Shown: one piece after another, positions 1 to 64,000 of the stretch
Layout: the number at the start of each line of letters is the position of its first letter
Numbering within the stretch: position 1 is the first letter of the stretch
Position numbers and translations under genes: made by a program
Assembly: GCA_964621305.1 (NCBI GenBank)
Contig: CAZUOM010000001.1
Coordinates: 165,448 to 229,447 of the forward strand
Direction of reading: 5' to 3'
From: an uncultured Gammaproteobacteria bacterium
Lineage (GTDB): Bacteria; Patescibacteriota; Microgenomatia; UBA10105; UBA927
DNA: 64,000 nucleotides
The notes under the pieces: generated by a model
What the model was told of the DNA's origin: nothing
Databases searched by the model: none
Seen by the model: the letters and a program-made list of their open reading frames with translations, nothing else

Positions 1-111
1 AGCTTACGCCAGAAATTATTGTTCAACTCGAAGGAAAAAATCCAGTCAACTGGCTTCAACTTTCCAAAGCTAATCTTGAAACAAATTGAGGTATTGACAG
101 ACAGCAAATAA
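1..111 (+). CDS. 3-prime end of an ORF that enters from the left window edge; product unknown
   Basis: Frame 1 is open from nt 1 to TAA at 109-111 (SLRQKLLFNSKEKIQSTGFNFPKLILKQIEVLTDSK*). No start is visible, and no recognisable motif. Confidence 0.2.
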   Translation, partial: SLRQKLLFNSKEKIQSTGFNFPKLILKQIEVLTDSK

Positions 112-123
112 TTATTTACGCTG

Positions 124-429
124 GTGGTGGGTGTTGGTATGGCGAGAAAAAAAATTTCTTCAACAGGATCATTTCGATCAAAAGATATTGCTTCTTGGAA
201 CTTTATTATTTTCCTGACGCTTGCATTTATTTTGCTTGTGGTAGTATTGACTGCTATGCGCGGAGTTTCACTTGATCTACGAAGTAAAGCCGGCCTTTCT
301 TGCCCTCAATTAAGTCTGCCCCGTGCCGAGGACTGTGCCGGCGGCTGGACGTACAAGCGCGACACCAAGGGCTGCCTTGCCTTCTTTTGCGAAGTGAAAG
401 CAACTCCTACAACAAAATCTTCAAAATAA
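124..429 (+). CDS. hypothetical small membrane protein (one TM helix)
   Basis: 101-aa ORF with a hydrophobic stretch NFIIFLTLAFILLVVVLTA. No recognisable family. Confidence 0.3.
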   Translation: MVGVGMARKKISSTGSFRSKDIASWNFIIFLTLAFILLVVVLTAMRGVSLDLRSKAGLSCPQLSLPRAEDCAGGWTYKRDTKGCLAFFCEVKATPTTKSSK

Positions 430-741
430 CTATTTCTCTGGCGCAGCCGGAGGGGGCTGAGGTACTGGTAGCGCTTCTGTTGGTTTTTCAGTAGGCACGT
501 CTGCAGCAGGTGTATCCTTGGAATCAGGAGTTGCTAATTCACTAAGTGCACCACGTGCCTTCCCACGAGCAAGAACAAATACGTCTGTTCCGTCTGTAAA
601 ATTCTTAGGGTGAATACCTTGAAAATATGGATGGAGGGGGTTTCTCCGCTGAATCTCTCTGGCCAGATCAACACTAATCTTCCTTACACGAAACTTAAAA
701 TCTCCATATAAAGTATTTAGATTAATATTAGATTTTTCCAT
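430..741 (-). CDS. hypothetical protein with a Pro/Ala-rich C-terminal tail
   Basis: 103-aa ORF downstream of the Tat-secreted protein gene in the same orientation. No family recognised. Confidence 0.35.
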   Translation of the reverse strand: MEKSNINLNTLYGDFKFRVRKISVDLAREIQRRNPLHPYFQGIHPKNFTDGTDVFVLARGKARGALSELATPDSKDTPAADVPTEKPTEALPVPQPPPAAPEK

Positions 742-763
742 AATGTTATTAATGTTGTTTTAA

Positions 764-1774
764 TTATACACTTGATTGGACAACTTGTCTGCGATTGCGA
801 AAAGCAACCAACGCCGAAACAAATAAAGCAATAGCGCCCGCAGTTGGGCCTAACCAACTCAGGTCTCCATCTGGTATTTGTACGGCCTTGCTCCCAGGAT
901 ACTCAACGGCGGCGGGATTTACTTTAGGCACTTCTTGTGGTTGGGTGCGTGGAGACTGACCATTTGGACCGTTGCAGGGCCCATGCAGCCTGTTATACAC
1001 TTCTTCTTGTGCTTCTTTTAGTTCTACGCCTGATATCTTTCTTGCGCTCTTTGCAATATGTATTTGTTCGTTCATTGGTTTCACCAGCGCTGTCCCAGGA
1101 GATGAGGCGTCTGGGTTGGATATAAATAGAAATTTTTTCACCTCGCCATTTCTCATAGTCACATTTCCTGTAAACTGGTAGGACCTAGCAGAAACCAATT
1201 TCTTTGTTTTTGGATCATAAAACGACCCAGAATACACATCCTCAATCTCCACCTTGAGCCCTGTCTTGGCATTTGACAATGATGATTGAGCCGGAAATTG
1301 ATTTGCAACCAGTGCAGTGACAATCTCGCGAATTAAAAGGTTTGCCAGTGGTGCGCAGTGATATGTCTTTTTATCATTCCTTGAACGAGCTAGAACATGA
1401 TTTGTGATTTCATTTAGCATTGTAGACGTCATTGTCTGGAGTGATTGGCTGGTAAGCATCATAATTTGTACATCACCTGAATTTTTTTGGAAATCGAAGG
1501 ATTGACCATACGCGAGTTTTTCTTCTGGTGTTAAATCTGCAAACTTAGCCACGCCTACCTCACCACGAATTGCCTGTTGAATGCGATCGGCAAGCGCACT
1601 ATCTGCCATGAGCTCACTTTCTGTTAGCTCTAGTGAGATGGTCGGGGTCGGTTGAGGTCCTTGAGCCTCAACTGATTTCGTCGATAATAAAGAAACACCA
1701 ACTAATCCACCGAAACCAGCTGCACCAAACTTAAGAACGTCACGACGGGATAGAATAGCTCTGTTTTCAAACAT
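764..1774 (-). CDS. Tat-signal secreted protein with a C-terminal LPXTG-like sorting or anchor signal
   Basis: N-terminus has the twin-arginine motif SRRDVLKFGAAGFGGLVGVSL...VEA. C-terminus is LSWLGPTAG + hydrophobic helix AIALFVSALVAF + basic RNRRQ, i.e. the sortase-substrate-like tripartite layout. Confidence 0.5.
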   Translation of the reverse strand: MFENRAILSRRDVLKFGAAGFGGLVGVSLLSTKSVEAQGPQPTPTISLELTESELMADSALADRIQQAIRGEVGVAKFADLTPEEKLAYGQSFDFQKNSGDVQIMMLTSQSLQTMTSTMLNEITNHVLARSRNDKKTYHCAPLANLLIREIVTALVANQFPAQSSLSNAKTGLKVEIEDVYSGSFYDPKTKKLVSARSYQFTGNVTMRNGEVKKFLFISNPDASSPGTALVKPMNEQIHIAKSARKISGVELKEAQEEVYNRLHGPCNGPNGQSPRTQPQEVPKVNPAAVEYPGSKAVQIPDGDLSWLGPTAGAIALFVSALVAFRNRRQVVQSSV

Positions 1775-1834
1775 GATAACGAGAGAATATCACAAAATAC
1801 GCTAATTGTCAACTACTATAAGATATAGTAGCTA

Positions 1835-2068
1835 CTAGAAGACGGCTTTGCGCAGGTCGAAGCGGACGCGCTTGATACACGAGGTGCAGGCACGCACGCG
1901 CTTGAGGACCCCGTCAAACGGCAGGCTCACCCAGTGAAGGTTGGGCTTAAATCTGCGGATGGTCGTCTGTGCCCGCTTTTTCCACTGCCCGCCGGCAACT
2001 CCAGTGTGATGGGTGTGAGAGCGACCCATGTGACTTTTTTTATTGCATATTTCGCATCTTGCAGCCAT
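1835..2068 (-). CDS. rpmB: 50S ribosomal protein L28
   Basis: 77 aa, MAARCEICNKKSHMGRSHTHH...RRFKPNLHWVSLP. Matches the L28 signature (C-x-I-C-x-K, SH, RrF-PNL). Confidence 0.8.
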   Translation of the reverse strand: MAARCEICNKKSHMGRSHTHHTGVAGGQWKKRAQTTIRRFKPNLHWVSLPFDGVLKRVRACTSCIKRVRFDLRKAVF

Positions 2069-2079
2069 AATAAAAAGAA

Positions 2080-2155
2080 GCTTAGCGTGCTTAGCAAGAC
2101 CAGTAGCTTAGAAGTTTCTAAGCCACCAATCTACTAAGCATCTAAGCTACTAAGC
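2080..2155. repeat. hexamer inverted-repeat cluster: 3x GCTTAG followed by 4x CTAAGC (empty IVS-like stem site)
   Basis: GCTTAG at 2080, 2089 and 2106. CTAAGC at 2118, 2134, 2142 and 2150. The central GCTTAGAAGtTTCTAAGC is a near-perfect palindrome. The same hexamer arrays flank the four-helix-bundle gene at 10381-10823. Confidence 0.6.
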
Positions 2156-2194
2156 TTCTAAACTTCTCCTCAATCACGTATACTATACCACAGC

Positions 2195-2800
2195 ATGACT
2201 GATCTTGTCTATTGGTTCGGATCGCTCATAATAGCCATCACTATCCACGAATTTGCCCATGCGGTGGCGGCGGACCGGCTTGGAGACCCCACCCCCAGAC
2301 TCCAGGGGCGGATCACCCTTAACCCCCTCTCGCACCTGGACCCAGTGGGCACGATCATGCTCCTTCTGGTTCACTTCGGTTGGGGCAAACCCGTCCAGTT
2401 CGACCCGTTTAACCTGCGCCACCCCAGGCGGGACGCAGCCATCATCTCCCTTGCGGGGCCGGCGGCAAATTTAGTATTAGCGACGATCATCTCAATTCTT
2501 CTTCACTTTATAAACTTTATAAACATTACAAACTTTCTAACTACGCTGGTAGTTTTAAACGTCGTCCTTGCTGTTTTTAATCTCCTACCCCTTCATCCGC
2601 TCGACGGATTTAAAATCGTCGGCGGCATCTTACCGACAGAATATGCCAAAAGCTGGTACGAGCTGGAGCGCTACGGCATACTTTTTCTCCTGTTTCTCCT
2701 CTTCCCAATCTTTGGAAGTACTGCACCAATTACAAAAATCGTCACACCGGTTATCAGTCTCGTACTGGGTATCCTTCTACCCCGCGCACCAGTTATCTAA
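2195..2800 (+). CDS. site-2 protease family (peptidase M50) integral membrane metalloprotease
   Basis: HEFAHA (HExxH) in the first TM segment, downstream LLPLHPLDGFKIVGG (LDG motif), and a multi-pass hydrophobic profile. Confidence 0.7.
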   Translation: MTDLVYWFGSLIIAITIHEFAHAVAADRLGDPTPRLQGRITLNPLSHLDPVGTIMLLLVHFGWGKPVQFDPFNLRHPRRDAAIISLAGPAANLVLATIISILLHFINFINITNFLTTLVVLNVVLAVFNLLPLHPLDGFKIVGGILPTEYAKSWYELERYGILFLLFLLFPIFGSTAPITKIVTPVISLVLGILLPRAPVI

Positions 2801-3049
2801 ACAAATTGCCCTTGACATATGTACTCGCCTTGCTCTACGATAGGAGTTGCCTGGTGTGGAGCTTTGAGGCGATTTTCCTCCACAAATTCAAAAACAATGA
2901 GGTAGTCTTGCTGAATTCCTCAGCGGGGCAACAGGACGATGTCTCCGAGCTCCTTGGAGTTTCGGAGCAGTCCCTCCGATATTTCTAGTCGGGGAAAATC
3001 TTCAAAGCCATCCAGGCCATGAAATTATTCTTCGCCAAATCTACAGACT

Positions 3050-3078
3050 TTGTCGTTTTCCCATCTACCTATTATAAT
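3050..3078 (+). promoter_or_regulatory. sigma70-like promoter upstream of the tRNA-Thr locus
   Basis: TTGTCG (3050-3055), 17-nt spacer, then TATAAT (3073-3078), about 35 nt before the first tRNA exon. Confidence 0.4.
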
Positions 3079-3114
3079 GTGACTAGGTGCTTGAGCGGGG
3101 TCCCGTAACATTAT

Positions 3115-3348
3115 GCCGCCTTGGCTCAGTGGTAGAGCGAGTGTTTTGTCCCAGCACTATCTTGCCCCGCCGAGCGGGGCGTAGAAGTGCGGGATCCCAT
3201 ACTTTTAAGCTGGCGTAGCTCAATGGCAGAGCAACTGTTTTGTAAACAGTAGGTTGGGAGTTCGATCCTCCCCGTCAGCTCAAAATAACCGCCAGCAAAA
3301 AGTACTGGGATAAACACTAGGTCGTCGGTCCGATCCCGACAGGCGGCT
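3115..3348 (+). tRNA. split or interrupted tRNA-Thr(UGU)-like gene: 5-prime half 3115-3149, 3-prime half 3312-3348, with a 162-nt insert in the anticodon loop that contains a complete tRNA-Thr
   Basis: 5-prime half: GCCGCCT-TG-GCTC-AGTGGTA-GAGC-G-AGTGT-TTTGT. 3-prime half: AA-ACACT-AGGTC-GTCGG-TCCGATC-CCGAC-AGGCGGC-T. Acceptor, anticodon and T stems all pair perfectly, and the rejoined loop is TTTGTAA. The insert 3150-3311 ends in 9-bp inverted repeats CCCAGCACT / AGTACTGGG. Confidence 0.45.
3209..3280 (+). tRNA. tRNA-Thr (anticodon UGU)
   Basis: Manual cloverleaf: acceptor GCTGGCG/CGTCAGC (one GU), D arm GCTC-AATGGCA-GAGC, anticodon arm ACTGT-TTTGTAA-ACAGT, T arm GGGAG-TTCGATC-CTCCC. No encoded CCA. 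Confidence 0.85.
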
Positions 3349-3641
3349 CAAAACGAAAGGCTTCTGAAGACGTTTTCCACTTCTATCATGGTTTTTTTGT
3401 TTCCCTTGTAAAACATCCGCGCACCGATCTGATACCTAGTGACAAATCCCACTTTTATGAGCTCTTTAAGGTGATGGGCAAGGAGGCTTTGCGAACATGG
3501 CATATGGATAGCAAGCTCTTTGAGCCTCATGTCACTTTGTGACAAAAGGTGCAAAATAGCAATCCGATGCGGGTGAGCTATGGCATGCAGGATGCCAGCC
3601 TCTTTGGCAGATCGCACAATTAGTTTCTTGCCGGCAAGCAT
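3348..3641 (-). CDS. ArsR/SmtB-family HTH transcriptional regulator
   Basis: 97 aa; winged-helix region HPHRIAILHLLSQSDMRLKELAIHMPCSQSLLAHHLKELIKVGFV typical of ArsR. Confidence 0.65.
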   Translation of the reverse strand: MLAGKKLIVRSAKEAGILHAIAHPHRIAILHLLSQSDMRLKELAIHMPCSQSLLAHHLKELIKVGFVTRYQIGARMFYKGNKKTMIEVENVFRSLSF

Positions 3642-3667
3642 AGGAACCTATTATAATTGATCCCAAT

Positions 3668-3752
3668 GCCGAGGTGGCAGAGCAGTCAAATGCACCAGTC
3701 TGTAAAACTGGTGGCCGAAAGGCCTACCTAGGTGCGAATCCTAGCCTCGGCA
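3668..3752 (+). tRNA. tRNA-Tyr (anticodon GUA), class II with a long variable arm
   Basis: Acceptor GCCGAGG/CCTCGGC, anticodon arm CCAGT-CTGTAAA-ACTGG, variable hairpin GGCC-GAAA-GGCC, T arm CTAGG-TGCGAAT-CCTAG. A TATAAT box sits at 3652-3657 upstream. Confidence 0.85.
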
Positions 3753-3805
3753 CAGAGCACCTAAATACCCTCTTGCATCGAAGAGACAAGGTTGTCTATA
3801 CTTAG

Positions 3806-4321
3806 ATGATGGCAGATCAAGCTTCACAAGCAAGTGAGCAGGAAGAAAACATGGACGGATCGATGATGTATTATATCATCGGTGGACTCGTGGTTGTAGC
3901 GATAGCTGCGGGCGTATGGTTTCTGCGGCCGCAAGGCGGTACAGCCCTGACCGGTTTTGGCACTCCTCTTCTCCCCACTCCTACACCTGGTCCTATCACA
4001 GCCCTTTCCTGCGAAAAACAATATTACAACCCGGTCGTCGGTTTCACCGACTACTATATAGGTCTTGACGGAGTCGACGTTCCGGCAACCAAAAGTGTCA
4101 TCTGCGAATTTACGATATCTATGGGTGGTACAATCCTTTCCACCGAAAGCGCAAAGGCATCATTTGTCGCAGCACCTGAAAGGAATGGTCAAGTATTTAC
4201 GTGCCGGACTAAAAAACTTAGCCTCACACCAGAACTTAATACGGATGTAACCGTCAAAATCACCAATGACTTGGGACTTACAAACACGTGCTCAACGACA
4301 TACGTCCTCCCAAAGCCATAA
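3806..4321 (+). CDS. hypothetical membrane-anchored extracytoplasmic protein
   Basis: 171 aa with an acidic N-terminus, then TM helix YYIIGGLVVVAIAAGVWFL, then a Cys-containing soluble domain. Confidence 0.45.
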   Translation: MMADQASQASEQEENMDGSMMYYIIGGLVVVAIAAGVWFLRPQGGTALTGFGTPLLPTPTPGPITALSCEKQYYNPVVGFTDYYIGLDGVDVPATKSVICEFTISMGGTILSTESAKASFVAAPERNGQVFTCRTKKLSLTPELNTDVTVKITNDLGLTNTCSTTYVLPKP

Positions 4322-4368
4322 ACGCTAGCCCACCTCCTTCCAGTTAGCCATGATATAATTGGTTTTAT

Positions 4369-4440
4369 GCCGTCGTAGTTCAGTGGTAGAACGTCTTCTT
4401 GGTAAGAAGAAGGTCATGGGTCCAATTCCCATCGACGGCT
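4369..4440 (+). tRNA. tRNA-Thr (anticodon GGU)
   Basis: Acceptor GCCGTCG/CGACGGC, D arm GTTC-AGTGGTA-GAAC, anticodon arm TCTTC-TTGGTAA-GAAGA, T arm ATGGG-TCCAATT-CCCAT. TATAAT at 4354-4359. Confidence 0.85.
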
Positions 4441-4565
4441 CCGTGAATCTAATATCTCTTTTTTCTACCGCTGTATTTGCCGCTGAAGTCGTTCTTTCAC
4501 CCGTACCCGATGAATTGGCCGGTTATATATATCCAGGCTTTCATCAGCCGAGTGTTAGCTTTGGT

Positions 4566-5315
4566 ATGCTTGCCCAACCGACATTGCCTGAAGTTGTCGA
4601 AATCACCACCGAAACCATACCCTCACTAGCCCCTGTCGTATCTCCTAGAAAGGCGAGAAAAGATGCCTTCACTATAGCCGTCATCGGCGACTCAATGGTC
4701 GATACCCTTGGCCCGGACATAGGGGGACTGCCGAAAAAACTTCAACAAACATACCCGGGAGTATTTTTTGACGTACGAAACTACGGCGTGGGAGCCACCA
4801 ATATCGACTACGGCATCAGCCGCCTCACTAACGACTACGAATACTTGGGCGTCGGTAAACCTTCTGTAGTCAGCCAAAATCCGGATATCGTAGTTATCGA
4901 ATCATTCGGCTACAACCCCTACCCATTCGACGAAGGCGCCCTTGATAAACATTGGCTCGCGCTCTCACAAATGGTTGATATCATAAAAGCAAATCTCCCC
5001 GAGGCAAAAATAGTGATAGCCGCAACGATTGCTCCCAATTGGGACGTATTTGGTGACGGCGTTCTTGGTTGGGATTCTAGCGGCAAGAGGAGAAAAGTCG
5101 AAGAAATCAAGAGATACATCGAAAATACAGTCGGCTTTGCCAAAAGCCAGAATCTGCCACTGGCCGACGTCTATCACCCAAGCCTAGACGACACCGGCAA
5201 CGGGAAGCTCGCCTATATAAATCCCGGCGACCACATCCACTACTCAGATGCCGGACGGGAGCTATTTTCAAAAAAGGTATTTGAGGCACTCGAGAGACAC
5301 AAGCTACTAGAGTGA
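4566..5315 (+). CDS. SGNH/GDSL-family hydrolase (lipase or esterase-like); start uncertain
   Basis: Block I motif FTIAVIGDSMVDTLG. The ORF-track start 4359 overlaps the tRNA-Thr(GGU) gene, so the first ATG after the tRNA (4566) or a nearby non-ATG start is more plausible. Confidence 0.6.
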   Translation: MLAQPTLPEVVEITTETIPSLAPVVSPRKARKDAFTIAVIGDSMVDTLGPDIGGLPKKLQQTYPGVFFDVRNYGVGATNIDYGISRLTNDYEYLGVGKPSVVSQNPDIVVIESFGYNPYPFDEGALDKHWLALSQMVDIIKANLPEAKIVIAATIAPNWDVFGDGVLGWDSSGKRRKVEEIKRYIENTVGFAKSQNLPLADVYHPSLDDTGNGKLAYINPGDHIHYSDAGRELFSKKVFEALERHKLLE

Positions 5316-6368
5316 ACGGTCGTTTAACAATTTACTCGTACCCCTGGCATCACGAATAAAATCTGGCAAGTGTGCCTTACCGGTCACCGGACTTTTCGGG
5401 AGAAATGCTTCGTATCGATCCATCAAGGTTACTATTTGGTCCGGGCAACTCTGCATCATACGAAAAATTTCATCTTGGATCGCTTTATAAAAACTGTTTG
5501 CCTCCTGTAATCGAGTACGCAAATGATCAGGGACAGGAGCATTTCTTTTTTTCAAAGCCTCAATTTGTCCTTCCTCTTCATTGGTCAGCGAAACTGCGGC
5601 ATAAATCATAGAATATAAATCTAGCACGGCTATGTTTTCGTCTTCTCTCCTAATGGGAGACGCAGGATCAACATCGATAATATTAGCTATCGGTACGCCC
5701 GCTGATAAAGAATAGCGATTTTTTTTTCGCAATACCCGCTGCCCGAGGCTTGTGATGACGTTCCAATCAGTCTCTGGGTGAAGTAGCGAGATGCGCCGTT
5801 CATCCTCCATCTTATCTAAAAAATCAACGACCTGCCCAAATAGTACCTGTGCGGAGCTGAGTTCATCATAACTATTGGAATTTACACAAACATCGTTGAT
5901 CACATCGAGGGCTTGTTGGATCCTCGACTTGTTGGGGTTTGCTTTATGCAAGTAATATAGTCGGGCTCGCAAAACCTCTCCGTCATTAGTCCAGCGGTCC
6001 AACATATCTTTAAAATACTCCTCCACATCAGGATGTATGTTTTCCAACCCAGGTACTCTAACACTATCAGCATTTAGTTGACGATTTCTTTGACTGAACA
6101 GATATGGATTATTCTCAACTGCATACCGCGCAGAGTCCAGGATTGCTGGTAATGATCCAGATTCGACTACGTATCGGATTCTGACCTTGTCATTATTGGT
6201 CATCCCCACACCGCTTTGGCATCCCATAACAACCGGTACCAACACTCTAGTAGCTATAGCCTCAGTAGACAATTGATTGTTAGAAAGTAAAATCGCAAGA
6301 TCAGCAACCGACGGATCGACTGACTTAGGGTGAGAAATATCAATTGCACTATTATGTTCTTTTGCCAT
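5307..6368 (-). CDS. hypothetical protein (353 aa)
   Basis: Long ORF with no recognisable motif; divergent from the 6444-8498 gene. Confidence 0.5.
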   Translation of the reverse strand: MAKEHNSAIDISHPKSVDPSVADLAILLSNNQLSTEAIATRVLVPVVMGCQSGVGMTNNDKVRIRYVVESGSLPAILDSARYAVENNPYLFSQRNRQLNADSVRVPGLENIHPDVEEYFKDMLDRWTNDGEVLRARLYYLHKANPNKSRIQQALDVINDVCVNSNSYDELSSAQVLFGQVVDFLDKMEDERRISLLHPETDWNVITSLGQRVLRKKNRYSLSAGVPIANIIDVDPASPIRREDENIAVLDLYSMIYAAVSLTNEEEGQIEALKKRNAPVPDHLRTRLQEANSFYKAIQDEIFRMMQSCPDQIVTLMDRYEAFLPKSPVTGKAHLPDFIRDARGTSKLLNDRSL

Positions 6369-6443
6369 AAAGCGTGAAATAACAGAACAAATACCGTATA
6401 CTTACACTTCTTGGCTCAATAATATATCTTAAAAAAAAGGCCT

Positions 6444-8498
6444 ATGTCAAATATAGAATCTCCTTCGCAACCATATGAGCTTGATGCCGTATCAGCTGTT
6501 TTTGACCGTTTTGTTGAGCAGCTCAATCTGTCTGATATTAAAACTCGGCCAGACCGACCGCAAGTACTCTCCCGCTGTTTTCGAATATTTTCCGACGCAC
6601 TCTCCCGAGGCATATCGCCCTTATCTATAAAGCTATCCACTAACGGCCTGATAATACCTACTATAGCAAAAAACAACGAAACGTGCCAGATACGCTACAG
6701 AGGGGATCCGCAGACAATATTACAGTGGGAACTTATTCCAGCCAAAAGAAATCCATCTACATCGGAAATATTTTTTTTTCAGCGTAGGATGGAGGAGGCA
6801 CAAGAGCCGATAAACGGTGAAAAGTGGTTTGCCCAGGTTCCAGACCTTATACAGGCAGCATTAGTCTTAGGTCAATCGATACAAATGGCCCAGGTCCAAA
6901 AATCAAATGAGTCACGTCGACGAATAGAACATGCATTGGCAACAGCTGGTTTTCTGGTTCGTCATGTGCCAGAAGTCAAGGAGCGCTTTGATATGTTTTC
7001 CAAAGATTTCCAAACATTTAAAAAGGATATTATCGGTTCCCAACTTGCTCTGTGCGAACGGCACCTCGATGATGCCTCATACGCACCAAGGCTTTTGGCC
7101 CTACAAAATGATGCCGAAGCACTAGTACGACTTCGCACACATCTATTTCGTAATGGAAAAAGAGCCATCGGCGACCATGATCGACCAAAATATGAGCATG
7201 CGCTGGCTATAGAATATATCATCAAACCAAAATCACTGGCGGACCCTAGCCATTTGATGTATCCAGAAACATCGATAGAAAAAATCATGACTGTCTACAA
7301 TTTTTTTATCTCGCTACGAAAACATATTGAGGACAGAGGCTACGCTTTCGGCCAGCTACGACATCAGCCTGATATTGAGGCACCCGTTGGCGCTGCATTT
7401 GAAGCTATCGGCATTCCCAGACACATCGGCCTTAGCTATTGCGGCAGCATCTGTGGGCAGCTCATCGACGACGTTCTTACTGATCCAAAGATTTTTCCAG
7501 ACCCCACTGCGACCATTGATAAAACACTACTTTCACAAAACGATTCGTTGCGTATCGATCTTAGTAGACAATTTTTACTCGAAAGAGCATCGCCGGCAAG
7601 TAAACCAGTAGTTGAGTCACACATGGCAAACGAGATGGCTATAAAGATAGAGTATCTGAATCTCGCACAGGCTAAACGTCTACCAAACACATCCCTTCTG
7701 GAAGCCGATCCGACCACCCGCAAGCAGATCTTTAGCCGGTTATTTGTTCAAGAAAATTCGGTTGAGGCAAAGAAGACATCGCTGCGGCTTGTTCGTTGGC
7801 TATCGCTTGTGTATAACTCACGAACACATTCTTTTACTCGCTCAGAAAAGACACAAAAAGAGTTGTCCCCAAGAGAAAAAGCCATCGCCCACGACTTTCT
7901 CTCTACGTGTATTAGCCTAACCAGATGGAAAAATACTTACGTCAAATCACTCTTTGACCAGCTCATTATAGAGTCGCAGCTGGCGGCATTCGTCGACGAA
8001 GTCTTTGGCAAAGGCACGCGCCGAGACCAGGCGGAAAGACAGTTTAAAAGTGAAATCATAAACGTCGTAACTGATGCAGAACTGGATGGCCTCATGACGG
8101 TCCACCGCAAGCTAAGCCCCAACCCAAAAAGTATAGAGGGTTACAATAAGATTGCCACCATGGCGGTGGCACTAGCGCTTTGGAATCTTTCAGATACGCT
8201 AGAGGCCGATCGCGAAACCATCATCGACACCCAGGCCATGGAAGGGGTTACGCTCTCTGCAGGCCAGATCGTATCTGCTCAACTGATAGCCCATGGCAGA
8301 AGTATGGAAAAAACTAAACAAAGCAATTTAGCAAGCGCAGTAGCAGATCTACTCTACCGGGGATCAATCGAAAAACGCATCCCTCCCATCGTCAAAGAGT
8401 TTGTTGGAGAAGCACTCAATAGCCTCTACCATCGCGACCGGTCAGCGTACGGTCAGCTTCATGAAAGTCTCGAAAAAACCATCAGGTCATTTTCGTAA
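6444..8498 (+). CDS. hypothetical protein (684 aa), predicted soluble and alpha-rich
   Basis: Long uninterrupted ORF. AAAAAAAAGG lies 6-15 nt upstream of the ATG. No family recognised. Confidence 0.5.
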   Translation: MSNIESPSQPYELDAVSAVFDRFVEQLNLSDIKTRPDRPQVLSRCFRIFSDALSRGISPLSIKLSTNGLIIPTIAKNNETCQIRYRGDPQTILQWELIPAKRNPSTSEIFFFQRRMEEAQEPINGEKWFAQVPDLIQAALVLGQSIQMAQVQKSNESRRRIEHALATAGFLVRHVPEVKERFDMFSKDFQTFKKDIIGSQLALCERHLDDASYAPRLLALQNDAEALVRLRTHLFRNGKRAIGDHDRPKYEHALAIEYIIKPKSLADPSHLMYPETSIEKIMTVYNFFISLRKHIEDRGYAFGQLRHQPDIEAPVGAAFEAIGIPRHIGLSYCGSICGQLIDDVLTDPKIFPDPTATIDKTLLSQNDSLRIDLSRQFLLERASPASKPVVESHMANEMAIKIEYLNLAQAKRLPNTSLLEADPTTRKQIFSRLFVQENSVEAKKTSLRLVRWLSLVYNSRTHSFTRSEKTQKELSPREKAIAHDFLSTCISLTRWKNTYVKSLFDQLIIESQLAAFVDEVFGKGTRRDQAERQFKSEIINVVTDAELDGLMTVHRKLSPNPKSIEGYNKIATMAVALALWNLSDTLEADRETIIDTQAMEGVTLSAGQIVSAQLIAHGRSMEKTKQSNLASAVADLLYRGSIEKRIPPIVKEFVGEALNSLYHRDRSAYGQLHESLEKTIRSFS

Positions 8499-8864
8499 AC
8501 TTGTATCGAATACGATAGGAGAAATCAACAACAGGCACGGATGCCAGACGATTCAAGAGCTCGGCTCCGCGGTACGTAAGCGTTTTGAGAGCTTTGCTTT
8601 CAACTAAATTAAAAAGATCTGCCTGCAAGAGATGGCCAGTTGAAGAGCGAACATAGGGAACGTCTTCAAATTCGTAAAGGGCGACGTCGTCCAGATTCCT
8701 GTTGTCTTTCTCAAAGTATCGGAACCTAAGGTAGTGTTTAACGATGTTGGCCGGACAAAATGCCTCCATAACAGAACCACCACTGGGTACTTTTTTTCAA
8801 TAACCAAGAGGGTAAAAGAGTCTCACGGGAAAATTGAATCGACTCAACAAGCTCAAGGGGTAAA

Positions 8865-8900
8865 TGCTCGATCTGAGCAACTTTTTTTATTTATTTTATT
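8865..8900 (+). terminator. possible rho-independent terminator (short stem plus a long T-rich tract)
   Basis: TGCTC-gatct-GAGCA followed by ACTTTTTTTATTTATTTTATT. Confidence 0.3.
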
Positions 8901-9028
8901 GCGTCTTTGTGAACGATATATACTCCATCAATACGGCGCACCGATGCAACAGGCGGGTCAACGTGTGATGGAGCAATATCCCAACTTCGTATATCCGACT
9001 CTTTGGTTTCCAACAAGGTCATAATGTA

Positions 9029-9982
9029 TTACCGTATTGTGTACACCGGAATTTCTAATAAGCGCTCCATAATGGCATTCTCCCCTACAAACTGTTTTGA
9101 GGGAATCTCTTTTCGTTGAATCTTTTCTACAAGCGCCTGGGTGGACAACTCTGGGATGTCTTCGCATTCAAAAAGTATCGTCTGTTCTGGAGCTTCTTGG
9201 GGAAACACCACCAGTCCGCGACGGAGGAATGGATCGGCCTGGCGTGGAACTAGAAAATCACTGACAACCCTCTCACCAGTCGGTTTCATATCATAAATAG
9301 GCTTAAACCCCCGAAACCAAAGATAGTGGAGGAAGGGGCTGTCTGGATAGACGAGAATGCGTCTGGGTTTCTTTTCTGAATAATCAACAGCAACCTGAGG
9401 CGTCCGTTTTGTCACACTACTAAGCTTAATTGCCTCCACAGCCGACAATGGGATAGTCAGTGGCATGCGGCTACGATGGAGAACAAGCGCCAAAAGCACC
9501 CCTTTTCCTCTCCGGTAGGGAAAAAGTTCCGTTGGTGCCAGAGAGACAGAGCGATATGGGACATCTTCAGCTCCCAAATCGTACCCCCGCATAAACTCCC
9601 CATAGGGAAGAGGGAGGATAAAAAGTGACGGTTTTTCCATCCCAAGCGCTGCTACTAAAGCATGGTATTGCTTGAGTCGATTGAGAGTCATTTTGATACG
9701 AATGTTAGGGTTATTCTTCAAGAATAAAAGGCCTGATCGGTCGATAAAAACTTCTACGGAAGAAACCAAATTGGGAAAAAGGGTGATTGCCGAAGCCAAG
9801 ATATCGTTTGCCTTCACAACATGGGAATTTCGGGAGTATTCATCCGGATTCGTCCGGGCCTGTTCGATCGCAGCGTTGAGCACTCCATTGAGGCCAGCGA
9901 TTCCATCGGATGCAACAATCTTTAGATATTCTCCATCATGGATCAATCTCTGGTAGAATCGATACAGATCAATCGTGATCAT
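9029..9982 (-). CDS. hypothetical protein (317 aa)
   Basis: ORF convergent with the 6444-8498 gene. The frame stays open upstream to 10207 but holds no alternative start. No motif recognised. Confidence 0.5.
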   Translation of the reverse strand: MITIDLYRFYQRLIHDGEYLKIVASDGIAGLNGVLNAAIEQARTNPDEYSRNSHVVKANDILASAITLFPNLVSSVEVFIDRSGLLFLKNNPNIRIKMTLNRLKQYHALVAALGMEKPSLFILPLPYGEFMRGYDLGAEDVPYRSVSLAPTELFPYRRGKGVLLALVLHRSRMPLTIPLSAVEAIKLSSVTKRTPQVAVDYSEKKPRRILVYPDSPFLHYLWFRGFKPIYDMKPTGERVVSDFLVPRQADPFLRRGLVVFPQEAPEQTILFECEDIPELSTQALVEKIQRKEIPSKQFVGENAIMERLLEIPVYTIR

Positions 9983-10206
9983 GGTATCGGAATCAAGCCC
10001 AATGGCGACCTCACCTTTCTCTATGCGTAAAGGGTCGATAGGACCACCATGGCCATAAGCACGACGAAAAAGCGCCCATCGCAGCTGATAGGCTTTGATC
10101 GAAGAACTAATCGCCGAATCACCGGCTTCTGTTAGAGAAGGAATTTCGCCCAGAGGGTGAATTATACCACTTGGCGAAAGCAGCGTAAATCTATTATAAT
10201 ACCTCC

Positions 10207-10380
10207 ATGGCTACCAAATCACAACGCGAACTCTTTGCCCTCGTTTGTTCTGTCTGCAAACGTCAGAATTATGTGAAGAAGAAAAACAAGCTGAATACGC
10301 CAGATAAACTCCTCCTGAAAAAGTATTGCGCGGGATGCAAAAAACACACGGAACACCGAGAATCCAACAAGCTGGATTAA
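10207..10380 (+). CDS. rpmG: 50S ribosomal protein L33 (zinc-ribbon type), 57 aa, absent from the ORF track
   Basis: MATKSQRELFALVCSVCKRQNYVKKKNKLNTPDKLLLKKYCAGCKKHTEHRESNKLD. This is the C-x2-C ... C-x2-C layout with KNKxNTPxKLxLKKYC and KHTxHRE, characteristic of L33. Confidence 0.8.
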   Translation: MATKSQRELFALVCSVCKRQNYVKKKNKLNTPDKLLLKKYCAGCKKHTEHRESNKLD

Positions 10381-10823
10381 AAGAGGCTTAGAAGCTTAGT
10401 TATTTAGAAGCTTAGAGCTTATGACTTCTTTCAATTTCGAAGGGCTTACGGTCTATCAACGCTCCTTGGTATTCTCACAAAGAATTTTTGAAATATCCCG
10501 GGATTGGCCGAAAGAATACCTCTTTGGGTTAACGGATCAATTACGGCGTGCGTCATTATCCATTCCTTTAAATATTGCTGAGGGAAGCAGTAGGACAAAA
10601 AAAGATTTTAGACATTTTTTGATTATTTCTCGAGGGTCTTGTTTTGAATCCATTCCTCTGATAAAACTGGCACATTCTTTAAAACTCCTTACTTCAATCG
10701 AGGAACAAACTTTGTATAATGAACTGAACGAGATAGCTCGTATGCTTAGTGGTCTTCGGTCATCTCTCGGGAGTATCTAACCAAGCTACTAAGCATCTCT
10801 AAGCCACTAAGCATCTTTTAACC
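10381..10823 (+). mobile_element. IVS-like cassette: four-helix-bundle gene bracketed by 3x GCTTAG (5-prime) and 3x CTAAGC (3-prime) inverted hexamer arrays
   Basis: GCTTAG at 10386, 10394 and 10411, immediately after the rpmG stop. CTAAGC at 10789, 10799 and 10807, immediately after the ORF stop. The arrays are mutually complementary and could form a long-range stem enclosing the ORF. An empty version of the same repeat sits at 2080-2155. Confidence 0.5.
10421..10780 (+). CDS. four-helix bundle protein (23S rRNA intervening-sequence protein family)
   Basis: 119 aa, YQRSLVFSQRIFEISRDWPKEYLFGLTDQLRRASLSIPLNIAEGSSRTKKDFRHFLIISRGSCFES. Matches the conserved core of IVS-encoded four-helix-bundle proteins (GLTSQLRRAAVSIPSNIAEG...F..FL.IARGS..E). 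Confidence 0.75.
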   Translation: MTSFNFEGLTVYQRSLVFSQRIFEISRDWPKEYLFGLTDQLRRASLSIPLNIAEGSSRTKKDFRHFLIISRGSCFESIPLIKLAHSLKLLTSIEEQTLYNELNEIARMLSGLRSSLGSI

Positions 10824-11339
10824 ATGCATCGCAATACCTACCTGCTCCTGATACTGCTTACGATCTTTGCCGCAATCGTGGCCGGTGTGAATATTGCCAA
10901 ACCGCAATCGGGTGAACCAAACCAAATAAATCTCCCAGAGACCGCCCAGCCCACACCGACTCCCCGACCGACCGTGTATAACTTAGGCAGCTGCGGCATA
11001 TCACTGATCGTGCCACCAAACTATACTACCATCGACGGTCCGGAAAGTACCGTGGTCTTAACCGGACCATCTGCCGGCGACACCATCATCGTCACCTGCC
11101 AAAAAAATATCCCGCGTCCCCCACTGCCAGCGGCGAAAATCGAACGGCTCGTCTTTGACATTGCCGAGCCGCCCGGTGCAAGTATTACCGCCACTCTCTA
11201 CCACGACGTTTCTTCCCGTGACGCGACGCCGGTCGACAAGTTAATATTTAGAAACCCCAAAAACGGCCTGGATATCTTCGTCTCCGGCACTGGGGAAGGC
11301 TTCCAATCCCTCATCAGAAACCTGAGCATCCTCCAATAA
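10824..11339 (+). CDS. hypothetical membrane-anchored secreted protein
   Basis: 171 aa; N-terminal signal or anchor LLLILLTIFAAIVAGVNIA, then a Pro/Thr-rich linker. Confidence 0.45.
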   Translation: MHRNTYLLLILLTIFAAIVAGVNIAKPQSGEPNQINLPETAQPTPTPRPTVYNLGSCGISLIVPPNYTTIDGPESTVVLTGPSAGDTIIVTCQKNIPRPPLPAAKIERLVFDIAEPPGASITATLYHDVSSRDATPVDKLIFRNPKNGLDIFVSGTGEGFQSLIRNLSILQ

Positions 11340-11486
11340 TTACATCAAATACTCATCAATGATATAATTATGAAGTTAGGGCTGTGATGAAATGGTATCA
11401 TGGCGCTCTCCAAAAGCGCTCTTCCCCGTCCGAGTCGGGGCAGCCCTGCAAAATTACTACAAAAACTCAGGTTGCACCTAATTTTT

Positions 11487-12113
11487 TCAGTGACGGGATA
11501 AGGAAGCCTGTGACAATGTTCTGTAGACCCATACGGAAGCAAGAGCAACAAGGGGAATTGTCACAAAAATTCCAACGATAAATATCAATATTCCTAGAAG
11601 AGAAACCAGGAAAACCAATATATTAAAAAGCAATGTATTCACTGTTGACCTTTTCGTTATCCGCCAGCTCTCTTTAAGAGCCGCAACAGGGCCGACTCCT
11701 TTGTCCACTAATACATAGGTCCAAAACTGCAGCCTTACGCTGAGGATAACGCCAGGAACGACAAACAATAATAAACCAACCAGCACCGCGCAGCCGTATA
11801 ACAGCGAACCGATGACATACGGAATAATTTTTTTCCGATGAACAAAAAGTTCTGGATAGCCCACTGTACTGCCTCCAGCTATTGCCAAATAGATGGTCAG
11901 CGTGCCGATGGTCACCATTGTTTGAAACAGAAAAAGCAACGCAAAGCCTGTGATGGAAACCCACCAGGGCAGGTTCTCAATACTATTGAGGAGGTAAATA
12001 GGTACGTTCTGAATTAATACAATGAGCAAAGTCAGAACAATGAGAAACTTTTTTTGTGCTTTAAATGTCGACCAGCCAAAACGGAAAGACTCAGTGATAG
12101 AAAAAGAAGCCAT
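11487..12113 (-). CDS. hypothetical polytopic integral membrane protein
   Basis: 208 aa with about 5-6 hydrophobic helices. Confidence 0.5.
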   Translation of the reverse strand: MASFSITESFRFGWSTFKAQKKFLIVLTLLIVLIQNVPIYLLNSIENLPWWVSITGFALLFLFQTMVTIGTLTIYLAIAGGSTVGYPELFVHRKKIIPYVIGSLLYGCAVLVGLLLFVVPGVILSVRLQFWTYVLVDKGVGPVAALKESWRITKRSTVNTLLFNILVFLVSLLGILIFIVGIFVTIPLVALASVWVYRTLSQASLSRH

Positions 12114-12152
12114 ATATTATTTTTATAGATCCAACGCCTAGCAAAGTCAAGC

Positions 12153-15100
12153 TCACCGTTTGGTTCCCGAAACCGGAGTGACATCGGGGAATAGGAGGTT
12201 TTTCAAGTCCTTTTGTGTATAGCGCTGCTCTATCAATTTAAATTCGTTATCTGATGTCATCATGAGGGTACGCAAACGAGCCGCGTTACCTAAAACGTCG
12301 GCGACGTAGACGCCAGCTTCATTGGCAAAACGAATCCCGATCGTTTCCCCAAAAAGAAATTTTGACGAGTATAATAAGTGTTCAGATTTTGATATATGTT
12401 CCCATTTAATCTGACTTTTATCAATAGTCCTACAGGTACTTTTTTCTGTTTTCAAACAGGAGGCCACTGCTCTATCGATCAATTTGCCTTTATTGTATCT
12501 GCCTACAGTAAGGGCCCACTGCGTAGCTTCGGAAAATTCCGGAGCCACGGATGAAGCGATATAATTTTTGATCCACGCCATATACATGGATCCTATGAGA
12601 ATGTTTGCCGTGGGATCTCTCTTCCAATAGTCTTTTTGTTCCACAAGACGTTTATGCACTCTGGCTACTTCCAAGCGCTGCGGTCCCTCTGGCATGTTGC
12701 TGATAAACTCTGGAAGCCTGCGAGTCATATCACCTGCAGCATCCTGCCCTATTTGCATGAGGCCGAAGTATCCATTTCCATGAACATATCTGCCAAAGAG
12801 CGATTCACGATGGATCTGGGCCATAAGAATTTCCGGCGGAATACCAAAAAGATCTGCTATCTGGATGATGCCGAGCGTCTCGGACATCGTTCCCAGGCCT
12901 GCCTGGGGATAAAGTTTAGTAAGCAAAGCAACTAGGTCCTGATGCCGTTGGTTGATATCTGGGAGTGACCTCTTTGGAGATGGAGCAAAGACTTTGGGCA
13001 TTAGATGAGGCCGCGTTAATCGAATGACTTCTTCATCCCTGTGGTGGGTAGGCGACGGGTCTATCGGGATAAAGTTTGCGCAAAGCCGCTGATGTAAAGG
13101 TTCACGCGCGTCCCAGCAAAAAGCTAAAGCAACGAAGCTCCCTGGCACAATCCGTAGCAGTATCATCCGGACAGGTGTATTGCCATTTCCGGCTTGCTCT
13201 ACTACTTCTGTCAAATGCGTGGCGAAGTATATTGACCGGGCAATAGCGCATACGATACTTTTTCCAATGCTTTGGCCTTCCCCGCTAGCCGATGTTCCGG
13301 CAGCATGGACTTTTGATATCAGGAATGCTCTGCCTGAACAATCATCTTGCAAGCGTGATAGATTCTGCAAACCATGCCACATCGTATTAATTGTCCGAGA
13401 AAACATGTAGCCGGCTAGCGGCATCTGCCAAAAATCCCACTGGGGATTGAAAAACGAGATCACAGCGCCTGCAGCCGGCAGCGCCACGTCCATCCAGTTA
13501 CGCACCTTCCCCTCTGCATCGGAGATGCCTTTATCCGGATGCAAAAACTCGGGTGTCCCAAATCTTAGTACGTCTTTTGCAAATGAAACCACCTGACGCG
13601 CAATGGAAAACAGATTGACCGGAATAACCTTGGCATCTCCAATCATCTGACCGACCCGCCCAAATGAAGCGTGATACCAGAGGCGGGCAATACCATACCC
13701 CCCTATTGGCCCCCACGTCTGGAATACGTCAATATCTGCCGGATTAGGGGCGATTCCGCCGGCCTGGATGGCTAAGGGGATTGCAAAAAGACCGAGAACT
13801 TCAAAAAACGTCGCCGTAGCCCTCTGCCGCAGCGAGATTGACGGATCGGCCGGATCTGCCCGCCAGGGGGTGGCCGCGCCGGGGAGGACAAAAAGGGCAG
13901 TATTTGCGGCAAAATGCGCCGCGCGGCCGATTGTATCAAGAATCAGTGCTGGCATCGTCGCGCACGGATCTCCCCTCTGACCGTCATCCTGGGCCAAAGC
14001 GCGTGGCACAAGCTGCAGCGATAGACACGGCTGCCGCCACGTCTTCGGCTGGCTTGATGGAACCGATAGTCTTACCGACATGACATTAGCGACCGCATAC
14101 GACAGCCTCGTTAAATCATCGTCATGCGCTTTGACCTGTTCCTGAAGAGTCGTCTTTGCCAATCCGCGGGCTAAGCGCAGGGCTGCCAGATACTTCCGCT
14201 GCGCATCGCCGATACGACCGGCTGCAGCAAGCCCATCAGCGGTTGCAAGCTGCTGGGAAAGTTGGGCTACGCCAAAAGCAATCATATTTTTCTTCCTTTG
14301 CAACAGAAAATTTGTTAACTGGTTACCAAGATGATCTTTTATATATGATGCCGTTGATCTAGATAGCGCAAGCATTTCTACCATCTTTCCCTGTCTGCCG
14401 AGGTCCTTGATATTGCCTGCGGCTGCAAACACGACGCGGAGAAATGAACTGCACACCGAACAGCTAGTTTTATCGGCCGCAACAGCCGCAACCGCCGCTA
14501 CCGGAAGGACCTGATTGTACGGAATATGATGAAAAAGTGTCATTGCAGCCGCGTATTTCATGGCATCGGCAAACATTCCTATTGACTGGTGAGTAAATCC
14601 GGACGAATGCGTCACAATGATACCTCCAGGCTTTCCACCAAGTGGCAGGAGATGTATTGCTTCTGGTTCAAGCGCGTGTCCTTCCTCATGCGTTAAAGTG
14701 CCATGCGCTCTTCCCAGGTCTCTGGCTAATGAACGATTTAGATACACCTCGTCACCATTAAATGCTCCGGCAAACGATACACTTTCGTTGACTAAAAACA
14801 CGCGCCGGTAACCAAGAGGTGCGTAGTTGTGGAGGGCAATTGCCAATAGAAAAAACTCATCCGGTGTTTTCGGCTCCACGACAAAATCCTGAGGATGGCG
14901 CATCTGCTCATGTCCTGTTTCAATGCCCGCCGCCATAGTCACGCGAGCTTCAAAATTTGGAATGTCCTGCTTGTTGGGGACTTCTGTTTTTTTCACGCCG
15001 AATTTCTTGCGCATCTCTTCAGCACGTTGACTTGCTTCTTTGCGTGCCCCAAGGACTGCAATTCTGCGGCCAAAAAGGCTTTCTGTAGTCAATTCCCCAC

Positions 15101-18100
15101 GACGGGACACTGATACATTCACTAAGGTCATAAGCGGAATATGCGCATCAGCATACGGCGCAGCACCCGTGGTTGTTTCAAGATATTTCATGAGCTGACT
15201 ATTGCTGATTCCGGCATAGTCGGCGGCATTGATTTTCGTTTTGAGTTCGATGAGCTCAGCGCTGTAGTGATTTTCCATTACCCTCCAGTAATCATCATTC
15301 TGATCCCAATCCGTGGGAAGGCCATAAAAGGTAAACTCCGGATTGGTTTGCGTCAGAGCCTTGTATGCTAGAGCTTTGTAAAATTCTATGGCTATGTACT
15401 TTTGAATCGTGGGTAGGTAGTCTTCTTCATGGGCAAATGACGTACGGCCCTGGATAAGTGGGAGCGGGATCTGAATCACAAGCCCAAGCTCATCAATTAG
15501 CGGCCAGAGCGTTTTTGGTATCAATGCTTTGTAACTATCCGGTATATCCGACACTTTTCTCCCGCCGGCGTCAACCACTTTGGAAAATAATCCTTTTGTT
15601 TGCGTCATCCGGAGGAGTCCGAAATTATTTAGCGGTACCTCAGTGAGTTTCTCCGTGTTCTTCATGTCATAGATTGCCTCTTTGGCCCCTTTCTCATTGA
15701 TGAGCGAAATAGCGAAGCGATCTGTTTGGGCCATGGCAGTGTTTTCCCGCCAGGATTCAACCGCCAGATACTGGTCCAGTTCAGCGATGGTCCGGTCGGC
15801 GTTTCTGATGCGTCTCACCAACAGGCCCTGTTTGACCCGGCTGTCCCTGATCCGGCGGACACCCGTTACTCTGCGGCCTACATACCTTCCGTTTTTATCC
15901 CGGTCAACAGTAACTGTAAATTGATAGGCGAGCTTACCGTTGTTGTTAACAAACTCAACCCGGTCGACGCCTTCGTAGTAACTGTCTAGTCCGCTGCCGA
16001 AAAACCCACCACTGGCTTCCTGCAAACCTTTCTTCTTGGTTGATTTCCGAAGCAGTAGCACCAGCTCCTTATCCGCACCAGTGCCGTCATCATAAAATTC
16101 CTCTACAGACTCTTTCCCAAGCGGCCCGTCCTCTAGATAATAGGCAATGGTCAACTCTCCCCGTGAATTGTCTACGGTTGCATCCTGGGCGTTTTGGACT
16201 GCTTCCGTCGTGTAGGTTCCCGGCGGCCGCTTGGTACGGGCTTCAACAGCCAGCCGTTCCTCCCCTTCTGGATCTTTCGGCGGGAGACTGTCAATATCGC
16301 TAAAAAGCTCTTCCGTGTCCATGACTTCGTTGCCCTGCTTATTAGTGCGGTTGGCATTTTTAGCAATCAACTGGGTCAGGTAAGCGCCGTCTTGCGGCAG
16401 AGCTATTTCACTACCCTCATACACCAGCCTCTCGCGGGTAGGTAGTTCAGGCACGCGGTTGGTCAAAAATATAGCAAAACCGCGGGCTGGGCCGAGCTTA
16501 TTGTCCGGCTGTGGGGCGCGGACAAAGTCGGCGAGTTCTGCTGACGAAGGTTTGTTTAATGCAGTTGCCATCTGACGAAAGTAATCATCGCGAACTTGTG
16601 GGTCTTTCGTCGTAATTTTGCCTAGTTGATCTAAGATCACCCCAAGTTTTTCCGCTCCACCGGCATCAACAGCCGCATCCCACATCCTCACAAGCTTCTC
16701 CCGGGCTCCCGCTGTGTTATTTACAGCTTCCCGGTAACTGTTGAGAAAATTTGATAAAGTCGGCAGAAGCGTCGCATGCTGAGCAGATTTCACCTGCCAA
16801 CCAAGGGCAAGCACCTCCAGCATCGCTTCGTTCCACCCGTCCACAGGTATTGCCGGATCAGCGACAAGAGAAACAAGGGACGAAAAGAGATTGACTATAT
16901 AGTTTTTTCGGACCGCGGCGCTTTCCTGATGAAGAAGCGGGCCGACCCGATCCATATGGGCTTTCGCTAGATCCGTCATTCGACGAAATCTTGGTGCTAT
17001 GTTATCGAAGGGCAACTGTGTGGTTGTATCTAATTGACCTCCTTGGACATGCGCGGTGAAGCGCCTCCGGAACTCTGCATCTTCGGCTTGATAAAGTTGA
17101 CTAAGAGTTGAAGTAATTTTTTGTTCAATATTACCACGGTATTCTTCTGGAGCAGCATCAAGGAGGGGTTGATATCCGGAACGAATCAGGGCTATCCGGT
17201 CATTTCGCTTGGAAAGAACTTCGGATTTCCATGTATCGTAGAGCTTCTGTTTTGCGGCAATATCCGCTTCGTTTTGCGCTGGAAACCTCTGCCGTTGAAC
17301 CAAAAGTGCTGCCGGATTGACAAATCGTACATCATTGGGATCCGACTCGGATGCAAGCACAAAAGTGTCACCGTTTGCCTCCATCAGGGAATAACCGCCG
17401 GGAATACTTGGTGCTATTACGTTTTCGGGTCCGGTTGTATTTTGCACGCGCCATCCGCCAAGCGTCCTCATCAAGGAATATTTGCCGTCGACAGTAATAT
17501 ATTCCTCCCCACTAGCAAGATTTCCCTTGCCTACGTACACAATCTGCGCACGTCCGTATGGGGCGGCTCTGTTGCGACCAAACCACTCATCCGGTTCAGA
17601 GGTTGGTAATCTGGTCAAACCAACCGTATCCCACCAACCGGCAATGAAGTTTGTCTCACTCCCTGATAAAAGATCAACAAGCCTGGTTTCTGGCCCGGAT
17701 GATTTTTCCACTTGTTCAACTACATAATCGCCCTCCAGGCGAAAGTTAAGTCTAGCACCAAATGTTGGCGGGTTTGAAGAGTACGTCAGACTCAATTCTG
17801 ACGATGGGCTTCGAACGACTCGATCAGAGCTTCTATCCCAAATAGATTTCTGGTCTTTATCATACCGCTCCCAGAAACGTGGAAGCATGTCGCTTGCCAG
17901 AAATTTGTTCAAATTCTTGAAGGTATATACATCTTTCCGGGTACCGTCCTGGCGGGAGAATTTAGCCACTTGATAACTCGGCCCTGATCCTATTTCAACT
18001 ACAACATAGTCATGCTCGTCGTCAGATGAAACAAATATATTATCCATTTCTATCCCAACGTTTTCCCCATCGATTTTCGAAATGCTAACGGAAACCCCAC

Positions 18101-21100
18101 TGGGCAAACTGTTTTTACCGATGATAAATTTACCTGTCGAATCTATTTCTATGTGGTCGGCAGGATTTGCCGGTGTCCAAGCGACGTAATCTTTTTTATC
18201 CAACGAAAACAGCGCATACTTGCCGCTCTTAAGCTTTACGATCACGACATCTGCGTATGTGTGAACGCTGTAGGAGTCAATAGCACCCATGTCGCCAATT
18301 CGATCTTGAAGAATAAAATTGTTGGAGTTATTAAATACAAGCTCACTTTTATCATTAACATATACTATATATTTCCCGCTAGCTGAAAGTTCGATACGGG
18401 AGTCACTAGCGACACTGCCCATATTGGTAGTAAGATCCTGTTTAATATCATGAAGCAATACTGCTTTATGTCTAATTCCCGTCCCGAAAATCCCACGGAA
18501 AAGCGCGACGTCTTCAGACACCCGTACGAGTTTGTAGCCGGGCTGAATTACTTCATCAACTACCGGAAGCGCCATAGACAAGGGTTTTGTATCATCGAAG
18601 GTCAAGAGACGCTGTTCACCGGTTTGCTTCTCTATGACGAAAAATGAATTCTTCCCCAGCCGTGTCACTTCGACATATTCCTTTCCAAACGGCTGTTTAT
18701 TATCCGTGTCAAACAGCCGATACGATCCGCTTCCGTCTTTTGTGATCACGAGCCGGTTGGGAGCAGTCGGCGGCCGGATAGTCGTGATGGCCGACTGATT
18801 AGCTGCATCTGCCTGAGCGGCTACTTCGGCCGCGGAGAGCAAGGCACTCGGATCGTCCGGCTTCATATACATTATAGCTCCGGTCGTGTGATTGGAAAAG
18901 ACAAAATACCTCCCGTCAAAGACAACGTTCGTCATGCCGGCTGCCGCCTTCAGTTCAACTTCCGGCGTGTTTTCTCCCAGGTCAACGAAGAAGAACCGAT
19001 CCAGTGCGCCTTTACGGACAAGGTAGCGCTTGTTGATATCCAACGCATACCCAAAGTCTCGACCAACAAAATTACCATTATTAACTTCAGTCAGTTTGCC
19101 ATCTCTATCGATAAAGATCGCATTTCTCTTCTCTGAATAGGAAACAATTGTTCCCTTGAAAAATGTGGTATTTATCTGCCCGGTCGACGGATTGATGGCA
19201 GTTAGTTTACTAGGATGGGACGAATCCATAATCAATCCCAGATTCGCGTCATAATATACATTTGCATCGCCTGTTTGTTGCAATGGTCCCAAGTCTCCAT
19301 AGGGTTTGGCCGGAAGCGAATGCGTGTTTATGTTGTTTGCGTCAAATAGATAAAAAATCACAACATAGTTATTGGTATAAAATAGTCTCAATAGTATTTT
19401 TATTCGAGGTTTCGTCCCAAACTGATTAACAAAAGCCCCGTTCTCCAATATCCAAATCTTTCCATCTTCATCAGTCACAAAGACATCTACCGATCCGTCA
19501 ATATAAAAAGTTGTTACCGCCTGTGTAATTGATTTGCGATTTGGCATTTGCCAAATTACGTCACGCCCAGACCCGATGAGATAGATGCCGACGCGGTCGT
19601 TTTTGTCAACTACTACCGCGTACGCGCCGCTGGAATCAACCCGGATATGTTTGCCTTCAATTTGCTGACCGTTCTTTAAGTCCCATAATATTATCCTGTC
19701 CCTATCCTGAAAAAGCATAACTGGCGCATGCGGGTGGATTCTCCAAACAGGCTCTTTCAACGAACTGACAGATGTATTAGTATTAAGGATACTTCCTGAA
19801 ACAGCATCTATAATAAACGTATGCTGATCTTTTGACGCAGTATCCTCAGTCTGATAGATCAGATATTTCCCGTCGCTAGTGAATTGAACAGAATTTTGAA
19901 TGACTTGTTCATTGACAACTGACGGAGCATTTGTTTTAAAATTATTGGTTAAAAAGTGCTTTTGCCCTGTTTTGGTGTTTACGGCAATCTTGTACCCGCG
20001 TCCATATACCCACTGTTGGTTGGAAGATACAAGAAGCTCCTCACCTTTTAAACTACCTGTCAAAACCTCTGCTACATATCCACGGATATGAAGTAATATT
20101 TCAGTATGCATTTTTTTATCTTTATATCTAAAATAGCCCTTCCCAATGGGTTTTACCCATTCAACGTTATCAACAGATTTTGCAGTACCACTAAAAAGAA
20201 TCGGCTTTTTGGTCTCCGCATGAATGAGGATCCCGTTCTGGATTGCTACAAGCATTGGCTGTTCCGCCAGTGCCGTTTCTCCTGCCGCCGCGTCTAGTGA
20301 AACGAACATGATGTCATCCGGCTTAGCCGGATCGAGGTAGGCGGCTTTCTTAGTATCGGAATTTGTAAAAACAAAGTACTTGCCATCAAAGATAACTTCT
20401 GGATAGTCTGTTTCTGAAAGACCGGGAAGCACACGCGGCGAAGGGCTAGCCGTATTAAGACGCATGAGTATATATTGTCCGTTGTCTCCCGGCGATGCAC
20501 GAACAAAGAACCCGCCAGCTTGTCCGTCCCAGGCGCCGGTGTATTGTTGCTGGCTCGTGCCGCCACCGACATTTGCCATCACGACCACATGAGGGCGACG
20601 CCAAACCAGAAGGGTATCCCCTATACTTCCCATCACGGCCACATCACCGAATTCTAGAGGTGCCGGATTTGTGCCGGGCAAAACGTGCGCGTGATACGCT
20701 CTCTTCACTGTTGGTATCCGCGTATCAATAATGAGCTTATTGTCCGCATCCAAATAAACCGTCCCATTCCCACGCTGTCCAAGAAGATCAAGTTCGTTAG
20801 GAGCTAACGAAATCCGAGTCCCGACACCTGGAAAAGAAAAATATCTAACGTCCGTCTCAGAAAAAGATACAGCAAATAGCGCATTTTTGTTTAAATAATC
20901 CAAAGCCGGATCCCCCGCAATAAAACCTTTCGCTGCATCGTTATACAAATAAAGCTTGCCGTCTTTTGGATTAATGCTTCCAACACCACTTAATCCACCA
21001 CTCCCAAAAAAGCTGATAACTGATTCTATCGGAGTACCATCAGGAAGCTGGGTATGAGAAACTCCGTCTGAACTAAGGACTGCTTTTATCTTGTCATTGT

Positions 21101-24100
21101 AGCCTATGGCCATCGTGAGCCTCCCGGTTGGCTCCGTCATCAGATGCTTTGCATCGGTAATAAGCACCCGGCCGGTTGCCAGATCAACAAGCTGCATACT
21201 CCGCTTTCCCTTATAGTTAAGCGCTACGTAAGCAACATCTGCATAAGGATTTATCGCCTGGCTAACAGTAACATTTTTTAAGATTTCTCCCCTGGTATCG
21301 CTGGCAAGCCAGGAAGAAGGAATCTGAAGAGAAACAGACAGCGGTTTTTGGTCCGGCTTTTTCAGATTCACGATGCTCAGATTGGTTTCAGTTCTATGGT
21401 TACTATCTACTTCCAAATACGTCAGATATGTTGAGGTCGGAGAAAATGAAACATTTCCATAGATATTCTTGCTTGCGGCCGGGCCAGTGGTTGAAAATTC
21501 ACTCTCCGCCCAATATCTCTTTTCGTTTTCCGGCAGGAGGTGGATCACGGAGCCTATGATGTCCCATCCTGGCACTTTTACATACACCCATTGTTTATCC
21601 GGAGAATATTCGAAGACGAACCCCGGATCTGCCCGCGTAATTTCTGTCCAGCCAGCCGGAGCAACCCGGTAAAGGACTAGCGTGCCATCTTCAAACAAAA
21701 CTTCAGTATGATTGCCGGGCAAAAAATCAATCTTTTTAACCCTGGATTTCTGACCCAAAGTGTTGCCGGAGTTGTCGACCACTAAACGTCCGCTATAAAG
21801 ATCGATAAGCGTTCCTTCCGAAGTGAGGAAAGCATTGACTTTGGTACCCACTGGCGGCAGGGTATGGGTGACACCGGCAACTGCCTCTTTAGGCGGATCA
21901 ACTAGATACCGGTTGATTGCCGCCGAATCAATCTCTCCCTCGCTTCGGACAAAATCTGCAAGTGAGAGTGCAATGCTTGGTGATGTCGGTACTTTCTCGT
22001 AACTTGTCACTACTCGGGACGAGGTGACGATATTAATTCGCTCGATTAGTCCTGCCAACTCTTTCTCTTCCAGGTCGCTCTGTGATCGGGAAATCTTTTT
22101 ATCGATTATTTCAAGAAGTCGCCTCATACCCAACTCCGGCGGGATGACGACGACACGGTCTGTGATAATAATGGGCAGCCGGTCACGTTCCGGTACTGTC
22201 CACCAGTCTTCTTTAACCTTGCGCACATGGTCAAATGATGCATCTGTAAATGGAGCTACGACGATCTGCGCACCATTGGCTAGCTCAAGTCCGCGGATTG
22301 GTTTGGCTCCGAACTGTTTCACTAAACTCGTTGCCCCTTCCCAGGCAAAAATCTTGGGATGTAAAAATAGTGCGGTTTTCCCTGTAGGTATGGCTAGCTT
22401 GGTAAATTGTCCGTCATCGGGAACAACGATGTATCTATCGGCAAGACTGCCGATTATCGGCTCGATTGCCTTCATTGTTTTTGTTCTGATAGAGGCGACA
22501 GCAGCTATTGCCTCAGGATTACCGTGCTCAATGCCTTCCAGTCCGACGATCATGGTATTAATAATCGTAAGATACTCAGCTTTTTGCTCCGGTCCTATCT
22601 CCGGTCTTTGGGCATATTCAACTAATAGATTTACAAGATGCATGACACCCTGTTCAAATGCCGTTATCTCGCCTGGGTTATTCGACTGGGGAATATTGAC
22701 CAAATCCCTGGCTTCAGAAACTTCAAAAAGCCGGCCCAACTCAATCATGAGGCCGCCTGGCATCGTTGAGGACTCGGCAAGTGTCTCGGGTATTACAACC
22801 GTCTCGATGACTTCACCGTTTCTGGCAAAGGATACTGCATGAGGAAGTGTGTCATCGGAAACTATCATCATGCGGTCAAGTTCAGCTTCAATGTCAAGCG
22901 GCCCGGGAGTTTTCGTTCCGGTTTTGGAGACCATCATCCGCGTAAAAACGCCAGCGTCCATCCCTGTCCCGTTATCAACAGTTGTAGTCCCCTGCTCGTT
23001 TACGAATACAAATATATGCCGTTTATCAACTTCTTTCGGGTCCGGAAGTTTCCGTCCTGCGGGCACAATGATGCGTTTATGCTCATGACCATTGACCCGA
23101 TGAGTTCCAGCATCCCCTACCTGCGTCGTCAGCCGCACGCGCGTTTCAAAAGGGAAGCGTTCTCTCAGCCGCCTATCGATTTCTTCTTGTGTTATGAAGT
23201 TTTCCGGTGTCGTCTGTTTAACTAACGGAGTTGATAAACGAAGTGCAAAAATAGTTCCGTGCGTAAACGGCTGCCCGGATTCTTTCTCAAATGCAGTTAT
23301 CTGCGCTTGGGCTTTGTCTCTGAATTCCTCTTTTGAAATCTCTTTAGCCGGTGAAATAAAATACTGCCCGCTTGGAGCCCGAATGAACGATTGGACAAAA
23401 AATTTACCGCCGTTTGCCGTCAGCACGAAGAGGGTGTCTTTCCCGTTGGGCTCAAGCCACCCGAGATTTTGCTTAACTCCCTTGGAAAACTGTCCAATTA
23501 TTGCTTCAGGAACCAACGCATCTCTACTGTTGCTAACCGTTTCTGCAATCCCTTGCACTTTCTGACGACCGCTTTGAAACGATATGTCAACGTCGGTTAG
23601 TGGATCCTCAAATGTTCCCGCATTGACCAGGTTGATGATTTCCGGCGTAAACCCGGTACGGCTCAATGATTCAAAAATTGCTTGTGCAGCATCTTTGCCA
23701 GTCAAGTTTATCGATAGACCAAGCTGTGATAAAAGCGTTGTTAGGGTTTTCCCGTCAACTTGCCCGGAATGCAACCGCTGCACAGCCCAAACGTAGTGGT
23801 CGTAATCGATACCGCCAAATGTCTCCGTCTGGTAGGCAAACGCGGTTTTACTCGCCAAGACCTCCTCATGCGTCGGACCGTTATTGTTGAGCCGTAGGAT
23901 AGGTAGCTGTTCTTTCTCTTCTACAAGTGTTTCATCCGAGGCGCGCAGAAGATTCCAGATATCTGAGACAGCTCCAAATCCGCCAATTTGAGGGATTGCT
24001 GCCCGTGCGGCAAATCCGAATGAAAACACGTCCGCTTTGTACTCTTGCTCATGTCGAGCCATCCATACCTCTAGGGCCGAGATTTTTTCGTTATCTTCAT

Positions 24101-27100
24101 GATTTACTATGCCAAAACTTAGAGATTCGACTAATGTGATAATTGATTTGATTTCACGTACGACAGATATGTTCTCCTCCATGATTCTTTTCGACCTATC
24201 TTTTTTTTCATTCGCAAAGCGCTTTGATAATCGGCGTTCTAGCTCGTCTATTTCGTTTAGCGTTAGTTGAGTCAATTCGTCATCGTGTAAGGAACGGCTT
24301 GTTGCAAGCTGGACCAAAGGATCAAGTTTTGGGTTGATTCTGTATTCAGTACGTACAGTCGTATTGTGGGCCACAATACCGTTGGCGACGAAATTGTGGG
24401 TGCCTTCTACTTCGATATCAAAGACCTCTTTGCGGCCAACTTTTTCTATCGACACAACCGTGTCGTAAAACGCATGGCCTGCTCCGGCGACGGCTATCCT
24501 GTCTCCTACCCGAAGCTGGGAAACCCTGCACCATTGACCGCCCTTGACATGGTCCATGCGATTTGATAAGATGTATACGGTTTCTTCACCCCGCGCAAGC
24601 GGGGCTTTTTTGCCTCCTTTGTCAAGCCATACGCGTAATTTTTCGATAAACAGATGGGGAATTTTTCGGATTTCCCACGCGGCGTTTTGTTCAAAACACA
24701 TCATGGTGAAATTCTTTCCTTGCGATTTAATCTGTTTAGCTAGATTCACAAAATCGCTGTCTCCGCTTACTACCACAACATCCGTAACACTTGCCAGATA
24801 TGACTGGATATCCCAGGCCATCTCTACGTCAAAATTACATTTGTAGATGAAAGCGCCAGTTTTGGGATTGGTAATAATTTTCTTGAGCGGCTTTGTGACG
24901 ACGCGATATCCTTCGGTAGCGCGATCGGAAATGTAGGAGGCGGCCTGCGTTTTCAGTTTCCCCTCGGGCGTGCCAACGTAATAGCCCGCATAGACAATGT
25001 CGCCACTTGCGGAAAGAAGCCGTAAGAACTTTTTCCATGATACTCTCCAGCCTGCACGGCGCTGTGCATAAAATACATTTGCATCGTCAATGAAGACTGC
25101 AATTTTGCGCTTAACCGATGGCCTGCTTGTTTCCCTATAATACGGGTGAGTGCTCGTTGTCTCAATTTTACGGCCCAAAAGCGTAGAGAGTTTATATACA
25201 TCCTGCATCCCCTTTACCAGCAATTTGTTTACATAAGCAGGAACGAGGCAACCGGACCGCTCGTCCAATGTCAAAATTTCATCGCCCTCCTCGATCTCGT
25301 CGATCCGAACATCTTCCCAGCCTTCATCAAGACTATGGCCGGCAAGCCAGTCCTCATCAAGTCCTCCAACATTTCGGAGCATACCGCAAACCATCATTGA
25401 CAGAAGTCCCAATGTCGCCGTATCATCACCATCAGTGCCACATCTTGTATTTATCGCCAACCCATTCCGACTCTCCCCTGACCAGCTCCGATCGCTCTCA
25501 GGAATCTGCCAGGACATTGGCCAAGTTCTGTTCGCCGGATTCGTAGTGGCGCCCATTGCGGCCAAGGGTGCGGATGCAGCATTCCTTACATTGGGGTTGA
25601 CATCCTCCGTCGCCTTTTGGTACATTGAACTGGTCATTGTCAGGAAACTCGAAGTATGAATGTCGCCCAAATAAATACGATCTACCTCGTCTATATTCTG
25701 GCTGCACTGCTTGCTATCTTTTTCCTGCTGGCAGTTTATTTCTCGTTTAAGGATATCGACAGCAGGCGGGGTCATTCCTCCAAAACCTCTTCCCGATAAA
25801 ACGACATCGCCAAATCCGAAGGATTCGGCAATACTTCCAATTATGGCAATAACTCGACGAAGCAGAGACCACTGCGTTAAAAGGTCACGTGTTTTCCAAT
25901 CTCCGTCCCCTCCTCCTATTTTTACTTTTTGATCTTTGATTTTTGATTTTCTCCGCCGTCGGCGCAGAATAGTGTCCCCCGTCACGCACTCGGGCAGCCG
26001 GGCTTCCGGCACCGCGCCAGCCGGTGTTCGTGGCGTTACTGGTCTTGCTTGTTCTGCTTGTCTTGCTTGTTCTGCCACCTCGCCGGGGGCAAGCGGGATT
26101 TGTTGCTGGCCCGGTTTGAGAGCGAGCGGTTCGGCCGGCAAAACTTCATGAGCGATCTGCCGAGCAAGCTTCTCGACGCGCTGATCATACTTGCTATTCC
26201 AAACCGCTTCACCAAGGATGGCTATCTCCTCTTTGAGCGCATCTTGAATTGCTGCTTTTACAAAACCCACAGCGTAAGGAAAAGGATATCTCTTTGCATT
26301 TTGAGCTACTTCCTTCCACTCTCCGTAATAAAGGAAATTACCTTTGTCCGAAAGAACTCGTTCGATGTGCTGTTCCGCTTGAGAAATTGAGGCTTGTTGT
26401 TTACTAACAACAATTTCGTAAATCTGCTGTGCCCTCTCCCGTGCTGCCTCCTGTACCCGAGCCCGCTCGTCGGCCGTCAGTTTCGCGATTTTGTCAGCTA
26501 CGTCTTTTGACGTGAGTATTGCCCCCCGAATTGAATTCACGACCTCATTTTTATCAGATGTTTTTTTCAGTGCATTTTCCCCAACCTTTTTCCACTCATC
26601 ATTCAACCCAATATTGTCACCGCGTATCAGATCAAGGACTTCATTGAGTTTTCGGACCTGCTCCAAGCGCGTCCGAAGTTCGTTGATGCCATTTTGAATG
26701 CTCGCAAGATCCGCCTGATTCACGATTGGAACTGCGATGCCTAGTTCTTTTGCTTGATCGGAAAGATCATTGAATACTTTAACCGCGCGATCAGTATCTG
26801 ACTGTGCTTTTTCTGCTGGTTGGGCTGTAATTGATTCCGGCCCAGTAGGTGTGTCTGTGGTTGGGGTCACCGGTTCAAATAGGGCCTCGGGGAAAAGGGC
26901 CGGGTGGCCGGAACCGCCGCGACCGGCTAGGTTCCCCCAATAAACCAAACCACTCCCTAAAAGCTTAAACCAACTGTAATTAGCGACAATATACTTGAGT
27001 TGGGTGTGATTGGTTATGGGAATCTTGGTTCCCTCAATGGGATCGGCTTTCCCTAACCCCTGGGCTTGCGCAATCACATCCTCACCTCTATTGAGTACGG

Positions 27101-30100
27101 ATTTGTCGCCAAGCTTCCTCATGGCATAGACACCTACGTGGGTGCGAACGGCTGTTCCTTCTTTAAAAACAACCGGATTACCCCAGCGTAGTGGCGCTGG
27201 CGCACCAATAATCGGGAGCGGAATCTTAGATCTGATAGCTTCAACAATCCCCGGATTCGGATCAGGAATTCTTGGAATAACGGCGATTACATTGTCGCTT
27301 GCGTCTTTGGCAATCACTAGTCCATCCTCAAGCGCCAACTCCACGCTATGTACCTGGGATGCCTGAACATTGGCTTGGGCGGCAGAAGCAGATGGAGGAG
27401 CTGGTTGCGGCCTGACGTTTTGCCACACCCAATTGACTGACCTGGCAATATCGTATCCAAACGACCAGATGCCAAACTTAGGTAGCAAGAACCAACCGAT
27501 CGGAGATCGCGTAATGACAAACCGACTCGTTTCCGCCCAACCGGCGGGGCTAGTCGCATAGGTCCAGTTAAAGAGTCTGCCGCCACGGCCTAGCCCAAAA
27601 AACGCGGCATTGGTCCATTTGCCGATCGGCCCTCTAGCACCCATCCAACCAAATCTACCTGCGGTTTCCTTGGCCACGTCTATACCGTAAGCCGTACGCA
27701 ATTGGTCATCCGAAAGCGTGAAATTGAAAAACTTGCGGAAAGTAGGCCACTGTTGAACCTGCCCCCCTTGTTTGGTAGCCCGATAGGAAGCCGTAAGAAT
27801 CGTAAGGATTCGTTTGGACGAACTGTCTAACCGCCCTTCTCCAACAGCTGATTCAAGATCAATATCCGGATTTGCCAATAGCTCTCTTGCCACGGCAACC
27901 TCCTCGTTGACCACGGCATCAACAGCGCCTTCGGCAACCCTGTGTTTGGCCGCATTCCGGTAGGCATCCTTCCACTGATCGGCTTGCTTAACTATGTCGC
28001 TATCGGCCGATTCGTAAGCTGCGGCTATACCAGCCAAGAGAACCGCCTGGTCTTCTTCGGATCGTTCCTGCGCGCGCACTTGCTCCCAGCGGAAAATAAC
28101 CGCACTTGCCCTCTTTATGGCCTCCCGCCGGTCTTTGCCTGGTGAAGGGGCTGATGTATCTGTTCGAACTTCACCTTCTAAAGATTCTGGCTGAGAAAAA
28201 AGAAATCCAGTAAGCTGTAGAAATCGTTGATCATTGATATCTGAAAAATCTCGAAGATAGGTACCTATCCCCCTTTTACTCTCATAAAGATCCCGTGCTT
28301 TCTCCCACTGGCCCAATCTAGCAATCTGATATGCGTCAGCTTCTCCAATTACATCAACCAACTTGCCAAATCCATCGATAAAAGGTGTTTCGTATTGAAG
28401 AGTATGTAAACCGAGCTTTCTTGCAAACCAACGCACCGAAGCTTCCTCTAAACTAATTGGTTGCCCATACAGTCCATAACCGGATTTTCCCATACGAGCG
28501 CCATGGAAAGCCTCTTCAAACGCCGTTCTGGCAAAACCATCTGGATGCTCTACGTTAGAAACATTAATGATCGCCTGGCCCAATGACGGCTCGAAAAATC
28601 CATAGGCCGCCTCCAACCGAGCATCTATCTCTTTTACTGTATGACCACTTGCAACACTAATGGCCGTAAATCTAAACGATGGTAAACTTCCGTCAGCGAT
28701 CCCAAAAGTCTGTTCATAAGTACTTATTTTGTCATTGAGCTCTCCTATCTTTTCCTGTGATCCTGGTGGAAGTTGAGCTGCTGCATTTCTTGCTCTCACC
28801 AAAAACCGATACAGAGCTAAAAACAATTCCGGATCCTGCAGTATATCTTTGCCTAGCTGAAGACTTGGTAAATTGTTCTGCGTCAAGCGTGCATTTATCT
28901 CAATAAAAACAGCTACGTCGCCCGGAGTTAATTTCTCGTGTGGTTTCCACTGAGCAAATCGTTGTGCTAACTCCACCGCTTCTTGTTTAGAGGACTGCCG
29001 AAGTGTGTCGGGTATGTTTCTGTCAGAAAATTCAACATCAGCCTGACGAGCGAGGTCTGGACGAGCGGACGCAATGTTATCAAAGATCTCTAATGGCGAG
29101 GGCGTACTAGCAGGAACCTCCTGCGGCCCCAAGCGCACCGGCGTTTCCGCTCCTTGACGGACAATGGATGCGGCGATGTCAGATTGAGAAACTTTGCTAT
29201 TGATGATGGCGGTGCGATCATCGATGCGGACGGCATCCTGCAAGTTTTTGCCTCTTACTGCTTCCGGATTAAAGCTAAGCGAAGGGTTTTCTATTAATGC
29301 AATTTCTGTCCGCTTGCCGCTGTTGTAAATCCGATCATAATAGAACTCCTTGGCTCTATCGCTCAGCAGCCCAAACTCCGGTGTGTCTTTGAGTCCGTTG
29401 ATAAACTCCCGTGCCCGTGCCGCTGCCCGGTCAATAGTCGCTGCACCTGACTCTAGGCCATTACTCAAGCTGTCACTCCCGCCGGCTACACGGTCATAGA
29501 GGGATTTCCACTTTTGTGAGACATCTACCGGCTTGCCGTCTGCATCGAGTACAAACGATCGTGGTTTTCTCCGAAAAAGCCTGTCTACGAAGCTTTGTTC
29601 ATTGCTTTCAAGAACCAGCTGGTCAATCGTATTTTTTACCAGGTCGTCATACCCTTGGGCTAGTGAGTGAGTGAGTGCTTCTTGTCGAGTTCCCTGTCTG
29701 GGTCCCTGGTCTTTGGCAGCCAGGCCTTCGTTTTGGTCAAAAATCTTCTCTGCGTCAGCAAGCGTGTACGATGCATCCGCCTCACCCAACACATAGACTG
29801 TTGCGTCGCTGGCTATCTCCCGCGCCCGTCCGATGTCCTGGACCAGACCGTTCTTGGTGGTTTTATATTTACTCGCTATGATATACTGTGCGTCGCTAGA
29901 GGCAGACGATCGACCGCTTCTTGGTACGTCACCTTTTCGAAAAACTCCCGCAATATCTGTACCACGGCCGGAGCCCTGGGTATAGACGAGGATAAACCGC
30001 CTGTCACCGCGACTGCCTACCTCGTACTGCCGCAAAAACTCCTCGAGCGCCGTCCTGCCTTCTCTTCCAACGATGGAGTGATCCGGATTACCGTTTTTAT

Positions 30101-33100
30101 AGACACGTACTTTTTCACTTTCTGCAATCGTATTGTCGTTATTGATGATAATTACTTCAACGTCCTCTCCCATCTTCTTCCCTTCGTCTACGATTTTCCG
30201 CTCCAATATCCTTCTGTCTGTATCCACCGCATCGAGGATGACGCGAGCGGCTTCCCCTTTTTGCAATTCCTTCACGGCAATTTTTTCCGTGCTATCAATC
30301 TCCTTCCACGTAAAATCCCGAGTCCTGTTTATCTGGCCAAAAATCTGCTCCACAGAACTTCTGTCAGGCTGAAAGGCCTTCATCTCCATGCCCAGGCTCA
30401 ATCGCGCATCCAATACGACTCCATCTGGTGTGCCGGAAAATCCGTACACTCGCTGGGAATAATGGCCGCTAGCTATAATCTGCTTCCATGTGGTCGTCTC
30501 GCCTTGCTCAGAAACCGTAACGCGGGATGTCTGTTTTCCTGCATCTTCGTGAGAAATCGGCCGATTGTTTAACGCTTCCTGGATGCGATTGCCGACCGTA
30601 TCCAATGAAAGTGCCGCGTAGGCATCCTGGGGCCGTGTGTTCTGCAGCCGGCCCGTGCCGTCGCCATAGACCAAATCCGCACCCGGCGACGGCCTGCCGT
30701 AACTGTTCGACGGCCGGCCAACGTCGGCGATAATGGCGTTAACTACACTCAAACGTACGGACAAGTCTTGGACAAAGGGTCTCGGCGCATCCGGAGCATT
30801 CCGGTATACGTTAAGCTGAGCAATTATCTCCTCCGGTATGACGCGCCGATTTCCGTTTTCATAATGGGTGATATGTTTCTCCTGGGCCCAGGTCTCAAAT
30901 GCCGGATCCGACTGGGATTTTGTGCGATTGTATGACTGCTCCGCAGCTTTTAGAACCATTTTGAGACGCATTTCTTGCGCTTTATTGTCCGCTGACAGCC
31001 GCACCCCTCCCTGATCATCGATAAATAGTTTTGATCGCCCGCCTTGCTGCTTTTCAGTTATCCCTGCATCCACAAAATCCTTCACTTCTTGCGAGTGATA
31101 TATTTCTTCAAACGCCTTCACTATTTCCGGGTTTGAATCTACAACCAATATCTTTTTACCCCCGGAGGAAAACCGCGTGCTAGCCAAAATCATGTCAAAT
31201 TCGTCAATGAGGAGAATGGAATCTTTGGTTGCGGAGAGAAATGCTCGCGAGAGCTCATCGCTTGCGCGCGAGGCGTGGTGCTCGTAGGGCGTGTCTGCCG
31301 TTGCCGAATACACAACGTCACTAGAAGCCATGGCAGCTGCCCCTTCGCTTCCGCCTACGGTTTTCCGGTTCCCTTTACCATCAACATAGGTGACTTGGCG
31401 ATTCTGAATATCATAATAGACCGCCTTGACACCATTTCTTGCGTGCACTTCCGGCGGGTACTGGGCCATCATGCCCTGGACATCGGCAAACGTCGTAGCC
31501 ATGACATGGACTTTGGACCCGGTAAGTTTTGCTTTGACGTCGGCGATGGCGTTGAGGAGAAAAGCGGATTTGCCCAAGCCCGTCGATCCGTCATAAAGGA
31601 CTCCCGTGATGTCATCTTTGACCGATGCGTCAAACACCGCGTCGTAGAAAATGCCCGATTGGTCAGCGCGTTCTTCATTGGGACCGACCATTTTGCGTTG
31701 TTCCTGGTTTCCGGTTTTTCGGGATAGTTCGTCTGACCAGATCGTTTCTATCTCTCCGAGGAGCGCACTCACTTCTGTCAGCCGTGCTTTTGCTTCCGGC
31801 TTGGGCTCGTTTTTCCCATCAAGGGAAACAAGCTCAAGCTCTCCTGTGTCTTTGCGTTGAATACGGAACCCGTCGTCGCGAAGCTGTTTCGCCACTTCCC
31901 CTAGCCGGCCGGTTGTATCTGCCAGCTTTTGCCGGGCAGCTCCCTCGCCTCTATTGATTATGTTGTCTATCGTTTTTCCTAGTTTGATACGGATTGACTC
32001 ATCTGTTTGTTTTTTAGCTCGGTTATACAACTCGTCTGCTGCCTTCTCGTTGGATTTTGCCGACTCCAATGCCTTTTCCAGGTCCGCAGCCACTGGTTTG
32101 CCTTCGGATTTAAGAAGATCAATCCTGCGTTCCAGTATCTCCCGCGCTTCATGTGACGCAACCATCCTGGCTTTGGCATCGAGCGCGCTTTTTTTCAACG
32201 ACTGCCCGGACACTCCATCTCCAATGGCAACCGTTGCCGCCACCAGTGGGCCAGGGTTTCTCTTGGTTCCTATAAAAACCTCCGCCACTTTGCGACGCAG
32301 GCCGCCGCTTGCAGTAAATTCTTTCTCGAGAACGGCAATTTTTTTGTTGGCACTGTCCCAGTCGGCAGCAAGCTCTACCTGCTGATCCGCGCGTTTCGTA
32401 AATTCCTGCGCATCTTTTTCTGATCTATTTTCCTGCACAAGCTTCTGATAAGCTTCCTCTCTCTCCGCTTGATCTTTCTGCAACTGTTTAAGCTCATCCA
32501 TTACTTCCCGCTGGCTCTTTGTCCACTCGCGGCTCTCCAGTTTCTGCCGGGCGTCAGCCAAGCGCGTAAATGCCTCTTTGTAAGCCGTAGCGTCTGCGTC
32601 CGGTTTTTTTGCGATTTCTTCAAATGCCTTTCGTTTTGCTTCAAAGTCTTTATAGTCTGCGTTACCGCTTGCGCGGTCAACTGCCTGCCGGATAAAATTC
32701 CCGGGGCTAGTGCGGATGGCCGCCTCTTGCCTGACGGCAGCATCGGCGGCATAGAGCGCCGATCGGGCCGCATCAACTTTTTCTGGCGTAATCAGCGACT
32801 CTAGATTGTTAGATACCCTCAGGCTCCCGTCTTTTTCAAATAAACTATTCCAGCGTTTTGCTGCTTTATCAAATTCCCTCTCGACCCTCGTCCTGTTTTC
32901 CTCTTTTATGGAAAGCTCCCGCGCCATGGCATGGGCCTGGGCTTCTGCTTTGCCGGTATCGATGATGGCTGCGCGCAGACGCGTTTTTGCTTCTTGTAAC
33001 CGTTCTGGCAATTGCTCGGGCGCAGCCGTAAGAGCGTCTATATCTGCAAGTGCTTTTTCAAGCCCGACACGAGAACCGACTGTTTTCCCTCTCTCTCCTA

Positions 33101-36100
33101 ATCCTTGTCTCAAGCTTCCTGCGGAAAGCCCTGCGGCGCCCAACTGACTGGCGCACTGATCCGCACTTGCGCCGCCGGAAAACGCCGCAGCACACGCCAC
33201 TGCAGCTTGCAGAGAATTGACGGTCGTATCTGCCTTTTGAATCAAAGCTTTTGCATTGGGATTAAATGCCGCCTGCCTGGGTTGCGTCAGTCGCGCAAGG
33301 GAAACGCCTGCCATTGCCAGGGCAAGTTGACAGTTACCAGAACCGATTGATTCTTTACTGCAGACATCGGCAGCATTCCAAGAAAACACCACGGGTCCCA
33401 GATAGTGATTGATCCTTTCCAACGCTCCGGATATGCCCTTCGTAGGAACCAGACTCGGCTTGAGGGAATTGCTGACAGCTACGACTGCGTCGCTACTTTT
33501 TTCAACGAGAGCTAATTTTCCGCTTGCATTTCCGGCTTGGCCCACAAGTGCGAGTGCTCCCGCCGGTGCATTTTTGGCTACCTCAAGTTGCTTAATCCAT
33601 TTGGCTGTCTGGCTAATGCTCGTTGCGCTGGAGAGTCCGGCAAACGTCGTCATCATGGCTGAGCGCGCGCACTCTCCTCCGTCCATCTCATGCCCGAATG
33701 CGCACGCATGGGCAGTCTGTTGGAGGCTGTCGCCGGTAAAGTAGAGTCCGACCGCTGACCCGCCCACATTCAAGGCAACGGGAACGGACAAAATTTTTGC
33801 TCCGGCTTTGGCCAACTGAAAGAGTTGACCGCCCGGAGCTACCAACGCCCACGTCGACAATACCGGTTTTCCGTAGCTCATTCCCCAACCACGAACCATA
33901 TCCAGCCGTGCAACTGCCTGATTTTCCTTGGTTTCATTCGGATCCCACATCCTTCTTTCAGCATCCTTTATCAAAAATTGTCCCTGCAAGTATGATCCGG
34001 AGGTAAAATTATTAACCCCTACAACAAAGTGTTCCGCAAGATTAAAATTGTCAATATCTTTTTTCACCCGCACAAAATCCGCTTTGCCGGCAAAGATGTC
34101 CTTTGCGTTAACTCCCTCCCCTTTGGCAGACAGAATATTGGCAACGCTATCGCGCACAGCTCCCATGGCGATGAACTGCTCAACGAGAAATTGTTTGTCA
34201 GTTTTGCCGGCATTGTCTGGGTCGCTACTCCACTGCTTATAGGCAAGAGCATTTTTCCTCTCTTTTTCTAAATTGGCACGGTCTTCTGCCGATAGTGTGG
34301 CGGCATACGTATCGACGACGCGCTCAACGCTTGTTGGCGCATTATCTTTTGTTCTCGCAAGATCCTCCCGTAACCGTATCGCATTCACTGCTCCAGAAAG
34401 CACCCCGCGCCGCAGCCACCCTGGGTCTGCTGATATTGCGGCAGATACTTCGCGCGACACTAAGGCCCCAGTGGCAGCTTTGTCCTCCATCTCAATTGCC
34501 GTAGCAAGCTCTCGGACGACTTCATCGCGGGAGGTTGATTTATACCGTTTTGCGGCCGCTAGCGGATTGTAATATTCAGCGTCCCTAGTGATTAGTTCGG
34601 CGGCAAAGCCCCACTCTGCTTGTTTGGCGGGGCTAGATCCCAAAAGCTGCGATCCTCCTTCTACAACCGGAAGCATCTTGAGAGCATTGAACGTCTTGAC
34701 AACCGCGTTATCTATGAAGCTCAGCGACCGTATGTTCTTATCAACGCGCAACATATCGACTTCTCCCCGCAGCACCTGGCTCAAAATAATTCCTTGAGTA
34801 TCGTCGCGGATTGCTCCGATATCTCGAAGATCCACTTCACGCAAAATGAGGGCTTTAAGTTGTTCGAGCTGGAATTTTTCAGGCGTTGCGTCGATTTTCC
34901 CTCTTTTCCAATCCCTGTAAATGGAAGATTTTTCAACTGCAGCCAACTGGCGCAGCCTCTCGGTCTGACTCTGGGCCGCCAGCAGCGAATCTACTCGCAT
35001 ATCGATAAACGAGTCCCCACCTGCAGTCCGTACCAGAGCGCCGCCAGTGATATCGTTGAGTGTGCTTCCGAGCCAAATGAGCGGATGTTTGCCAAAATCT
35101 CTTGCTTCAGTCATGTGCTTCTCAATTTCAGTGGGAAGTCTTTCCCCTCTTTTCCATTCCGACACTGCTTGCTCTTCCTGACCTAAATTTTTTAGGCTGT
35201 TCCGAATGCGGTTAAGGGCATCTTCTTGGATCTTTGTAAATTCTTCTATAGATAACGCGCTACTGCCGGAATCGGCCTTGTATTTCTCAAAAATTCTTTT
35301 CCTATTGTTCTGGACAAGTTGATTCTCCTCATCTATTGCCCGGATAAGATTGGCTCGTTGATTTTGTACGACAGCCGTGTCAAGCAGAAATCCTACCTGT
35401 TCTTTTTCCAAACAACTCGTCAAGCCAGTCCCCAAATTGCCTTTGCACGCCGCAAGCTTTTGGAGGACAATGTTTGCTTTGGAGGCTATAGAAAGGCCAC
35501 CAAAAGCTATATTCTCAAGTGAAGCTTTCGCCCCTTCAATCATGTCTGCGTGGCATCTGGCATAGTACCGGCTATCCTGCCCGGTACAAACGGTGTCAAC
35601 GATTGCTCTTGCCGTTCTATCAATTACCTCGGTAGAGTTCAAAAGTGTTCCACTGCCACATTCATAAATATTCGAATCGCCTTGAAACTGGATGTATCTA
35701 TCCGTATATCTTTGCGATACGCACGATCGTCTGACTGATTCTGCCGGGACGTAGGTCGTCCTGGTCTTCAAATCGATAGTCAACCCTTGATCCAACACGT
35801 TTTTGGTCGTTTCGGCACAAGTTTTTTCCTTTCCCGCGCAGTAGGATGCAATGGCCCGATTCTCCTGGGCAATCGGATCAACGCTCGATATGTTTCCTGC
35901 GGCGATAAGCTTCTCCTGTTTGGTCTCACATTCTTTCGGATCAATTCCAAGCGCCTCAAGCCGCCGACACAAATCTCGTGCAGCAGCCGCTCCCGCGTTC
36001 GGGGTAGTTTTCGTCCCGATCCCGTAGTCGACGCCAGCACCTGTTCCATATACTTTGTTATCAAATGATATGGCATAATCATGCGTTCCTTCTTTTTTCG

Positions 36101-38399
36101 AAAATGAGATCACTGCTTTGACCTTCTCGCCGTGCAACGAAAATGTCACCTCTTTCTTTACAGGTTTCGTAGGGTTTATTGTTGCCAATTCCGCGAGGCT
36201 TTTCTGATTCTGCGGACCGAGGATTTGAGCCAGTTGTATGAGACCGTTTGCTCCGGTATTTTCGGGGCTAATACAGTTGCCCGTCACCTGACAGGAAACC
36301 AGGGTACCGACGCGGTCGATAACTTTTTCTCGGTACAACTGGTCTAAATTCACGGATCCAGACACGGGAGCAGTGATTCCTGTTGCGGATAAGTCCTGCG
36401 ATGAGACTGTTGAAAGCTTGGCAGCTGGTTTTGTCTGATCGATCAAGAGCTCAATATCCGTCGACTCGTTCCAATACTTTGTCATTACAAACACGCCTTT
36501 GCCTTTTGTCGATTGATTGAAGTAGATCTTCGAAAAATCTATACCAGGAAACTTCTTCCTAAATCCACCGTCGCCCACTATGGCTGAAATGAGTTGGTTT
36601 TGCCGTTCGGTCAGTTTCGCGTTTGGTTTGGAAAAATACGTTTGCACTGTGGACGCCAGTTCAATTTCAGCTAGGGTAAAACTATCCCTCGCACGAGCTT
36701 GAGCCGGGGCCGCAACCGGCTTTGGTGCAACGGGCTTATTGGCTGTTGCAATAATGGCTGCAATTTCGGCCGGCGTTTTATTTTTTGCAGACTCTATCGC
36801 TTTGCATCCGACACTCTCTTTATTTTTACATACTGCTTCTTTTGTCGCCTCATAATCGGCTCTTGCCCATGCACCACAGTCAACTGGCGTACTAGATGCT
36901 TTTTTATACTGCTCGCAGGTTGTCTGTGTGGCAGCTTGTTGCATGCACGCTGCGTCAATACAGGGTTTGCGGTCTTTTTCCGGTATCGCAAGATACAAAA
37001 GCACTCGCGGGTCGTACTTGCCAAGAGAATCCAATGCAATCTTTTCTTTTGCTATGGTCGCCAGAAGTGATGAGTTCGGTACCGTTAAGCTCTCCCTCAA
37101 ACGATTGACTATATCGATATAGGCCCGATCCCGCAACGCTTTTTGGCTCCCGCTTGCTTGCCCCTCTGCCAATTTCCGATCAACGGCGTTGTATGCATCT
37201 TGAGCAACAGGCAAACAGCTAAAATCAGATCCGCCGGCAAGTTTACATGCGCCCCAAGCGGCTTTTCCTGCCTCACACGGAGCGCTACCAAAACACTCAT
37301 CCGGGGCTGTTGCCGGTACCACGACAGTCGCAGGCTTTATCGCGGTAGCGGCTTTCGGACTTGGCGTAGGCGCTTCGACTGGCCGGGGTGCTGGGCTTAT
37401 CGTAGGGGGGGTTGGATCGACTATCATTGCCATACCAGGACCCCGTCCTTTAGCCAGCGATGGGGCCAGAGACGGGGCGGCCGTCGGTTCGGGACTGGGT
37501 ACGGGAGATGGAGTCGACCCAAAACAACTCACCTGACAATCGCTCCTTTTCTGTTCAATACAGCTTAAGTAACATCCCATACTATTTACTTTTGAGATCG
37601 CCTGAGCGATTAACGACTCCGGGGCAGTAGGCGCTGCTGCAGGTTGCGTCGGCGGTGGTGTTGGTGCTGGTGTCACATCCGGCGGTTGACTCGGGGGAGC
37701 AGACGGACAGACCCACGCCCAAAGCGTCTCCGCCAGTTTTTGACAACTGGCAGCTCCATAAGAGCACGATGGGCTGCCGCCGGTACAATACTTTGGCACA
37801 TCGACAGCTGCCGCCGTCACGACAGGAGTCGGAATAGACTGTGGAGTAGGCTTCTCTATAACGGCGCATCTGCCGCCGTCAACCGTAGGAATGCACCAAC
37901 TGGCCTCCGCAGCACATTCACTCGTGGTGGAGGAATCACAATATGGCTCCCGCGGCTGCGGCGGTGGTGGAGGAGGAGGGGGCGGTGACGGAGGAGCAGG
38001 TGATTCAATTTGTTCGTAATTGCACCGTCCATGCCCGCCGCACCACGCACGGTATCCTGGCTTGTCGTCGCATCTCCCCAAGTCGACACCATCAAAAAAA
38101 CCGCACTCCCGGATTACCCGCGGCCTCTCATCAGGAGCCTGTGCTGGATTTGTCGGTAGCGGTGGTGGTGGTTGAGGAGGGGGCGGCGGAGGTTTTGGTT
38201 CTGGAGGTGGCCTCGGCGGTTGTGTGGCTGGTGGTTTGGGCGCAGGCGGCCGTTTTATTGCTGCAAAATTACGAATATCGCCAACAACATCGCGGTCCGA
38301 AATAACCTTTACGGTTAGCGGCATGGTCACAGCCACCATAACAATGGCAATCAAAGCGATAATTTGAAAAAAGCCCCTTTGGGACTGTGACGTACTCAA
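12153..38399 (-). CDS. giant multidomain membrane-anchored protein (8,748 aa; 26,247 nt; TTG start, TGA stop)
   Basis: Single uninterrupted frame. Layout, N to C: signal-anchor helix; Pro-rich (PPPPPPQPPPP) and Cys-rich regions; long coiled coils; SF2 ATPase motifs; intein; PD40 repeats; GHKL boxes; HEEGH; a multi-helix hydrophobic block; C-terminal SLT domain. Antisense ORFs from the track inside this span are shadow ORFs. Confidence 0.8.
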   Translation of the reverse strand: MSTSQSQRGFFQIIALIAIVMVAVTMPLTVKVISDRDVVGDIRNFAAIKRPPAPKPPATQPPRPPPEPKPPPPPPQPPPPLPTNPAQAPDERPRVIRECGFFDGVDLGRCDDKPGYRAWCGGHGRCNYEQIESPAPPSPPPPPPPPPQPREPYCDSSTTSECAAEASWCIPTVDGGRCAVIEKPTPQSIPTPVVTAAAVDVPKYCTGGSPSCSYGAASCQKLAETLWAWVCPSAPPSQPPDVTPAPTPPPTQPAAAPTAPESLIAQAISKVNSMGCYLSCIEQKRSDCQVSCFGSTPSPVPSPEPTAAPSLAPSLAKGRGPGMAMIVDPTPPTISPAPRPVEAPTPSPKAATAIKPATVVVPATAPDECFGSAPCEAGKAAWGACKLAGGSDFSCLPVAQDAYNAVDRKLAEGQASGSQKALRDRAYIDIVNRLRESLTVPNSSLLATIAKEKIALDSLGKYDPRVLLYLAIPEKDRKPCIDAACMQQAATQTTCEQYKKASSTPVDCGAWARADYEATKEAVCKNKESVGCKAIESAKNKTPAEIAAIIATANKPVAPKPVAAPAQARARDSFTLAEIELASTVQTYFSKPNAKLTERQNQLISAIVGDGGFRKKFPGIDFSKIYFNQSTKGKGVFVMTKYWNESTDIELLIDQTKPAAKLSTVSSQDLSATGITAPVSGSVNLDQLYREKVIDRVGTLVSCQVTGNCISPENTGANGLIQLAQILGPQNQKSLAELATINPTKPVKKEVTFSLHGEKVKAVISFSKKEGTHDYAISFDNKVYGTGAGVDYGIGTKTTPNAGAAAARDLCRRLEALGIDPKECETKQEKLIAAGNISSVDPIAQENRAIASYCAGKEKTCAETTKNVLDQGLTIDLKTRTTYVPAESVRRSCVSQRYTDRYIQFQGDSNIYECGSGTLLNSTEVIDRTARAIVDTVCTGQDSRYYARCHADMIEGAKASLENIAFGGLSIASKANIVLQKLAACKGNLGTGLTSCLEKEQVGFLLDTAVVQNQRANLIRAIDEENQLVQNNRKRIFEKYKADSGSSALSIEEFTKIQEDALNRIRNSLKNLGQEEQAVSEWKRGERLPTEIEKHMTEARDFGKHPLIWLGSTLNDITGGALVRTAGGDSFIDMRVDSLLAAQSQTERLRQLAAVEKSSIYRDWKRGKIDATPEKFQLEQLKALILREVDLRDIGAIRDDTQGIILSQVLRGEVDMLRVDKNIRSLSFIDNAVVKTFNALKMLPVVEGGSQLLGSSPAKQAEWGFAAELITRDAEYYNPLAAAKRYKSTSRDEVVRELATAIEMEDKAATGALVSREVSAAISADPGWLRRGVLSGAVNAIRLREDLARTKDNAPTSVERVVDTYAATLSAEDRANLEKERKNALAYKQWSSDPDNAGKTDKQFLVEQFIAMGAVRDSVANILSAKGEGVNAKDIFAGKADFVRVKKDIDNFNLAEHFVVGVNNFTSGSYLQGQFLIKDAERRMWDPNETKENQAVARLDMVRGWGMSYGKPVLSTWALVAPGGQLFQLAKAGAKILSVPVALNVGGSAVGLYFTGDSLQQTAHACAFGHEMDGGECARSAMMTTFAGLSSATSISQTAKWIKQLEVAKNAPAGALALVGQAGNASGKLALVEKSSDAVVAVSNSLKPSLVPTKGISGALERINHYLGPVVFSWNAADVCSKESIGSGNCQLALAMAGVSLARLTQPRQAAFNPNAKALIQKADTTVNSLQAAVACAAAFSGGASADQCASQLGAAGLSAGSLRQGLGERGKTVGSRVGLEKALADIDALTAAPEQLPERLQEAKTRLRAAIIDTGKAEAQAHAMARELSIKEENRTRVEREFDKAAKRWNSLFEKDGSLRVSNNLESLITPEKVDAARSALYAADAAVRQEAAIRTSPGNFIRQAVDRASGNADYKDFEAKRKAFEEIAKKPDADATAYKEAFTRLADARQKLESREWTKSQREVMDELKQLQKDQAEREEAYQKLVQENRSEKDAQEFTKRADQQVELAADWDSANKKIAVLEKEFTASGGLRRKVAEVFIGTKRNPGPLVAATVAIGDGVSGQSLKKSALDAKARMVASHEAREILERRIDLLKSEGKPVAADLEKALESAKSNEKAADELYNRAKKQTDESIRIKLGKTIDNIINRGEGAARQKLADTTGRLGEVAKQLRDDGFRIQRKDTGELELVSLDGKNEPKPEAKARLTEVSALLGEIETIWSDELSRKTGNQEQRKMVGPNEERADQSGIFYDAVFDASVKDDITGVLYDGSTGLGKSAFLLNAIADVKAKLTGSKVHVMATTFADVQGMMAQYPPEVHARNGVKAVYYDIQNRQVTYVDGKGNRKTVGGSEGAAAMASSDVVYSATADTPYEHHASRASDELSRAFLSATKDSILLIDEFDMILASTRFSSGGKKILVVDSNPEIVKAFEEIYHSQEVKDFVDAGITEKQQGGRSKLFIDDQGGVRLSADNKAQEMRLKMVLKAAEQSYNRTKSQSDPAFETWAQEKHITHYENGNRRVIPEEIIAQLNVYRNAPDAPRPFVQDLSVRLSVVNAIIADVGRPSNSYGRPSPGADLVYGDGTGRLQNTRPQDAYAALSLDTVGNRIQEALNNRPISHEDAGKQTSRVTVSEQGETTTWKQIIASGHYSQRVYGFSGTPDGVVLDARLSLGMEMKAFQPDRSSVEQIFGQINRTRDFTWKEIDSTEKIAVKELQKGEAARVILDAVDTDRRILERKIVDEGKKMGEDVEVIIINNDNTIAESEKVRVYKNGNPDHSIVGREGRTALEEFLRQYEVGSRGDRRFILVYTQGSGRGTDIAGVFRKGDVPRSGRSSASSDAQYIIASKYKTTKNGLVQDIGRAREIASDATVYVLGEADASYTLADAEKIFDQNEGLAAKDQGPRQGTRQEALTHSLAQGYDDLVKNTIDQLVLESNEQSFVDRLFRRKPRSFVLDADGKPVDVSQKWKSLYDRVAGGSDSLSNGLESGAATIDRAAARAREFINGLKDTPEFGLLSDRAKEFYYDRIYNSGKRTEIALIENPSLSFNPEAVRGKNLQDAVRIDDRTAIINSKVSQSDIAASIVRQGAETPVRLGPQEVPASTPSPLEIFDNIASARPDLARQADVEFSDRNIPDTLRQSSKQEAVELAQRFAQWKPHEKLTPGDVAVFIEINARLTQNNLPSLQLGKDILQDPELFLALYRFLVRARNAAAQLPPGSQEKIGELNDKISTYEQTFGIADGSLPSFRFTAISVASGHTVKEIDARLEAAYGFFEPSLGQAIINVSNVEHPDGFARTAFEEAFHGARMGKSGYGLYGQPISLEEASVRWFARKLGLHTLQYETPFIDGFGKLVDVIGEADAYQIARLGQWEKARDLYESKRGIGTYLRDFSDINDQRFLQLTGFLFSQPESLEGEVRTDTSAPSPGKDRREAIKRASAVIFRWEQVRAQERSEEDQAVLLAGIAAAYESADSDIVKQADQWKDAYRNAAKHRVAEGAVDAVVNEEVAVARELLANPDIDLESAVGEGRLDSSSKRILTILTASYRATKQGGQVQQWPTFRKFFNFTLSDDQLRTAYGIDVAKETAGRFGWMGARGPIGKWTNAAFFGLGRGGRLFNWTYATSPAGWAETSRFVITRSPIGWFLLPKFGIWSFGYDIARSVNWVWQNVRPQPAPPSASAAQANVQASQVHSVELALEDGLVIAKDASDNVIAVIPRIPDPNPGIVEAIRSKIPLPIIGAPAPLRWGNPVVFKEGTAVRTHVGVYAMRKLGDKSVLNRGEDVIAQAQGLGKADPIEGTKIPITNHTQLKYIVANYSWFKLLGSGLVYWGNLAGRGGSGHPALFPEALFEPVTPTTDTPTGPESITAQPAEKAQSDTDRAVKVFNDLSDQAKELGIAVPIVNQADLASIQNGINELRTRLEQVRKLNEVLDLIRGDNIGLNDEWKKVGENALKKTSDKNEVVNSIRGAILTSKDVADKIAKLTADERARVQEAARERAQQIYEIVVSKQQASISQAEQHIERVLSDKGNFLYYGEWKEVAQNAKRYPFPYAVGFVKAAIQDALKEEIAILGEAVWNSKYDQRVEKLARQIAHEVLPAEPLALKPGQQQIPLAPGEVAEQARQAEQARPVTPRTPAGAVPEARLPECVTGDTILRRRRRKSKIKDQKVKIGGGDGDWKTRDLLTQWSLLRRVIAIIGSIAESFGFGDVVLSGRGFGGMTPPAVDILKREINCQQEKDSKQCSQNIDEVDRIYLGDIHTSSFLTMTSSMYQKATEDVNPNVRNAASAPLAAMGATTNPANRTWPMSWQIPESDRSWSGESRNGLAINTRCGTDGDDTATLGLLSMMVCGMLRNVGGLDEDWLAGHSLDEGWEDVRIDEIEEGDEILTLDERSGCLVPAYVNKLLVKGMQDVYKLSTLLGRKIETTSTHPYYRETSRPSVKRKIAVFIDDANVFYAQRRAGWRVSWKKFLRLLSASGDIVYAGYYVGTPEGKLKTQAASYISDRATEGYRVVTKPLKKIITNPKTGAFIYKCNFDVEMAWDIQSYLASVTDVVVVSGDSDFVNLAKQIKSQGKNFTMMCFEQNAAWEIRKIPHLFIEKLRVWLDKGGKKAPLARGEETVYILSNRMDHVKGGQWCRVSQLRVGDRIAVAGAGHAFYDTVVSIEKVGRKEVFDIEVEGTHNFVANGIVAHNTTVRTEYRINPKLDPLVQLATSRSLHDDELTQLTLNEIDELERRLSKRFANEKKDRSKRIMEENISVVREIKSIITLVESLSFGIVNHEDNEKISALEVWMARHEQEYKADVFSFGFAARAAIPQIGGFGAVSDIWNLLRASDETLVEEKEQLPILRLNNNGPTHEEVLASKTAFAYQTETFGGIDYDHYVWAVQRLHSGQVDGKTLTTLLSQLGLSINLTGKDAAQAIFESLSRTGFTPEIINLVNAGTFEDPLTDVDISFQSGRQKVQGIAETVSNSRDALVPEAIIGQFSKGVKQNLGWLEPNGKDTLFVLTANGGKFFVQSFIRAPSGQYFISPAKEISKEEFRDKAQAQITAFEKESGQPFTHGTIFALRLSTPLVKQTTPENFITQEEIDRRLRERFPFETRVRLTTQVGDAGTHRVNGHEHKRIIVPAGRKLPDPKEVDKRHIFVFVNEQGTTTVDNGTGMDAGVFTRMMVSKTGTKTPGPLDIEAELDRMMIVSDDTLPHAVSFARNGEVIETVVIPETLAESSTMPGGLMIELGRLFEVSEARDLVNIPQSNNPGEITAFEQGVMHLVNLLVEYAQRPEIGPEQKAEYLTIINTMIVGLEGIEHGNPEAIAAVASIRTKTMKAIEPIIGSLADRYIVVPDDGQFTKLAIPTGKTALFLHPKIFAWEGATSLVKQFGAKPIRGLELANGAQIVVAPFTDASFDHVRKVKEDWWTVPERDRLPIIITDRVVVIPPELGMRRLLEIIDKKISRSQSDLEEKELAGLIERINIVTSSRVVTSYEKVPTSPSIALSLADFVRSEGEIDSAAINRYLVDPPKEAVAGVTHTLPPVGTKVNAFLTSEGTLIDLYSGRLVVDNSGNTLGQKSRVKKIDFLPGNHTEVLFEDGTLVLYRVAPAGWTEITRADPGFVFEYSPDKQWVYVKVPGWDIIGSVIHLLPENEKRYWAESEFSTTGPAASKNIYGNVSFSPTSTYLTYLEVDSNHRTETNLSIVNLKKPDQKPLSVSLQIPSSWLASDTRGEILKNVTVSQAINPYADVAYVALNYKGKRSMQLVDLATGRVLITDAKHLMTEPTGRLTMAIGYNDKIKAVLSSDGVSHTQLPDGTPIESVISFFGSGGLSGVGSINPKDGKLYLYNDAAKGFIAGDPALDYLNKNALFAVSFSETDVRYFSFPGVGTRISLAPNELDLLGQRGNGTVYLDADNKLIIDTRIPTVKRAYHAHVLPGTNPAPLEFGDVAVMGSIGDTLLVWRRPHVVVMANVGGGTSQQQYTGAWDGQAGGFFVRASPGDNGQYILMRLNTASPSPRVLPGLSETDYPEVIFDGKYFVFTNSDTKKAAYLDPAKPDDIMFVSLDAAAGETALAEQPMLVAIQNGILIHAETKKPILFSGTAKSVDNVEWVKPIGKGYFRYKDKKMHTEILLHIRGYVAEVLTGSLKGEELLVSSNQQWVYGRGYKIAVNTKTGQKHFLTNNFKTNAPSVVNEQVIQNSVQFTSDGKYLIYQTEDTASKDQHTFIIDAVSGSILNTNTSVSSLKEPVWRIHPHAPVMLFQDRDRIILWDLKNGQQIEGKHIRVDSSGAYAVVVDKNDRVGIYLIGSGRDVIWQMPNRKSITQAVTTFYIDGSVDVFVTDEDGKIWILENGAFVNQFGTKPRIKILLRLFYTNNYVVIFYLFDANNINTHSLPAKPYGDLGPLQQTGDANVYYDANLGLIMDSSHPSKLTAINPSTGQINTTFFKGTIVSYSEKRNAIFIDRDGKLTEVNNGNFVGRDFGYALDINKRYLVRKGALDRFFFVDLGENTPEVELKAAAGMTNVVFDGRYFVFSNHTTGAIMYMKPDDPSALLSAAEVAAQADAANQSAITTIRPPTAPNRLVITKDGSGSYRLFDTDNKQPFGKEYVEVTRLGKNSFFVIEKQTGEQRLLTFDDTKPLSMALPVVDEVIQPGYKLVRVSEDVALFRGIFGTGIRHKAVLLHDIKQDLTTNMGSVASDSRIELSASGKYIVYVNDKSELVFNNSNNFILQDRIGDMGAIDSYSVHTYADVVIVKLKSGKYALFSLDKKDYVAWTPANPADHIEIDSTGKFIIGKNSLPSGVSVSISKIDGENVGIEMDNIFVSSDDEHDYVVVEIGSGPSYQVAKFSRQDGTRKDVYTFKNLNKFLASDMLPRFWERYDKDQKSIWDRSSDRVVRSPSSELSLTYSSNPPTFGARLNFRLEGDYVVEQVEKSSGPETRLVDLLSGSETNFIAGWWDTVGLTRLPTSEPDEWFGRNRAAPYGRAQIVYVGKGNLASGEEYITVDGKYSLMRTLGGWRVQNTTGPENVIAPSIPGGYSLMEANGDTFVLASESDPNDVRFVNPAALLVQRQRFPAQNEADIAAKQKLYDTWKSEVLSKRNDRIALIRSGYQPLLDAAPEEYRGNIEQKITSTLSQLYQAEDAEFRRRFTAHVQGGQLDTTTQLPFDNIAPRFRRMTDLAKAHMDRVGPLLHQESAAVRKNYIVNLFSSLVSLVADPAIPVDGWNEAMLEVLALGWQVKSAQHATLLPTLSNFLNSYREAVNNTAGAREKLVRMWDAAVDAGGAEKLGVILDQLGKITTKDPQVRDDYFRQMATALNKPSSAELADFVRAPQPDNKLGPARGFAIFLTNRVPELPTRERLVYEGSEIALPQDGAYLTQLIAKNANRTNKQGNEVMDTEELFSDIDSLPPKDPEGEERLAVEARTKRPPGTYTTEAVQNAQDATVDNSRGELTIAYYLEDGPLGKESVEEFYDDGTGADKELVLLLRKSTKKKGLQEASGGFFGSGLDSYYEGVDRVEFVNNNGKLAYQFTVTVDRDKNGRYVGRRVTGVRRIRDSRVKQGLLVRRIRNADRTIAELDQYLAVESWRENTAMAQTDRFAISLINEKGAKEAIYDMKNTEKLTEVPLNNFGLLRMTQTKGLFSKVVDAGGRKVSDIPDSYKALIPKTLWPLIDELGLVIQIPLPLIQGRTSFAHEEDYLPTIQKYIAIEFYKALAYKALTQTNPEFTFYGLPTDWDQNDDYWRVMENHYSAELIELKTKINAADYAGISNSQLMKYLETTTGAAPYADAHIPLMTLVNVSVSRRGELTTESLFGRRIAVLGARKEASQRAEEMRKKFGVKKTEVPNKQDIPNFEARVTMAAGIETGHEQMRHPQDFVVEPKTPDEFFLLAIALHNYAPLGYRRVFLVNESVSFAGAFNGDEVYLNRSLARDLGRAHGTLTHEEGHALEPEAIHLLPLGGKPGGIIVTHSSGFTHQSIGMFADAMKYAAAMTLFHHIPYNQVLPVAAVAAVAADKTSCSVCSSFLRVVFAAAGNIKDLGRQGKMVEMLALSRSTASYIKDHLGNQLTNFLLQRKKNMIAFGVAQLSQQLATADGLAAAGRIGDAQRKYLAALRLARGLAKTTLQEQVKAHDDDLTRLSYAVANVMSVRLSVPSSQPKTWRQPCLSLQLVPRALAQDDGQRGDPCATMPALILDTIGRAAHFAANTALFVLPGAATPWRADPADPSISLRQRATATFFEVLGLFAIPLAIQAGGIAPNPADIDVFQTWGPIGGYGIARLWYHASFGRVGQMIGDAKVIPVNLFSIARQVVSFAKDVLRFGTPEFLHPDKGISDAEGKVRNWMDVALPAAGAVISFFNPQWDFWQMPLAGYMFSRTINTMWHGLQNLSRLQDDCSGRAFLISKVHAAGTSASGEGQSIGKSIVCAIARSIYFATHLTEVVEQAGNGNTPVRMILLRIVPGSFVALAFCWDAREPLHQRLCANFIPIDPSPTHHRDEEVIRLTRPHLMPKVFAPSPKRSLPDINQRHQDLVALLTKLYPQAGLGTMSETLGIIQIADLFGIPPEILMAQIHRESLFGRYVHGNGYFGLMQIGQDAAGDMTRRLPEFISNMPEGPQRLEVARVHKRLVEQKDYWKRDPTANILIGSMYMAWIKNYIASSVAPEFSEATQWALTVGRYNKGKLIDRAVASCLKTEKSTCRTIDKSQIKWEHISKSEHLLYSSKFLFGETIGIRFANEAGVYVADVLGNAARLRTLMMTSDNEFKLIEQRYTQKDLKNLLFPDVTPVSGTKR
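12480..12900 (-). other. C-terminal lytic transglycosylase (SLT) domain of the giant protein
   Basis: ILMAQIHRESLFGRYVHGNGYFGLMQIGQDAAGD ... VGRYNKG, i.e. the ES ... GLMQ ... Y-N-x-G signature of family-1 lytic transglycosylases. It is preceded by about 5 hydrophobic helices. Confidence 0.6.
14683..14697 (-). other. HExxH zinc-metalloprotease-like motif in the giant protein
   Basis: GTLTHEEGHALEP. Motif only; the surrounding fold was not recognised. Confidence 0.3.
15950..16230 (-). other. GHKL-type (Hsp90 or histidine-kinase-like) ATPase motif block in the giant protein
   Basis: N box EAVQNAQDA, G1 box FYDDGTGAD, G2 box ASGGFFGSGL, in the canonical order and spacing. Confidence 0.4.
18000..22500 (-). 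other. array of PD40 or TolB-like beta-propeller repeats in the giant protein
   Basis: Recurrent F/V-x-x-DG-K/R-Y-x-x-F/Y units, e.g. VVFDGRYFVFSNHTTG (about 18870), VIFDGKYFVFTNSDTK (about 20360), QFTSDGKYLIYQTEDT, ELSASGKYIVYVNDKS. Confidence 0.45.
24633..25103 (-). other. NYN (LabA-like) nuclease domain in the intein's endonuclease position
   Basis: IAVFIDDANVFY ... VTDVVVVSGDSDFVNLAKQI, the two NYN/PIN-like acidic motifs. No LAGLIDADG, HNH or GIY-YIG motifs are present. Confidence 0.55.
25269..25962 (-). other. about 230-aa basic and Cys-containing insertion splitting intein block A, flanked by duplicated GDTIL / GDEIL motifs
   Basis: CVTGDTIL is followed by RRRRRKSKIKDQKVKIGGG...; block A resumes at EEGDEILTLDERSG-CLVPAYVNKLLVKG...VYKLSTLLGRKIETTSTH, which aligns with the N-terminal region of the Mxe GyrA intein (sequence recalled from memory, not verified). 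Confidence 0.4.
29800..31600 (-). other. SF2 helicase or SecA-like ATPase module inside the giant protein
   Basis: Walker A GSTGLGKS (about 31563-31590), motif II ILLIDEFDMILASTR (about 31190-31225), motif III-like GFSGTP, and motif VI QDIGRAREIA (about 29830). Confidence 0.5.
38301..38369 (-). other. N-terminal signal-anchor TM helix of the giant protein
   Basis: Residues 11-33, FFQIIALIAIVMVAVTMPLTVKV. Confidence 0.5.
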
Positions 38400-38431
38400 G
38401 TTTAGAATCTTATTAAAGAAGATCTATAAAT

Positions 38432-38461
38432 ACAGTATTAGTTTAAATGCTATTGTGTCAA
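38432..38461 (-). promoter_or_regulatory. candidate promoter of the giant gene
   Basis: On the minus strand: TTGACA, 18-nt spacer, TACTGT, about 30 nt upstream of the TTG start. Confidence 0.3.
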
Positions 38462-38475
38462 GTCGATGAAAAGAT

Positions 38476-39018
38476 TTACCGAAGGATTTTTGAGGCTGTT
38501 TGAGGTCTTCGGTTGTCGAAATGATATAGTACTAAAAAGGTTGCCATGAGAGCAAAAATTCCAGCTATTGCTGCCAACACGGACCAACTATCGACTAATC
38601 TTCTTACATTGTGCACAATCAAACGAAAGAAAAGCAAGAGGTAAGTTGTCTGAATTGGGAACGAGACCATGTGCCAATACCCAGCAAAGTTCCACCGGAA
38701 TGGATGGGGCATAGACCAATTAGTCATCTTGACTTTTCCCTGAATAAAATGGGTCAAAAAATCCAATACCAAAGCACAACCAACAGCCCACAACAAGTCA
38801 TTCGGAGTCAATTTATAACCCATCTTTACCGTTACGTAATATATCAAAACATTAATTAACGGAACAATAAAACCATCTCCCAACCAACCGGTGTAGTAAT
38901 CCAGAAGAGTCTTTTGCCCGACAAACGCGCGCGGATTTTCCCTTTTTTCCCAAATGTAATAGGATAACTGTACCCCGTAACTGAGAACAAAACTTGCAAT
39001 AAGAATCAATACATACAT
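38476..39018 (-). CDS. hypothetical integral membrane protein (180 aa)
   Basis: Four or more hydrophobic helices; no family recognised. Confidence 0.5.
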   Translation of the reverse strand: MYVLILIASFVLSYGVQLSYYIWEKRENPRAFVGQKTLLDYYTGWLGDGFIVPLINVLIYYVTVKMGYKLTPNDLLWAVGCALVLDFLTHFIQGKVKMTNWSMPHPFRWNFAGYWHMVSFPIQTTYLLLFFRLIVHNVRRLVDSWSVLAAIAGIFALMATFLVLYHFDNRRPQTASKILR

Positions 39019-39032
39019 ATACTGATTCTATC

Positions 39033-39764
39033 ATGCACTGCCCCAACGGCGACAACCTACTCATCGACAAAGCCCCAAAACACGACGGGTTAACTCTCCA
39101 TTACCTACTATGTCTCAGTTGTGGCGGCATCTGGGTGTCAAGTTTTGACGCAAACTACCTCAAATATGTCGATATTCCAGCTTCGCAAGGAGAGTCCTTG
39201 CGGACGCAAGGACTCTCCTTAATACTTTTATGTCCGCAATGCCGGAAGGGTCTTTTGAGAGCTACCGGCGACAATGTCCCGCCGGATGTTGTTGCCTATC
39301 GCTGCCCTGACGGTCACGGCTACTTTTTCCCGGCAGGAGAGCTCCTGAAGTTTAAGGAAGCGCAGGAGGTAAAAATTGAATATCACCAAAAATGGCATAT
39401 ACCGCTTGCCTCCGTTGCCAGCGCTCTCCTCATGACGATGACGGGCCTGATCATCTCCGCAGGCCTCATCATCGGCGTCATCGAGGGGGAGCGACAACAG
39501 ACGATCACCTCGCAAGCAGAAGAGATCATCAAATCTCAGAAAGCCTACGTGGACCAAACCAACCGCGCCGTCACCATCATCGCTCTGACGGCCGAACCGA
39601 TAGCCCTCACCGTCGTCGTTGACGGGAAAGAACATCCCATGCTAGCTCCCGATGCCCGCTCCCACGTCGTCCGCATTACAAACATCGCCCCCGGCGACCA
39701 CTCCTACTTCTTCCGCTTCCATAAAGAAAGGGAAAGGATAGAATCTCCAATATTCTCATTCTGA
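39033..39764 (+). CDS. zinc-ribbon-containing membrane protein (243 aa)
   Basis: CPNG...CLSCGG, CPQCRKG and CPDGHG Cys pairs, with a central TM helix LASVASALLMTMTGLIISAGLIIGVI. Confidence 0.5.
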   Translation: MHCPNGDNLLIDKAPKHDGLTLHYLLCLSCGGIWVSSFDANYLKYVDIPASQGESLRTQGLSLILLCPQCRKGLLRATGDNVPPDVVAYRCPDGHGYFFPAGELLKFKEAQEVKIEYHQKWHIPLASVASALLMTMTGLIISAGLIIGVIEGERQQTITSQAEEIIKSQKAYVDQTNRAVTIIALTAEPIALTVVVDGKEHPMLAPDARSHVVRITNIAPGDHSYFFRFHKERERIESPIFSF

Positions 39765-40004
39765 AATCTTCATTTCTTTCAGTATTTCTTGAAAAAATTA
39801 GGAAATCCTGATATAATAAGCCGTTTCCACAATGTGTCAATTTTCGCCGACCATCTGTGGTCTAAAATTCTAGATATAGTAATGTATTCTAGGATATAGC
39901 TCGAGATTTGAGCTACGCGAATTCCTCTTACTGAGCGTCTTCGCGAAGTACTTTAACAAGTTACGGTGCAGATATTGGTAGGGAGGACGATGGACGGATG
40001 TAGC

Positions 40005-40118
40005 CTACGGGAGACGGACAAAGAGAAGGATCGTCAAAAGAAGCGCAATTACGGCCAGACCGAACGCAATCTGCGCTCTGACGTTGATATCGGTAAAATC
40101 CATTTCTTTGATTTTCAT
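40005..40118 (-). CDS. possible 37-aa hydrophobic peptide
   Basis: MKIKEMDFTDINVRAQIAFGLAVIALLLTILLFVRLP, with AAGGAA 9 nt upstream of the ATG. Not in the ORF track because it is under 60 aa. Confidence 0.25.
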   Translation of the reverse strand: MKIKEMDFTDINVRAQIAFGLAVIALLLTILLFVRLP

Positions 40119-40247
40119 GGTGTTATATATTCCTTAACTGATACGCGATGAATAAACACACGATAGCAGACACAATGTTGTTCGTCAAGGCTACGATGCG
40201 CTGACTGAAACTCAAATAGTTAATGCAATTCTGAGTACGAAACGTCT

Positions 40248-40793
40248 TCAGGGGATTTGGCTGTCAGAAGTGTATTTATATGCTTTTTTCCCTCTTCCAA
40301 GACGTTTCCAGTTGGGATTGAGGCTGCCCAGAATTATGAAGTCATCGAGCATGTCAAAACCATAATGGAGAAGCATCGCGCCAAATAAAACCACGGCCGT
40401 CTGCCACTCGTAGAAATACGCCAGAATACATAATGCTAACAAGACTCCCATCGTGAAAAAATTATGGGAAAGCAAGCTCGTATTCTGCTTATGTCCGTTT
40501 TCCCACAGATTCCACAGATTCCGTATCTGAAAATGGCGAAGGTAAAAGCGGGTCTGGACGGAAAATGCATCTTTCCTTCCGTAGGTATAAAAATAGAGGA
40601 TGTGGTCGATATCCGGGAGCACCGAGGCTCCCACTGAGAGCCAAATCCAGCGAGGATTCAACTGCCCCCACAGCTCCCTAAGAAACCACGCCCATATTAA
40701 GCCAATGAGAACATGGGTGATTTCGTGCTTTGTGTGCCAGATGACCCACGCCACACTCTTGACTTTAGCCACTGACCTGCGGATTCGACGCAT
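40248..40793 (-). CDS. hypothetical polytopic membrane protein, possibly a membrane-bound metal-dependent hydrolase-like protein
   Basis: 181 aa, several TM helices, conserved His/Asp such as PDIDHILYFYTYG. Weak assignment. Confidence 0.35.
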   Translation of the reverse strand: MRRIRRSVAKVKSVAWVIWHTKHEITHVLIGLIWAWFLRELWGQLNPRWIWLSVGASVLPDIDHILYFYTYGRKDAFSVQTRFYLRHFQIRNLWNLWENGHKQNTSLLSHNFFTMGVLLALCILAYFYEWQTAVVLFGAMLLHYGFDMLDDFIILGSLNPNWKRLGRGKKAYKYTSDSQIP

Positions 40794-40810
40794 ATATCAA
40801 GTGTATCACA

Positions 40811-40862
40811 CAAAAAAATCCCCGGCTGATGGACGCTTTTATCCATTGCGGGGATTTTTTTG
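40811..40862. terminator. bidirectional rho-independent terminator
   Basis: AAAAAAA-ATCCCCG-(24-nt loop)-CGGGGAT-TTTTTTT. The A-run and T-run on both sides would serve the minus-strand zinc-ribbon gene and any plus-strand read-through. Confidence 0.55.
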
Positions 40863-41265
40863 AAATGCTCCATTCAGTGGAGCAGAGATCTGAAAAGCCA
40901 AAATTTAGCTCCTCAAAACAACTGCTCCACTCAACAAACTTACAACAAACCTACAACAAAAAAAACAAAAAATGGGACAACAGGAGGAGGACAGCGTGAT
41001 AAATCGAAATTATTGATGATTATGATATAAGTCCTCCCCCCTTTGTTCCACAACTAGCTAGCTATCTATATCACGCGTCTCCGTGCCCGGCTGTGTTGCC
41101 GGTTATGATCACGCCGATTCCTACGACAGCGGGCACGATGACAACCAAAATCAAAAATACTATCTCCAACATGTTGCCTCCTTGGTTCTTTGTTTTGGTA
41201 ATGTGCACTCAGAACTTAACTTATAGTATACCACACTCCCATAGAAAAGCAACTGTCTCGGGTGT

Positions 41266-41484
41266 TTACTGCTTTGGCCATGAGAGTTTGACTCCGCAGG
41301 CAGGGCAATACAGCCATTGCACCTGGCCCAGTCCGTAGCTGCAGGCAGGACACTGCTTGCCTCCCCGATTGACCATAAGGTTCTGAATAAGACTCTGCGG
41401 CGGCGCCGATGCCTCAATGAGTGGTGCGGCACACTCGTTGCAGAAATTGCCTGCTTTCTCACCGTGGATGCGGCATACTTTCAT
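41266..41484 (-). CDS. double zinc-ribbon protein (72 aa)
   Basis: CRIHGEKAGNFCNEC ... CPACSYG ... CPACG, four CxxC pairs. Preferred over the overlapping 41160-41462 ORF. Confidence 0.45.
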   Translation of the reverse strand: MKVCRIHGEKAGNFCNECAAPLIEASAPPQSLIQNLMVNRGGKQCPACSYGLGQVQWLYCPACGVKLSWPKQ

Positions 41485-41547
41485 CGGGATTCTCCTTTCT
41501 TAAGCCTGACGTCATTTTGATTTTAAAGAACCATATGTCCTATAATA

Positions 41548-41576
41548 TTGACATCAGTGTTATTTTATGGTATACT
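41548..41576 (+). promoter_or_regulatory. sigma70-like promoter for the 41585 gene
   Basis: TTGACA (41548-41553), 17-nt spacer, TATACT (41571-41576). Confidence 0.45.
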
Positions 41577-41584
41577 AACAGGTT

Positions 41585-42442
41585 ATGAGCGCAGCAGCAA
41601 GGGCTGAAATAGCAGTCCACGGCATACATTTTTCTCCGAACGGAAAAGAACCTAAGATGTTTACGCCTGCCTCGCATCGCGGCCTGGTTCACGGCATCGA
41701 CGCAGACTTCAAACTACCGTTTGTCATGGCAAAGCCGTCTTGGATGAATGAGCACATTGAGACAATGCGTAATAAATTTGATATATACACCCAGCCTGCC
41801 TCGGAAAGAGATTTTCGTGAAGCCATGAGAGCAGTAACAATTAGGAAAGACGGCAAAGTAGCCTTTCGTAATCCCTCCCTGCCATATCCGAAGCCGACCA
41901 GGCCCCACGCAAAGCTTAATCGCCACCGCCATCCATCTCCTGCACCCGAGGATGAACGACGTGATGACGAACCGAGGTGGGAACGGCTCCCAGATCATGT
42001 TGATGAAGCGAATCGCGCAGACTTATTCGATCCTACCCTCGACCGATTCCACAGAAAAAACTCTATCAGAATCCAAAATCCGGCCTATCTATTGCATATG
42101 CCATCACGTCCTGCCGTCGAGCCTAGAGGCAACGGCCGTGACATGCCCGATTCTTTAATTCAAAGACTTTCCAGTGCAATCAGTGCAGTTGATAGAGCTG
42201 CCTCAAACGGAAACACTCTAATAGAACGGCAGCGGGCAACGATTGATTATTTTATGCGCAATGGCGCGATAAAAGCAGAATTCACGAGCAGGGCTCGAGC
42301 CCCCAATAAAATACATACCATACTGAAAATTTCTGTTCGTTCTTATAAGGACAAAGGCCAATTTATCGGCCTCGGTGGTAGCATAGCACGCCAAATCAGA
42401 CGAATCGTCGGTGTGAACTCCGTTATGGTCAGTGTCGATTAA
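41585..42442 (+). CDS. hypothetical protein (285 aa)
   Basis: Basic, His-rich ORF behind a good promoter. No family recognised. Confidence 0.5.
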   Translation: MSAAARAEIAVHGIHFSPNGKEPKMFTPASHRGLVHGIDADFKLPFVMAKPSWMNEHIETMRNKFDIYTQPASERDFREAMRAVTIRKDGKVAFRNPSLPYPKPTRPHAKLNRHRHPSPAPEDERRDDEPRWERLPDHVDEANRADLFDPTLDRFHRKNSIRIQNPAYLLHMPSRPAVEPRGNGRDMPDSLIQRLSSAISAVDRAASNGNTLIERQRATIDYFMRNGAIKAEFTSRARAPNKIHTILKISVRSYKDKGQFIGLGGSIARQIRRIVGVNSVMVSVD

Positions 42443-42513
42443 AATCGATCGTTTTTTGCACCCCGACGCCTCCTGTGCTACACTCCCAATCGGCCAATTC
42501 AATAGGCTGATCT

Positions 42514-42543
42514 TTGACAAGTGATAAAAAATTCTCGTATAAG
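42514..42543 (+). promoter_or_regulatory. promoter of the nadD-nadE operon
   Basis: TTGACA (42514-42519), 18-nt spacer, TATAAG (42538-42543), then AGGAG and the GTG start at 42555. Confidence 0.4.
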
Positions 42544-42554
42544 GAGATGAGACA

Positions 42555-43187
42555 GTGTTTGATAAAATTGCCCATCCGGAAGAAGTCAGGGGAAGCAATG
42601 TCGGGATAATGGGAATTACCGCTGACCCGCCACACCGAGGTCATCGGGAATTAATCGCCGGAGTCCTTGCATGCAATCGTTTTACCACGGTCGTGTTGTA
42701 TCCGACCGGGGAACAACGAGATGATAAAACAATTTCCGCTGGTCCCAACGACCGGGCAGCCATGCTCATGCAAACGCTCAACCCGGAGTTATTCGGGTAT
42801 CCGACAAAACTTATAGTCGTTTTTGCCGATATGTACGGCAAAAACACATACACGATCAAACTCCTGCAAGCGTATCAGAAACGATTTCCGGACAAACACT
42901 TTTCATGAATCACAGGGAGTGATTCTGACATCGGCACCTGGCACTGCGGCAAAGAACTGCTTGAAAAATGGCATTTTTGCATCGTACCGCGGCCGGGATT
43001 TGACAGGCTCCCGCCAGCCCTGCCGGTTCACTACGAAATTCTCGACGTGCCGCACGGGCTCCACGTTTCAAGTACGCAAATCAAGCAGCTCATAAAAAAC
43101 GGCGAACCGTTTGAAAGATTCGTTACGCCGGCAGTCGCCCGGTTTATAAAGGAAAATAGACTTTACAAATACCAAGAAAGACGGTAA
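42555..43187 (+). CDS. nadD: nicotinate-nucleotide adenylyltransferase interrupted by a single in-frame TGA at 42906-42908 (pseudogene or recoding)
   Basis: N-terminal part GIMGITADPPHRGHRELI is the (H/T)xGH nucleotidyltransferase motif. Downstream in the same frame: ITGSDSDIGTWHCGKELLEKWHFCIVPRPGF ... VSSTQIKQLIKNGEPFERFVTPAVARFIKENRLY, the NadD C-terminus. The TGA falls in the conserved FFIIGAD-like segment (FS*ITGSD). Ends at TAA 43185-43187, inside the RBS of nadE. Confidence 0.6.
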
Positions 43188-43193
43188 GGAGGA

Positions 43194-45164
43194 ATGCCGA
43201 TGTCACGGATAAAAATCGGCCTGGCCCACACAGACAGTTGGGTCGGCGCCTTTGACGACAACTTTGCCAAAATCTGCCGATCTGCAGAACGCGTGGCTTT
43301 TGCGCAAAGCACCTTTGGCGTCTTTGGTGAACAGGTTATCTCGGGCTACCCAAGCGAAGATCTCACGCATTGGCCAAGTTTCGTTGCGGGACAGATGGAA
43401 AAACTCGTGAAGTTTGCCCGATTTACCAAAACGCTTGAGTTTAAGACCATCTTTGTCGTCGGTCTCACGGTTGCTCACGGAGGCCACAACTACAATTGTG
43501 CGGCCCTCGTCTACGACGGCAACATCATCGGCATCGTTCCGAAGCAAAAGCTACCCAACTACGATGTCTTCTACGAAATGCGCTGGTTTACACCGGGCTT
43601 GCCATATCAGTTCGAAACAGTCACGCTTGCCCCCGGCATCAGCGCACCGTTTGGGGATATAATCTTTGCAACCCCGTTTTGCACATTTGCCCTTGAAGTG
43701 TGTGAAGACATCTGGTCAAACGAAGGGCCAATGGCGCGGCGCGCATATTCGGGAGCGGAGCTCGTGATGAATATATCAGCGTCTCCCTTTCGGATCGGCG
43801 TCGTCGATACAAGACGGGAAATGATTGCGACACGAGCCTCAGACAACCAAGCAACCATCGTCTACTGCAATAAAGTCGGCGGTCAGGGTAGCCTAGTGTT
43901 TGATGGTGGCGGATTTATCAACCAAAACGGGAAGATGGTATACGAATCGCCTCGCTGGCAGGAAACGGCGTCATCCTGCGTTGTTGACTTGGACATCACG
44001 CGGGCGCGTCGAACAAAAAATACCACATGGCGAACGGACGCAGCAGAATTTGCGAGAAAGAATAGTCCGGTTCAAACCGTGATGGTTGATATGGGTGATT
44101 TTGTTTTACCGCAATATCGCGTTTTTGAACCGTTGAGACAATCCAAGAGCGTCTTCATGCCTGCATTTCAAAAGCCAAAAAATCCGCGCGCCGATTACTT
44201 TAACGATCTCATCGAAGCCATGATCTGGGCCCTCGGCGGGTACTTTGAAAAAACAAAGGCATTTCAACGGATTGGCGTTGCTCTTTCCGGCGGTCGTGAT
44301 TCAGCGCTTTCCTTCATCATTGCATATCTTTATGCCAAGAGGAAAGGCGCTCATGTCTCTGATTTCCTCCATGCATTCTCGATGCCCTCTAGGTTTAACA
44401 GCAAAACAACCAAGAGCATTGCGCGAATGCTTTGCCAAGAACTCGGCGTTTCGTTTATGGAACTTCCTATCGAGGAAGCGGCTCGTCGGGAAACCCGCGC
44501 AACCAAGATGATGCTTGGAGGCAAAGATCCTACTGCAATCACCAAACAAAATATCCAGGCACGAATCCGTGCCGCTCGCATGTGGAACTGGGCAAATACA
44601 GCACATGCGATGATGCTCCAAACGGGCAACATGAGTGAGAAAGCGGTTGGATATACGACAACGATCGGAGACCTCTCTGGAGCATACTCGCTTTTGGGCA
44701 ATCTACCCAAAACCGTCATCAACGAGCTCCTGCGGTACCTGTACGAAGTGTACAAATGGAAAGCGCTCGGCGAACTTTTGAAAACCAAGGCATCTGCTGA
44801 ACTTGCCAACGGGCAAAGCGATGAGGCAGATCTCATGCCGTTTCCGGTCCTGGATGCTTGCTTTTTCCACTTCGTCGGAGACAAGATGGATGTAGCAACG
44901 CTCTATCTCACGCTTCGAGCAAAATGGAGCGATAGTCAGCTGCGAAAGATGGATCCAACGTATACCAAAGGGAAGTTGAAAGAATGGGTCGAAAAATTCA
45001 TCACCCTTTTCTTTCGATCCATCTACAAGTGGGTCCAGGCGCCAGAGACAGCACATCTGGCATCAGTGGATTTGGACCGCGAGCGCGCACTGCAGCTTCA
45101 AGCCGCAAGCTCTACCCAGTGGCTTGGAAACGCAAGAGAGGTCCTCGCCTCCCTTCCGGACTGA
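43194..45164 (+). CDS. nadE: glutamine-dependent NAD+ synthetase (N-terminal CN-hydrolase domain plus C-terminal NAD synthase domain)
   Basis: 656 aa; nitrilase-like N-terminal half; PP-loop SGGRDSALS in the C-terminal half; GGAGG RBS 8 nt upstream. Confidence 0.85.
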   Translation: MPMSRIKIGLAHTDSWVGAFDDNFAKICRSAERVAFAQSTFGVFGEQVISGYPSEDLTHWPSFVAGQMEKLVKFARFTKTLEFKTIFVVGLTVAHGGHNYNCAALVYDGNIIGIVPKQKLPNYDVFYEMRWFTPGLPYQFETVTLAPGISAPFGDIIFATPFCTFALEVCEDIWSNEGPMARRAYSGAELVMNISASPFRIGVVDTRREMIATRASDNQATIVYCNKVGGQGSLVFDGGGFINQNGKMVYESPRWQETASSCVVDLDITRARRTKNTTWRTDAAEFARKNSPVQTVMVDMGDFVLPQYRVFEPLRQSKSVFMPAFQKPKNPRADYFNDLIEAMIWALGGYFEKTKAFQRIGVALSGGRDSALSFIIAYLYAKRKGAHVSDFLHAFSMPSRFNSKTTKSIARMLCQELGVSFMELPIEEAARRETRATKMMLGGKDPTAITKQNIQARIRAARMWNWANTAHAMMLQTGNMSEKAVGYTTTIGDLSGAYSLLGNLPKTVINELLRYLYEVYKWKALGELLKTKASAELANGQSDEADLMPFPVLDACFFHFVGDKMDVATLYLTLRAKWSDSQLRKMDPTYTKGKLKEWVEKFITLFFRSIYKWVQAPETAHLASVDLDRERALQLQAASSTQWLGNAREVLASLPD

Positions 45165-45195
45165 CGGAAAAAACATTCTAACGGAGGAAAATCAA

Positions 45196-45513
45196 ATGAA
45201 CAAGAAACATTGGTGGGAAGAGATCATCGAGGCCGTAAAAGAAAGCATCGCCTTTCGTGCCAAGCTAAACCCTCGGAGGGTATTAGATAAAGTGGCGATT
45301 AAGGTGGTCAGCCTCCAAATCTGTCGACTCTTGAAAGTTCTTGAGTGTGTGGATGACATTCCATTTGCTCGTCGGGCAAAGGTATACGATCAGCTTGATC
45401 AACTGATCCAGCTGGACGAGAAGGCAGGTAGCGACTCGACAGTTCAGATCGTCCTTGCCGGTCTGAAAATTCAGTACATGCAATATCAAGTGAAAGAGAA
45501 GAAGGAAGAGTAG
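45196..45513 (+). CDS. hypothetical small protein (105 aa)
   Basis: Internal ATG with GGAGG 8 nt upstream. The track start at 45124 overlaps the nadE 3-prime end and is less likely. Confidence 0.4.
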   Translation: MNKKHWWEEIIEAVKESIAFRAKLNPRRVLDKVAIKVVSLQICRLLKVLECVDDIPFARRAKVYDQLDQLIQLDEKAGSDSTVQIVLAGLKIQYMQYQVKEKKEE

Positions 45514-45525
45514 AAACCCTCAACA

Positions 45526-45584
45526 AACCCATGACCAGGCTGATGCAATTATGCATCAACGCAGAACGGTCATGGGTTTTTTTT
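45526..45584 (+). terminator. rho-independent terminator
   Basis: AACCCATGACC-(31 nt)-GGTCATGGGTT followed by TTTTTTTT. Confidence 0.6.
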
Positions 45585-45606
45585 GGCAAGAAGGCAACCC
45601 TATAGT

Positions 45607-45635
45607 TTGACTGTGCATGCCAGGCATGGTAAAAT
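45607..45635 (+). promoter_or_regulatory. near-consensus sigma70 promoter of pncB
   Basis: TTGACT (45607-45612), 17-nt spacer, TAAAAT (45630-45635). Confidence 0.55.
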
Positions 45636-45677
45636 ACATAGGTTCTCTCTGGCTCATTGACATACAAATGAGAATTC

Positions 45678-45751
45678 CCTCCTGTTGGTATTGCCATGAT
45701 GTACTCAAAATGTAGAGTACAGCAAGCAATACCAACAAAATTTTGAAGGAG
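45678..45751 (+). promoter_or_regulatory. 5-prime leader hairpin that sequesters the pncB Shine-Dalgarno sequence; candidate riboswitch or translational control element
   Basis: CCTCC (45678-45682) pairs with the SD GGAGG (45747-45751). The 12-bp stem TGTTGGTATTGC / GCAATACCAACA encloses a nested hairpin GTACTC-aaaatgta-GAGTAC. An 11-nt A/U-rich internal loop lies on the 3-prime side. Confidence 0.4.
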
Positions 45752-45756
45752 GCAGC

Positions 45757-46971
45757 ATGATTGTTGGCCATCAAATCATTCAAGGCAAGTGGGACTCGGA
45801 TACGTACGCGTGGACCATGGCAAATGCGCAACAGTTAAACGACCAGAGCCACGGCCGCAACCTTTGGCTCCACTACAAACTCATCCATCGAAACAAATGG
45901 GGGTTTCCCCCAAATATGGTCGATGTGTTTCGGGAACAGGTCCAAAACATGACCACGCTCGCTACCCCAGCCCATCAAACGGCTCATTTCAAAGCGCGTG
46001 CCACATGGGTGAGACCGTCGTTTATTGACTGGTTTGCCAATGAATTTCGCTTTAATCCCAATCAGGTCACGATCGGAAGCGACAGCGGTCGACTGTCTGC
46101 GGATATCATCGGACCGGTTCCGGATGTGATGTTTTGGCAGTTTCCGATCATGCAGACAACCAATGAACTCGACAACATCCTTTCCGGTCGCAAACCCAAA
46201 CCTGGCTGGGAAAGACGCACCAGCAATAAAGGAATACTCTGGAAGAAGCACGGCGTGCCGGTTGCAGAATTTGGCTCGCGGCGCAGATTTTCCTATGCCG
46301 TCCAAAAACGAGCCCTTGAGATTCTTATCGAAACGATGGGGTTGAAGGAAAACGGGGGCCTTCTTTTGGGAACAAGCAACGGGGCTCTGGCGGGAGACGT
46401 CTTTGCGCAACCTATGGGCACCAAAGGACATGATCGCAAACAGATCTACGCAGCACTCGTTGGGTATCTCCTGGCAAACAAGGTCGAGCGCGCGGAGTGG
46501 TTGGAGGCGTACCCTGAATTTCCCGGATACGATCTTCCCGATACCTTCACTACAAAGGTTTATCTGCGCGATTGGGACGACCGGACGATCCTCGCCTTCA
46601 CAGGAATGCGTCAGGATTCGGGCGACCCGTACTGGTTTACCGATGCATTCGTAAATTTCTACAGGTACTGGCGGGTGCCGTTTAACAACAAAGGTATGAT
46701 CTACAGCAACAAGCTGGACTCGCTAACCGCGGTACAACTTGTTGAATACAACCGAAAAAACAATTTGTTCACCGCATCCTGCGGCATCGGCACCAACATC
46801 ACCAACGACGTCGGCTGGCCGGCTCCGGATTACGTCGTCAAATTGTGGGCGGTCAGTCTGGATGCTGGCAAAACATGGATTAGTGTATGCAAACTCTCTG
46901 ATGATGACGGCAAAGTGACTGGCGCCCCGGATGCAGTCGCCCGCGCGAAGCGGGAACTGGGGATTGGGTAA
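45757..46971 (+). CDS. pncB: nicotinate phosphoribosyltransferase
   Basis: 404 aa; LLLGTSNGALAG and PMGTKGHD motifs of the NAPRTase family; sits in a NAD salvage context with nadD and nadE. Confidence 0.75.
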   Translation: MIVGHQIIQGKWDSDTYAWTMANAQQLNDQSHGRNLWLHYKLIHRNKWGFPPNMVDVFREQVQNMTTLATPAHQTAHFKARATWVRPSFIDWFANEFRFNPNQVTIGSDSGRLSADIIGPVPDVMFWQFPIMQTTNELDNILSGRKPKPGWERRTSNKGILWKKHGVPVAEFGSRRRFSYAVQKRALEILIETMGLKENGGLLLGTSNGALAGDVFAQPMGTKGHDRKQIYAALVGYLLANKVERAEWLEAYPEFPGYDLPDTFTTKVYLRDWDDRTILAFTGMRQDSGDPYWFTDAFVNFYRYWRVPFNNKGMIYSNKLDSLTAVQLVEYNRKNNLFTASCGIGTNITNDVGWPAPDYVVKLWAVSLDAGKTWISVCKLSDDDGKVTGAPDAVARAKRELGIG

Positions 46972-47000
46972 GATCGAAAATCGTTGATAATTCACCACAG

Positions 47001-47049
47001 CACCTGCGATAGCGGGAACTTTTCCGACTAATTGCAGGTGCTTTTTTTT
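47001..47049 (+). terminator. rho-independent terminator after pncB
   Basis: CACCTGC-(26 nt)-GCAGGTG followed by CTTTTTTTT. Confidence 0.55.
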
Positions 47050-47088
47050 GTGGGAAAAACATTGTTGACCTGCTGATTATCTGCTACC

Positions 47089-47394
47089 TGAGTTTCTCAA
47101 ATTCTCCATTTCCCCATTAACTCGAGGCTAAATTTCCAAAATTCAGGGCACTAAGGGGTATCATTGTGGGATGACGTATATTCGCCGGGTAAAAACTGCC
47201 AGATATGCAGTTGCCATTCAAGTGGTCCGGAAGTAGCAGGGGGAAATTGTCCAATTCCGCTTTACTGGGCGAGGTGCTGCGGGAACAGTACCGCCTCATG
47301 AACGGCCGGGAGTATCCAGCAGAGGCAGACATTCCTCCGGTTATCCACACGCTATTACAAAAACTTCGCTTAGGGCACTAATTTGAGAAACTCA
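47089..47394. repeat. about 300-bp segment bounded by 15-bp inverted repeats (TGAGTTTCTCAAATT / AATTTGAGAAACTCA) plus the direct repeat GGGCACTAA; possible MITE-like element
   Basis: IR-L 47089-47103, IR-R 47380-47394. GGGCACTAA at 47146 and 47373. Contains only short ORFs (e.g. a 58-aa plus-strand ORF 47205-47381). Lies between the convergent pncB and purM genes. Confidence 0.3.
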
Positions 47395-47507
47395 AGTTCC
47401 AGAGCGCTTGTCTGGTTGCCTGCCACTTAGTCTGCCGCAGCAGAAGGTCCACTGTTTTTCAATGGACGCAGATGTAAACTAGGTTGCTCATACTTTAAGA
47501 AAAACCG

Positions 47508-48563
47508 TCAGTCGCGAATCTTGAGCGTCTCACGGGAAAAAACTATGTTTTTTGGTTTAATGACGACTTGTTTTTTCCCATTTCTCACGCTCCCCGCGTG
47601 CCACGCGTGAAATCCCTTCTTTTCTGCAATCGCAATGGCCCGCGCCACAGCATTTGCTCGTACGTAGAGCGCAAATCCGGCGCCCATGTTGAAGGTTTCA
47701 AACATCTCCCGATCACTAAGCTTGCCGTGTTTCTGTAAAAAGGAAAATAGCGGTGAGTCTGGAGGCGTCTCTTCGATCACGTACGTAAATGCTCGGGTTG
47801 GTCGCATGAGCTTTCGCCACCCGTGGCCGGTAACGTTGACCGCGTAATGAATATCAACGCCTGCGTCAAAAAGCGCTGACATGAGCCGGGCATAGATATG
47901 GGTAGATCGAAGCAGCGCTTCGCCATACATGAAGCCGTTTGTAAGCTTCGTGGCATAGCCTCCCGGCAGAACATCCGCAATCGCGCGGGCAAGCGTCAAA
48001 CCGTTTGCATGGATGCCACTGCTTTCGACCAAAACGATTGCGTCGCCGTGAGTAATTGCCTCTCCCAAAAGCAGGCGCTTTTTGGGTTTGACGATACCGA
48101 TTGCCGACCCGGCAATGTCTATAACAGCCGGCTCAACAATCCCTTTAAGCGTGGGCGTTTCCCCGCCGCCCCAGACCGCACCCGCGAGACTGCAGGCGTT
48201 TGCCCAACCACGAATCAGATCGCCTGCCCGCTTTTTATCTTCAAACCATCGACAGTCGCCAACGGCAAAGTAGGCATTGACGACTTCAGGTTTGGCGCCA
48301 ACCGTGATGAGATCGTTAACGATCATCGCTAGCGCGTCTTGGGCGATGGCATCGTAGTAGGTCTTGCCGTTAATAGGCCGCATTGCGTCAGCCACGAGAC
48401 TCTTTGTTCCGAGCCCCTCAATCACCATCGCTCGATAACAATCCCGCTCTTCCCAGACATAGGCCGACTCTCCGCGAATCGCGCTTCCTCCTGTTCTTTT
48501 CGCGGCGCGCTGCGCGGCGATTTTGAAGGAATCAAGAATCGTATAGTTTACCTGATAGTGCAT
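47508..48563 (-). CDS. purM: phosphoribosylformylglycinamidine cyclo-ligase (AIR synthetase, PurM-like)
   Basis: PurM/AIRS-family architecture as the last gene of the pur operon. Start placed at ATG 48561-48563 (MHYQ...) rather than the GC-rich 55-aa extension in the track. Confidence 0.65.
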   Translation of the reverse strand: MHYQVNYTILDSFKIAAQRAAKRTGGSAIRGESAYVWEERDCYRAMVIEGLGTKSLVADAMRPINGKTYYDAIAQDALAMIVNDLITVGAKPEVVNAYFAVGDCRWFEDKKRAGDLIRGWANACSLAGAVWGGGETPTLKGIVEPAVIDIAGSAIGIVKPKKRLLLGEAITHGDAIVLVESSGIHANGLTLARAIADVLPGGYATKLTNGFMYGEALLRSTHIYARLMSALFDAGVDIHYAVNVTGHGWRKLMRPTRAFTYVIEETPPDSPLFSFLQKHGKLSDREMFETFNMGAGFALYVRANAVARAIAIAEKKGFHAWHAGSVRNGKKQVVIKPKNIVFSRETLKIRD

Positions 48564-49519
48564 AGCGAGTCGCGGATGCGTTCTTCGATCGTGTACCCAA
48601 ACGCCCGGAATGCCCGGCCGGTAAGTTTTTCGTAGACGGCGATGTAGCGCCGGGCAAGCGCAACAATGAGATGTCTGGGCATTTCGGGCGGCGGCCCGTC
48701 CCCGCGGTAGCCGCGCTTGGCATACCAAAGTCGCAGGAACTCCTTGTCAAAGTTCTCCGGCTCAAGCCCGCGCTTGACGCGTTCCTTATACGTATCGGAT
48801 ACCCAGAAACGTGAGGAGTCGGGCGTATGGATTTCGTCAATAAGCATAAGTTTGCCCTTATATAATCCAAATTCGTATTTGGTATCAACAAGGATAAGGC
48901 CGCGTTTTCTGCAAAGCCTGCTCCCAAAATCGAATAGCTTACGCGAAATTTTTTCCATCTCTTCATAGAGTTTTTTCGGAACTATCTTCTTTTTTATGAT
49001 TTCCCCGCGGGTCAGCCGTTCGTCATGAAGCGCGCTTCCGGCAAGAGGGTGCGTTGTTGGTGTAATGATCGCAGAGGCAAGTTGCTGATTCTTTTTCAAT
49101 CCGTCGGGAAATCTGATGCCATAGATCATCCGCTCGCCGCGCTCGTAGGAGTACCATATGGAGGTTTTCGTGACACCGGAGATGTAACCGCGCACGATCA
49201 TCTCCACCGGAATCGGCTTGCATTCACGCGCAATCATCACGTTGGGGTCCGGTACGGCGATCATGTGGTTGGGGACGATGTGTTTGGTTTTCTCAAACCA
49301 AAACTGCGACAGGAGATTAAGAACCGCTCCCTTAAATGGGATATGTCCGAGGATGACGTCAAATGCCGATTGTCGATCCGTGGTCACGAGAATCCTCTTG
49401 CCCTCCACTTTATAGAAATCTCGCACCTTGCCCTGATATTTTTTCCCCAAGCCAGATACGTCAACGGTTTTGAGCACCGACGGTAACGCGCGAAGTATTG
49501 TTTTTGATTGCACCATCAT
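48548..49519 (-). CDS. purC: phosphoribosylaminoimidazole-succinocarboxamide synthase (SAICAR synthetase, long form)
   Basis: 323 aa; YKGKVRDFY ... LILVDTKYEFG and general PurC-like similarity. Confidence 0.75.
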   Translation of the reverse strand: MMVQSKTILRALPSVLKTVDVSGLGKKYQGKVRDFYKVEGKRILVTTDRQSAFDVILGHIPFKGAVLNLLSQFWFEKTKHIVPNHMIAVPDPNVMIARECKPIPVEMIVRGYISGVTKTSIWYSYERGERMIYGIRFPDGLKKNQQLASAIITPTTHPLAGSALHDERLTRGEIIKKKIVPKKLYEEMEKISRKLFDFGSRLCRKRGLILVDTKYEFGLYKGKLMLIDEIHTPDSSRFWVSDTYKERVKRGLEPENFDKEFLRLWYAKRGYRGDGPPPEMPRHLIVALARRYIAVYEKLTGRAFRAFGYTIEERIRDSLCTIR

Positions 49520-50013
49520 TGCCTCCTTTTCTCCAACCTCTTTGATTTTTCTACGACCGCTTTGGCTTGCTGCTTTTTGAATACCACAAGCTTTTTTTGA
49601 AGCGACGGGTCCCCCACCGCAAGGATTTGGAGAGCCAGAAGCCCGGCATTTTTTGCGCCGTTGATACCCACCGTCGCCACGGGAACGCCGGGAGGCATCT
49701 GCACCGTAGAGTAGAGTGAATCCATGCCGCCAAGCGCCGCGGTTTGTATCGGAATACCAACAACCGGCAACGGAAATTCTGATGCAATAACTCCGGCCAG
49801 ATGCGCTGCCCCGCCGGCCGCCGCGATAATAACTTTTATCCCTCGCGCAACAGCAGTTATGGCAAACGCGTGGGTCTCCCGTGGGCTTCTGTGCGCCGAA
49901 AGAACAAGTAATTCATAGGAAACGCGAAACTGGTCAAGGATATCCGTCGCATCCTTCACAACTGGTAAATCCGAATCTGACCCCATGACGACTGCGACAG
50001 CCGGTTTATTCAT
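49516..50013 (-). CDS. purE: phosphoribosylaminoimidazole carboxylase catalytic subunit / N5-CAIR mutase
   Basis: 165 aa; VAVVMGSDSDLPVVKDA ... SAHRSP signature. Confidence 0.8.
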   Translation of the reverse strand: MNKPAVAVVMGSDSDLPVVKDATDILDQFRVSYELLVLSAHRSPRETHAFAITAVARGIKVIIAAAGGAAHLAGVIASEFPLPVVGIPIQTAALGGMDSLYSTVQMPPGVPVATVGINGAKNAGLLALQILAVGDPSLQKKLVVFKKQQAKAVVEKSKRLEKRRQ

Positions 50014-51412
50014 AATGAATCGTTTTTGTTATCCGTTTCGCAAGCTCTCGCGCCCGCTTGGGCGCATCGCCGACGTGACGGGATACGTCCAGAAGCATCT
50101 CTATTTCCGAAAGCTTTAAATATCGTGCCAGTCGTTTGTCGTCCCTCAAGAGTTGCGCCATCGGGTTGGGTTTGCCTGCTCCAACTGCTTGCCACGCTTC
50201 CATTGACACGGTCCGCAACAATTCGTGCATTTCCTGCCGGTTGGCGCCGCGCTTGACGGCTTCGATGATAATAACCTCCGTTGCCGCAAACGAGCCGTAT
50301 TGGGCGAGATTATAGGCAATGCGCTCTTTGTTGATCACCAAACCCTTGAGGATTTTTTGGGCTGACAAGAGGATTTCGTCAAGAGCTAGAAACGCCTCGG
50401 GAATAACGAGGCGGCGATTGGCGCTGTCATCGAGGGTGCGCTCCAGGTGAGAAAGGGTCGCATTCTCAAGGAAAATAGCCGGAAGATGGGAAAGGTAGCG
50501 CGCAAGCGAACATATCTTTTCGCTGCTCACCGGATTTTTCTTAAACGGCATGGCGGAAGACCCTACCTGCTTTTCCCCAAACGGCTCGCTCCACTCACCG
50601 ATACCCGGCGACTGAAGGATGCGAAGATCCTCCGCGAACTTGGCCACAGATTGCGCCGTGCTTGCCAGAGCGCAAAGCAGCCAGTAATCCACTTTTCGGG
50701 GATACACTTGCGTCGTGACCGGAAACGCTTCAATGTGCAGCCGATTCAACACCACTTCCTCCATCTTCGCCGCCGTGCTATTCGTCCCTTCCAAAAGCTT
50801 CTTGTAACTTGCCGCCGTGCCGACAGCACCCTTGAAGCCCTTGCCCCGAAGATCCTGGAGTTCAATGTATCGGCACATTGAAGTGTCCATCAGTAAGTCC
50901 TGAGCGTAGACCGCCAGGCGATAGCCGACCGTTGTCGGTTCTGCCGGCTGGAGGTGGGTATAGCCCAGGCATGGTACCGAGGCGTATGTTTTTACTTTTT
51001 CTGCAAAAAGCTTGAGCAGGTCGTCAACTTGTTTTTTGATAATTACCATCGCTTCCCGCATGCGTATCGTGTCTGCATTGTCCACGATGTCCATACTCGT
51101 TGCGCCCAGGTGAATTTTTGCTGCCCCGATTGTTGCTTTCTCTGCAAACTCCCGGATAGCGGCCACCACGTCGTGCTTCGTTTCTTTCTCGAGTTCCAGG
51201 ATCCTACCGATGTCGATATCTTCCTCGTGCTTCTCCAAATCGCGAAGTTCCTCGCGCGATAACAGACCGGCCACATGGTGCGCGCGGGCCAGTTCGACCC
51301 AAATCCTACGCCATCGTTCGTATTTATAACGTTCGCTCCAGATCCAACGCATCTGCCGGCTCCCGTAACGCCAGGAAAAAGAAGAAAGATAGGTGGTAAA
51401 GTCAAAAACCAT
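50006..51412 (-). CDS. purB: adenylosuccinate lyase
   Basis: 468 aa; fumarate-lyase family signature GSSAMPFKKNP; pur operon context. Confidence 0.8.
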   Translation of the reverse strand: MVFDFTTYLSSFSWRYGSRQMRWIWSERYKYERWRRIWVELARAHHVAGLLSREELRDLEKHEEDIDIGRILELEKETKHDVVAAIREFAEKATIGAAKIHLGATSMDIVDNADTIRMREAMVIIKKQVDDLLKLFAEKVKTYASVPCLGYTHLQPAEPTTVGYRLAVYAQDLLMDTSMCRYIELQDLRGKGFKGAVGTAASYKKLLEGTNSTAAKMEEVVLNRLHIEAFPVTTQVYPRKVDYWLLCALASTAQSVAKFAEDLRILQSPGIGEWSEPFGEKQVGSSAMPFKKNPVSSEKICSLARYLSHLPAIFLENATLSHLERTLDDSANRRLVIPEAFLALDEILLSAQKILKGLVINKERIAYNLAQYGSFAATEVIIIEAVKRGANRQEMHELLRTVSMEAWQAVGAGKPNPMAQLLRDDKRLARYLKLSEIEMLLDVSRHVGDAPKRARELAKRITKTIHYE

Positions 51413-51413
51413 G

Positions 51414-52469
51414 TTATGTCGTTATCTTCTCTAAAGCATTATGTTCCGTCGCATCGTGGATTTCCATGGCGATGCGTCTTCCCATGCTTACTGATTCTCC
51501 ATATAAATACCCGCTGTACGGGGTTGCGGCAATTCCCGGCGAGCCGGGCATACGCGGCGAGACATCAACCACGACGATCTCCTTTTTTCGCTTCCCGGAT
51601 ACGATGATCGCCTGCAGGGCAAACGGCCCGATGATTCCTGGCGGGACGAGCGTTTGGGTGGCTTTTATAAACCGCTCGGCCATGGCAAACGCCTCCTCCA
51701 GCATCGATTCTACCACGGTGACGGCGATATGCCCAGTTTCTTCAAACGAAACAGTAACGTTTTTCTGATACGCAGCCGGCAAGCGCACTAGGCCGTCGAT
51801 ATTCGTCTGACGGCGCGTGTCCGTCCCCAAAAGTTCCAGCCGTTTACGAATCGGAGAATAAAAAAAATGGAAGTTCACCGCTACGCCAACCGCGTATTCT
51901 TCGATAACCGCCCGTTCCAGCGCCGGCGCTGTTATTTTTCCTGATCGTAGCATTGCCCGCGACGTTTGCAGGAAGCTTTTTTCATCACGGCAAAGGAAAA
52001 ATGCCCGTTCCCACGGACGGTCTTTCTCGCTTACCTTGACTATCACAAGCCGGTCGATGTTCTTTGGTGAGAGAAAATGTTGCGGAAACCGAATATTGGC
52101 TTCTTTGAGAAGGTCATACTGATTTGGACGTTTTGCGCGCTCTTCGTACTTCAAGAGGTATTTATTGCCGAACAAAGGCACCGTAAAGCGCGTCTCGATA
52201 GCCTTGTAATCAAAGTTGCAATATGCCTCAAACGACCGGTGCGGCACAAACGCACAGCACTTTTTTTGTAACGTTTTCTGCACCGCGGGCGTAAGTATGT
52301 CAGAAAACTGCTCAAGCACAAGGCACTCGTCCACACAACATTTGTAATACTCACGATAGGTTTTTTCCCTGCCTTTTTGCGCAACGACGAGCGTGCCAAG
52401 CCCTTCATCTTTGGCCCCGCGGCAGATGTCCAGAGCAGAATGACTCCCAAGGGTAGCAATGGTAACCAT
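51414..52469 (-). CDS. purP: archaeal-type FAICAR synthetase (PurP-like, ATP-grasp), copy 1
   Basis: N-terminus MVTIATLGSHSALDICRGAKDEG, characteristic of PurP; 351 aa. Confidence 0.6.
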   Translation of the reverse strand: MVTIATLGSHSALDICRGAKDEGLGTLVVAQKGREKTYREYYKCCVDECLVLEQFSDILTPAVQKTLQKKCCAFVPHRSFEAYCNFDYKAIETRFTVPLFGNKYLLKYEERAKRPNQYDLLKEANIRFPQHFLSPKNIDRLVIVKVSEKDRPWERAFFLCRDEKSFLQTSRAMLRSGKITAPALERAVIEEYAVGVAVNFHFFYSPIRKRLELLGTDTRRQTNIDGLVRLPAAYQKNVTVSFEETGHIAVTVVESMLEEAFAMAERFIKATQTLVPPGIIGPFALQAIIVSGKRKKEIVVVDVSPRMPGSPGIAATPYSGYLYGESVSMGRRIAMEIHDATEHNALEKITT

Positions 52470-52475
52470 ATATAG

Positions 52476-53480
52476 CTAGCTTACTAAGCAATCAACGATC
52501 CCTTTGCGATGGGCGATTTTAATATCCCGCGCAATCCTCCTTCCCGTGCTCATTGGTTCATCATATAGGAGTGAAGCGTACGGGGAACTATCGATGAAGA
52601 GATTCGTGCCGGCGACGATGCGGCAGGATACTTCTATCACATAAAACTGCTGGTCGGGAGTGACGATCGTCTCCAGACAAAACGGCCCGAAGAGGCCCCG
52701 CTCGTCAATAAGCTTTTGCGATGTGACTACCAACCGTTCGGCCATTGCGTACGCCTCCGGCAGGAGCGACTCACGCAGAGACAAGGGGCTATTGCCGACC
52801 ACGACAAATGACGGCGTGATATCAATGCGCTCTTGGTGCGCAAGCGGCATGCGCCCCAGAGAATCAACGTTTGTTTCGTATCTCCGGTCGATACTTAACA
52901 GTTCCATGGTCTTCGTTATCGGTGAGTAATAATAGTGAAGGTAGATGGGAACGCCAACGATGTACTCCTGCACAATGAAGTCCTTCTTGGTAAATAACGA
53001 AATCTTTTTCTCAAAATCCTTTTGACTATGCGCGACGAAATACCCTCTTCCGCCGTCGGCGCCATAGGACTTGACGATCACCGGCCGGTCAATCCGGTCG
53101 CGGCGGGAAAACTTGCGCGGCAGCCTAATCCCTGCAGACGCAAGCCAGTTAAGCTGCTTTTTGCGGTCTGCTTCCCAGTCCAGCACTGCTTTGTTGCCAA
53201 AGTACGGTAGACTTATTGCTTTGTTGCCCTCGATACCGAGGTAGGCAATGAACGATCCGTGAGGAATAACAATAACATGGCGTCTGGAAATACTATGCTG
53301 TACCTCGGGGAAGTCTCCGTATGAAGATATGGTGATAATGTCATCGATGAAGCGAAACCGCCGGTAAAACGCCTCGCGGTCGGATTGCGTGATGAGCAGT
53401 GTCGAAAAACCCTCGTCTTTTGCCCCTTTCATTATCTGAAGGGCGGTATGGCTCCCCAGCGTTGCAATCGTATACATCAT
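52476..53480 (-). CDS. purP: archaeal-type FAICAR synthetase (PurP-like), paralogous copy 2
   Basis: MYTIATLGSHTALQIMKGAKDEG; 334 aa; paralog of the adjacent gene. Confidence 0.6.
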   Translation of the reverse strand: MMYTIATLGSHTALQIMKGAKDEGFSTLLITQSDREAFYRRFRFIDDIITISSYGDFPEVQHSISRRHVIVIPHGSFIAYLGIEGNKAISLPYFGNKAVLDWEADRKKQLNWLASAGIRLPRKFSRRDRIDRPVIVKSYGADGGRGYFVAHSQKDFEKKISLFTKKDFIVQEYIVGVPIYLHYYYSPITKTMELLSIDRRYETNVDSLGRMPLAHQERIDITPSFVVVGNSPLSLRESLLPEAYAMAERLVVTSQKLIDERGLFGPFCLETIVTPDQQFYVIEVSCRIVAGTNLFIDSSPYASLLYDEPMSTGRRIARDIKIAHRKGIVDCLVS

Positions 53481-54217
53481 AGAAAATACCGCACTGCGTT
53501 CTGAAATATCCTAAGGCCCGGCCCGAATTTCGGAACCCGTTTCCCTTTTCTTCGATACGTTTCCTTAAGATGCGTCCAGTATGGCAACTGGGTAAAGAAG
53601 ATCGCCCGCTCCGGATGCGGCATGAGGCCTAAAATTCTTCCGCTTGTATCGGTAAGTCCGGCAATACAATCAAGCGTTCCCGTCGGATTTTCGCTTACGT
53701 ATCGTATCGCAATAGTTCGCTTTTGTTTCATTGCCGCCAGAGTCGTGGCATCAGCATATAGTTTCCCCTCGCCGTGGGCAATAGGGAGAGAAAGCGTCGT
53801 TATTCCTGCAAGCCACGGAGTTTCGCGCTCAACACTTAGATCCGTCCATCGGACAATATAACGGCCCGAGTCGTTCGGAAGAAGAGCCACACGAGGAAAT
53901 ACACCAAGCGCAACGAGTATCTGAAACCCGTTACAAATACCGATCACCAACCCATCGCCATCGATATATGTTCGTAGTTGTTCTCCCAAGAAGTGGTTCA
54001 GTTTCCTCGCATAGGCATTGCCGGCACCGGTATCGTCGCCGTAAGAAAATCCGCCGGGAATGGCCAGAATCTGATACGCCCGCAATTTTTTGGATCCGGC
54101 GATGAGATCGTTGATATGGATGATATCTGCGCTCGCTCCGGCCAGTTCAAACGCAAACGCCGTTTCCTCTTCGCAGTTGAGGCCGTAGCCGGAAAACACT
54201 AATACTCTAGGTTTCAT
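53477..54217 (-). CDS. purQ: FGAM synthase glutamine amidotransferase subunit
   Basis: 246 aa; MKPRVLVFSGYGLNCEEE class-I GATase N-terminus typical of PurQ. Confidence 0.8.
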   Translation of the reverse strand: MKPRVLVFSGYGLNCEEETAFAFELAGASADIIHINDLIAGSKKLRAYQILAIPGGFSYGDDTGAGNAYARKLNHFLGEQLRTYIDGDGLVIGICNGFQILVALGVFPRVALLPNDSGRYIVRWTDLSVERETPWLAGITTLSLPIAHGEGKLYADATTLAAMKQKRTIAIRYVSENPTGTLDCIAGLTDTSGRILGLMPHPERAIFFTQLPYWTHLKETYRRKGKRVPKFGPGLRIFQNAVRYFL

Positions 54218-56843
54218 ACGTTCGATATGCCTTTATACATGTCTCAAGCGCTGTGCGCTGGCCACCAATGACGATCTCGGGAGTTTTGGTTACGACACCG
54301 ATAGGCTTGCAACCGGAGCCTTCCATCATGCGCTCAAACGTTGGCTTCTTTTTCGGATTGACGGATACGATGACCTTTCCCATTTTGAGCGAAACGTCAA
54401 CGCCGAGCATTCCTGCCATCGCGGATTTGGCAACGGCCGCCGCCATCCCCCCACGGCTGACGACCATGGCAGAGGCGACTAGCTCGCGTCGTATTGCCAG
54501 GGCGAGCGCGTCGTACATAGACTTTGCGCCGCTCAATACGTACACGAGGTCGCCGGGAAACTTGAAATCGATCGTGACGCTTTTTCGCACGTCTCGGATG
54601 ATTCCGATTGCCGAAATGAGAAGCGTAGGGAGAATGGAAATGCTCACGGGATTGCCATGTTCGTCAAATCCGGAAAAATCGTTGAACATGCTGTCTTTGC
54701 CGGAAATAAACGGCGTCCCGTAGGCCATTGCCCCGTCGTAGCAGCCCCGTGCCGCCTCTTTGAGCTGCCAAAGTCGCGTGGGGTCCTTGGCGCTTGACCA
54801 GCAGAAGTTATCAAGAAGAGCGATCTTCTCCGGATCCGCACCCGCCGCTACCGCACGCAGTACTGCTTGGCTGATCGTCACCCTCGCCATTTGGTACGGA
54901 TTGTGCTCGCCAAACTCCGGATGCAACGCGTGGGTGAGAACGATTCCTCTATTAGAAGAAAGAATGGGCCGGATGACGGTTGCATCCCCGTTCACCCGGC
55001 CTTTACCCTGAAGGGGCTTGGTTACAGACGTCCCTTGCACCTCATGGTCAAACTGTTGGCTGATCCAAGAAAATCCCGCGATTGACGGATGCGAGAGCGT
55101 TTCCGGACGGAATGGGCTTGCCTCATTCGGAGGGGCTCGTCGCGGCTGCGGCTTCGTATGAAGCGGTATGCGTGGAAACCCATTGTGGAGGAAATCCATG
55201 GAAAGATCCATCACTTTTTTCCTGCGGTACCGCACGATGCATCGTCCGGATTTGGTAAATGTTCCGATTACGCTCGCCTCCACGCCGCGACGACTACAGA
55301 GTGCTTTCAATTTCCTCCATTCCTTTTTGGGTACTGCAAGGGTCATGCGCTCCTGGGATTCGGAGATCCATATCTGCCAGGGCGTAAGACCAGGATACTT
55401 AAGCGGCACGCGGTCAAGGTCAACTAAACAACCGCCCGAGTCTCTGGCCATTTCCGCAACCGAACACGACAGTCCGCCGGCGCCGTTATCGGTAATGCTA
55501 TGGTACAATCCGCGATCGCACGCTTCTCGAATCAGCATATCCGAGAGTTTCTTTTGCGTAATCGGGTCGCCAATCTGGACCGCCGTGGCGGGGCTGCCGC
55601 TGGTTAACGCTTCAGAAGAAAAAGTCGCGCCGTGGATACCGTCCAGCCCCACGCGACCACCAATCATAACGACGAGATCGCCAGAACGGGCGCCTTTTCG
55701 CATACGCGATCGCGGCAGGATCCCTACGGTTCCCACAAACACGAGCGGCTTGCCTCCATAGCGTGGATGCGTCAGGACAAATCCCTGCGGCGTGGGAATA
55801 CCGGAGCAGTTTCCGCCGCTGTTGACACCGGCAACGACGCCGTCGAGTATTCTCCTCGGCGTAAGCCGCGGTTGTGTACATTTCTTATCGCGGTATAGGT
55901 CTGTCTTGTCGCTCAAATCGCCCACACAAAACCCGTAGGTGTTGGCAACGGGCTTGGCGCCCAGGCCAAAGCCGATGCAATCGCGGTTCACTCCCACGAT
56001 GCCGGTGATCGCTCCGCCGAAGGGATCAAGCGCCGACGGGCTATTGTGCGTTTCTACTTTATGCGTCACCACCCATCGGCGGTCAAAGGCAATCGCGCCT
56101 GAATTATCCGAGAATACACTCACACAGAAATCTTTCCTTCCCTTTTTCTTCCGGATCTCTTCGGTCGCACGCTTTATATAGCGGCGGAACAGGCCTTCGG
56201 CAATATTATCAATGGGACTGTTAAAAATCGTATGCTTGCAGTGCTCGCTCCACGTCTGTGCGAGGGATTCAAGCTCCACATCCGTCGGATCCCTGCCGAG
56301 ATTGCGAAAATGTGTCTGTATGGCTCTCATGGAGGGAAGATCCAGAGCAAGCGGCCCCCGACGCGACCCGTCTGCGTTTTTGATACCGAGTTTACCGATT
56401 GTCACAAGTTCCTCATCGGAGACATCAAGGGAAACCTTGTCTGCTTTTATTCTATTTGTCAAACGAACTCGTGGGACAGGCAGGTTTTCATTAATCGCAA
56501 CACGCTGGATGAGAGGATTTATTGGGAGTTCCACGTAGGTAATTTGCGAAGTATAGACCCCTTCGCCCTGGACAAAACGTACCCCCAATTCATCCTCAAT
56601 CATCTCTCGGACGGTATGGCCAACATTATCCGTCACCCCCGGGAGAAACCCTGTCTCAAAGGCCCGGGTACATGACGCCGGTCTGGGAAACGCATTGATA
56701 TAAAAACGCTCGGACACGGGGTTAGCCAGGAGACGGCCGATTGTTCGCAACTCTCTGACCGAAAACCGTTTTTCAATAGTATAAACTCGCACGGGCGATT
56801 GCCCCTCGGCAATAGCGGAGACTACAAATATTCTATGTACCAT
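54207..56843 (-). CDS. purL: FGAM synthase II, with an N-terminal PurS-like extension (purSL fusion)
   Basis: 878 aa; about 80-aa N-terminal PurS-like segment followed by the PurM-like repeats of PurL. Confidence 0.8.
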   Translation of the reverse strand: MVHRIFVVSAIAEGQSPVRVYTIEKRFSVRELRTIGRLLANPVSERFYINAFPRPASCTRAFETGFLPGVTDNVGHTVREMIEDELGVRFVQGEGVYTSQITYVELPINPLIQRVAINENLPVPRVRLTNRIKADKVSLDVSDEELVTIGKLGIKNADGSRRGPLALDLPSMRAIQTHFRNLGRDPTDVELESLAQTWSEHCKHTIFNSPIDNIAEGLFRRYIKRATEEIRKKKGRKDFCVSVFSDNSGAIAFDRRWVVTHKVETHNSPSALDPFGGAITGIVGVNRDCIGFGLGAKPVANTYGFCVGDLSDKTDLYRDKKCTQPRLTPRRILDGVVAGVNSGGNCSGIPTPQGFVLTHPRYGGKPLVFVGTVGILPRSRMRKGARSGDLVVMIGGRVGLDGIHGATFSSEALTSGSPATAVQIGDPITQKKLSDMLIREACDRGLYHSITDNGAGGLSCSVAEMARDSGGCLVDLDRVPLKYPGLTPWQIWISESQERMTLAVPKKEWRKLKALCSRRGVEASVIGTFTKSGRCIVRYRRKKVMDLSMDFLHNGFPRIPLHTKPQPRRAPPNEASPFRPETLSHPSIAGFSWISQQFDHEVQGTSVTKPLQGKGRVNGDATVIRPILSSNRGIVLTHALHPEFGEHNPYQMARVTISQAVLRAVAAGADPEKIALLDNFCWSSAKDPTRLWQLKEAARGCYDGAMAYGTPFISGKDSMFNDFSGFDEHGNPVSISILPTLLISAIGIIRDVRKSVTIDFKFPGDLVYVLSGAKSMYDALALAIRRELVASAMVVSRGGMAAAVAKSAMAGMLGVDVSLKMGKVIVSVNPKKKPTFERMMEGSGCKPIGVVTKTPEIVIGGQRTALETCIKAYRTYET

Positions 56844-58110
56844 AGGCTTGACCTCCTATATCGCGCCGGTATTGCATTCCTTCAAAACGCACGCCACCGG
56901 ACCCAATTACCCCGTATGCACGCCGGATGGCGGCTTCGATCGTTTCTCCGTATGCCGTCACTCCCAGAACTCTCCCGGCGCTTGTAACGACGCCGCGATC
57001 GTTCAGGAGCGTCCCTGCGTGAAACATCCGGATATTCGGATCACGCACGGTATCCAATCCCTCAATGAGCACTCCTTTTGCGCAAGGCCCGGGGTAGCCG
57101 GCGCAGGCCAGTACCACACAGACGCTAGCCCCCGGGCGAAACCGTACCATCTCCGGCTCGAGGGTCCCGTTCATACATGCAAGAAGAATAGGCGCAAGGT
57201 CAGATTTCAAAAGCAACATGAGGGGTTGCGTTTCCGGGTCGCCGAAGCGCGCGTTGTACTCAAGCACCTTCGGCCCCTGCGCTGTGAGCATAAGGCCCGC
57301 GTAGAGCACTCCTTTATACGGATAACCTTCTTTACGCATGCCCTCAACCGTCGGCTGTAGGATGGTCCGGTGAATCTCTCTGATATCAATATCGGCAACC
57401 GGAGCATACGCGCCCATGCCGCCGGTGTTGGGGCCGCGATCCCCGTCGCCAATACGCTTGTAATCCCGTGCCGGCAAAAGCGGCACGGCGCTTTTGCCGT
57501 CGCAAAACGCCAATACCGATAGCTCCGGACCGGTGAGCCGTTCCTGAATGACGATGGTGCGGCCGGCACCGCCAAAGGACCTACCCGAAAGCATTTCCCG
57601 CACCGCAGCTTCTGCCTCCTCCAGCCCATCCGGAAGGATAACTCCCTTTCCTGCTGCCAACCCATCTGCTTTGACAACCATCTTTCCCCAGGGGAAACGG
57701 CGAACAAAACGGATCGCCTCTTGCTCATCGAGAAAAACCCAGGAGCGTGGGTGCGCAATACCGTGCCGCGCCATAAAACCCGCTGCCCACGCCTTGCTCG
57801 ATTCCAGCTTCGCTGCGGCTGCCGTCGGTCCGAATATTGGCAGTCCCCGGGCTTGAAACTCATCGACTATACCCATCGCAAGCGGCGCCTCCGGCCCAAC
57901 GACCGTGAGATCCAACCTCAATTTATCTGCTAATTCGCTAAGTCCGGCGATATCTTCAGCCGGTATTGGAATATTTTCTCCAATTTCCGCCGTCCCCGCG
58001 TTTCCCGGCGCAAAATAAAGTCTTCCTGACTTGCCAAGTTTCCACCCCAACGCGTGCTCCCGACCGCCGGAGCCAACGATCAAAACCTTTTTTTGTTTTG
58101 GCATCAGCAT
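56833..58110 (-). CDS. purD: phosphoribosylamine-glycine ligase (GAR synthetase)
   Basis: 425 aa; KVLIVGSGGREHALGWKL N-terminus and ATP-grasp core. Confidence 0.85.
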   Translation of the reverse strand: MLMPKQKKVLIVGSGGREHALGWKLGKSGRLYFAPGNAGTAEIGENIPIPAEDIAGLSELADKLRLDLTVVGPEAPLAMGIVDEFQARGLPIFGPTAAAAKLESSKAWAAGFMARHGIAHPRSWVFLDEQEAIRFVRRFPWGKMVVKADGLAAGKGVILPDGLEEAEAAVREMLSGRSFGGAGRTIVIQERLTGPELSVLAFCDGKSAVPLLPARDYKRIGDGDRGPNTGGMGAYAPVADIDIREIHRTILQPTVEGMRKEGYPYKGVLYAGLMLTAQGPKVLEYNARFGDPETQPLMLLLKSDLAPILLACMNGTLEPEMVRFRPGASVCVVLACAGYPGPCAKGVLIEGLDTVRDPNIRMFHAGTLLNDRGVVTSAGRVLGVTAYGETIEAAIRRAYGVIGSGGVRFEGMQYRRDIGGQAYGT

Positions 58111-58112
58111 AC

Positions 58113-58928
58113 TTACGGATACAACTGCACGGCCAACTCTTTTGCTTGCATTGCGCTACCCTGGTACTCATCGGGAATAAGCGGGTTGGGGCGTTGAAAC
58201 GAAGGAAACTTGCCCATCGTACCATAGGCGGCAAGCGCGGCAATAACATTTTGGTGTTCTAATGGAAGAAGCAACTTCTGAAGACTAGCTGTTCGTCTTT
58301 TCAATTCGTCCGGTGATTGCCGGAGTTGCGCAATAGTTAGGGCACGAGAAGCTCGCGGCAATTCGAGCCGCTCAACACGGATAAGTTCTCCCTGATCGTA
58401 CGCTTCCGTCACATGGTGTACCGTGGACTCGGTCCACGCGTCGCCATCGGTTACCCAACAGTAGGCAAGGCGCGCGCACACGACTCGCGCTCCGTACATG
58501 CCCTTTCCACCAAAGTCCACTCTTCCCGGATCAAGAGGGCCTGGGTGCTGGTTAATGATCCTGCCTCGATATGCTTGGACAACCGATTCCGGCGTCAGAG
58601 GCAACCAGCCGTTTTGACTCACGAGAAGAACGTTATATTTTTGAAACATGCCAAGAAGTGCTTCCCCGAACGCATCGAGGCTGGTGAAATTTCTCCGTGC
58701 AACAGTCTCTGTAGGTATATCCATCGCCCTTGCACGATCTAAACCTCGCGCATCGTGTCTACTGGCAATGACCACCACCGGACGAATGTGAGAAATTTCG
58801 CCATGCTGGCACGCCCGGATCACCGCCTCCGCCGTTGTCCCCTCGCCGGAAATCAAAAAAGCCGTGTTTATCTCACTTTCTTTCATATATAACATTTCCG
58901 AATCGATCAATCGGGGGCTTATGTCCAA
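58113..58928 (-). CDS. purN: phosphoribosylglycinamide formyltransferase-like protein
   Basis: Formyltransferase motif IINQHPGPL and pur operon position. Longer than typical PurN (271 aa), so the start is uncertain. Confidence 0.55.
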   Translation of the reverse strand: MDISPRLIDSEMLYMKESEINTAFLISGEGTTAEAVIRACQHGEISHIRPVVVIASRHDARGLDRARAMDIPTETVARRNFTSLDAFGEALLGMFQKYNVLLVSQNGWLPLTPESVVQAYRGRIINQHPGPLDPGRVDFGGKGMYGARVVCARLAYCWVTDGDAWTESTVHHVTEAYDQGELIRVERLELPRASRALTIAQLRQSPDELKRRTASLQKLLLPLEHQNVIAALAAYGTMGKFPSFQRPNPLIPDEYQGSAMQAKELAVQLYP

Positions 58929-60372
58929 CCATGCACCCCATACAGAACTGACAGTTTTCCGGATTCCCTGTTAATGCCTCTCGCAATCCCCGAGAGCTTA
59001 AATATGCCAAGGAATCCGCACCGATAGCTTGACGAATTTTTTCTACGTTTCCTCCATAGCGATGAGCAATAAGCTCCTCATGCGTACGAGTGTTTATTCC
59101 CAAGTGACACCCCTTATCGATAGGAGGTGATAACGACCTGCTGTGTACTGCAAGAGCGCCATATTTTCGAAGCAGCGCAATCACTGCACGCTGGATATTT
59201 CCCCGTACGATCGAATCGTCAACAATAACAATCCGTTGTCCGGCAATATCCCCCGCATCGAACGCAAAGTGCCCAACTGCCAGCTCATGAATGGAGGCGA
59301 TATCCGCCGTCAGAAACGTTCTCGGATTTTGTTGAGGAACACGATCCGTAATAACCTGTTTGTAGGGAAGACGCAGCGCTCCGGCAAACGCCCGACCGCC
59401 CGCAATCCCGGTTCCGGGGATACCCACAACGAAATCTACGTCTTTTGCAGTGAGTGGCGCTTCGAAGGCAAGAATCTTGCCGCATCGCTGTCGAAGCTCG
59501 TAAGTAGTTGGGGATTCATTGATCTTAAACGGATCACCGCGAGCTATATGTGCTCTACTTTCTTCATCGTGGATATATACGGTCTCAAAAATACAGGACG
59601 CAGGCTGCGCGCGATTACAACGATATGGCACCGCGACAACGTTCTCTGTTATATGAAGCAGTTGACCCGGCATGACCTCGGTAAAATCTCTGATTCCCAT
59701 CTGTTCTAATGCCCTTGTTTCTGACGCAGCCACAGCCACCCGCTGTCGTGACTCCCCATGCCAAAGCCACCCATAAACAAGAGGCCGGAACCCGTAGGGG
59801 TCGCGGGCCAAAAACATTCCTTCGGGAGTCGCAATTGCCAGACTCCACGCCCCGCGTTTCTTTTCTAGAACAGAGATTATGCGCGTTTCCCATGTAGAAC
59901 CGGGACTTTCTGCAAGTTCTTGGGTAAAACGATAGGTATCGCTTGTGCCATCGTCAACCTCATGAACTTCGCCGGAGAACTGCCCGTTGTGGGCGACAAT
60001 AAAAGGGTCGCGAGAATGCGCATGAGAGCCAAGAAGCGGTTGTACGTTTTTAGCGCTAAAGTTGCCGTTCGTTCCATACCGAACCTGAAATACCCACATT
60101 CGTGCAGCACGCGCCGAAAAATCCTGTTGTACGGATGATGGAAAAACGTCACCAAGCATGCCTTCACCTTTATGCCAAAATGTTGCTCCGGCAAAAGTAA
60201 TTGCACCGAAACCAGCACCATCCTGTCCGCGCGTCTGAAGTGCCTTTAAAGCCTCTAGCCCCGGCTGGAACAGTTTGATGTCTGCGCGGAGCGCGCAAGC
60301 GGCAACGATGCCGCAATGATCGAGAACGGGTTCACGCTCAGACCGGAGGAATTCTGCGCTCATAAGAAACAA
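58873..60372 (-). CDS. purF: amidophosphoribosyltransferase
   Basis: 499 aa; Ntn-hydrolase Cys (..DHCGIVAACA) after a propeptide, and a C-terminal PRTase domain. Confidence 0.8.
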   Translation of the reverse strand: MFLMSAEFLRSEREPVLDHCGIVAACALRADIKLFQPGLEALKALQTRGQDGAGFGAITFAGATFWHKGEGMLGDVFPSSVQQDFSARAARMWVFQVRYGTNGNFSAKNVQPLLGSHAHSRDPFIVAHNGQFSGEVHEVDDGTSDTYRFTQELAESPGSTWETRIISVLEKKRGAWSLAIATPEGMFLARDPYGFRPLVYGWLWHGESRQRVAVAASETRALEQMGIRDFTEVMPGQLLHITENVVAVPYRCNRAQPASCIFETVYIHDEESRAHIARGDPFKINESPTTYELRQRCGKILAFEAPLTAKDVDFVVGIPGTGIAGGRAFAGALRLPYKQVITDRVPQQNPRTFLTADIASIHELAVGHFAFDAGDIAGQRIVIVDDSIVRGNIQRAVIALLRKYGALAVHSRSLSPPIDKGCHLGINTRTHEELIAHRYGGNVEKIRQAIGADSLAYLSSRGLREALTGNPENCQFCMGCMVGHKPPIDRFGNVIYERK

Positions 60373-60394
60373 AAAATCCCGCTATTTGCGGGAT
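60370..60394 (-). promoter_or_regulatory. terminator-like hairpin plus U-run immediately upstream of the purF start (candidate attenuator or riboswitch expression platform)
   Basis: On the minus strand: ATCCCGC-aaatag-GCGGGAT-TTTTTTGTTTCTT-ATG. It lies between the divergent promoter region (60400-60600) and the purF ATG. Confidence 0.4.
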
Positions 60395-60618
60395 GAGTGA
60401 TTATCTATAAAAAACCAATACCATTTTGGTCTATTTGCCCTGGATGCATACTATTTCCCCGAAAAGGCAACGGAGTATTACGCTGTTTAGAAATAACTTA
60501 TCGCGTCTGTCTCATCGTGTCAAGTATCGTACAGTATCAGAGTTCCGTTTACATCCCTCCGCGCTTTACACATGGGCCCAGAGTATAACATCGGCGCAAT
60601 GTGCTATACTGCGGGCCT

Positions 60619-61419
60619 ATGAAATGGCCCGAGACCCTCACTCTCATCCGACACGACACGTCTATGTATAATCGTCTAAAAGAACAAAAGGCAGACGACC
60701 CCGGCTATCGCGCATTTCGGAAGGCCTATGATCGCAATCCAGAATCCGGAGAGACTCGGCGCCTAGCGACAGAGGTGGTCGACCGCTTTGCTCTTTTAGT
60801 CGGAGATCACGATACTCCGCTCGCGCCCGATGCCGGCGGGCAGCAGGCAATAACTGTTGGAAGTCGACTCAAAAACCTCATTGCCCTGCCCGACGTGATA
60901 TTTGTTTCGCCGTATACTCGTACTAGACAAACACTAGAAAAACTGATCGAAGGCTGGCCTGACCTGCGCGACGTCAAGGTGATTGAGGACGAACGCATTC
61001 GCGAACAAGATCATGGGATAGCACTCCTTTATAGTGATTGGCGTGTGTTTAACGTGTTCCATCCCGAACAAAAGAAGCTCCGGGATCTTCAGAGTCCCTA
61101 CTGGTACCGCTACCCCCAGGGAGAAAATGTTCCTGACCTCCGTGACCGGCTCAGGTCTTTGGCCTCGACACTCACCCGAGACTACCAAAAAAAACAGGTG
61201 GCGATGATAACTCACCACCTGGCTATCCTTGCCTGGCGGGCTAATCAAGAACGATTGAGCGCTTCAGAGTTTACTCGTCTGGACCAGGAGGAAAAGCCCA
61301 TCAACTGTGGGGTCACCATCTACCGGGGCAAAGAAGAATTGGGCACCGACGGTAAGCTCGTATTAGAAGCGTATAATTTGAAGTTATACACTACGACAGA
61401 AGAAACGGAACAAGAATGA
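60619..61419 (+). CDS. histidine phosphatase superfamily protein (phosphoglycerate-mutase-like)
   Basis: TLTLIRHDTSMYN is an RHG-like catalytic motif near the N-terminus. The start could equally be the upstream ATG at 60601. Confidence 0.55.
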   Translation: MKWPETLTLIRHDTSMYNRLKEQKADDPGYRAFRKAYDRNPESGETRRLATEVVDRFALLVGDHDTPLAPDAGGQQAITVGSRLKNLIALPDVIFVSPYTRTRQTLEKLIEGWPDLRDVKVIEDERIREQDHGIALLYSDWRVFNVFHPEQKKLRDLQSPYWYRYPQGENVPDLRDRLRSLASTLTRDYQKKQVAMITHHLAILAWRANQERLSASEFTRLDQEEKPINCGVTIYRGKEELGTDGKLVLEAYNLKLYTTTEETEQE

Positions 61420-61453
61420 GAGGAAAGTTCACTTGTGCATCAGAACAAAGAAG

Positions 61454-62077
61454 TTATCCCCTTTTTGCTCCCTCTAAAGCTTCAAGTAGTCCGTTGGTGG
61501 TTTCTACCCGATCGAGTTCGTAACTATGTGAAGACCTGTCCGTATACATGCCACCGCCCGATGAACTCTGGTTTGACCAACCTGAGTAATATTTGGCGAG
61601 TACAACCGCCGGTTTTGTCCTATCGGCAAAGGATAAGTTAACAACAACTTTACCGCGATATTCATTGTGTTCGTGCATCAAGTATCCTGCTGATCGTGAC
61701 TCTTCAGTTTCATCAAATTCAAGATTGGCATTTTTGGGGAGGCGAGGCTTGAGGATAAGAGTTATTTCTTGACCTATTTCAGACGCAGTTCCAAAAATAT
61801 ATTTTTTACGCCTCGCATCTTCTTCGGCTTCCGCTCGGCGTTTAGCCTCATCACCCTCTCGTTGTATTCTCTGTTTGAGCTCTTCAAGTGTCGTGAGCTC
61901 GTCAAGCGGGAATTCTCTCCCACTGAATGCAACAACTCTAAAGCCATCTAGAACTAAAGCGTCCTTATTGTCAACAATTAAATGCCAAAAGGACTCGGGG
62001 GGGGCAGCCTGGGCTCCCAAATGTAATTCAGCCCTCGTAGAATCTTTTATATCCACGCGGAAACCTATCTTGTACAA
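61454..62077 (-). CDS. hypothetical protein (207 aa)
   Basis: ORF with an acidic coiled-coil segment; no family recognised. Confidence 0.45.
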   Translation of the reverse strand: MYKIGFRVDIKDSTRAELHLGAQAAPPESFWHLIVDNKDALVLDGFRVVAFSGREFPLDELTTLEELKQRIQREGDEAKRRAEAEEDARRKKYIFGTASEIGQEITLILKPRLPKNANLEFDETEESRSAGYLMHEHNEYRGKVVVNLSFADRTKPAVVLAKYYSGWSNQSSSGGGMYTDRSSHSYELDRVETTNGLLEALEGAKRG

Positions 62078-62290
62078 GTCCTGGTCTAAATCAGTAGGGT
62101 CATAATCAACTCTGGTTACTTTTCTGGCCCTAGGCGCTCGGCCAATAGTAAATTCGCTTTTCCATCGCTCATGTGATTTCTAATATACCATCAAAACGGA
62201 ACGTTTTCAACACATTTCTTCTTCCATGCTATACTCCTATTAATATGAGCCCGCAGGACCTCATCAATTTTCTTGATCACACTCTATGGT

Positions 62291-62613
62291 TCAAAAATCA
62301 ATTCTAAATGCCTCACCAAAAACACTGCTCAAACGGTATAGGTAAGTCTTAAAAAACTTACCAGCGATGTTGACTCGATGATCGAACCACACCCGTATAA
62401 TCCGCGTGACCTTGCCAATCCATATGATCCTTTGGCGTTTGAAATTACGAGCTAGGGCAAAATAATACGGTAATTGGGTATTAAATGTGTACAAAAAGTG
62501 CCTTACTTAGCGAGGTGGTTTAATATTTCTCCACCGAATACGCGCAGACTACTGACGTCCTTTCAATTGCGGCAAGGTGGTTATACAAGACATCCAATAA
62601 GATCGCTGTCAAC
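62291..62613 (-). pseudogene. disrupted HEPN-like (DUF86-type) toxin remnant next to the MNT gene
   Basis: A 32-codon frame (TTG 62613 to TAA 62520) starts 4 nt after the MNT stop and encodes TAILLDVLYNHLAAIERT.... A second frame (62291-62494) carries an Rx4H-like motif RVWFDH. Together they are about the size of a HEPN protein, but a frameshift and stop separate them. Confidence 0.3.
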
Positions 62614-62615
62614 TG

Positions 62616-63038
62616 TCATAGTGCTGAAAATCGCCTAACGAGGGCTGAATCGTAAATACTGCGCATATACGCTGTGTCGTAATAATTGCACATGGCAAAA
62701 GATTCAAAAGCCAGAACTTCTTTCTCTGTGCGGAGATAGACCCGGTCCCCGCTTTTGATAATCTGAAAAAGAAACAGAGGCGAGGAACCGGTGTCTACAA
62801 CGCTCAAATCCAGATTTAGCGGGAAGCTGATGGGTTGCAGTGTTTTGTATATCCGCTCTTCATCTCTCGGTTTTTTCCGATCGACCACAACTGCAAGATC
62901 AAAATCGCTGTCACCACGCTCCCTACCAGACGCAACAGAACCGATGATGTATGCGGCAATCGCCTCGGGGATATGAGAAAGAGCATCAACAATTTTCCCG
63001 CGCAGTTTTTCGCTGACAATGCATAAACCATTCTTCAT
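62616..63038 (-). CDS. nucleotidyltransferase (MNT / Pol-beta superfamily) antitoxin-like protein
   Basis: IIGSVASGRERGDSDFDLAVVV is the GS-x9-13-DxD minimal nucleotidyltransferase motif; 140 aa. Confidence 0.7.
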   Translation of the reverse strand: MKNGLCIVSEKLRGKIVDALSHIPEAIAAYIIGSVASGRERGDSDFDLAVVVDRKKPRDEERIYKTLQPISFPLNLDLSVVDTGSSPLFLFQIIKSGDRVYLRTEKEVLAFESFAMCNYYDTAYMRSIYDSALVRRFSAL

Positions 63039-63280
63039 GATAGCCTCAGTATACCATCACACCCAAAATCTGAAAAGACAACAATGGTCATTTGGTAAAA
63101 AGTGGGAAAAGTTAATAACTGAAGGAAATAAGAGGATTATTAATGAAGAAAAAACATACTCGGGAGGTCCATCATCATAAATCAGAAACAGGAACCACGC
63201 ATATTTGTGGCCGTTTCTTTTCTACAACAATGGACCCCCCGTCGCGCTAGATACAAAACCGATCCCAATTCCATGCGCGA

Positions 63281-64000
63281 TTATGGATTTGCAAAGCCGC
63301 CGCCAGCGACCTTGCTAAACGACGCGGCGTTTTTCGATGCGCTGCTGGCGCTGCTGGAGAACAACTGGAACGCTTGGCGAATTTCTTTTTCGGTGTTCCC
63401 CGGTGTCAAAATCCAGTTCTCGTCGAGCCCCATTTCCGCGAAGACTTCATTGAAGTTGGTTCGGGAGAATGGCTGGCCACAATTCGGGCAATTCGTCACA
63501 CCGATTGGCGACCCAACGAGATTTGTAGCACAACGTTCACATTTCTTCGGTATATCATCAATCCCCAATCCCGCGATGATATTCTGCTCGGTGGCAAGCA
63601 TATCGCGAACGATCGGACGCACGTCAGATGCCGATCGCCTGGATCCCTCATCATGCCCATCACTCACCGTCAGATTGACTGATCGTACCGTGATGCCGTA
63701 ATCGCGCAGCTCCTTCGTCTTGGCAAGCACGGTTGCGTAGAATACAATACTTTCGTCATAAAGCGGGGTGCCGCCGGAGGGATTGTAGTTATGCGTATCA
63801 AGACGCGGCGCTTGCTCAATCGGCACATACTCACAGATGAGCAACCCGTTAAGCGTGCGCATGAAGACGAGAATCTCGTCGCGTGCTTTTGCTTTCTGCA
63901 CCGCATCAAGACCCAGATTGTTAGTACAATCCCGAAGAATTTGTGAGTTCCCGCACATGCGAATTGAGGTCGAGTCGTCAATCAAAATGTTGAGAAGTAC
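63281..64000 (-). CDS. zinc-ribbon-containing protein running off the right window edge; possibly a radical-SAM activase-like enzyme
   Basis: C-x2-C-x15-C-x2-C ribbon (CERCATNLVGSPIGVTNCPNCG) and an SGGTPLY segment. The frame continues past nt 64000, so the true N-terminus is not visible. Weak functional call. Confidence 0.3.
   Translation of the reverse strand, partial: VLLNILIDDSTSIRMCGNSQILRDCTNNLGLDAVQKAKARDEILVFMRTLNGLLICEYVPIEQAPRLDTHNYNPSGGTPLYDESIVFYATVLAKTKELRDYGITVRSVNLTVSDGHDEGSRRSASDVRPIVRDMLATEQNIIAGLGIDDIPKKCERCATNLVGSPIGVTNCPNCGQPFSRTNFNEVFAEMGLDENWILTPGNTEKEIRQAFQLFSSSASSASKNAASFSKVAGGGFANP

Follow-up and report, generated by a model that had tools for sequence, protein, structure and literature searches.

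The window, as we call the whole stretch of 64,000 nucleotides analysed here, contains on its reverse strand a single unbroken open reading frame (ORF) of 8,748 codons (positions 12153–38399), which starts with TTG, ends with TGA and encodes a protein of 8,748 aa (hereafter, the giant). All protein features located below lie on the same strand. Scored by codon usage trained on the housekeeping genes of the same window, the ORF's own frame was preferred in 170 out of 173 sliding windows; the other three correspond to its Pro-rich N-terminus. The 26-kb ORF described in an earlier note on this DNA was thus borne out, and a recoded or frameshifted pseudogene was ruled out for this ORF, which is uninterrupted and coding throughout. 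A sigma-70-like promoter sequence (TTGACA-16-AATACT, 38434–38461), recognised by match to the consensus only, is found 35 nt upstream of the start codon.

The N-terminal core and its ATPase

The protein begins with a strong transmembrane (TM) helix (aa 10–28, 38316–38372; hydropathy 2.48), in agreement with the N-terminal signal-anchor claimed previously. It is followed by a family-conserved DIRNFA motif (aa 41–46, 38262–38279), and the same succession of a TM helix and [DE][IL]R[NQ]FA occurs in relatives L005–L009. The expected Pro-rich and Cys-rich regions were found as Pro-rich linkers with 22 consecutive close Cys pairs (aa 99–1749, 33153–38105), that is, 44 Cys versus 19 in the remaining ~6,950 aa; judging from this Cys pattern, the region is presumably extracytoplasmic and disulfide-bonded. 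A Gly/Ala-rich, weakly hydrophobic region (aa 1510–1760, 33120–33872), the counterpart of which is more hydrophobic in P0009 and L005, is a candidate for membrane embedding and includes an uncharged segment (aa 1536–1554, hydropathy 1.57) after which three Cys pairs lie. Next comes a charged, helical, coiled-coil-like region (aa 1760–2229, 31713–33122), identified by composition and 3.5-residue periodicity, a crude measure that gave weaker signals at aa 840–1120 and 3920–4200. The kilobases of coiled coil claimed earlier hence shrink to one clear region of ~1.4 kb of DNA (aa ~1760–2230). Searches with tblastn and phmmer against L005–L009, L001 and P0009 delimited a conserved N-core at aa 1285–3105 (29085–34547).

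Within this core, conserved motifs and weak profile matches support the assignment of aa 2230–2900 (29700–31712) to an SF2 ATPase that is not specifically SecA. Motifs I (GSTGLGKS, aa 2271), II (LLIDEFD, aa 2396), III (YGFSGTP, aa 2652), V (GSGRGTDI, aa 2809) and VI (QDIGRAREIA, aa 2854) occur in order and are invariant across seven family members (alignment A2), with an insertion of ~250 aa between motifs II and III. This motif order and a large insertion inside RecA-like domain 1 are also features of UvrB, SecA and RIG-I-like ATPases, but the giant matched no single subfamily significantly. The Pfam model ResIII matched four of the seven members (best E 0.0018) and DEAD-box RecA2 matches in PDB were weak (E 0.1–2); the ATPase module retrieved nothing from the PDB sequences at E ≤ 1, and profile A1 nothing from PDB at E ≤ 10. 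Of the SF2/SecA-like ATPase proposed in the earlier note, the SF2 part stands, whereas the SecA part was rejected: the SecA Pfam models (SecA_DEAD, preprotein cross-linking, scaffold/wing) matched neither the giant nor six relatives at E up to 5–10, and hhalign of the first ATPase domain against E. coli sequences favoured UvrB (probability 79%) over SecA (30%, within a range of 11–30% against E. coli SecA). Local similarity to SecA does exist, in the giant's GRGTDI, which resembles motif V of SecA, and in several SecA-like strings that align in register, but neither the SecA scaffold/wing module nor the UvrB beta-hairpin could be assigned. An AlphaFold2 model of the ATPase from a six-sequence alignment had a pLDDT of 52.6, too low to confirm the fold; Foldseek with this model found no match at E ≤ 1e-3, its insignificant top list consisting of RIG-I-like, UvrB and SecA proteins.

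Past the N-core, an aromatic-rich segment (aa 3590–3665, 27405–27632) ends in FGYDIARSV, a motif matched by eye. In the relatives, TM clusters that are strongly hydrophobic and contain a GYDxxR motif are located ~1,000 aa past the ATPase, and we infer that they are homologous to this segment.

An intein with a nuclease domain and the C-terminal half

The N-core is followed by an orphan linker with an intein and its NYN domain, a second core (C-core), hydrophobic segments and a terminal SLT domain. The intein (C4138 to N4679, +1 residue T4680; 24363–25988) was detected by splicing-block HMMs (Pfam Intein_splicing, E 3e-14; NCBIfam intein_Cterm, E 1e-9), and its closest solved relatives are DnaB-type mini-inteins (PDB 4o1r and 1mi8, E 4e-11), with which it shares blocks B, F and G and the terminal HN. 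Block B (TSTH, T4415 to H4418) aligns with the block B region of DnaB inteins, and blocks F/G (VFDIEVEGTHNFVANGIVAHN, aa 4659–4680 including T4680) end in His-Asn, as class 1 requires, with Thr at +1. The consensus block A (CVTGDTIL, C4138) lies 213 aa upstream of the spot expected from the DnaB intein alignment, where the expected position 1 is occupied by Trp in a second, degenerate block A (WLAGHSL, aa 4351–4357, 25329–25349). Between the two block-A-like motifs there is an orphan insertion of ~205 aa (aa 4146–4350, 25350–25964). An intron, another RNA or mobile DNA was rejected as its identity, since it matches nothing in Rfam, lacks terminal repeats and shows in-frame codon usage.

The NYN (PIN-like) nuclease domain of the intein (aa 4432–4584, 24648–25106; Pfam E 7e-18, PADLOC NYN E 4e-6) carries the acidic motifs FIDDAN and SGDSDF and stands in place of the usual homing endonuclease; no LAGLIDADG or HNH endonuclease HMM matched the intein. 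In contrast with DnaB mini-inteins, it also has a duplicated block A with the insertion between the copies, is hosted by a protein other than a replication enzyme, and is inserted in a non-conserved linker. The canonical intein of the earlier note is, therefore, an intein but hardly a canonical one, given the NYN domain and the ~205-aa insertion. We found no paper on an intein with an NYN domain in the literature, nor any on the accessions concerned.

The C-core (aa 4840–7960, 14520–23882) has homologues that exist elsewhere as separate proteins of ~1,900 to >4,600 aa (L003, L004/P0004, L015, L016). Conserved motifs and weak profile matches support two GHKL-type ATPase modules in it. The first (aa ~4950–5150; 22350–23582) has an N-box (ETVSNSRDA, aa 4953) and a G1 box (VDNGTGMD, aa 5141) separated by a long insertion; both boxes are also found in L003 and P0004. 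The second (15240–16247) has an N-box (EAVQNAQDA, aa 7399), G1 (DDGTGA, aa 7437) and G2 (GGFFGSG, aa 7464), which align with those of E. coli HtpG (hhalign P 4e-4) and conform to the ExxxNxxDA, DxGxG and GxxGxG pattern of Hsp90/sacsin GHKL proteins. Unlike in these proteins, module 1 has ~180 aa from N-box to G1, and a unique helical region and HExxH come after the giant's module. The GHKL box set claimed earlier is present and conserved, and a second, GHKL-like module exists, but its HMM scores are below curated cut-offs (NCBIfam sacsin ATP-binding-like model, E 0.014).

Three beta-rich internal repeats of ~500 aa (aa 5545–7040, 17280–21767) contain PD40-like S-x-[DS]-G-K-[YF] motifs. They had no significant family match (best Pfam Beta-prop_THOC3, E 0.044; TolB, hhalign probability 8%), so that the PD40 beta-propeller array reported before gives way to these repeats. 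The HEEGH motif, by contrast with that array, held up: in the zincin-like region (14520–15242; HEEGHALE, aa 7904–7911; GFTHQ, aa 7934–7938), H7904, E7905, H7908 and E7911 as well as the downstream H...FTH are invariant in four homologues (including P0003, P0004 and P0011). These conserved residues support a putative zincin; no Pfam peptidase HMM matched the region. The GHKL-zincin module retrieved nothing from the PDB sequences at E ≤ 1, and its AlphaFold2 model (four sequences) had a pLDDT of 40.3, too low to confirm the fold; with pLDDT values of only 52.6 and 40.3, no fold is confirmed in the giant.

The C-core leads into a hydrophobic/amphipathic region (aa 7960–8500, 12900–14522) where, instead of the claimed block of TM helices, we detected two moderately hydrophobic segments (aa 8198–8216 and 8410–8428), which are candidate TM helices, and a few weaker ones. 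The C-terminal SLT lytic transglycosylase (aa 8512–8641, 12477–12866) was confirmed by HMM: it scored above the Pfam gathering threshold (E 1e-6; 28.7 bits versus 21.3), and the strings IHRESLF (catalytic E8532-S8533), GLMQ (aa 8546) and RYNKG (YNKG at aa 8635) keep the E-S, GLMQ and YNxG motifs of family-1 (Slt70/VirB1/FlgJ-like) lytic transglycosylases, confirming at the sequence level that its catalytic motifs are intact. Unlike other members of that family, it is fused C-terminally to a protein of 8.7 kaa, after hydrophobic segments. Its best NCBIfam/PDB neighbours, albeit weak, are flagellar-assembly lytic transglycosylases and FlgJ. Across the modules, HMM searches confirmed the intein, NYN and SLT, were weak for SF2 and GHKL, and gave no match for PD40 and SecA.

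Relatives, genomic context and known giant proteins

Five independent Patescibacteria/Gottesmanbacteria MAGs contain uninterrupted ORFs of >6,000 aa that share the N-core and the N-terminal anchor motif of the giant. Giant ORFs of relatives are located on CAZNKB010000003, JBBTUH010000028, CAYIBX010000002, CAYIXE010000002 and JAHFKN010000004. The only relatives of the N-core lie in MAGs of this lineage, which is generally regarded as epibiotic. Both cores are extremely rare: seven N-core ATPase relatives were found among 1.84 billion representative proteins scanned, and only three relatives of the C-core in word-indexed searches of 5.8 billion protein clusters. One relative, L001, does contain breaks, but the coverage there is 5.5x. 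The earlier note had suggested looking for homologous giant genes in related MAGs and for synteny; the five MAGs provided the former, but no synteny was found between the window's neighbours and those of the relatives. The relatives' giant genes are syntenic with rho and an M23 peptidase, and in five of them a LysM/M23 peptidoglycan peptidase gene lies two genes upstream. In the window and in the relatives alike, the giant gene is surrounded by chromosomal housekeeping genes, and no integrase, relaxase, T4SS or phage genes were found around it.

Among the sequences retrieved, the giant is alone in having both cores, and its single-ORF status rests on one junction, because two short-read assemblies (GCA_005239695.1 from NCBI and the Logan assembly of SRR6943130) have contigs of the locus that end or begin at aa ~4830–4835 (23897–23911), within 15 nt of one another. 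Only the window's own assembly spans this point, and the homology to separately encoded C-core proteins starts 3–8 aa past it. These observations would be expected if the assembly had joined two genes at ~23897–23911: an N-gene that stops past the intein and encodes at least 4,834 aa, and a C-gene with at least 3,918 aa. We consider such a join quite improbable since each partial ORF stays open to the end of its contig, which leaves both lacking a partner, and since the two contigs overlap by ~15 nt with the frame preserved, both being 100% identical to the window. Moreover, GC and GC3 are alike on either side, codon usage is continuous, a single contig of 310,471 nt is recorded as carrying both genes that flank the giant, and the two short-read assemblies probably share reads, so that their common break is not independent evidence. 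The mis-assembly check called for in the earlier note does not come out clean, as two other assemblies leave one junction unspanned. The giant ORF is probably real, a chromosomal gene belonging to a Patescibacteria (Gottesmanbacteria-related) bacterium.

This stable chromosomal context, the synteny of the relatives with rho and M23 peptidase and the flagellar neighbours of the SLT domain would suit a morphogenetic or secretion scaffold that makes no contact with another cell, its SLT and ATPases serving the producer itself in the growth of its wall, in division or in inserting the protein through the wall, as flagellar and secretion lytic transglycosylases do. Such an in-house role seems rather unlikely in view of the extreme rarity and patchiness of the family, which differ from what a core morphogenetic function would show, and of the orphan, fast-evolving N-terminal and C-terminal parts, more typical of interaction or conflict proteins.

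A possible, though unlikely, alternative is an effector similar to polyvalent proteins (Iyer et al. 2017, PMC5512222), domesticated or still mobile: a chain of enzymes delivered into another cell and cut by its own zincin and/or intein, whose SLT would breach the wall on entry and whose ATPases would work in the recipient cytoplasm, so that any need for ATP outside the cell would disappear. Like these proteins, the giant unites unrelated modules in one polypeptide (SF2, two GHKL, zincin, SLT and a nuclease-bearing intein); zincin processing and lysozyme-type, peptidoglycan-cleaving domains recur among them, and some are chromosomal remnants. In addition, the Pfam domain ART-PolyVal (E 3e-16) is present in L016, a full-length C-core homologue of 4,541 aa. 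However, L016 is alone in this: the giant itself matched none of the PolyVal, LPD or MPTase-PolyVal Pfam models and has no mobile-element context, relatives of either core were absent from 50,697 phage records, 72,556 plasmid records and IMG/VR contigs, and housekeeping genes surround the gene here and in relatives. A conserved N-terminal membrane anchor and a disulfide-rich region are not polyvalent-protein features either. A phage or plasmid origin was rejected on the absence of such relatives. So was an anti-phage defence protein, PADLOC having yielded only NYN, homing-endonuclease and noise matches.

The closest described parallel is found in Omnitrophota. Giant TM proteins of this group carry divergent SecA/DEAD domains, in some cases along with SLT, and have been proposed to mediate adhesion to prey and digestion of the wall (West-Roberts et al., bioRxiv 10.1101/2023.11.21.568195). 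Because of this precedent, the claim of the earlier note that the protein could be the core of an undescribed system does not hold. Common to both are a very long ORF in an ultra-small, probably host-dependent bacterium, TM segments, a divergent SF2 ATPase, much unannotatable sequence and SLT, present in the giant and in some Omnitrophota members. Nevertheless, the giant falls outside the Omnitrophota type (>10,000–30,000 aa, numerous TM regions, SecA_DEAD, T2SS/sugar-import neighbourhood). Its 8,748 aa are below their 'large' class of 10 kaa, it has a single strong TM helix, with a few weak ones, instead of numerous TM regions, and the Pfam models for SecA_DEAD and SecA preprotein binding did not match it. 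Its gene has neither T2SS nor carbohydrate-import genes nearby, its relatives are of the Patescibacteria type, another phylum, and its intein and GHKL-zincin core are not reported there (the word 'intein' occurs 0 times in bioRxiv 10.1101/2023.11.21.568195). The best reading is that it represents a variant of the Omnitrophota giant-protein concept in another lineage.

A putative envelope machine

Reading its function from sequence, we infer, with a probability of about 0.4, that the giant is a polytopic, envelope-embedded, ATP-driven multi-enzyme protein derived from the fusion of two rare cores, its ectodomain being rich in disulfides and its terminal domain cutting the wall. Both ends would face outward, the disulfide-rich N-terminal region serving surface contact and the C-terminal SLT opening peptidoglycan locally, while the ~6,000-aa middle would stay in the cytoplasm, where mechanical work might be supplied or gated by the SF2 and GHKL ATPases. 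Processing of the polypeptide may fall to the zincin, and the intein would remove itself, or at minimum cleave, after translation. The likely role would be to build or operate a structure for contact with a partner cell, or to remodel the wall surrounding it. This topology is a model only, because no strong TM helix occurs between the presumed ectodomain and the ATPases (the best candidate is aa 1536–1554). A simple surface layout of anchor, stalk and tip is topologically problematic, since ATPases and intein cannot work outside the cell.

The cell-surface apparatus that the earlier note had envisaged for attachment to, or breaching of, another cell's wall is consistent with the anchor, the disulfide- and Pro-rich region, the NTPases and the intact SLT, but nothing points to a foreign wall over the cell's own, and the SLT could be confined to turnover of the producer's own wall. 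Similarly, the fit with an epibiotic or predatory lifestyle finds support in the Patescibacteria/Gottesmanbacteria relatives of the N-core and the LysM/M23 gene near the giant in five of them, but not as regards a foreign wall as target.

A more extreme scenario, which we regard as very improbable, is a contact-dependent trans-cellular machine of an episymbiont. With its N-terminus anchored in the producer, the SLT and hydrophobic helices would breach the partner's wall and membrane, and intein and/or zincin would release the ATPase-bearing C-core into the partner, to be powered by host ATP; given the Trp at the canonical position 1 of the intein, its part in the release would proceed by C-terminal cleavage. 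A preprint on giant proteins that pass between the partners of a bacterial consortium (10.64898/2026.03.19.712371) offers a precedent for the idea. In this scenario the NYN (PIN-like) domain would, as a smaller novelty, serve the intein as its homing nuclease.

Under the preferred reading of an envelope-embedded, ATP-driven protein, the giant bears on several aspects of the biology of these organisms. Its unusual intein, with an NYN domain, a duplicated block A and a location in a non-conserved linker at a gene-fusion seam, is relevant to how inteins spread and to whether they can be co-opted for protein processing. The giant-gene theme would extend from Omnitrophota to another ultra-small lineage, with another enzyme set. 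Patescibacteria have genomes of ~1 Mb, and a ~26-kb gene in so small a genome must matter to the cell. How these bacteria attach to and exploit their hosts is largely unknown, and the giant provides a concrete candidate for host-contact or wall-breaching machinery.

Continuity of the giant reading frame

The gene of the giant protein is a single ORF of 8,748 codons (12153..38399, minus strand) with a TTG start and a TGA stop. With a codon-usage model built from 13 further genes of the window, we scored all three frames in sliding windows; the ORF's own frame came out best in 170 of 173, and the remaining three all fall in the Pro-rich N-terminus. The whole ORF, with an odd insertion in its intein, is therefore coding, which bears out the uninterrupted 26-kb frame described in an earlier note made from the sequence alone, a reading that we judge largely right overall. 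The start is preceded, at 35 nt, by a sigma-70-like match (TTGACA-16-AATACT), and the downstream gene begins 39 nt past the stop. Adjoining this neighbour, ARAGORN predicted a tRNA-Trp (11378-11449, plus strand), near which a 119-aa gene (10421-10780, plus strand) is on record as a member of the 23S_rRNA_IVP family of four-helix-bundle proteins. The window also carries a de novo purine biosynthesis operon (47508-60372, minus strand; purF, purN, purD, purL, purQ, two purP, purB, purM), in which two archaeal-type formate-dependent purP genes stand in tandem (52476-53480 and 51414-52469, minus strand); a full purine pathway with a duplicated PurP is unexpected for a Patescibacteria-like genome. 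A 92-nt tRNA-Lys called by ARAGORN within purD (57421-57512, minus strand) is probably false. Both tRNAs are absent from the Rfam results at gathering threshold.

Records of two further assemblies contain both of the giant's flanking genes, and we used them to check for mis-assembly. From 47428 down to 28476 of the window, the Logan contig SRR6943130_30414 matches at 100% identity, and its end, deduced at ~23897 (aa ~4834), leaves it spanning the N-terminal half and the whole intein. For the NCBI contig SBBN01000007.1 (GCA_005239695.1), identity is likewise 100% over 22113 to 1487, and the start was deduced at ~23911 (aa ~4830). These two short-read assemblies break in the same 15 nt, 3-8 aa ahead of the C-core homology, and neither spans ~23897-23911, as might be seen if the giant were an assembly chimera. 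However, both partial ORFs stay open to the very contig ends, these ends overlap with the frame kept, GC and GC3 are alike on either side of the junction, and both flanking genes are on record on one contig of 310,471 nt; a chimera is thus quite unlikely. The break-point sequence has no repeat within the window. The two assemblies probably share reads and, therefore, their common break may reflect a strain-level branch. A further NCBI contig, SBBN01000040.1, stops about 54 nt before the first codon of the intein; its Pro-rich repeat region differs from window ~37843-37970 by ~144 nt in length, with the frame kept, and the linker there appears polymorphic in length or hard to assemble.

Two cores with separate relatives

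Scans of ten overlapping 1,000-aa tiles of the giant with Pfam, NCBIfam, PHROGs and PADLOC gave no more than three significant matches (intein splicing blocks, an NYN nuclease and an SLT domain), with none for SecA, PD40 or any peptidase family. The domain calls of the earlier note were right in part. When 400-aa tiles were compared by phmmer with all retrieved relatives, aa 1285-3105 (N-core) matched only L005-L009 and P0009, and aa 4840-7960 (C-core) only L015, L016 and P0004; the locus L003, outside that database, corresponds to aa ~4847-7955 by tblastn. The segments aa 1-1285, 3105-4840 and 7960-8748 had no match among these relatives. As judged from these comparisons, the giant appears to be a fusion of two cores.

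The N-core relatives are themselves unbroken ORFs of >6,000 aa, extending past the ends of the fetched loci, with an N-terminal TM helix followed by [DE][IL]R[NQ]FA. This string lies ~12 residues past the helix in all six family members (38262-38279, minus strand, in the giant; L005-L009) and may serve in sorting or processing; the relatives also have in common an 'FFIDCY' string before the helix, which the giant lacks. At five loci (L001, L005, L006, L007, L009) the order rho, LysM/M23 peptidase (361 aa), ~270-aa gene and giant gene is indicated by Pfam matches of the rho ORF at all five and of the M23 ORF at three, that of L001 resting on precomputed hits. Homologous giant genes thus exist, but this gene order is not found in the window. 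In L001 (ERZ1300416 NODE_812, 5.5x coverage) gene calling splits the giant gene into three (1,386, 780 and 4,102 aa), and its ATPase is broken by a brief stretch that is out of frame and holds several stops; this is probably a low-coverage assembly error and not a true split.

Weak but concordant evidence suggests that aa 2230-2900, within the N-core, form an SF2 ATPase. Among 5.8 billion protein clusters, a word-indexed search returned two relatives; among 1.84 billion representatives, an exhaustive HMMER scan returned seven, one of them a further giant of 7,512 aa (P0009). Scanning 185,579 species genomes revealed five loci, labelled Patescibacteria H41-bin250_1, Candidatus Gottesmanbacteria nzgw410 and, for three TPA MAGs, 'Gammaproteobacteria'. 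The family is extremely rare. TGxGK[ST], LLxDExx, YGF[ST]GTP, G..G.D and Q..GR.R, which make up the SF2 motif set, are invariant across the seven-sequence alignment, and an insertion of ~250 aa separates motifs II and III. Pfam ResIII matched four of the seven members (best E 0.0018) and DEAD one (E 0.056). Against the PDB, the family profile hit the DEAD-box proteins Vasa and DDX3X in their second RecA-like domain (E 0.1-2), pairing 'GSGRGTDI' of the giant with their 'AARGLDI'. An AlphaFold2 model was poor (pLDDT 52.6), and Foldseek found nothing with it at E up to 1e-3. The SF2 part of the 'SF2/SecA-like' assignment thus stands, whereas a specifically SecA-like identity is not supported: no SecA HMM matched and, in hhalign comparisons of the first domain with single E. 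coli sequences, UvrB (probability 79%) outscored SecA (30%), DinG (19%), RhlE (2%) and RapA (1%), although LTGxxVHV, DExDxIL and G[MF][ST]GT are in register in the SecA alignment.

Homologues of the C-terminal region came first as P0003 and P0004, then P0011 by profile search and L015 and L016 by metagenome scan. In their alignments the GHKL N-box EAVQNAQDA (aa 7399), G1 DDGTGA (aa 7437) and G2 GGFFGSG (aa 7464) are invariant, as are HExxHxxE (aa 7904) and H..FTH (aa 7930-7937). The three boxes align to their HtpG counterparts from E. coli (hhalign P 4e-4; for the controls, SecA and UvrB, the probability was <=0.6%), and a match to NCBIfam's sacsin ATP-binding-like domain stays under its cut-off (E 0.014). 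The boxes mark a candidate GHKL module, and the HEEGH motif, invariant but matching no peptidase family, a candidate zincin. Another GHKL-like box pair (aa 4953 and 5141) recurs in L003 and P0004. Between the two modules, the proposed PD40 beta-propeller array gave way to three internal repeats of ~500 aa (mutual identity 21-25%), whose S-x-[DS]-G-K-[YF] strings recall PD40 but which reach at most 8% hhalign probability with TolB. The AlphaFold2 model of the GHKL-zincin module was too poor to use (pLDDT 40).

The C-core relatives are separate proteins flanked by housekeeping genes (pyrB, pyrC, MMPL), with sizes of at least 4,618 aa (L015), about 3,800 aa (L003) and 1,881 aa (P0004). L016 (Ga0172377_10001158, 1817-15442) is a complete 4,541-aa ORF with its own N-terminal TM helix, in which TPR repeats and an ART-PolyVal ADP-ribosyltransferase (aa 649-823, Pfam E 3e-16) replace the giant's N-terminal half. 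After its zincin, L015 carries a third HATPase_c, significant in Pfam. The last ~100 aa of L003 and L015 share a tail, 'GGID[FM]R[AS]LP...WQEIE.M.N.GI.PS.ERIREYL', which matches no family and is missing from the giant.

An NYN-bearing intein and a terminal transglycosylase

The intein extends from C4138 to N4679 (24363-25988, minus strand), with T4680 as +1 residue, in a non-conserved linker at the seam of the two cores. Its splicing blocks are significant (Pfam E 3e-14; NCBIfam intein_Cterm E 1e-9), blocks B, F and G are canonical, and its nearest solved relatives are DnaB mini-inteins (E 4e-11). Calling it canonical holds for these blocks but not for its host site, its doubled block A or its inserted domain. 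In place of a LAGLIDADG or HNH endonuclease, it has an NYN/PIN-like nuclease (Pfam E 7e-18) with intact acidic motifs FIDDAN and SGDSDF. We found no literature pairing 'intein' with 'NYN domain', and no NYN-bearing intein in phage records. Two block-A-like strings, CVTGDTIL from C4138 and WLAGHSL from W4351, are separated by ~205 orphan residues with in-frame codon usage, no Rfam match and no terminal repeats; the DnaB intein alignment puts position 1 at W4351. C4138 may be the nucleophile, in which case the giant would splice. Alternatively, the N-terminal step may be dead, leaving only Asn-driven C-terminal cleavage, which would release the C-terminal half.

The claimed C-terminal SLT lytic transglycosylase (aa 8512-8641) is confirmed by a Pfam score of 28.7 bits, above the gathering score of 21.3, and by readable catalytic strings, E-S (IHRESLF), GLMQ and YNxG. 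Among the relatives compared, only the window protein has this tail.

Topology and possible role

There are 22 consecutive close Cys pairs at aa 99-1749, mostly in 4-Cys modules with Pro-rich linkers over the first ~530 aa. This pattern argues that at least aa ~30-1000, perhaps to ~1750, are extracytoplasmic. The SLT has to face the wall, and the ATPases and the nuclease-bearing intein are sensible only in the cytoplasm. The only candidate membrane crossings between the giant's ends are the Gly/Ala-rich aa 1510-1760 (best segment aa 1536-1554, hydropathy 1.57) and aa ~3590-3665, with an aromatic FGYDIARSV segment; their counterparts in relatives are strongly hydrophobic. We favour a polytopic protein whose two ends would lie outside the membrane and whose middle would be cytoplasmic and ATP-driven. 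Some weight goes to a polyvalent effector delivered into another cell, which would solve the ATP problem differently and which the ART-PolyVal domain of L016 recalls. However, searches of 50,697 phage records, 72,556 plasmid records and IMG/VR turned up nothing related to either core, and no mobile-element genes flank the giant; it resembles polyvalent proteins in logic but differs in context and hallmark domains.

The nearest described kind to this putative polytopic protein are the Omnitrophota giants, long ORFs with TM regions, divergent SecA/DEAD ATPases and sometimes SLT, proposed to act in adhesion and wall digestion (bioRxiv 10.1101/2023.11.21.568195). The giant belongs to another lineage and departs from them in size, neighbourhood and SecA HMM match. 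We class it as a rare Patescibacteria-type giant envelope protein, which alone would fuse an SF2 core to a dual-GHKL/zincin core across an NYN-bearing intein, with SLT at its end. Given the Omnitrophota precedent, the surface attachment or wall-breaching apparatus proposed for it is not new, but such a role is plausible as its putative function here.

Follow-up and report, generated by a model that had tools for sequence, protein, structure and literature searches.

A predicted class-1 intein with a nested NYN/PIN-like nuclease domain and an antisense gene cassette in a giant bacterial gene

Introduction

What is a predicted intein doing in the middle of a giant gene, and does the nuclease domain that it carries serve the element's own mobility? 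These questions are raised by a segment of the window (the whole stretch of DNA that was analysed, 64,000 nucleotides in length) lying inside an open reading frame (ORF) of 8748 aa (12153-38399, reverse strand) that begins with a TTG codon. The predicted host protein has an N-terminal hydrophobic segment, Pro-rich linkers and, near its C-terminus, an SLT lytic transglycosylase domain, the sole Pfam domain recognized in it. The spliced 1000-aa junction had no match among 5.8 billion proteins, the exteins matched nothing in the PDB or PHROG, and no intein-free allele of this host was present in the databases searched. The C-extein, of 4069 aa, is non-toxin sequence. The first-pass annotation had described the host as a non-conserved giant surface protein; its size and its lack of homologs are confirmed, but a surface location is not established, the SLT domain being the only one found.

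The characterized NYN proteins MARF1 and Regnase-1 are RNases, as are the NYN-like YacP/Rae1 and PRORP nucleases. We know of no NYN-family enzyme that makes site-specific double-strand breaks in DNA, and of none that acts as a homing enzyme. Literature searches returned no paper combining intein with "NYN domain", only CRISPR PAM papers for intein with NYN as a word, and nothing relevant for intein with CPR or Patescibacteria; inteins go unmentioned in a preprint on giant genes and in a paper on polyvalent proteins. Pairing "NYN domain" with "homing endonuclease" gave no paper shown to link the two, and in one of those returned the co-mention probably stands in the reference list.

Results

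The element occupies 24363-25988 on the reverse strand, as do all features below unless noted, and its 542 aa correspond to aa 4138-4679 of the giant protein, in frame with the host. Translation in the giant ORF frame yields the boundaries ...PEARLPE|CVTGDTIL and EVFDIEVEGTHNFVANGIVAHN|TTVRTEY, bearing out those drawn previously; the codon for Cys1 is at 25986-25988, that for the terminal Asn at 24363-24365, and that for the +1 Thr of the C-extein, the predicted transesterification nucleophile, at 24360-24362. Block A (CVTGDTIL, which supplies the nucleophile Cys1) lies at 25965-25988, and the rest of the N-terminal splicing lobe, from WEDVRIDEIEEGDEILTLDE to TTSTHPYY, at 25119-25319. The latter motif had been quoted as block B and was indeed found, at 25137-25160, where T278 and H281 form TxxH. 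The C-terminal splicing lobe (24363-24536) contains blocks F and G as well as D524, H531, H541 and N542, and the element closes with ...VFDIEVEGTHNFVANGIVAHN|T, in which a penultimate His and the terminal Asn precede the +1 Thr. Alignment to DnaB inteins placed blocks F and G at EVFDIEVEGTHNF and VANGIVAHN, and assigned RVGDRIAV, formerly mistaken for block F, to an earlier strand of the C-terminal lobe. Together, Cys1, the TxxH of block B, blocks F and G, the His-Asn end and the +1 Thr make up the complete class-1 intein motif set. Removal of the intein would be expected to leave the fused extein junction DNA ...CTGCCCGAG^ACGACTGTA....

The first-pass annotation had proposed intein-profile, structure-prediction and NYN/PIN-profile checks. 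The Intein_splicing profile (Pfam PF14890) matched at E 2.9e-16, its 60.1 bits exceeding the curated cut-off of 35.8, and the intein_Cterm profile (NCBIfam TIGR01443) matched aa 521-542 at E 2.6e-9. The closest solved splicing domains in a PDB sequence search were those of the Npu DnaB (E 4e-11) and Ssp DnaB (E 2e-10) inteins. An AlphaFold model gave pLDDT values of 84-94 for both splicing lobes, and in Foldseek the predicted Hint fold aligned with the Npu and Ssp DnaB inteins at TM scores of 0.78-0.79 (0.78 for 4O1R). Because of these profile matches, the sequence similarity to DnaB inteins, the invariant residues described below and the modeled fold, we identify 24363-25988 as a predicted canonical class-1 intein with a NYN/PIN-like nuclease in its endonuclease slot.

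The putative nuclease domain (aa 295-447; 24648-25106), with acidic residues D301, D387, D410 and D412, sits between block B and block F, nested between the splicing lobes. It is joined to the C-terminal lobe by a linker (24537-24647) whose length varies across the family and in which aa 459-480 have low pLDDT. The NYN profile (PF01936) matched at E 3.4e-18 and 67 bits, against a gathering cut-off of 24.2, over profile positions 1-141 of 145, and the motifs IAVFIDDANVFY and VVVSGDSDFVNL are present as originally quoted. A Pfam scan of the intein up to E = 1 returned nothing besides NYN and Intein_splicing, in agreement with the first reading of a NYN/LabA-like domain and no LAGLIDADG, HNH or GIY-YIG module. 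Among the PDB sequence matches of the intein was the NYN-like structure 2QIP, annotated "unknown function", which was also matched by the NYN-intein family profile (E 7.5e-24) and, in Foldseek, by the modeled region aa 291-458 (pLDDT 80-92; E 2.7e-8, TM 0.76), predicted to adopt a PIN-like three-layer α/β fold. The module falls outside the recognized homing-endonuclease folds (LAGLIDADG, HNH, GIY-YIG, His-Cys box, PD-(D/E)xK and EDxHD).

A free-standing NYN gene (P0059) encodes a protein 47% identical to the window module, whereas the NYN domains of other inteins are only 26-36% identical to it, the sister copy P0016 (55%) excepted. Because the free-standing relative is the closer one, recruitment of the module from free-standing NYN genes is supported, in keeping with the earlier suggestion of a nuclease repurposed from elsewhere. 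In 4/4 contigs P0059 lies between ruvA and ruvB, within a ruvC-ruvA-NYN-ruvB operon in which the NYN gene overlaps the ruvA stop codon; this linkage points to DNA.

Between block A and the remaining N-terminal lobe lie approximately 215 residues that the first-pass annotation had overlooked. This loop opens with a polybasic tract, RRRRRKSK (25941-25964), and 192 of its residues (intein aa 32-223) are encoded by a 576-nt (192-codon) in-frame insertion (25320-25895) that has Trp codons on both sides and is found in no relative. The insertion is open in the frame of the giant gene, so that the host ORF is preserved. In the sense frame it was modeled with pLDDT below 50, and the Hint fold was still predicted confidently around it.

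The opposite strand of the insertion, the forward strand of the window, carries a predicted σ70-like promoter site (TTGACA-18-TATCAT, 11/12; 25397-25426) and two conserved genes for small membrane proteins, which had likewise escaped notice. Antisense ORF1 (25435-25659), with a GTG start, encodes a 74-aa, two-TM small protein of the "RDIGQVLF" family, and antisense ORF2 (25656-25799), which overlaps ORF1 through ATGA, encodes a 47-aa single-TM peptide. Just 3' of the ORF2 stop is a hairpin (25804-25834) with a terminator-like score on the reverse strand only. Homology to another contig, L078, starts at the -35 box of the promoter-like site. The ORF1 homolog there is 82% identical, and 30/32 aa of ORF2 are identical despite 22 nucleotide substitutions, 19 of them at third codon positions of ORF2; the L078 frame equivalent to the sense-frame insertion contains a stop. 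We take the 192 aa to result from sense-frame translation through a captured cassette of antisense genes, which makes the 542-aa element a composite.

Several other identities for the insertion were considered and rejected. An Rfam search over 24000-26400 at E ≤ 1, which would reveal a ribozyme or self-splicing intron, gave just a sub-threshold RsmY. A transposon or MITE is not indicated, with no terminal inverted repeats, no target duplication other than a shared TGG and only the one copy in the window, nor is a nested second intein, since the insertion has no Cys/Ser...His-Asn boundaries. A real sense-frame protein domain was discounted by the lack of any Pfam match and the low pLDDT. The sole database relative of the sense frame (P0162) proved to be an antisense artefact, its substitutions falling at third codon positions of the opposite strand.

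The element is one of a large family that, as judged from the sequences collected, is all but confined to CPR/Patescibacteria. We assembled 73 distinct NYN-inteins, nearly all from these bacteria, and confirmed 303 stretches in GTDB species genomes, some of which contain several loci; there were 59 representative clusters at E ≤ 1e-30. A search of 2.9 million viral contigs yielded no NYN-intein, and phage carriage is not supported. Although the 73 members are only about 25-60% identical, D301, N304, K383, D387, D410 and D412 are invariant in all of them, as are T278, H281, D524 and H531, the TxxH residues T278 and H281 not being imposed by the selection pattern; C1, H541 and N542 are also invariant in 73/73, a result that the selection pattern partly required. 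The +1 residue is Thr in 70 members, Ser in two and Asn in one. Invariance of splicing and nuclease residues at such divergence indicates purifying selection.

Most members interrupt repeats of giant "GIGTT" proteins, where as many as three inteins per host protein occur at the same repeated motif; some lie in linkers, like the window copy; and two (L009 and L029) lie in the Walker A loop of SMC, splitting GPNGSGK|SN. When the L009 extein was spliced in silico, it gave a contiguous SMC_N match (E 2.6e-65). The main class has the junction "GQ-TY" (for example, LHVEGQ^TYISGNVGIGTT), and no unoccupied site of this kind was found in that class. The linker-class junction DNA, CT(C/G)CCCGAG|ACG, is common to the window and to loci L018 and L074. 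The window intein, the only copy within the 64 kb, is inserted in a Pro/Ala-rich linker, not a conserved motif. Such a location had been called unusual, which is true with respect to classical inteins but not within the NYN-intein family, for which giant CPR repeat proteins are routine hosts and SMC is another. Among intact copies the nearest is P0016, which shows 49-55% identity to the window intein across all three parts and keeps the catalytic residues; the closest relative, L142, is interrupted by many stop codons.

The polybasic tract was present in 40/40 NYN-inteins scored, and the 39 non-polybasic inteins include no NYN; this conserved loop after block A probably helps to bind nucleic acid. 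Two members, P0003 and P0005, are 94% identical in Hint-N and 89% in Hint-C, but just 29% in NYN, and paralogs sharing a single host protein have Hint-N identities of 82-89% against 20-31% for their nested domains. These values indicate that NYN modules have been exchanged among splicing scaffolds that are almost identical. Also found on this scaffold are other, unrecognized nested domains (types A and B), which have no PDB relatives and yielded only sub-threshold Pfam matches.

Discussion

The explanation that we favor, by a slight tilt of the balance, is that the intein is mobile and uses its NYN module as a homing nuclease of a new type. Once the giant protein has been translated, Cys1 would form a thioester and the +1 Thr would attack it; Asn542 would cyclize with the help of His541, so that the 542-aa element is released and the host halves are joined. 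This chemistry is suggested by the fully conserved catalytic residues and the fold. The NYN domain, a presumed one-metal enzyme with intact active-site residues in the slot that normally holds LAGLIDADG or HNH, would act as the homing nuclease, cutting or nicking intein-free target DNA, and recombinational repair would then copy the intein in. The module would have been recruited from free-standing genes, the nearest being that in the ruv operon, and the loop of the window copy would have captured 576 nt of foreign DNA, comprising the promoter-like site and the two small membrane-protein genes on the opposite strand. Homing, as proposed, would account for (i) the presence of several copies in one gene and in one genome, (ii) the occupation of repeats, "LPE|T" linkers and the SMC P-loop, and (iii) the independent turnover of the nuclease module. 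Signs of mobility are present in the sporadic distribution, the multiple sites and a nuclease history independent of that of the intein.

Several considerations weigh against this explanation. No NYN-family enzyme is known to break DNA site-specifically in both strands, and 2QIP, the nearest structure, has no known function. With no intein-free allele in the databases searched and no homolog of the exteins, the target site of the window copy is undefinable, and its insertion point is a linker instead of a conserved motif. The main class offered no empty "GQ-TY" site; the flanks may therefore move together with the element, whose spread could have proceeded by nuclease-free recombination between repeats. 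Were the host exported, its nuclease would be set free where it has no access to the chromosome. Because the model is unconfident over the 576-nt insertion, that insertion may have impaired the folding or splicing of the window copy. The lack of NYN-inteins among the viral contigs and the many stop codons of L142 also count against mobility by homing. We regard as tentative, and rather less than an even chance, the broader proposition that NYN/PIN is a new homing-endonuclease fold driving a large, unreported CPR intein radiation (in the repeats and linkers of giant proteins, with swapped modules and at least two further domain types without known relatives), and that the window copy represents three levels of nesting, with a working antisense two-gene cassette in the loop of an intein in a giant gene.

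Alternatively, the intein may splice and yet its NYN module have no part in homing, being released from the giant protein as an RNase or effector (a toxin, defence nuclease or regulator) whose poly-Arg tract serves RNA binding or uptake; we consider this unlikely. The RNase activity of the characterized NYN enzymes and the strong selection on the NYN active site would suit such a role, but the nearest free-standing relative resides in a Holliday-junction operon, an association that points to DNA. Similarly, most hosts are giant proteins that the episymbiotic CPR bacteria probably export, whereas the same architecture recurs in the cytoplasmic SMC P-loop, a classic selfish-intein site without effector logic. 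The occurrence of several unrelated domains in the nested slot recalls toxin cassettes, relatives show weak PT-HINT matches, and nested domains are accompanied by the polybasic tract; however, the module is embedded in the Hint fold instead of lying C-terminal, as in polymorphic toxins, and no immunity-like gene was seen adjoining the host.

It is similarly doubtful that the window copy has become an immobile relic, left without a target in a unique linker even if the family is mobile, with the loop insertion reflecting relaxed constraint and only the need for an open giant ORF, and perhaps for splicing, preserving the copy. Every splicing and nuclease catalytic residue is intact, and the reading frame is open over 8748 codons, although the window holds a single copy in a host without homologs and this copy alone bears the foreign insertion. 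L142 appears decayed, whereas P0016 has kept the same residues. Very improbable is a Hint domain acting as an autoproteolytic processing module, of the BIL or pretoxin-HINT kind, that cuts the giant protein in two without ligation: the non-conserved giant host (as for BIL domains), the site in a linker between large regions and the weak, below-cut-off PT-HINT matches of relatives are compatible with it, but the full intein motif set with +1 Thr in 70/73 family members, best profile matches that are to true inteins, and SMC-hosted members that must ligate to yield a working P-loop all argue otherwise.

Should the NYN module of this candidate mobile intein prove to be a homing nuclease, it would add a new fold to the short list of enzyme families that drive the mobility of selfish elements, families that have yielded reagents for genome engineering. 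The NYN-intein family is also at odds with the rule that only conserved sites of essential enzymes allow inteins to persist, as its members appear to thrive in the repeats and linkers of giant, fast-evolving CPR proteins, with exchangeable nested modules. Gain and replacement of an intein endonuclease become testable through natural intermediates, namely the ruvA-NYN-ruvB gene, the scaffold with different modules and the SMC copies. The captured antisense cassette provides a natural test of the size of loop insertion that an intein can accommodate, knowledge of use to intein engineering.

Comparison with known systems

The element resembles the endonuclease-containing class-1 inteins, such as PI-SceI/VMA1 and the Mtu RecA intein PI-MtuI, with which it shares the two-lobed Hint fold, C1, TxxH, the His-Asn end with a +1 nucleophile, a nuclease nested between the lobes, a sporadic distribution and, in its SMC-hosted relatives, P-loop sites. 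It differs from them in that the nuclease is NYN/PIN-like and not LAGLIDADG or HNH; further, NYN-intein hosts are mostly giant repeat or orphan proteins instead of replication and repair enzymes, and the family has a conserved polybasic loop and several unrelated modules exchanged on one scaffold. Blocks F and G are nearly identical to those of the DnaB mini-inteins Npu DnaB (4O1R) and Ssp DnaB (1MI8) (evfdl.vpg.hnfvan.iivhn), whose splicing domains are the nearest solved ones in both sequence and fold, but these inteins are minimal or endonuclease-deleted and reside in a helicase, whereas the window intein has both the NYN domain and the 192-aa loop insertion. With NYN/LabA-like proteins (PF01936, 2QIP and P0059), the window module shares the predicted fold and four acidic residues; it is set apart by its nesting in an intein, while known NYN enzymes act on RNA.

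BIL and pretoxin-HINT domains are likewise Hint-fold domains of variable, very large and probably secreted bacterial proteins. They have no nested nuclease and often no +1 nucleophile, and PT-HINT precedes a C-terminal toxin. In contrast, the window element has the complete intein motif set, is matched best by intein models and contains a nested nuclease; PT-HINT gave no Pfam match to it, and only sub-threshold matches to its relatives. Lastly, the free-standing NYN gene may be a working partner of RuvABC, in which case it would differ from the free-standing homing genes of phages, of the seg/mob type; yet it is wedged between conserved genes (ruvA and ruvB) just as those are, an arrangement that also recalls the proposed invasion of mini-inteins by such genes.

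The giant gene carries an intein with a nested NYN domain

The giant ORF that holds the intein (12153-38399, minus strand, 8748 codons) reads in frame around it ...PAGAVPEARLPE/CVTGDTIL...GTHNFVANGIVAHN/TTVRTEYRINPKLD. By this translation, the codons for the intein Cys1 (25986-25988), its terminal Asn (24363-24365), and the +1 Thr of the C-extein (24360-24362), all on the minus strand, lie exactly where the first-pass annotation had placed them. A Pfam search of the 542-residue intein, with E-values up to 1, found only two families, NYN (PF01936, E = 3.4e-18, intein residues 295-447) and Intein_splicing (PF14890, E = 2.9e-16), while NCBIfam yielded a match to its model of the intein C-terminus (E = 2.6e-9) as well as partial ones to models of intein-containing DnaB, GyrA, and RtcB. 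Models of LAGLIDADG, HNH, and GIY-YIG modules had no match in the element, either in Pfam to an E-value of 1 or in NCBIfam, and the Pfam result bears out the earlier proposal that a NYN domain is present and these modules are not. In the PDB, the splicing lobes (Hint-N and Hint-C) are closest in sequence to the DnaB inteins of Npu and Ssp, and the NYN part is closest to 2QIP. From seven family members we built an AlphaFold model, which had pLDDT values of 84-94 in both lobes and 80-92 in the NYN domain; Foldseek matched it to 2QIP (TM 0.76) and to DnaB inteins (TM 0.78-0.79). Profiles, solved relatives, and predicted fold thus confirm a canonical intein with a NYN domain. The label of block F was wrong, however: it had been assigned to RVGDRIAV, and blocks F and G are EVFDIEVEGTHNF and VANGIVAHN.

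The exteins (1000 residues around the junction) have no homolog among 5.8 billion proteins, and neither PDB nor PHROGs gave a match to them; this host thus offers no homolog in which conserved extein sequence could be traced through the junction. The sole Pfam domain of the 8748-residue protein is an SLT transglycosylase near its C-terminus, and its description as a surface protein is a guess. By eye, and without profile confirmation, we noted a Walker A/B-like pair (about residues 2270-2410), a GHKL-like 'NAQDA' motif (about 7400), and an HEEGH motif (about 7904). The host is flanked by a purine operon, NadE, NAPRT, and tRNAs, and the window is therefore cellular chromosome. Two tandem archaeal-type PurP paralogs (DUF1246 + DUF1297; 51414-53480, minus strand) are embedded in the purine biosynthesis operon, which otherwise looks bacterial. 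ARAGORN called a 92-nt tRNA-Lys(ttt) within the purD (GARS) ORF (57421-57512, minus strand), which is likely to be spurious or else an unusual tRNA, and a tRNA-Thr(ggt) (4369-4442, plus strand) overlapping the listed TTG start of a GDSL-lipase ORF, the true start of which must be further downstream.

NYN-inteins form a family with invariant residues

Six proteins recovered by protein search share the Hint-NYN-Hint layout at 31-41% identity; the four whose source is named belong to Patescibacteria-group bins, with 'NYN domain-containing protein' as their only public annotation. Scanning a single genome for each GTDB species gave 303 confirmed stretches, most of them in CPR lineages (including Sungbacteria, Giovannonibacteria, Kaiserbacteria, Taylorbacteria, WWE3, Daviesbacteria, and Gottesmanbacteria), and 59 clusters reached E ≤ 1e-30 when 1.84 billion representatives were searched in full with HMMER. 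From these searches we extracted 73 distinct NYN-inteins of 336-463 residues, the window's copy being the longest at 542. Six NYN residues (D301, N304, K383, D387, D410, and D412) and four splicing residues (T278, H281, D524, and H531) are invariant in all 73; C1, H541, and N542 are likewise present throughout, but were partly required by the pattern used to pick inteins. The +1 residue is Thr in 70 of the 73, Ser in two, and Asn in one. Because these residues are invariant among sequences that are pairwise only ~25-60% identical, the predicted splicing and nuclease activities are under purifying selection. A polybasic tract (RRRRRK...) directly follows block A in every NYN-intein scored, and no scored intein without the tract contains NYN. 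A full-text search, with most subscription journals outside its coverage, found no paper linking inteins with NYN domains or describing inteins in CPR giant proteins; as this coverage is partial, an earlier description may exist.

Insertion sites

The majority of copies lie within a motif that recurs in giant 'GNVGIGTT' proteins (...KLHV(E/V)GQ-intein-TYI.GNVGIGTT), each of which has up to three inteins. No unoccupied 'GQ-TY' site was found in the same host proteins (P0001-P0161 and loci L001-L077), and either (i) the residues flanking these sites may travel with the intein, or (ii) all sites may be saturated. A minority, including the window's copy, lie in Pro/Ala/Thr-rich linkers of non-repetitive giant proteins at a '(L)PE/T' junction; others of this class are, for example, in proteins P0016 and P0070 and contigs L014, L018, L069, and L074. 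The junction DNA CT(C/G)CCCGAG/ACG is common to the window, L018, and L074. NYN-inteins also split the SMC Walker A loop (GPNGSGK/SN) in a Kaiserbacteria genome (L009, 5797-9189) and in a bin deposited as Saccharibacteria (L029, 5833-9075), and the L009 exteins joined in silico give a contiguous SMC_N match (E = 2.6e-65). This loop is the classical intein habitat, and shows that these are true inteins.

The nested module is exchangeable

P0003 and P0005, which occupy the same site, are 94% identical in Hint-N and 89% in Hint-C, but only 29% in NYN. Similarly, paralogous inteins of one host are 82-89% identical in Hint-N, but their nested domains agree at only 20-31%. The two SMC inteins have different NYN subtypes on related scaffolds; their lobes are 64% and 56% identical and their NYN domains 27%, and the NYN of L029 shares 52% identity with its counterpart in the linker intein L014. 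By these sequence comparisons, the nested module behaves as an independent unit that is swapped between scaffolds. The same polybasic Hint scaffold also hosts at least two further types of conserved nested domain, both with invariant polar residues: type A (for example P0046, 1606-1954; P0070, 145-553; L065) and type B (for example P0014, 778-1098; P0086, 1628-1964; L074; L076). These have only sub-threshold Pfam matches and no PDB relative, and may be further nuclease or effector modules.

P0059, a free-standing NYN protein, shares 47% identity with the NYN module of the window, more than any compared intein module (26-36%) except that of the sister copy P0016 (55%). In all four contigs recovered (L138, 2303-4417; L139; L140; L141), a gene of this type lies between ruvA and ruvB, downstream of ruvC, its start overlapping the ruvA stop codon; it may encode a resolvasome partner or be a free-standing selfish nuclease gene. 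Other free-standing relatives adjoin a RadA-like gene or a phage integrase.

An insertion in the intein contains an antisense gene pair

The first-pass annotation missed a 576-nt insertion in the element. The stretch that separates block A from the remainder of the N-terminal lobe is 15-35 residues long in relatives, about 100 in P0070, and 215 in the window; the excess is an in-frame insertion of 192 codons (25320-25895, intein residues 32-223) bounded by Trp codons on either side. The closest relative, P0022 on contig L142 (67% identical), is free of it and reads ...RRRKRRKKRRSDDEWEDVPIKD, and the homology of L142 DNA to the window begins at 25329, right at the insertion edge. On this low-coverage contig (5701-7500), numerous stop codons interrupt both the intein and the giant gene around it, reflecting either decay or sequencing error. 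The AlphaFold model of the insertion is of low confidence, and Rfam, repeat, and self-similarity checks were all negative. Since P0070 is also expanded at this position (by about 70 residues, fewer than in the window), the post-block-A loop is a tolerated insertion point. The downstream insertion edge contains a small local duplication, LDEDW / LDEGW (CTTGATGAGGACTGG / CTTGATGAAGGCTGG, 30 nt apart; 25317-25361, minus strand), which resembles the acidic-Trp motif with which the loop normally ends.

The sense-frame peptide has one database relative, P0162, on an 897-nt contig (L078) that matches window positions 25396-25753 at 77% nucleotide identity. We rejected this peptide as a conserved product: the equivalent frame in L078 has a stop, and the conserved frames are antisense. 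On the plus strand, a sigma-70-like site (TTGACA-18-TATCAT, 25397-25426), at which the L078 homology begins, is followed by ORF1 (25435-25659; 74 residues, two TM helices), ORF2 (25656-25799; 47 residues, one TM helix), which overlaps ORF1 by ATGA, and a hairpin (25804-25834). ORF1 is 82% identical between window and L078; of the 22 substitutions in the ORF2 region, 19 are at plus-strand third codon positions, equivalent to first positions in the frame of the giant gene, and the plus-strand peptide is identical at 30 of 32 residues. The pair is single copy within the window, and in L078 (252-751) it lies downstream of a DegT-type aminotransferase gene. More distant ORF1 homologs ('RDIGQVLF', 57-66 residues) occur in five CPR-type metagenome loci, directly followed in all five by a single-TM peptide of 32-35 residues; as a small TM peptide trails ORF1 in each locus, the two constitute a real conserved gene pair. 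The simplest reading of these sequences is that a small transcription unit was captured, inverted, within the DNA that encodes the intein loop. Its length is divisible by three and it reads without stops in the host frame, which would explain its survival; in part it runs antisense in codon register with that frame, and in this phase a stop can appear only opposite a TTA, CTA, or TCA codon.

Proposed mechanism and alternatives

The motifs, fold, conservation, distribution, and module exchange of NYN-inteins are established by the data presented here. We infer that the window's element splices by the standard class-1 route, and that its NYN module is a homing nuclease recruited from free-standing NYN genes, which would act on DNA at empty sites, with the basic loop after block A assisting nucleic-acid binding. 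Several points count against homing: (i) known NYN enzymes are RNases; (ii) the nearest NYN structure has no assigned function; (iii) no empty site was found for the window's host among 5.8 billion proteins, or for the 'GQ-TY' class; (iv) none of 2.9 million viral contigs contained a NYN-intein; and (v) the host may be exported. The first and last would suit a NYN domain that is an RNase or effector released by splicing, which we regard as unlikely. The want of an empty site for this host would also suit a window copy that is a stranded relic, an idea we doubt to a similar degree, as its splicing and nuclease residues are those invariant across the family. That the Hint part is a processing domain that only cleaves fits poorly with the contiguous spliced SMC match, and is highly improbable.

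Homing by the NYN module remains our preferred reading. The element is neither a BIL nor a pretoxin-HINT domain. Compared with known systems, it agrees with inteins and NYN domains in every sequence and fold test applied and has no recognized homing-endonuclease fold; in architecture and predicted function, it is an endonuclease-bearing class-1 intein.

Follow-up and report, generated by a model that had tools for sequence, protein, structure and literature searches.

Introduction

UGA is the leakiest of the bacterial stop codons. In the coat/A1 gene of phage Q-beta, read-through of UGA is programmed, with a UGA-A context and tRNA-Trp as the decoder, and both have counterparts at the nadD locus described here; programmed sites of the Q-beta type, however, are conserved and extend a protein that is already complete, whereas the nadD site is not conserved and breaks a catalytic domain. 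Misreading of UGA by tRNA-Trp occurs in Escherichia coli and Bacillus subtilis, especially with A at the +4 position, as stated in PMC5289835 where it cites Engelberg-Kulka (1981) and Matsugi and Murao, and the passage of PMC7918605 that cites Karow (1998) gives a read-through of 6% for catA86-TGA in wild-type B. subtilis. As far as those passages describe them, the leaky UGA alleles of E. coli, Salmonella, and B. subtilis (catA86-TGA; PMC5289835, PMC7918605) are similar to the present case in having an in-frame UGA-A where UGA otherwise serves as a stop, with tRNA-Trp(CCA) as the sole available decoder. Unlike these classical alleles, the nadD UGA replaces a Trp codon and its misreading would restore the wild-type protein, a prediction made here from the sequence.

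In-frame stop codons in genes that purifying selection continues to maintain are widespread among bacteria and mostly short-lived (Belinky et al., 2021, PMC7918605). The nadD locus likewise carries a single nonsense substitution, and the remainder of the gene looks selectively maintained, but Belinky et al. (2021) used many genomes and post-event dN/dS, whereas the present case involves one genome and one diverged orthologue.

Lineages in which UGA has been reassigned to Trp, including the Patescibacteriota family JAKLIH01, have neither UGA stops nor RF2 (PMC13092985). In these codes (table 4: Mycoplasmatales, Ca. Zinderia, Ca. Hodgkinia, and JAKLIH01; PMC13092985), UGA stands where relatives have TGG, as in the nadD gene. 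However, table-4 genomes contain many sense UGAs and no UGA stops, usually encode a tRNA with the UCA anticodon or a tRNA-Trp with a 4-bp anticodon stem, and have lost RF2 (PMC13092985). [quoted passage not shown]

Bacterial NadD, represented by the structures 5db4 and 1kam in PDB and by the NCBIfam models NF000840 and TIGR00482, is the closest described protein. The window gene is similar to it in end-to-end alignment, in the HxGH and SSTxI(R/K) motifs, and in its location near nadE and pncB, while it differs from typical bacterial NadD in belonging to a divergent subfamily and in having an interrupted frame. In comparison with these systems, the locus is ordinary: a conserved bacterial gene with a nonsense UGA is a well-described situation.

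Results and discussion

The nadD reading frame and its internal stop codon

Positions 42555-43187 of the window constituted a single NadD frame of 210 codons, which starts with GTG at 42555, terminates with TAA at 43185-43187, and is interrupted solely by TGA at codon 118, with both halves in the same frame around it (Table 1). This is in accordance with the first-pass annotation, which described nadD as one continuous frame with a single TGA; no other stop was present among the 210 codons. ORF prediction with the standard code accordingly gave a 117-codon ORF (42555-42908), and the N-terminal part alone was predicted as a 117-aa protein (P0002) in the gene-caller annotation.

The premature stop deletes 44% of NadD, essential motifs included. 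G121-x-D123, the invariant W129, R146, and SSTQIK (43068-43085) are all encoded 3' of the TGA, and the earliest canonical in-frame start after the TGA is GTG 43047. As read here, a single TGA within one NadD frame is confirmed as a real observation.

Table 1. Coordinates of the features in and around the interrupted nadD gene, counted from the first nucleotide of the window.
Feature	Position	Strand	Remarks
tRNA-Trp, anticodon CCA	11378..11449	+	only candidate UGA decoder seen in the window
Shine-Dalgarno AAGGAG of nadD	42541..42546	+	8 nt 5' of the GTG start; direct sequence reading
nadD, N-terminal part (codons 1-117)	42555..42905	+	with PPHRGH nucleotidyltransferase motif at 42627-42644
In-frame TGA (codon 118), followed by A (UGA-A)	42906..42908	+	orthologous codon TGG (Trp) in L002, L019, and L017
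Hairpin GAAUCAC-AGGGA-GUGAUUC, 7 bp	42907..42925	+	overlaps the stop codon; by-product of coding I-T-G-S-D-S
nadD, C-terminal part (codons 119-210 and TAA)	42909..43187	+	no further lesion
Shine-Dalgarno AAGGAGG of nadE	43186..43192	+	overlaps the nadD stop TAA; 7 nt before ATG 43200
nadE, glutamine-dependent NAD synthetase	43200..45164	+	intact; ends with TGA; alternative start ATG 43194
pncB, nicotinate phosphoribosyltransferase (404 aa)	45757..46971	+	intact

Identity of the nadD product

The joined read-through product matched the NCBIfam NadD model NF000840 over residues 14-206 (E 3e-23). When W was inserted at codon 118, the E value was 1e-23 and residues 14-206 corresponded to profile positions 6-200 of 201. 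A tblastn search with the intact orthologue P0001 as the query yielded one HSP at 42555-43175 that passed through the stop (E 9e-96), a similarity far greater than would be expected by chance. The earlier assignment of both parts to NadD was thus supported by a profile and an alignment that each run across the stop. Taken separately, the N-terminal half gave only a sub-threshold match in Pfam and the C-terminal half gave nothing relevant; the joined halves passed the cut-off of PF01467 (25.7 vs 21).

The window NadD missed the NCBIfam equivalog cut-offs, with 84 vs 150 bits for NF000840 and 78 vs 112 for TIGR00482. Since the intact P0001 also fell below these cut-offs (94 and 73, respectively), the low scores are attributable to the divergence of the subfamily and not to the stop. 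In a PDB sequence search with P0001, all 17 matches were NadD, and solved NadD structures aligned through the site of the stop.

The N-terminal part contained the (H/T)xGH nucleotidyltransferase motif within DPPHRGH at residues 24-30, of which D24, P25, H27, G29, and H30 are invariant in the NadD alignment. The G-x-D loop, the invariant Trp located 11 residues past the stop position, and the SSTxIR-type motif were all present 3' of the TGA, and the K in place of R in SSTQIK was common to the window protein and the intact P0001. The window gene is assigned to a divergent subfamily of NadD, and from its gene context (nadE and pncB downstream, and a related cluster in L019) its full-length product is predicted to have adenylyltransferase activity on NaMN. 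The 117-residue fragment, being devoid of the G-x-D loop, W129, R146, and the SSTxI(R/K) motif, would almost certainly be inactive.

Ancestral state of codon 118

When 5.8 billion protein clusters were searched, one close orthologue was obtained, P0001 (207 aa, 66% identical, full length), plus the window's own fragment P0002. In an exhaustive phmmer search of P0001 against 1.84 billion representatives, only two matches fell below 1e-30, behind which NadD relatives formed a graded series. The only matches with more than 44% identity to the window NadD or its orthologue were the 117-aa fragment itself and P0001.

At the position of the stop, P0001 reads RITWITGSDSDISTWHCG, whereas the window reads KHFS, the stop, and then ITGSDSDIGTWHCG. 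The TGA aligned to the third residue of the F-Y-F-I-I-G-A-D strand, which agrees with its previous placement in the FFIIGAD region. At the DNA level, the codon was TGG in L002, which encodes the 66% identical NadD, vs TGA in the window. L019 and L017 also have TGG; the codon in orthologues, which the first-pass annotation had named as a check, was thereby found to be TGG in all three orthologues readable at the DNA level. Among the 60 nearest family representatives, the column of codon 118 held 36 W, 21 F, two L, one I, and no C, and W was found in 22 of the best 24 of these 60, with the motif W-[YFI]-T-G-x-D.

The lesion accordingly reads as a single G>A transition, TGG>TGA, at the codon of the conserved Trp-118. 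Very probably, the locus carries a real and unprogrammed TGG>TGA nonsense allele.

The ancestral Trp codon, which makes a passive leak self-correcting, had been missed in the earlier annotation.

Condition of the sequence downstream of the stop

Between nadD of the window and that of L002, synonymous sites were saturated (pS 0.76), and the non-synonymous difference (pN) amounted to 0.18 in the part before the stop and 0.23 in the part after it. Because of this saturation against the only close orthologue (66% identical), dN/dS after the mutation is not estimable. Relative-rate counts of window-unique changes with outgroups gave 10 vs 4 downstream (p 0.18) and 5 vs 6 upstream. Of 25 highly conserved columns, 22 were kept, and the remaining three changes were conservative; one of them, the Lys of SSTQIK, also occurs in the intact orthologue. 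Neither a second stop nor a frameshift was found in the 92 codons after the TGA.

By these measures the downstream part of nadD is undecayed, although their power for a recent event is low. As the frame 3' of the TGA is undecayed and nadE and pncB are intact, either the mutation is very recent or nadD is still under selection.

Neighbouring genes and distribution of the NAD cluster

The nadE gene starts 13 nt downstream of nadD, and pncB lies 2.6 kb downstream. The start of nadE was placed at ATG 43200 in the Logan gene call and at ATG 43194 in the NCBI call, corresponding to proteins of 654-656 aa. NadD is the only consumer of the NaMN that PncB produces, and its product is in turn required by NadE. 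The three genes pncB, nadD, and nadE together are predicted to form a nicotinate salvage route to NAD.

The first-pass annotation had taken the coupling of nadD and nadE as an argument that the full-length frame is still functional. This argument does not hold, as nadE has its own Shine-Dalgarno sequence, and the region around it was not sequestered in structure (z -0.74). Because this strong and unsequestered Shine-Dalgarno sequence lies 7 nt before ATG 43200, nadE can be initiated independently. The layout of nadD and nadE is inherited, and a fresh pseudogene would look identical.

The designation of nadD as essential in that annotation was an assumption for an uncultivated and poorly placed bacterium.

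No further nadD copy was detected in the 64 kb window by tblastn with P0001. An NAD cluster consisting of NrtR, pncB, nadD, nadK, and nadE adjoins purM in L019, a distant relative. The cluster was not syntenic in closer relatives: pyrG follows the purine operon in L015, and nadD stands alone in L002. A search with PurD identified 12 relatives at 65-72% identity, followed by Patescibacteria (53-58%) and Firmicutes (55-56%); vs these 12 relatives, the window NadD had one close orthologue. The NadD subfamily is patchy among relatives, and the copy may be accessory in this lineage. Scans of genome contigs revealed no close relative, the best NadE match being 48% in MAGs of Acidobacteriota and Gemmatimonadota, and a metagenome scan found only a 27% relative.

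Possible partial read-through or recent loss of function

We tentatively favor the following reading. In a divergent nadD, the TGG of Trp-118 very probably became TGA through a G>A substitution that is evolutionarily recent and has nothing programmed about it. Termination at this UGA would yield the inactive 117-residue fragment, and full-length NadD would be produced only when the ordinary tRNA-Trp(CCA) misreads the UGA, which the UGA-A context would favor. Because such misreading would re-insert the ancestral Trp, every read-through product would be wild-type NadD. The allele would then act as a leaky hypomorph that supplies a few percent or less of the normal amount of NadD and keeps the pncB-nadD-nadE salvage route alive. 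We consider this reading as a whole, a recent unprogrammed TGG>TGA allele with a useful leak, to fall just short of an even chance. The substitution, its position on a Trp codon, the use of TGA as a standard stop, and the intactness of the downstream frame and the neighbouring genes are shown by the sequence, whereas we infer that the leak reaches a useful rate and that the cell depends on the window copy of nadD. The predicted tryptic peptide that spans codon 118 with Trp is HFSWITGSDSDIGTWHCGK.

There are 76 possible single-substitution nonsense changes in nadD, and TGG>TGA accounts for three of them, corresponding to 4-10% depending on the weighting of transitions. This is the sole class that a leak would repair exactly. 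The class of the lesion moderately suggests a filter of tolerance, although the argument is post hoc. Also in favor of a leak, pncB and nadE are intact, and both would be useless without the NadD step. The UGA-A context was also found at four of the 11 other TGA-ending ORFs; since these apparently normal terminators share it, UGA-A alone is no mark of a leaky site. Against a leak, a few percent of an essential enzyme would be a heavy cost, and because of this cost, fixation of the allele would need drift or hitch-hiking.

Quite possibly, though on balance we lean against it, the window copy is instead a fresh and non-functional pseudogene. According to this explanation, TGG>TGA killed the copy, the NadD activity is provided by another gene or NAD or a downstream precursor is taken up, and there has been no time for decay. 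The loss of 44% of the protein with its essential motifs and the lack of a canonical in-frame restart before GTG 43047 are consistent with this, and nonsense codons commonly arise by G>A at TGG. The host is uncultivated and deep-branching, with Patescibacteria among its nearest named PurD relatives (56-58%), and the NAD cluster is not syntenic in L015 and L002. The single close NadD orthologue, compared with the 12 PurD relatives, suggests an accessory gene. A weak and non-significant excess of window-specific changes 3' of the stop (10 vs 4) points in the same direction. However, the 92 downstream codons have no second lesion and retain every conserved motif, pncB and nadE, with which nadD shares the pathway, are intact, and the window contains no second nadD. 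In addition, TGG>TGA would make up only about 4-10% of random nonsense changes as the first knock-out, and less when indels are counted.

The leaky hypomorph and the fresh pseudogene are inseparable from sequence alone. Both start from a recent nonsense substitution, and the answer lies within the three options of the first-pass annotation, namely very recent pseudogenisation, a sequencing error, and programmed read-through; the last two fared poorly, as described below.

Authenticity of the stop codon

A 23.5-kb contig of the Logan assembly SRR6943130, reported from two samples, contained 14,874 bases that were 100% identical to window positions 32555-47428, including the TGA, although some reads may be common to these samples and the deposited genome. 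In addition, the TGG version of the window protein was absent among approximately 15 billion predicted proteins.

These results bear on whether TGG is the true or majority codon and the TGA stems from a sequencing or consensus error or from a minor strain variant. The codon differs by one base from the orthologous codon, the genome is metagenome-derived, and the same reads may underlie both the deposited genome and the Logan contig, all of which would be compatible with such an origin. However, two assemblers gave identical sequences over 14.9 kb, the Logan contig was obtained from two samples, and no TGG version of the protein was encountered. We therefore regard an artefact or minority allele as very unlikely, and the separate Logan assembly with the same TGA speaks against the sequencing or assembly error that had been considered previously.

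Genetic code and tRNA-Trp

TGA terminates 12 of the 32 long ORFs in the window (37%), including the giant ORF and nadE, in agreement with the earlier description of TGA as a genuine stop elsewhere in the window. The Pfam-matched genes ending in TGA were nadE, purM, purE, purQ, purF, and the histidine phosphatase gene. Homologues aligned through the last NadE residue before its TGA, the Pfam profile of purQ was covered to its end at the TGA, and the profile of the histidine phosphatase was nearly exhausted before the TGA. The 16 Pfam-matched genes and the giant ORF (8748 codons) together contained 202 in-frame TGG and no in-frame TGA. When the window was re-scanned with TGA as a sense codon, no other TGA interruption with homology support was found. 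In closer relatives, TGA was used as a stop in 8 of 19 (L015), 3 of 10 (L016), and 3 of 9 (L002) cases. A change of the code (tables 4 and 25) was rejected on the basis of the 12 TGA stops among 32 ORFs and of 202 TGG vs the one TGA in nadD.

In the distant relative L019, none of 20 genes had a TGA stop.

The tRNA-Trp of the window has A1-U72, G73, a U11-A24 pair, and an atypical T-loop with C at position 55, and it was missed by the Rfam tRNA model. The U11-A24 pair is native to many tRNA-Trp genes and hence is not diagnostic. The anticodon stem is a normal one of 5 bp and not the 4-bp read-through form, and no tRNA with a UCA anticodon was found within the 64 kb window.

Active decoding of the UGA could be due to a UCA suppressor tRNA encoded elsewhere in the genome or to an unusually UGA-permissive tRNA-Trp(CCA). 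It could also reflect reassignment of UGA to Trp at an early, still ambiguous stage, or an evolved regulatory read-through by which the level of NadD is held down. The exact position of the UGA on a conserved Trp codon and the atypical tRNA-Trp (missed by Rfam, with C55 in the T-loop and the U11-A24 pair) are in line with this, and A24 is what converts the tRNA-Trp of E. coli into the Hirsh UGA suppressor (PMC13092985). Suppressor tRNAs are present in 0.3% of standard-code bacterial genomes, and Patescibacteriota have undergone several reassignments of UGA (PMC13092985); the distant relative without TGA stops in 20 genes would also fit. Nevertheless, the window has one such TGA vs 202 TGG and ends 37% of its ORFs with TGA, closer relatives terminate with TGA normally, and the stop is absent from every orthologue read. 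The normal 5-bp stem of tRNA-Trp, the lack of a UCA tRNA in the window, and the non-significant downstream structure also stand against it, and we consider active decoding improbable to a high degree.

One form of it, in which the atypical tRNA-Trp(CCA) decodes UGA ambiguously while RF2 still terminates most genes, would represent an intermediate towards UGA-to-Trp reassignment, and we give it only a slim chance. If it were true, TGG>TGA drift would be tolerated even in a core NAD gene. It would also place an ambiguous intermediate in or near the radiation of Patescibacteria and neighbours, where UGA has been reassigned repeatedly, with L019 already showing no TGA stop in 20 genes.

Evidence against programmed recoding and selenocysteine

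Programmed read-through, an option in the first-pass annotation, was unsupported: the stop is not conserved, the orthologues having TGG. The 7-bp hairpin at 42907-42925 was partly kept in L002, without compensatory changes. It is wrongly placed for a SECIS element or a read-through stimulator, and a ribosome at the stop would unwind it. A role as a stimulator structure was rejected, as the hairpin overlaps the stop, codes for I-T-G-S-D-S, and shows no compensatory changes in L002. No Rfam family was found at threshold near nadD, neither a riboswitch nor another known RNA. Splitting of the gene with re-initiation was likewise rejected, because no canonical start occurs until GTG 43047, which lies past G121-x-D123 and W129, and a frameshift bypass is irrelevant to halves that share a frame. 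TadA-type A-to-I editing, which would convert UGA to UGI, presumably acts at its U-A-C-G loop motif, and this motif was absent from CAUGAAUC.

Decoding of the UGA as selenocysteine is almost inconceivable and was rejected: although Sec is encoded by UGA and the site has a small hairpin, relatives carry Trp, Phe, Leu, or Ile and never Cys here, the position is in a hydrophobic core strand and not at a redox site, the hairpin starts inside the UGA and not approximately 11 nt downstream, the TGA region folded no better than shuffled sequence (z -0.33) and was not SECIS-like, and no tRNA-Sec was found within the 64 kb window.

Implications

For annotation, nadD should be flagged as a gene with an internal stop at a Trp codon under the standard code, rather than annotated as the 117-aa protein given in public records. 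The TGA in nadD provides no evidence for an alternative code. A neat feature of the locus is that the enzyme made when tRNA-Trp passively misreads the stop would be exactly the wild type. If the organism has no other NaMN/NMN adenylyltransferase and substantial read-through does occur, a core cofactor pathway would be running on the leak of a stop codon.

Stop-codon use and the NAD cluster of a distant relative

Of the 20 genes called in the distant relative L019, 12 were terminated by TAA and the other 8 by TAG, with no TGA stop among them; in-frame TGA was likewise missing from these genes, as compared with 77 TGG codons. Out of frame, the TGA trinucleotide was frequent in this locus (17.6 per 1000). 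UGA could be unused in the L019 genome, or not serve as a stop there, for instance through loss of RF2. TGA stops were in normal use among the relatives closer to the window than L019. The NadD homologue of L019 was encoded within an NrtR-pncB...nadD-nadK...nadE...purM cluster.

Features of the window and of the distant relative L019
Feature	Position	Strand	Details
Giant ORF	12153-38399	-	8748 codons; 3' end TGA-GCT-TGA
purM, longest ORF	47508-48728	-	TTG start; 406 aa
purC	48548-49519	-	upstream neighbour of purM
Two tandem purP genes	51414-53480	-	DUF1246/DUF1297; archaeal-type FAICAR synthetase
'tRNA-Lys(ttt)'	57421-57512	-	ARAGORN call; 92 nt; within purD coding region
L019	1-20627		contig CAYSOG010000004.1, NCBI GCA_964432675.1

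tRNA genes and gene starts

The tRNA-Trp gene at 11378-11449 (+) was not reported by the Rfam tRNA model, even at E ≤ 1. It showed several oddities, including a T-loop (UCCGAGU) in which position 55 is C, a U11-A24 pair, a variable loop of 3-4 nt, and the absence of the position 26 spacer. The ARAGORN-called tRNA-Lys inside purD, for which no Rfam match was obtained, is probably a false positive.

Two candidate starts were identified for nadE, ATG 43194 (656 aa, NCBI call) and ATG 43200 (654 aa, Logan call); a Shine-Dalgarno sequence, AAGGAGG (43186-43192, +), is spaced suitably for the latter. For purM, the longest ORF shared 181 bases with the end of purC. The real start probably lies downstream of its TTG, because the purM product of the relative L015 comprises only 368 aa.

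Gene content and relatives

The operon purF-purN-purD-purL-purQ-purP-purP-purB-purE-purC-purM was bacterial apart from the purP pair, the two copies of which share one frame, separated by TAG and two codons. The same duplication, in the same layout, was found in L015. Pfam gave no match for many of the ORFs in the window's left third. In the giant ORF, the sole Pfam matches were an intein splicing domain and a NYN nuclease domain nested in the intein, both near mid-protein (residues ~4390-4680); no Pfam domain was recognized in the remainder.

No close relative of the source organism was found among 185,579 GTDB species representatives, the top NadE match being 48% identical. By PurD, the nearest sequences were on Logan contigs (65-72% identity), followed by those of Patescibacteria and Firmicutes (~56-58%). 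The lineage, as represented by L015 and its fellow relative L016, possesses full sets of purine, pyrimidine, arginine, and ATP-synthase genes, in which it differs from typical Patescibacteria.

Follow-up and report, generated by a model that had tools for sequence, protein, structure and literature searches.

The nicotinate phosphoribosyltransferase gene pncB, in a 64-kb stretch of DNA (64,000 nucleotides, here called the window), is preceded by a structured leader that may act in cis as an RNA hairpin, sequestering the Shine-Dalgarno (SD) sequence and throttling or gating pncB translation. We favour this reading of the folding models tentatively, at a little under an even chance. The original prediction had described a NAD salvage gene preceded by a structured leader with an occluded ribosome-binding site (RBS), and the fold predicted here does pair the SD with an upstream CCUCC. 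The promoter, the leader, the CCTCC, the 12-bp helix and the nested hairpin were all found in the sequence where they had been placed.

SD sequestration is an ordinary, textbook kind of element, and it is unusual here solely because most of the neighbouring genes are leaderless. Gating of pncB translation by this hairpin, if real, would be the first description of control of pncB at the RNA level; a full-text literature search for pncB together with riboswitch returned no RNA element described for this gene. It would also add a case of post-transcriptional control in a lineage that is little known and largely leaderless.

The pncB gene and its transcription unit

The genes and terminators around the leader are as follows.

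42555-43187, + strand: nadD, upstream of pncB, aligning full-length to NadD models
43194-45164: nadE, upstream of pncB
45196-45513, + strand: orf105, a 105-aa open reading frame with a GGAGGA SD, between nadE and the pncB promoter
45522-45585, + strand: intrinsic terminator upstream of pncB, a 15-bp stem followed by 8 T (inverted repeat and generic terminator-like Rfam match)
45757-46971, + strand: pncB, nicotinate phosphoribosyltransferase, 404 aa (NCBIfam and Pfam, alignment of 17 homologues)
46999-47050, + strand: intrinsic terminator after pncB, 12-bp arms followed by 8 T (inverted repeat)

The pncB product matches its NCBIfam model with an E value of 4e-68, under the trusted cut-off, and contains the Pfam domains NAPRTase and NAPRTase_N. 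The columns that are invariant in the family are kept in the alignment of 17 homologues. Judged by these domains and columns, the open reading frame at 45757-46971 is a genuine though divergent nicotinate phosphoribosyltransferase gene. It is an orphan: the next protein found in a search among 5.8 billion clusters is 36% identical, and a scan of GTDB genomes for pncB homologues yielded 28-34% identity only.

PncB, an enzyme of vitamin B3 salvage, provides the point of entry into a nadD-nadE-pncB set. The nadD gene carries an in-frame TGA (42906-42908) at the position before the ITGSD motif, and the full-length NadD alignment crosses it. Since TGA is the ordinary stop in 12 of the 33 window genes, the TGA within nadD is likely a nonsense mutation or the mark of a pseudogene, an assembly error or a site of local read-through. 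Were it a genuine stop, the pncB-nadD-nadE route would be broken. The nearest homologues of NadE come from metagenome-assembled genomes (MAGs) of mixed lineages, and the relatives at 54-57% identity include 'Parcubacteria group' MAGs.

The nadD-nadE-orf105 unit ends at the terminator at 45522-45585. Because it is flanked by terminators and has a promoter of its own, pncB appears to be a self-contained, monocistronic unit composed of terminator, strong promoter, leader, gene and terminator. The product of orf105 was considered as a possible regulator and set aside: it matched only itself among 1.84 billion representative proteins, had no Pfam, NCBIfam or PDB match, and gave an all-helical AlphaFold model of low confidence (pLDDT 53).

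Promoter and predicted transcription start

One promoter was assigned to pncB.

45607-45635, + strand: sigma-70-type promoter P1, with -35 box TTGACT (45607-45612), 17-nt spacer, extended TG (45627-28) and -10 box TAAAAT (45630-45635)

P1 has 10 of 12 consensus matches plus the extended TG (TTGACT-17-TGgTAAAAT), and it fits the promoter grammar of the genome itself, TTGACA-17-(TGg)TATACT. Transcription of pncB is predicted to start at about 45641, approximately 7 nt past TAAAAT, giving a leader of about 115 nt that we infer to be transcribed from P1. A leader of such length would be exceptional in this genome because at least eight neighbouring genes in the window are leaderless, with a -10 box only 6-10 nt before the ATG. 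Examples are 1775-1835 (-), 41540-41587 (+), 63039-63090 (-) and 39019-39060, all with no SD. A minority of window genes, namely nadE, orf105, pncB and purC, have strong AAGGAGG sites.

Predicted fold of the leader

The following elements of the leader were identified in the sequence and in the predicted fold.

45653-45672, + strand: small 5' hairpin CUCAUU-N8-AAUGAG, in the minimum free energy (MFE) and centroid folds
45678-45682, + strand: anti-SD CCUCC, directly adjoining the 5' foot of the long hairpin
45683-45737, + strand: near-perfect clamp hairpin of 55 nt, made up of helices of 12, 2 and 7 bp that are separated by a 2x1 loop and a 1x1 mismatch and capped by an 8-nt apical loop
45738-45747, + strand: A/U-rich 10-nt 3' bulge AAAUUUUGAA, unpaired, just 5' of the SD
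45748-45752, + strand: SD GGAGG, followed by a 4-nt spacer and the ATG at 45757-59
45753-57 with 45762-66, + strand: start-codon helix CAGCA/UGUUG, a small second helix over the AUG

The MFE of the leader is -45.9 kcal/mol (z = -4.78), and 0 of 200 dinucleotide shuffles fold as well. Among 12,780 segments of 100 nt covering both strands of the 64 kb, the leader ranks third in structure (GC-normalised z -5.2), and the other top structured spots are mostly intrinsic terminators. The hairpin has 12-bp perfect arms (TGTTGGTATTGC / GCAATACCAACA, at 45683-94 and 45726-37) and an inner stem TGTACTC / GAGTACA (45700-06 and 45715-21) around the 8-nt loop. Altogether the shape is that of a rod-like, near-continuous helix, running through 5 bp, the 10-nt bulge, 12 bp, 2x1, 2 bp, 1x1, 7 bp and the 8-nt loop. 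The predicted fold contains no junction and no large conserved or pocket-like loop.

The claimed pairing of CCTCC with the SD is supported with per-pair probabilities of 0.88-0.91, the coordinates of the GGAGG being corrected from 45747-45751 to 45748-45752. What had been described as an A/U-rich internal loop is indeed A/U-rich, and takes the form of the 10-nt 3' bulge AAAUUUUGAA. Its pairing probability is below 0.1 at 45744-46, and it could possibly be a ribosome standby or S1 landing site. CCTCC occurs with a frequency of 1.1e-3 per position per strand; the chance of one abutting the hairpin is about 0.1%, and of one within 10 nt about 1%. The hairpin alone has a free energy of -27.3 kcal/mol, to which the closing SD helix adds about -6 (-33.5 vs -27.3).

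Three further readings of these elements were examined and rejected. A K-turn at the internal loop does not fit, the opposite strand being GCAA and not GA. A loop-bulge pseudoknot (AAAAU with AUUUU) would have to span a helix of about 21 bp on a 10-nt tether. Leader-peptide control was discarded because the upstream open reading frames (15 and 16 codons, starting at 45668 and 45696) have no SD and their starts are buried in helices; about one such frame is expected by chance.

Occlusion of the SD

Opening the SD alone is predicted to cost 5.5 kcal/mol, opening the stretch from SD to AUG 10.3 kcal/mol, and opening the 30S footprint 14.3 kcal/mol. Because the SD-to-AUG value of 10.3 kcal/mol is reached by 7.7% of random window positions, the occlusion energy alone is unexceptional; it is the long perfect hairpin and its placement that are exceptional. 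Masking the CCUCC costs the ensemble just 1.8 kcal/mol, a low value because the SD then pairs with partners in the coding region. The SD:anti-SD duplex with 16S rRNA is worth -9.5 kcal/mol. By these model energies, the helix that closes over the SD would be enough for a substantial block, not an absolute one.

With no ligand present, the ground state is already the sequestered fold (p ~0.9), and the model keeps the SD paired with probabilities of 0.91-0.98 at 42 C and 0.75-0.94 at 60 C. The leader fold analysis found no competing anti-anti-SD ('ON') fold, and the sole alternative helix pairs CCAACAA with UUGUUGG (45732-38 with 45761-67; 7 bp vs 12).

A role for the leader in transcription attenuation or termination, or as an RNA thermometer, is extremely improbable. 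A stable leader hairpin followed by AAAAUUUU could be taken for an attenuator, but the run holds 4 U only and begins 3 nt past the stem; the scan found no terminator on the + strand, where the stem is followed by AAAUUUUG, and canonical 8-T terminators flank pncB on both sides. SD pairing is the logic of RNA thermometers as well, but a thermometer of the ROSE or fourU type was rejected, as the SD is still at least 75% paired at 60 C and does not melt in the physiological range.

The SD-sequestering hairpin would work as follows. Transcription would start about 7 nt after the TAAAAT box, and the 55-nt hairpin would fold once it is made. The clamp would then bring the CCUCC at its 5' foot beside the GGAGG, which lies 10 nt past its 3' foot, and the 5-bp SD helix together with the small helix over the AUG would hide the RBS. 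The 10-nt A/U-rich bulge would stay single-stranded and, since it can serve as a standby site, translation would be damped and not abolished. From the predicted fold we infer that the structure forms in vivo and affects translation.

The combination of a strong promoter, a strong SD and sequestration suggests that something relieves the block. Candidates would be a protein, RNase III cutting the duplex of about 22 bp, or a helicase. In the 5' UTR of E. coli adhE, an SD masked by a hairpin is reported to be unmasked by RNase III. The pncB leader resembles generic SD-sequestering hairpins of this kind in that an upstream CCUCC pairs with GGAGG within the 5' leader. Anti-SD and SD are part of one transcript and pair with each other in the dominant predicted fold. 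At about two helical turns, the duplex of the leader might be cut by RNase III, and a single-stranded A/U tract lies by the SD. The pncB leader is unrelated in sequence to any described example, and its effect on translation is predicted only.

The start site is itself a prediction, and a weak promoter-like site (45691-45718, + strand; TTGCCA-16-TAGAGT, 9 of 12 matches, within chance expectation) lies inside the hairpin, so a transcript without the 5' arm could arise. If made, such a transcript would lack the anti-SD as well, and its SD would be free.

Comparison with NAD+ riboswitches

The original prediction had connected the leader with NAD sensing, and this connection is not supported: the leader has no Rfam match and no ACANCCCC bulge, its ligand-free ground state is already sequestered, and there is no competing fold. 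The Rfam models for nadA (NAD+-I) and pnuC (NAD+-II), to which it was to be compared, gave no match even at E<=10 with lax filters. At the gathering score, Rfam 15 returned three tRNAs only from the whole window; at E<=10 with lax filters, the region 45450-45900 returned generic hairpin matches only (miRNA precursors and one terminator-like match).

NAD+-I riboswitches were found only upstream of nadA in Acidobacteria (PMC6859854). They consist of tandem bulged stem-loops, and domain 1 is defined by the ACANCCCC bulge (PMC7297122). The pncB leader shares with them an NAD pathway gene, a stem-loop architecture and the involvement of the RBS (PMC6859854, PMC7297122). It differs in the absence of a covariance-model match, of tandem bulged domains and of the ACANCCCC bulge, a sequence with three occurrences in the window and none in the leader, and the gene downstream is pncB and not nadA.

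NAD+-II is a highly conserved P1/P1a/pseudoknot motif located before pnuC (PMC7749635, PMC10085692). In common with it, the pncB leader lies in the 5' UTR of an NAD salvage gene and engages the RBS in a potentially regulatory pairing, the GGAGG being paired with p ~0.9, although in a plain helix and not in a pseudoknot. It differs in having no covariance-model match, in preceding pncB and not pnuC, and in a host that is not Streptococcus. NAD+-II possesses P1/P1a together with an A-strand triple helix and a long-range pseudoknot; the pncB leader is a simple rod hairpin. On the grounds of these models and motifs, the pncB leader is neither an NAD+-I nor an NAD+-II riboswitch, and this clean negative is the main value of the analysis.

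A riboswitch of a new class, in which NAD+, NMN, nicotinate, PRPP or a related ligand would control access to the SD, is very unlikely. The context is right, pncB encoding the entry enzyme of its salvage set, and the RBS is occluded in the predicted fold. A strong promoter and SD combined with sequestration resemble a regulated design, and in two distant MAG loci, L086 and L093, pncA is preceded by a structured leader in which 7 pairs show compensatory changes (see below). Against it, no Rfam family matches at E<=10 and the ACANCCCC bulge is missing; the rod-like helix is interrupted by 2x1 and 1x1 internal loops only, with no junction or pocket. The ligand-free ground state is sequestered and persists to 60 C, and an OFF switch would need stabilisation by its ligand. 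There is also no alternative fold, the leader is a singleton with no covariation, and the window gave no match to the leader model from L086/L093.

In wider terms, an undescribed regulated switch that couples translation of the sole NAD-entry enzyme to NAD status, in an uncultivated bacterium with otherwise largely leaderless genes, would be quite an unlikely identity for the leader, whether it were a riboswitch for a small molecule or a hairpin on which a protein or RNase III acts. Such a switch may be functionally analogous to the covarying pncA/pncB leaders of the 'Parcubacteria group'.

Operators at the DNA level

In addition to the palindromes of the leader, the promoter itself contains one.

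45616-45628, inside the P1 spacer: perfect 13-bp palindrome CATGCC-A-GGCATG (palindrome scan)

This palindrome had been missed in the original prediction and occurs once in the window. It is a candidate repressor operator, of modest significance given the number of places examined, and this role is suggested solely by its position between the -35 and -10 boxes.

It is unlikely, though worth weighing, that the leader is a DNA-level element whose palindromes are repressor operators forming a roadblock at +42 to +96, the folding of the RNA being incidental; it would perhaps act jointly with the CATGCC-A-GGCATG in the promoter spacer. All 26 of the 26 pairs are Watson-Crick, with no G-U, so that the opposite strand folds equally well (-48.0 vs -45.9 kcal/mol for the minus and plus strands) and the sequence gives no evidence on the strand. 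The inner TGTACTC-N8-GAGTACA has the geometry of a dimeric helix-turn-helix site, a perfect palindrome lies between -35 and -10, and a palindromic array elsewhere in the window (2080-2170) likewise scores as 'structured'. On the other side, a concentric palindrome of 55 bp with asymmetric mismatches exceeds the length of a single operator and is shaped like a hairpin. The nested repeats of 12, 2 and 7 bp share one centre (~45710), which in sequence terms would be a hairpin signature, unlike separate protein operators. An operator also leaves unexplained the CCTCC/GGAGG extension, offset by the 10-nt bulge, and the motifs are found nowhere else in the window.

Known regulators of NAD metabolism were compared by their motifs, NrtR being the obvious candidate. 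The NrtR operator is a 21-bp odd-centred palindrome with a GT-N7-AC core, and NrtR sites can be situated between promoter and start codon (PMC2330246). An nrtR gene adjoins the nearest pncB homologues (loci L002 and L084) as well as the pncB of the NadE-related loci L086 and L093, and GTGTA-N5-TACAC boxes with the GT-N7-AC core are present in L002 and L086. The pncB leader is like NrtR operators in having palindromic DNA between the pncB promoter and the start codon, and its nearest homologues adjoin nrtR. Unlike them, it has no 21-bp odd-centred palindrome. The GT-N7-AC core does not occur in 45560-45790, where the best palindrome is even-centred, and the GTGTA-N5-TACAC box shows no enrichment across the window and does not occur near pncB or nadE. 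A tblastn search with the L002 NrtR found no NrtR homologue, and hence no nrtR, in the 64-kb window. The NadR box, an 18-bp palindrome TGTTTA-N6-TAAACA (PMC2330246), is absent from 45590-45760 by direct reading. Operators of the NrtR, NadR and NiaR types were set aside on the basis of their motifs.

Conservation and origin of the palindrome

A covariance model of the leader (built from the single sequence) had no match in 88 other pncB loci. In 79 of the 88, the sequence preceding pncB shows on average no structure (z -0.27 +/- 1.47), and the few strong folds there are upstream terminators. Therefore, these loci show no general 'pncB leader' RNA. Conservation of the SD pairing in homologous pncB leaders, which the original prediction had put forward as a check, was not seen in these 88 loci, although the check is a weak one because no pncB homologue is closer than 36% identity.

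When metagenomes were scanned for the stem pair, only three unrelated palindromes or foldback artefacts came up, and BLAST against plasmids and phages gave no match. The locus is also present in a second assembly (L001, Logan, SRR6943130), which is 100% identical to the window and may share reads with it; thus, it offers no variation for testing selection. Within the window there is no second copy of the 12-mer or of the inner palindrome. An excess of 12-mer matches with 2 mismatches falls within coding DNA and resembles an effect of compositional bias. The SD-sequestering hairpin therefore stands without comparative support, the leader being a singleton in the databases searched, and nothing in its all-Watson-Crick, strand-symmetric pairs shows selection on RNA rather than DNA, or any selection.

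A functionless palindrome, the product of a recent inverted duplication or template switch in a tolerant leader in which the SD was mirrored by chance, is a fairly unlikely but serious alternative. The perfect Watson-Crick arms with no G-U fit a recent origin. The left half is the reverse complement of the right half except for a 10-nt deletion and few substitutions, and the singleton is not conserved. The identical second assembly (SRR6943130), perhaps from the same reads, shows no variation either. A neutral origin is opposed by the energy of the structure, as an unregulated structure of -33 kcal/mol over the strong SD of the sole NAD-entry gene ought to carry a cost. The placement is also exact, with the anti-SD abutting the foot and the A/U bulge preceding the SD, and comparably long perfect hairpins in the window are mostly functional terminators.

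Structured leaders of NAD salvage genes in related MAGs

The search of other loci pointed to structured leaders before pncA and pncB in two 'Parcubacteria group' MAG loci, L086 and L093, which have the gene order nrtR-pncA-pncB-nadE.

L086, 1650-1790 and 2430-2580: structured leaders before pncA and pncB
L093, 1693-1833 and 2445-2595: structured leaders before pncA and pncB

Both leaders of L086 begin with a TAGAGAAAGGAG box, of which L093 has a diverged version. A TTCACA(CA)CAAC box before the SD is common to all four leaders, and duplicated arm segments in all four allow alternative hairpins. Between the two pncA leaders, 7 of 29 predicted pairs show compensatory changes. No Rfam family matches the L086 and L093 leaders, and they are possibly an undescribed cis-regulatory RNA of NAD salvage genes.

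These leaders resemble that of the window in placing long hairpins before NAD salvage genes, and their lineages have the nearest NadE (54-57% identity). They differ in that their loci carry nrtR and that their pncB belongs to another subfamily (26-29% identity). The L086 and L093 leaders and the window leader do not match each other by sequence or by model in either direction; membership of the window leader in the L086/L093 pncA-leader type was rejected, as the model does not match the window. The two loci raise the prior for RNA-level control of NAD salvage in such lineages and are not homologous to the window element. The pointer to structured NAD salvage leaders in related MAGs is the secondary value of this work.

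Other features of the window

The most 'structured' 100-nt segment of the 64 kb is a dense cluster of CTAAGC/GCTTAG repeats at 2080-2170, just upstream of the promoter of the leaderless gene 2195-2800. A similar CTAAGCCACTAAGC precedes gene 10824. The repeat cluster is probably a DNA-level binding array.

A giant open reading frame (12153-38399, - strand) encodes 8748 aa. Pfam identifies an intein splicing domain with a nested NYN domain at about residues 4358-4679 and, close to the C-terminus, an SLT lytic transglycosylase domain; no other part of the protein matches Pfam. The open reading frame 39033-39764, which encodes a protein with a Zn-ribbon domain, contains a perfect hairpin of 16 bp with a loop of 2 nt (AAGGAGAGTCCTTGCG/CGCAAGGACTCTCCTT, 39187-39220).

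A purine-biosynthesis cluster extends from about 47.5 to 60.4 kb, with Pfam domains matching PurE, PurC, PurM, PurB, PurL, PurD and PurF. Within it, two tandem PurP-like genes (51414-53480, - strand) encode DUF1246/DUF1297 proteins, which we take to be the archaeal-type FAICAR synthetase family.
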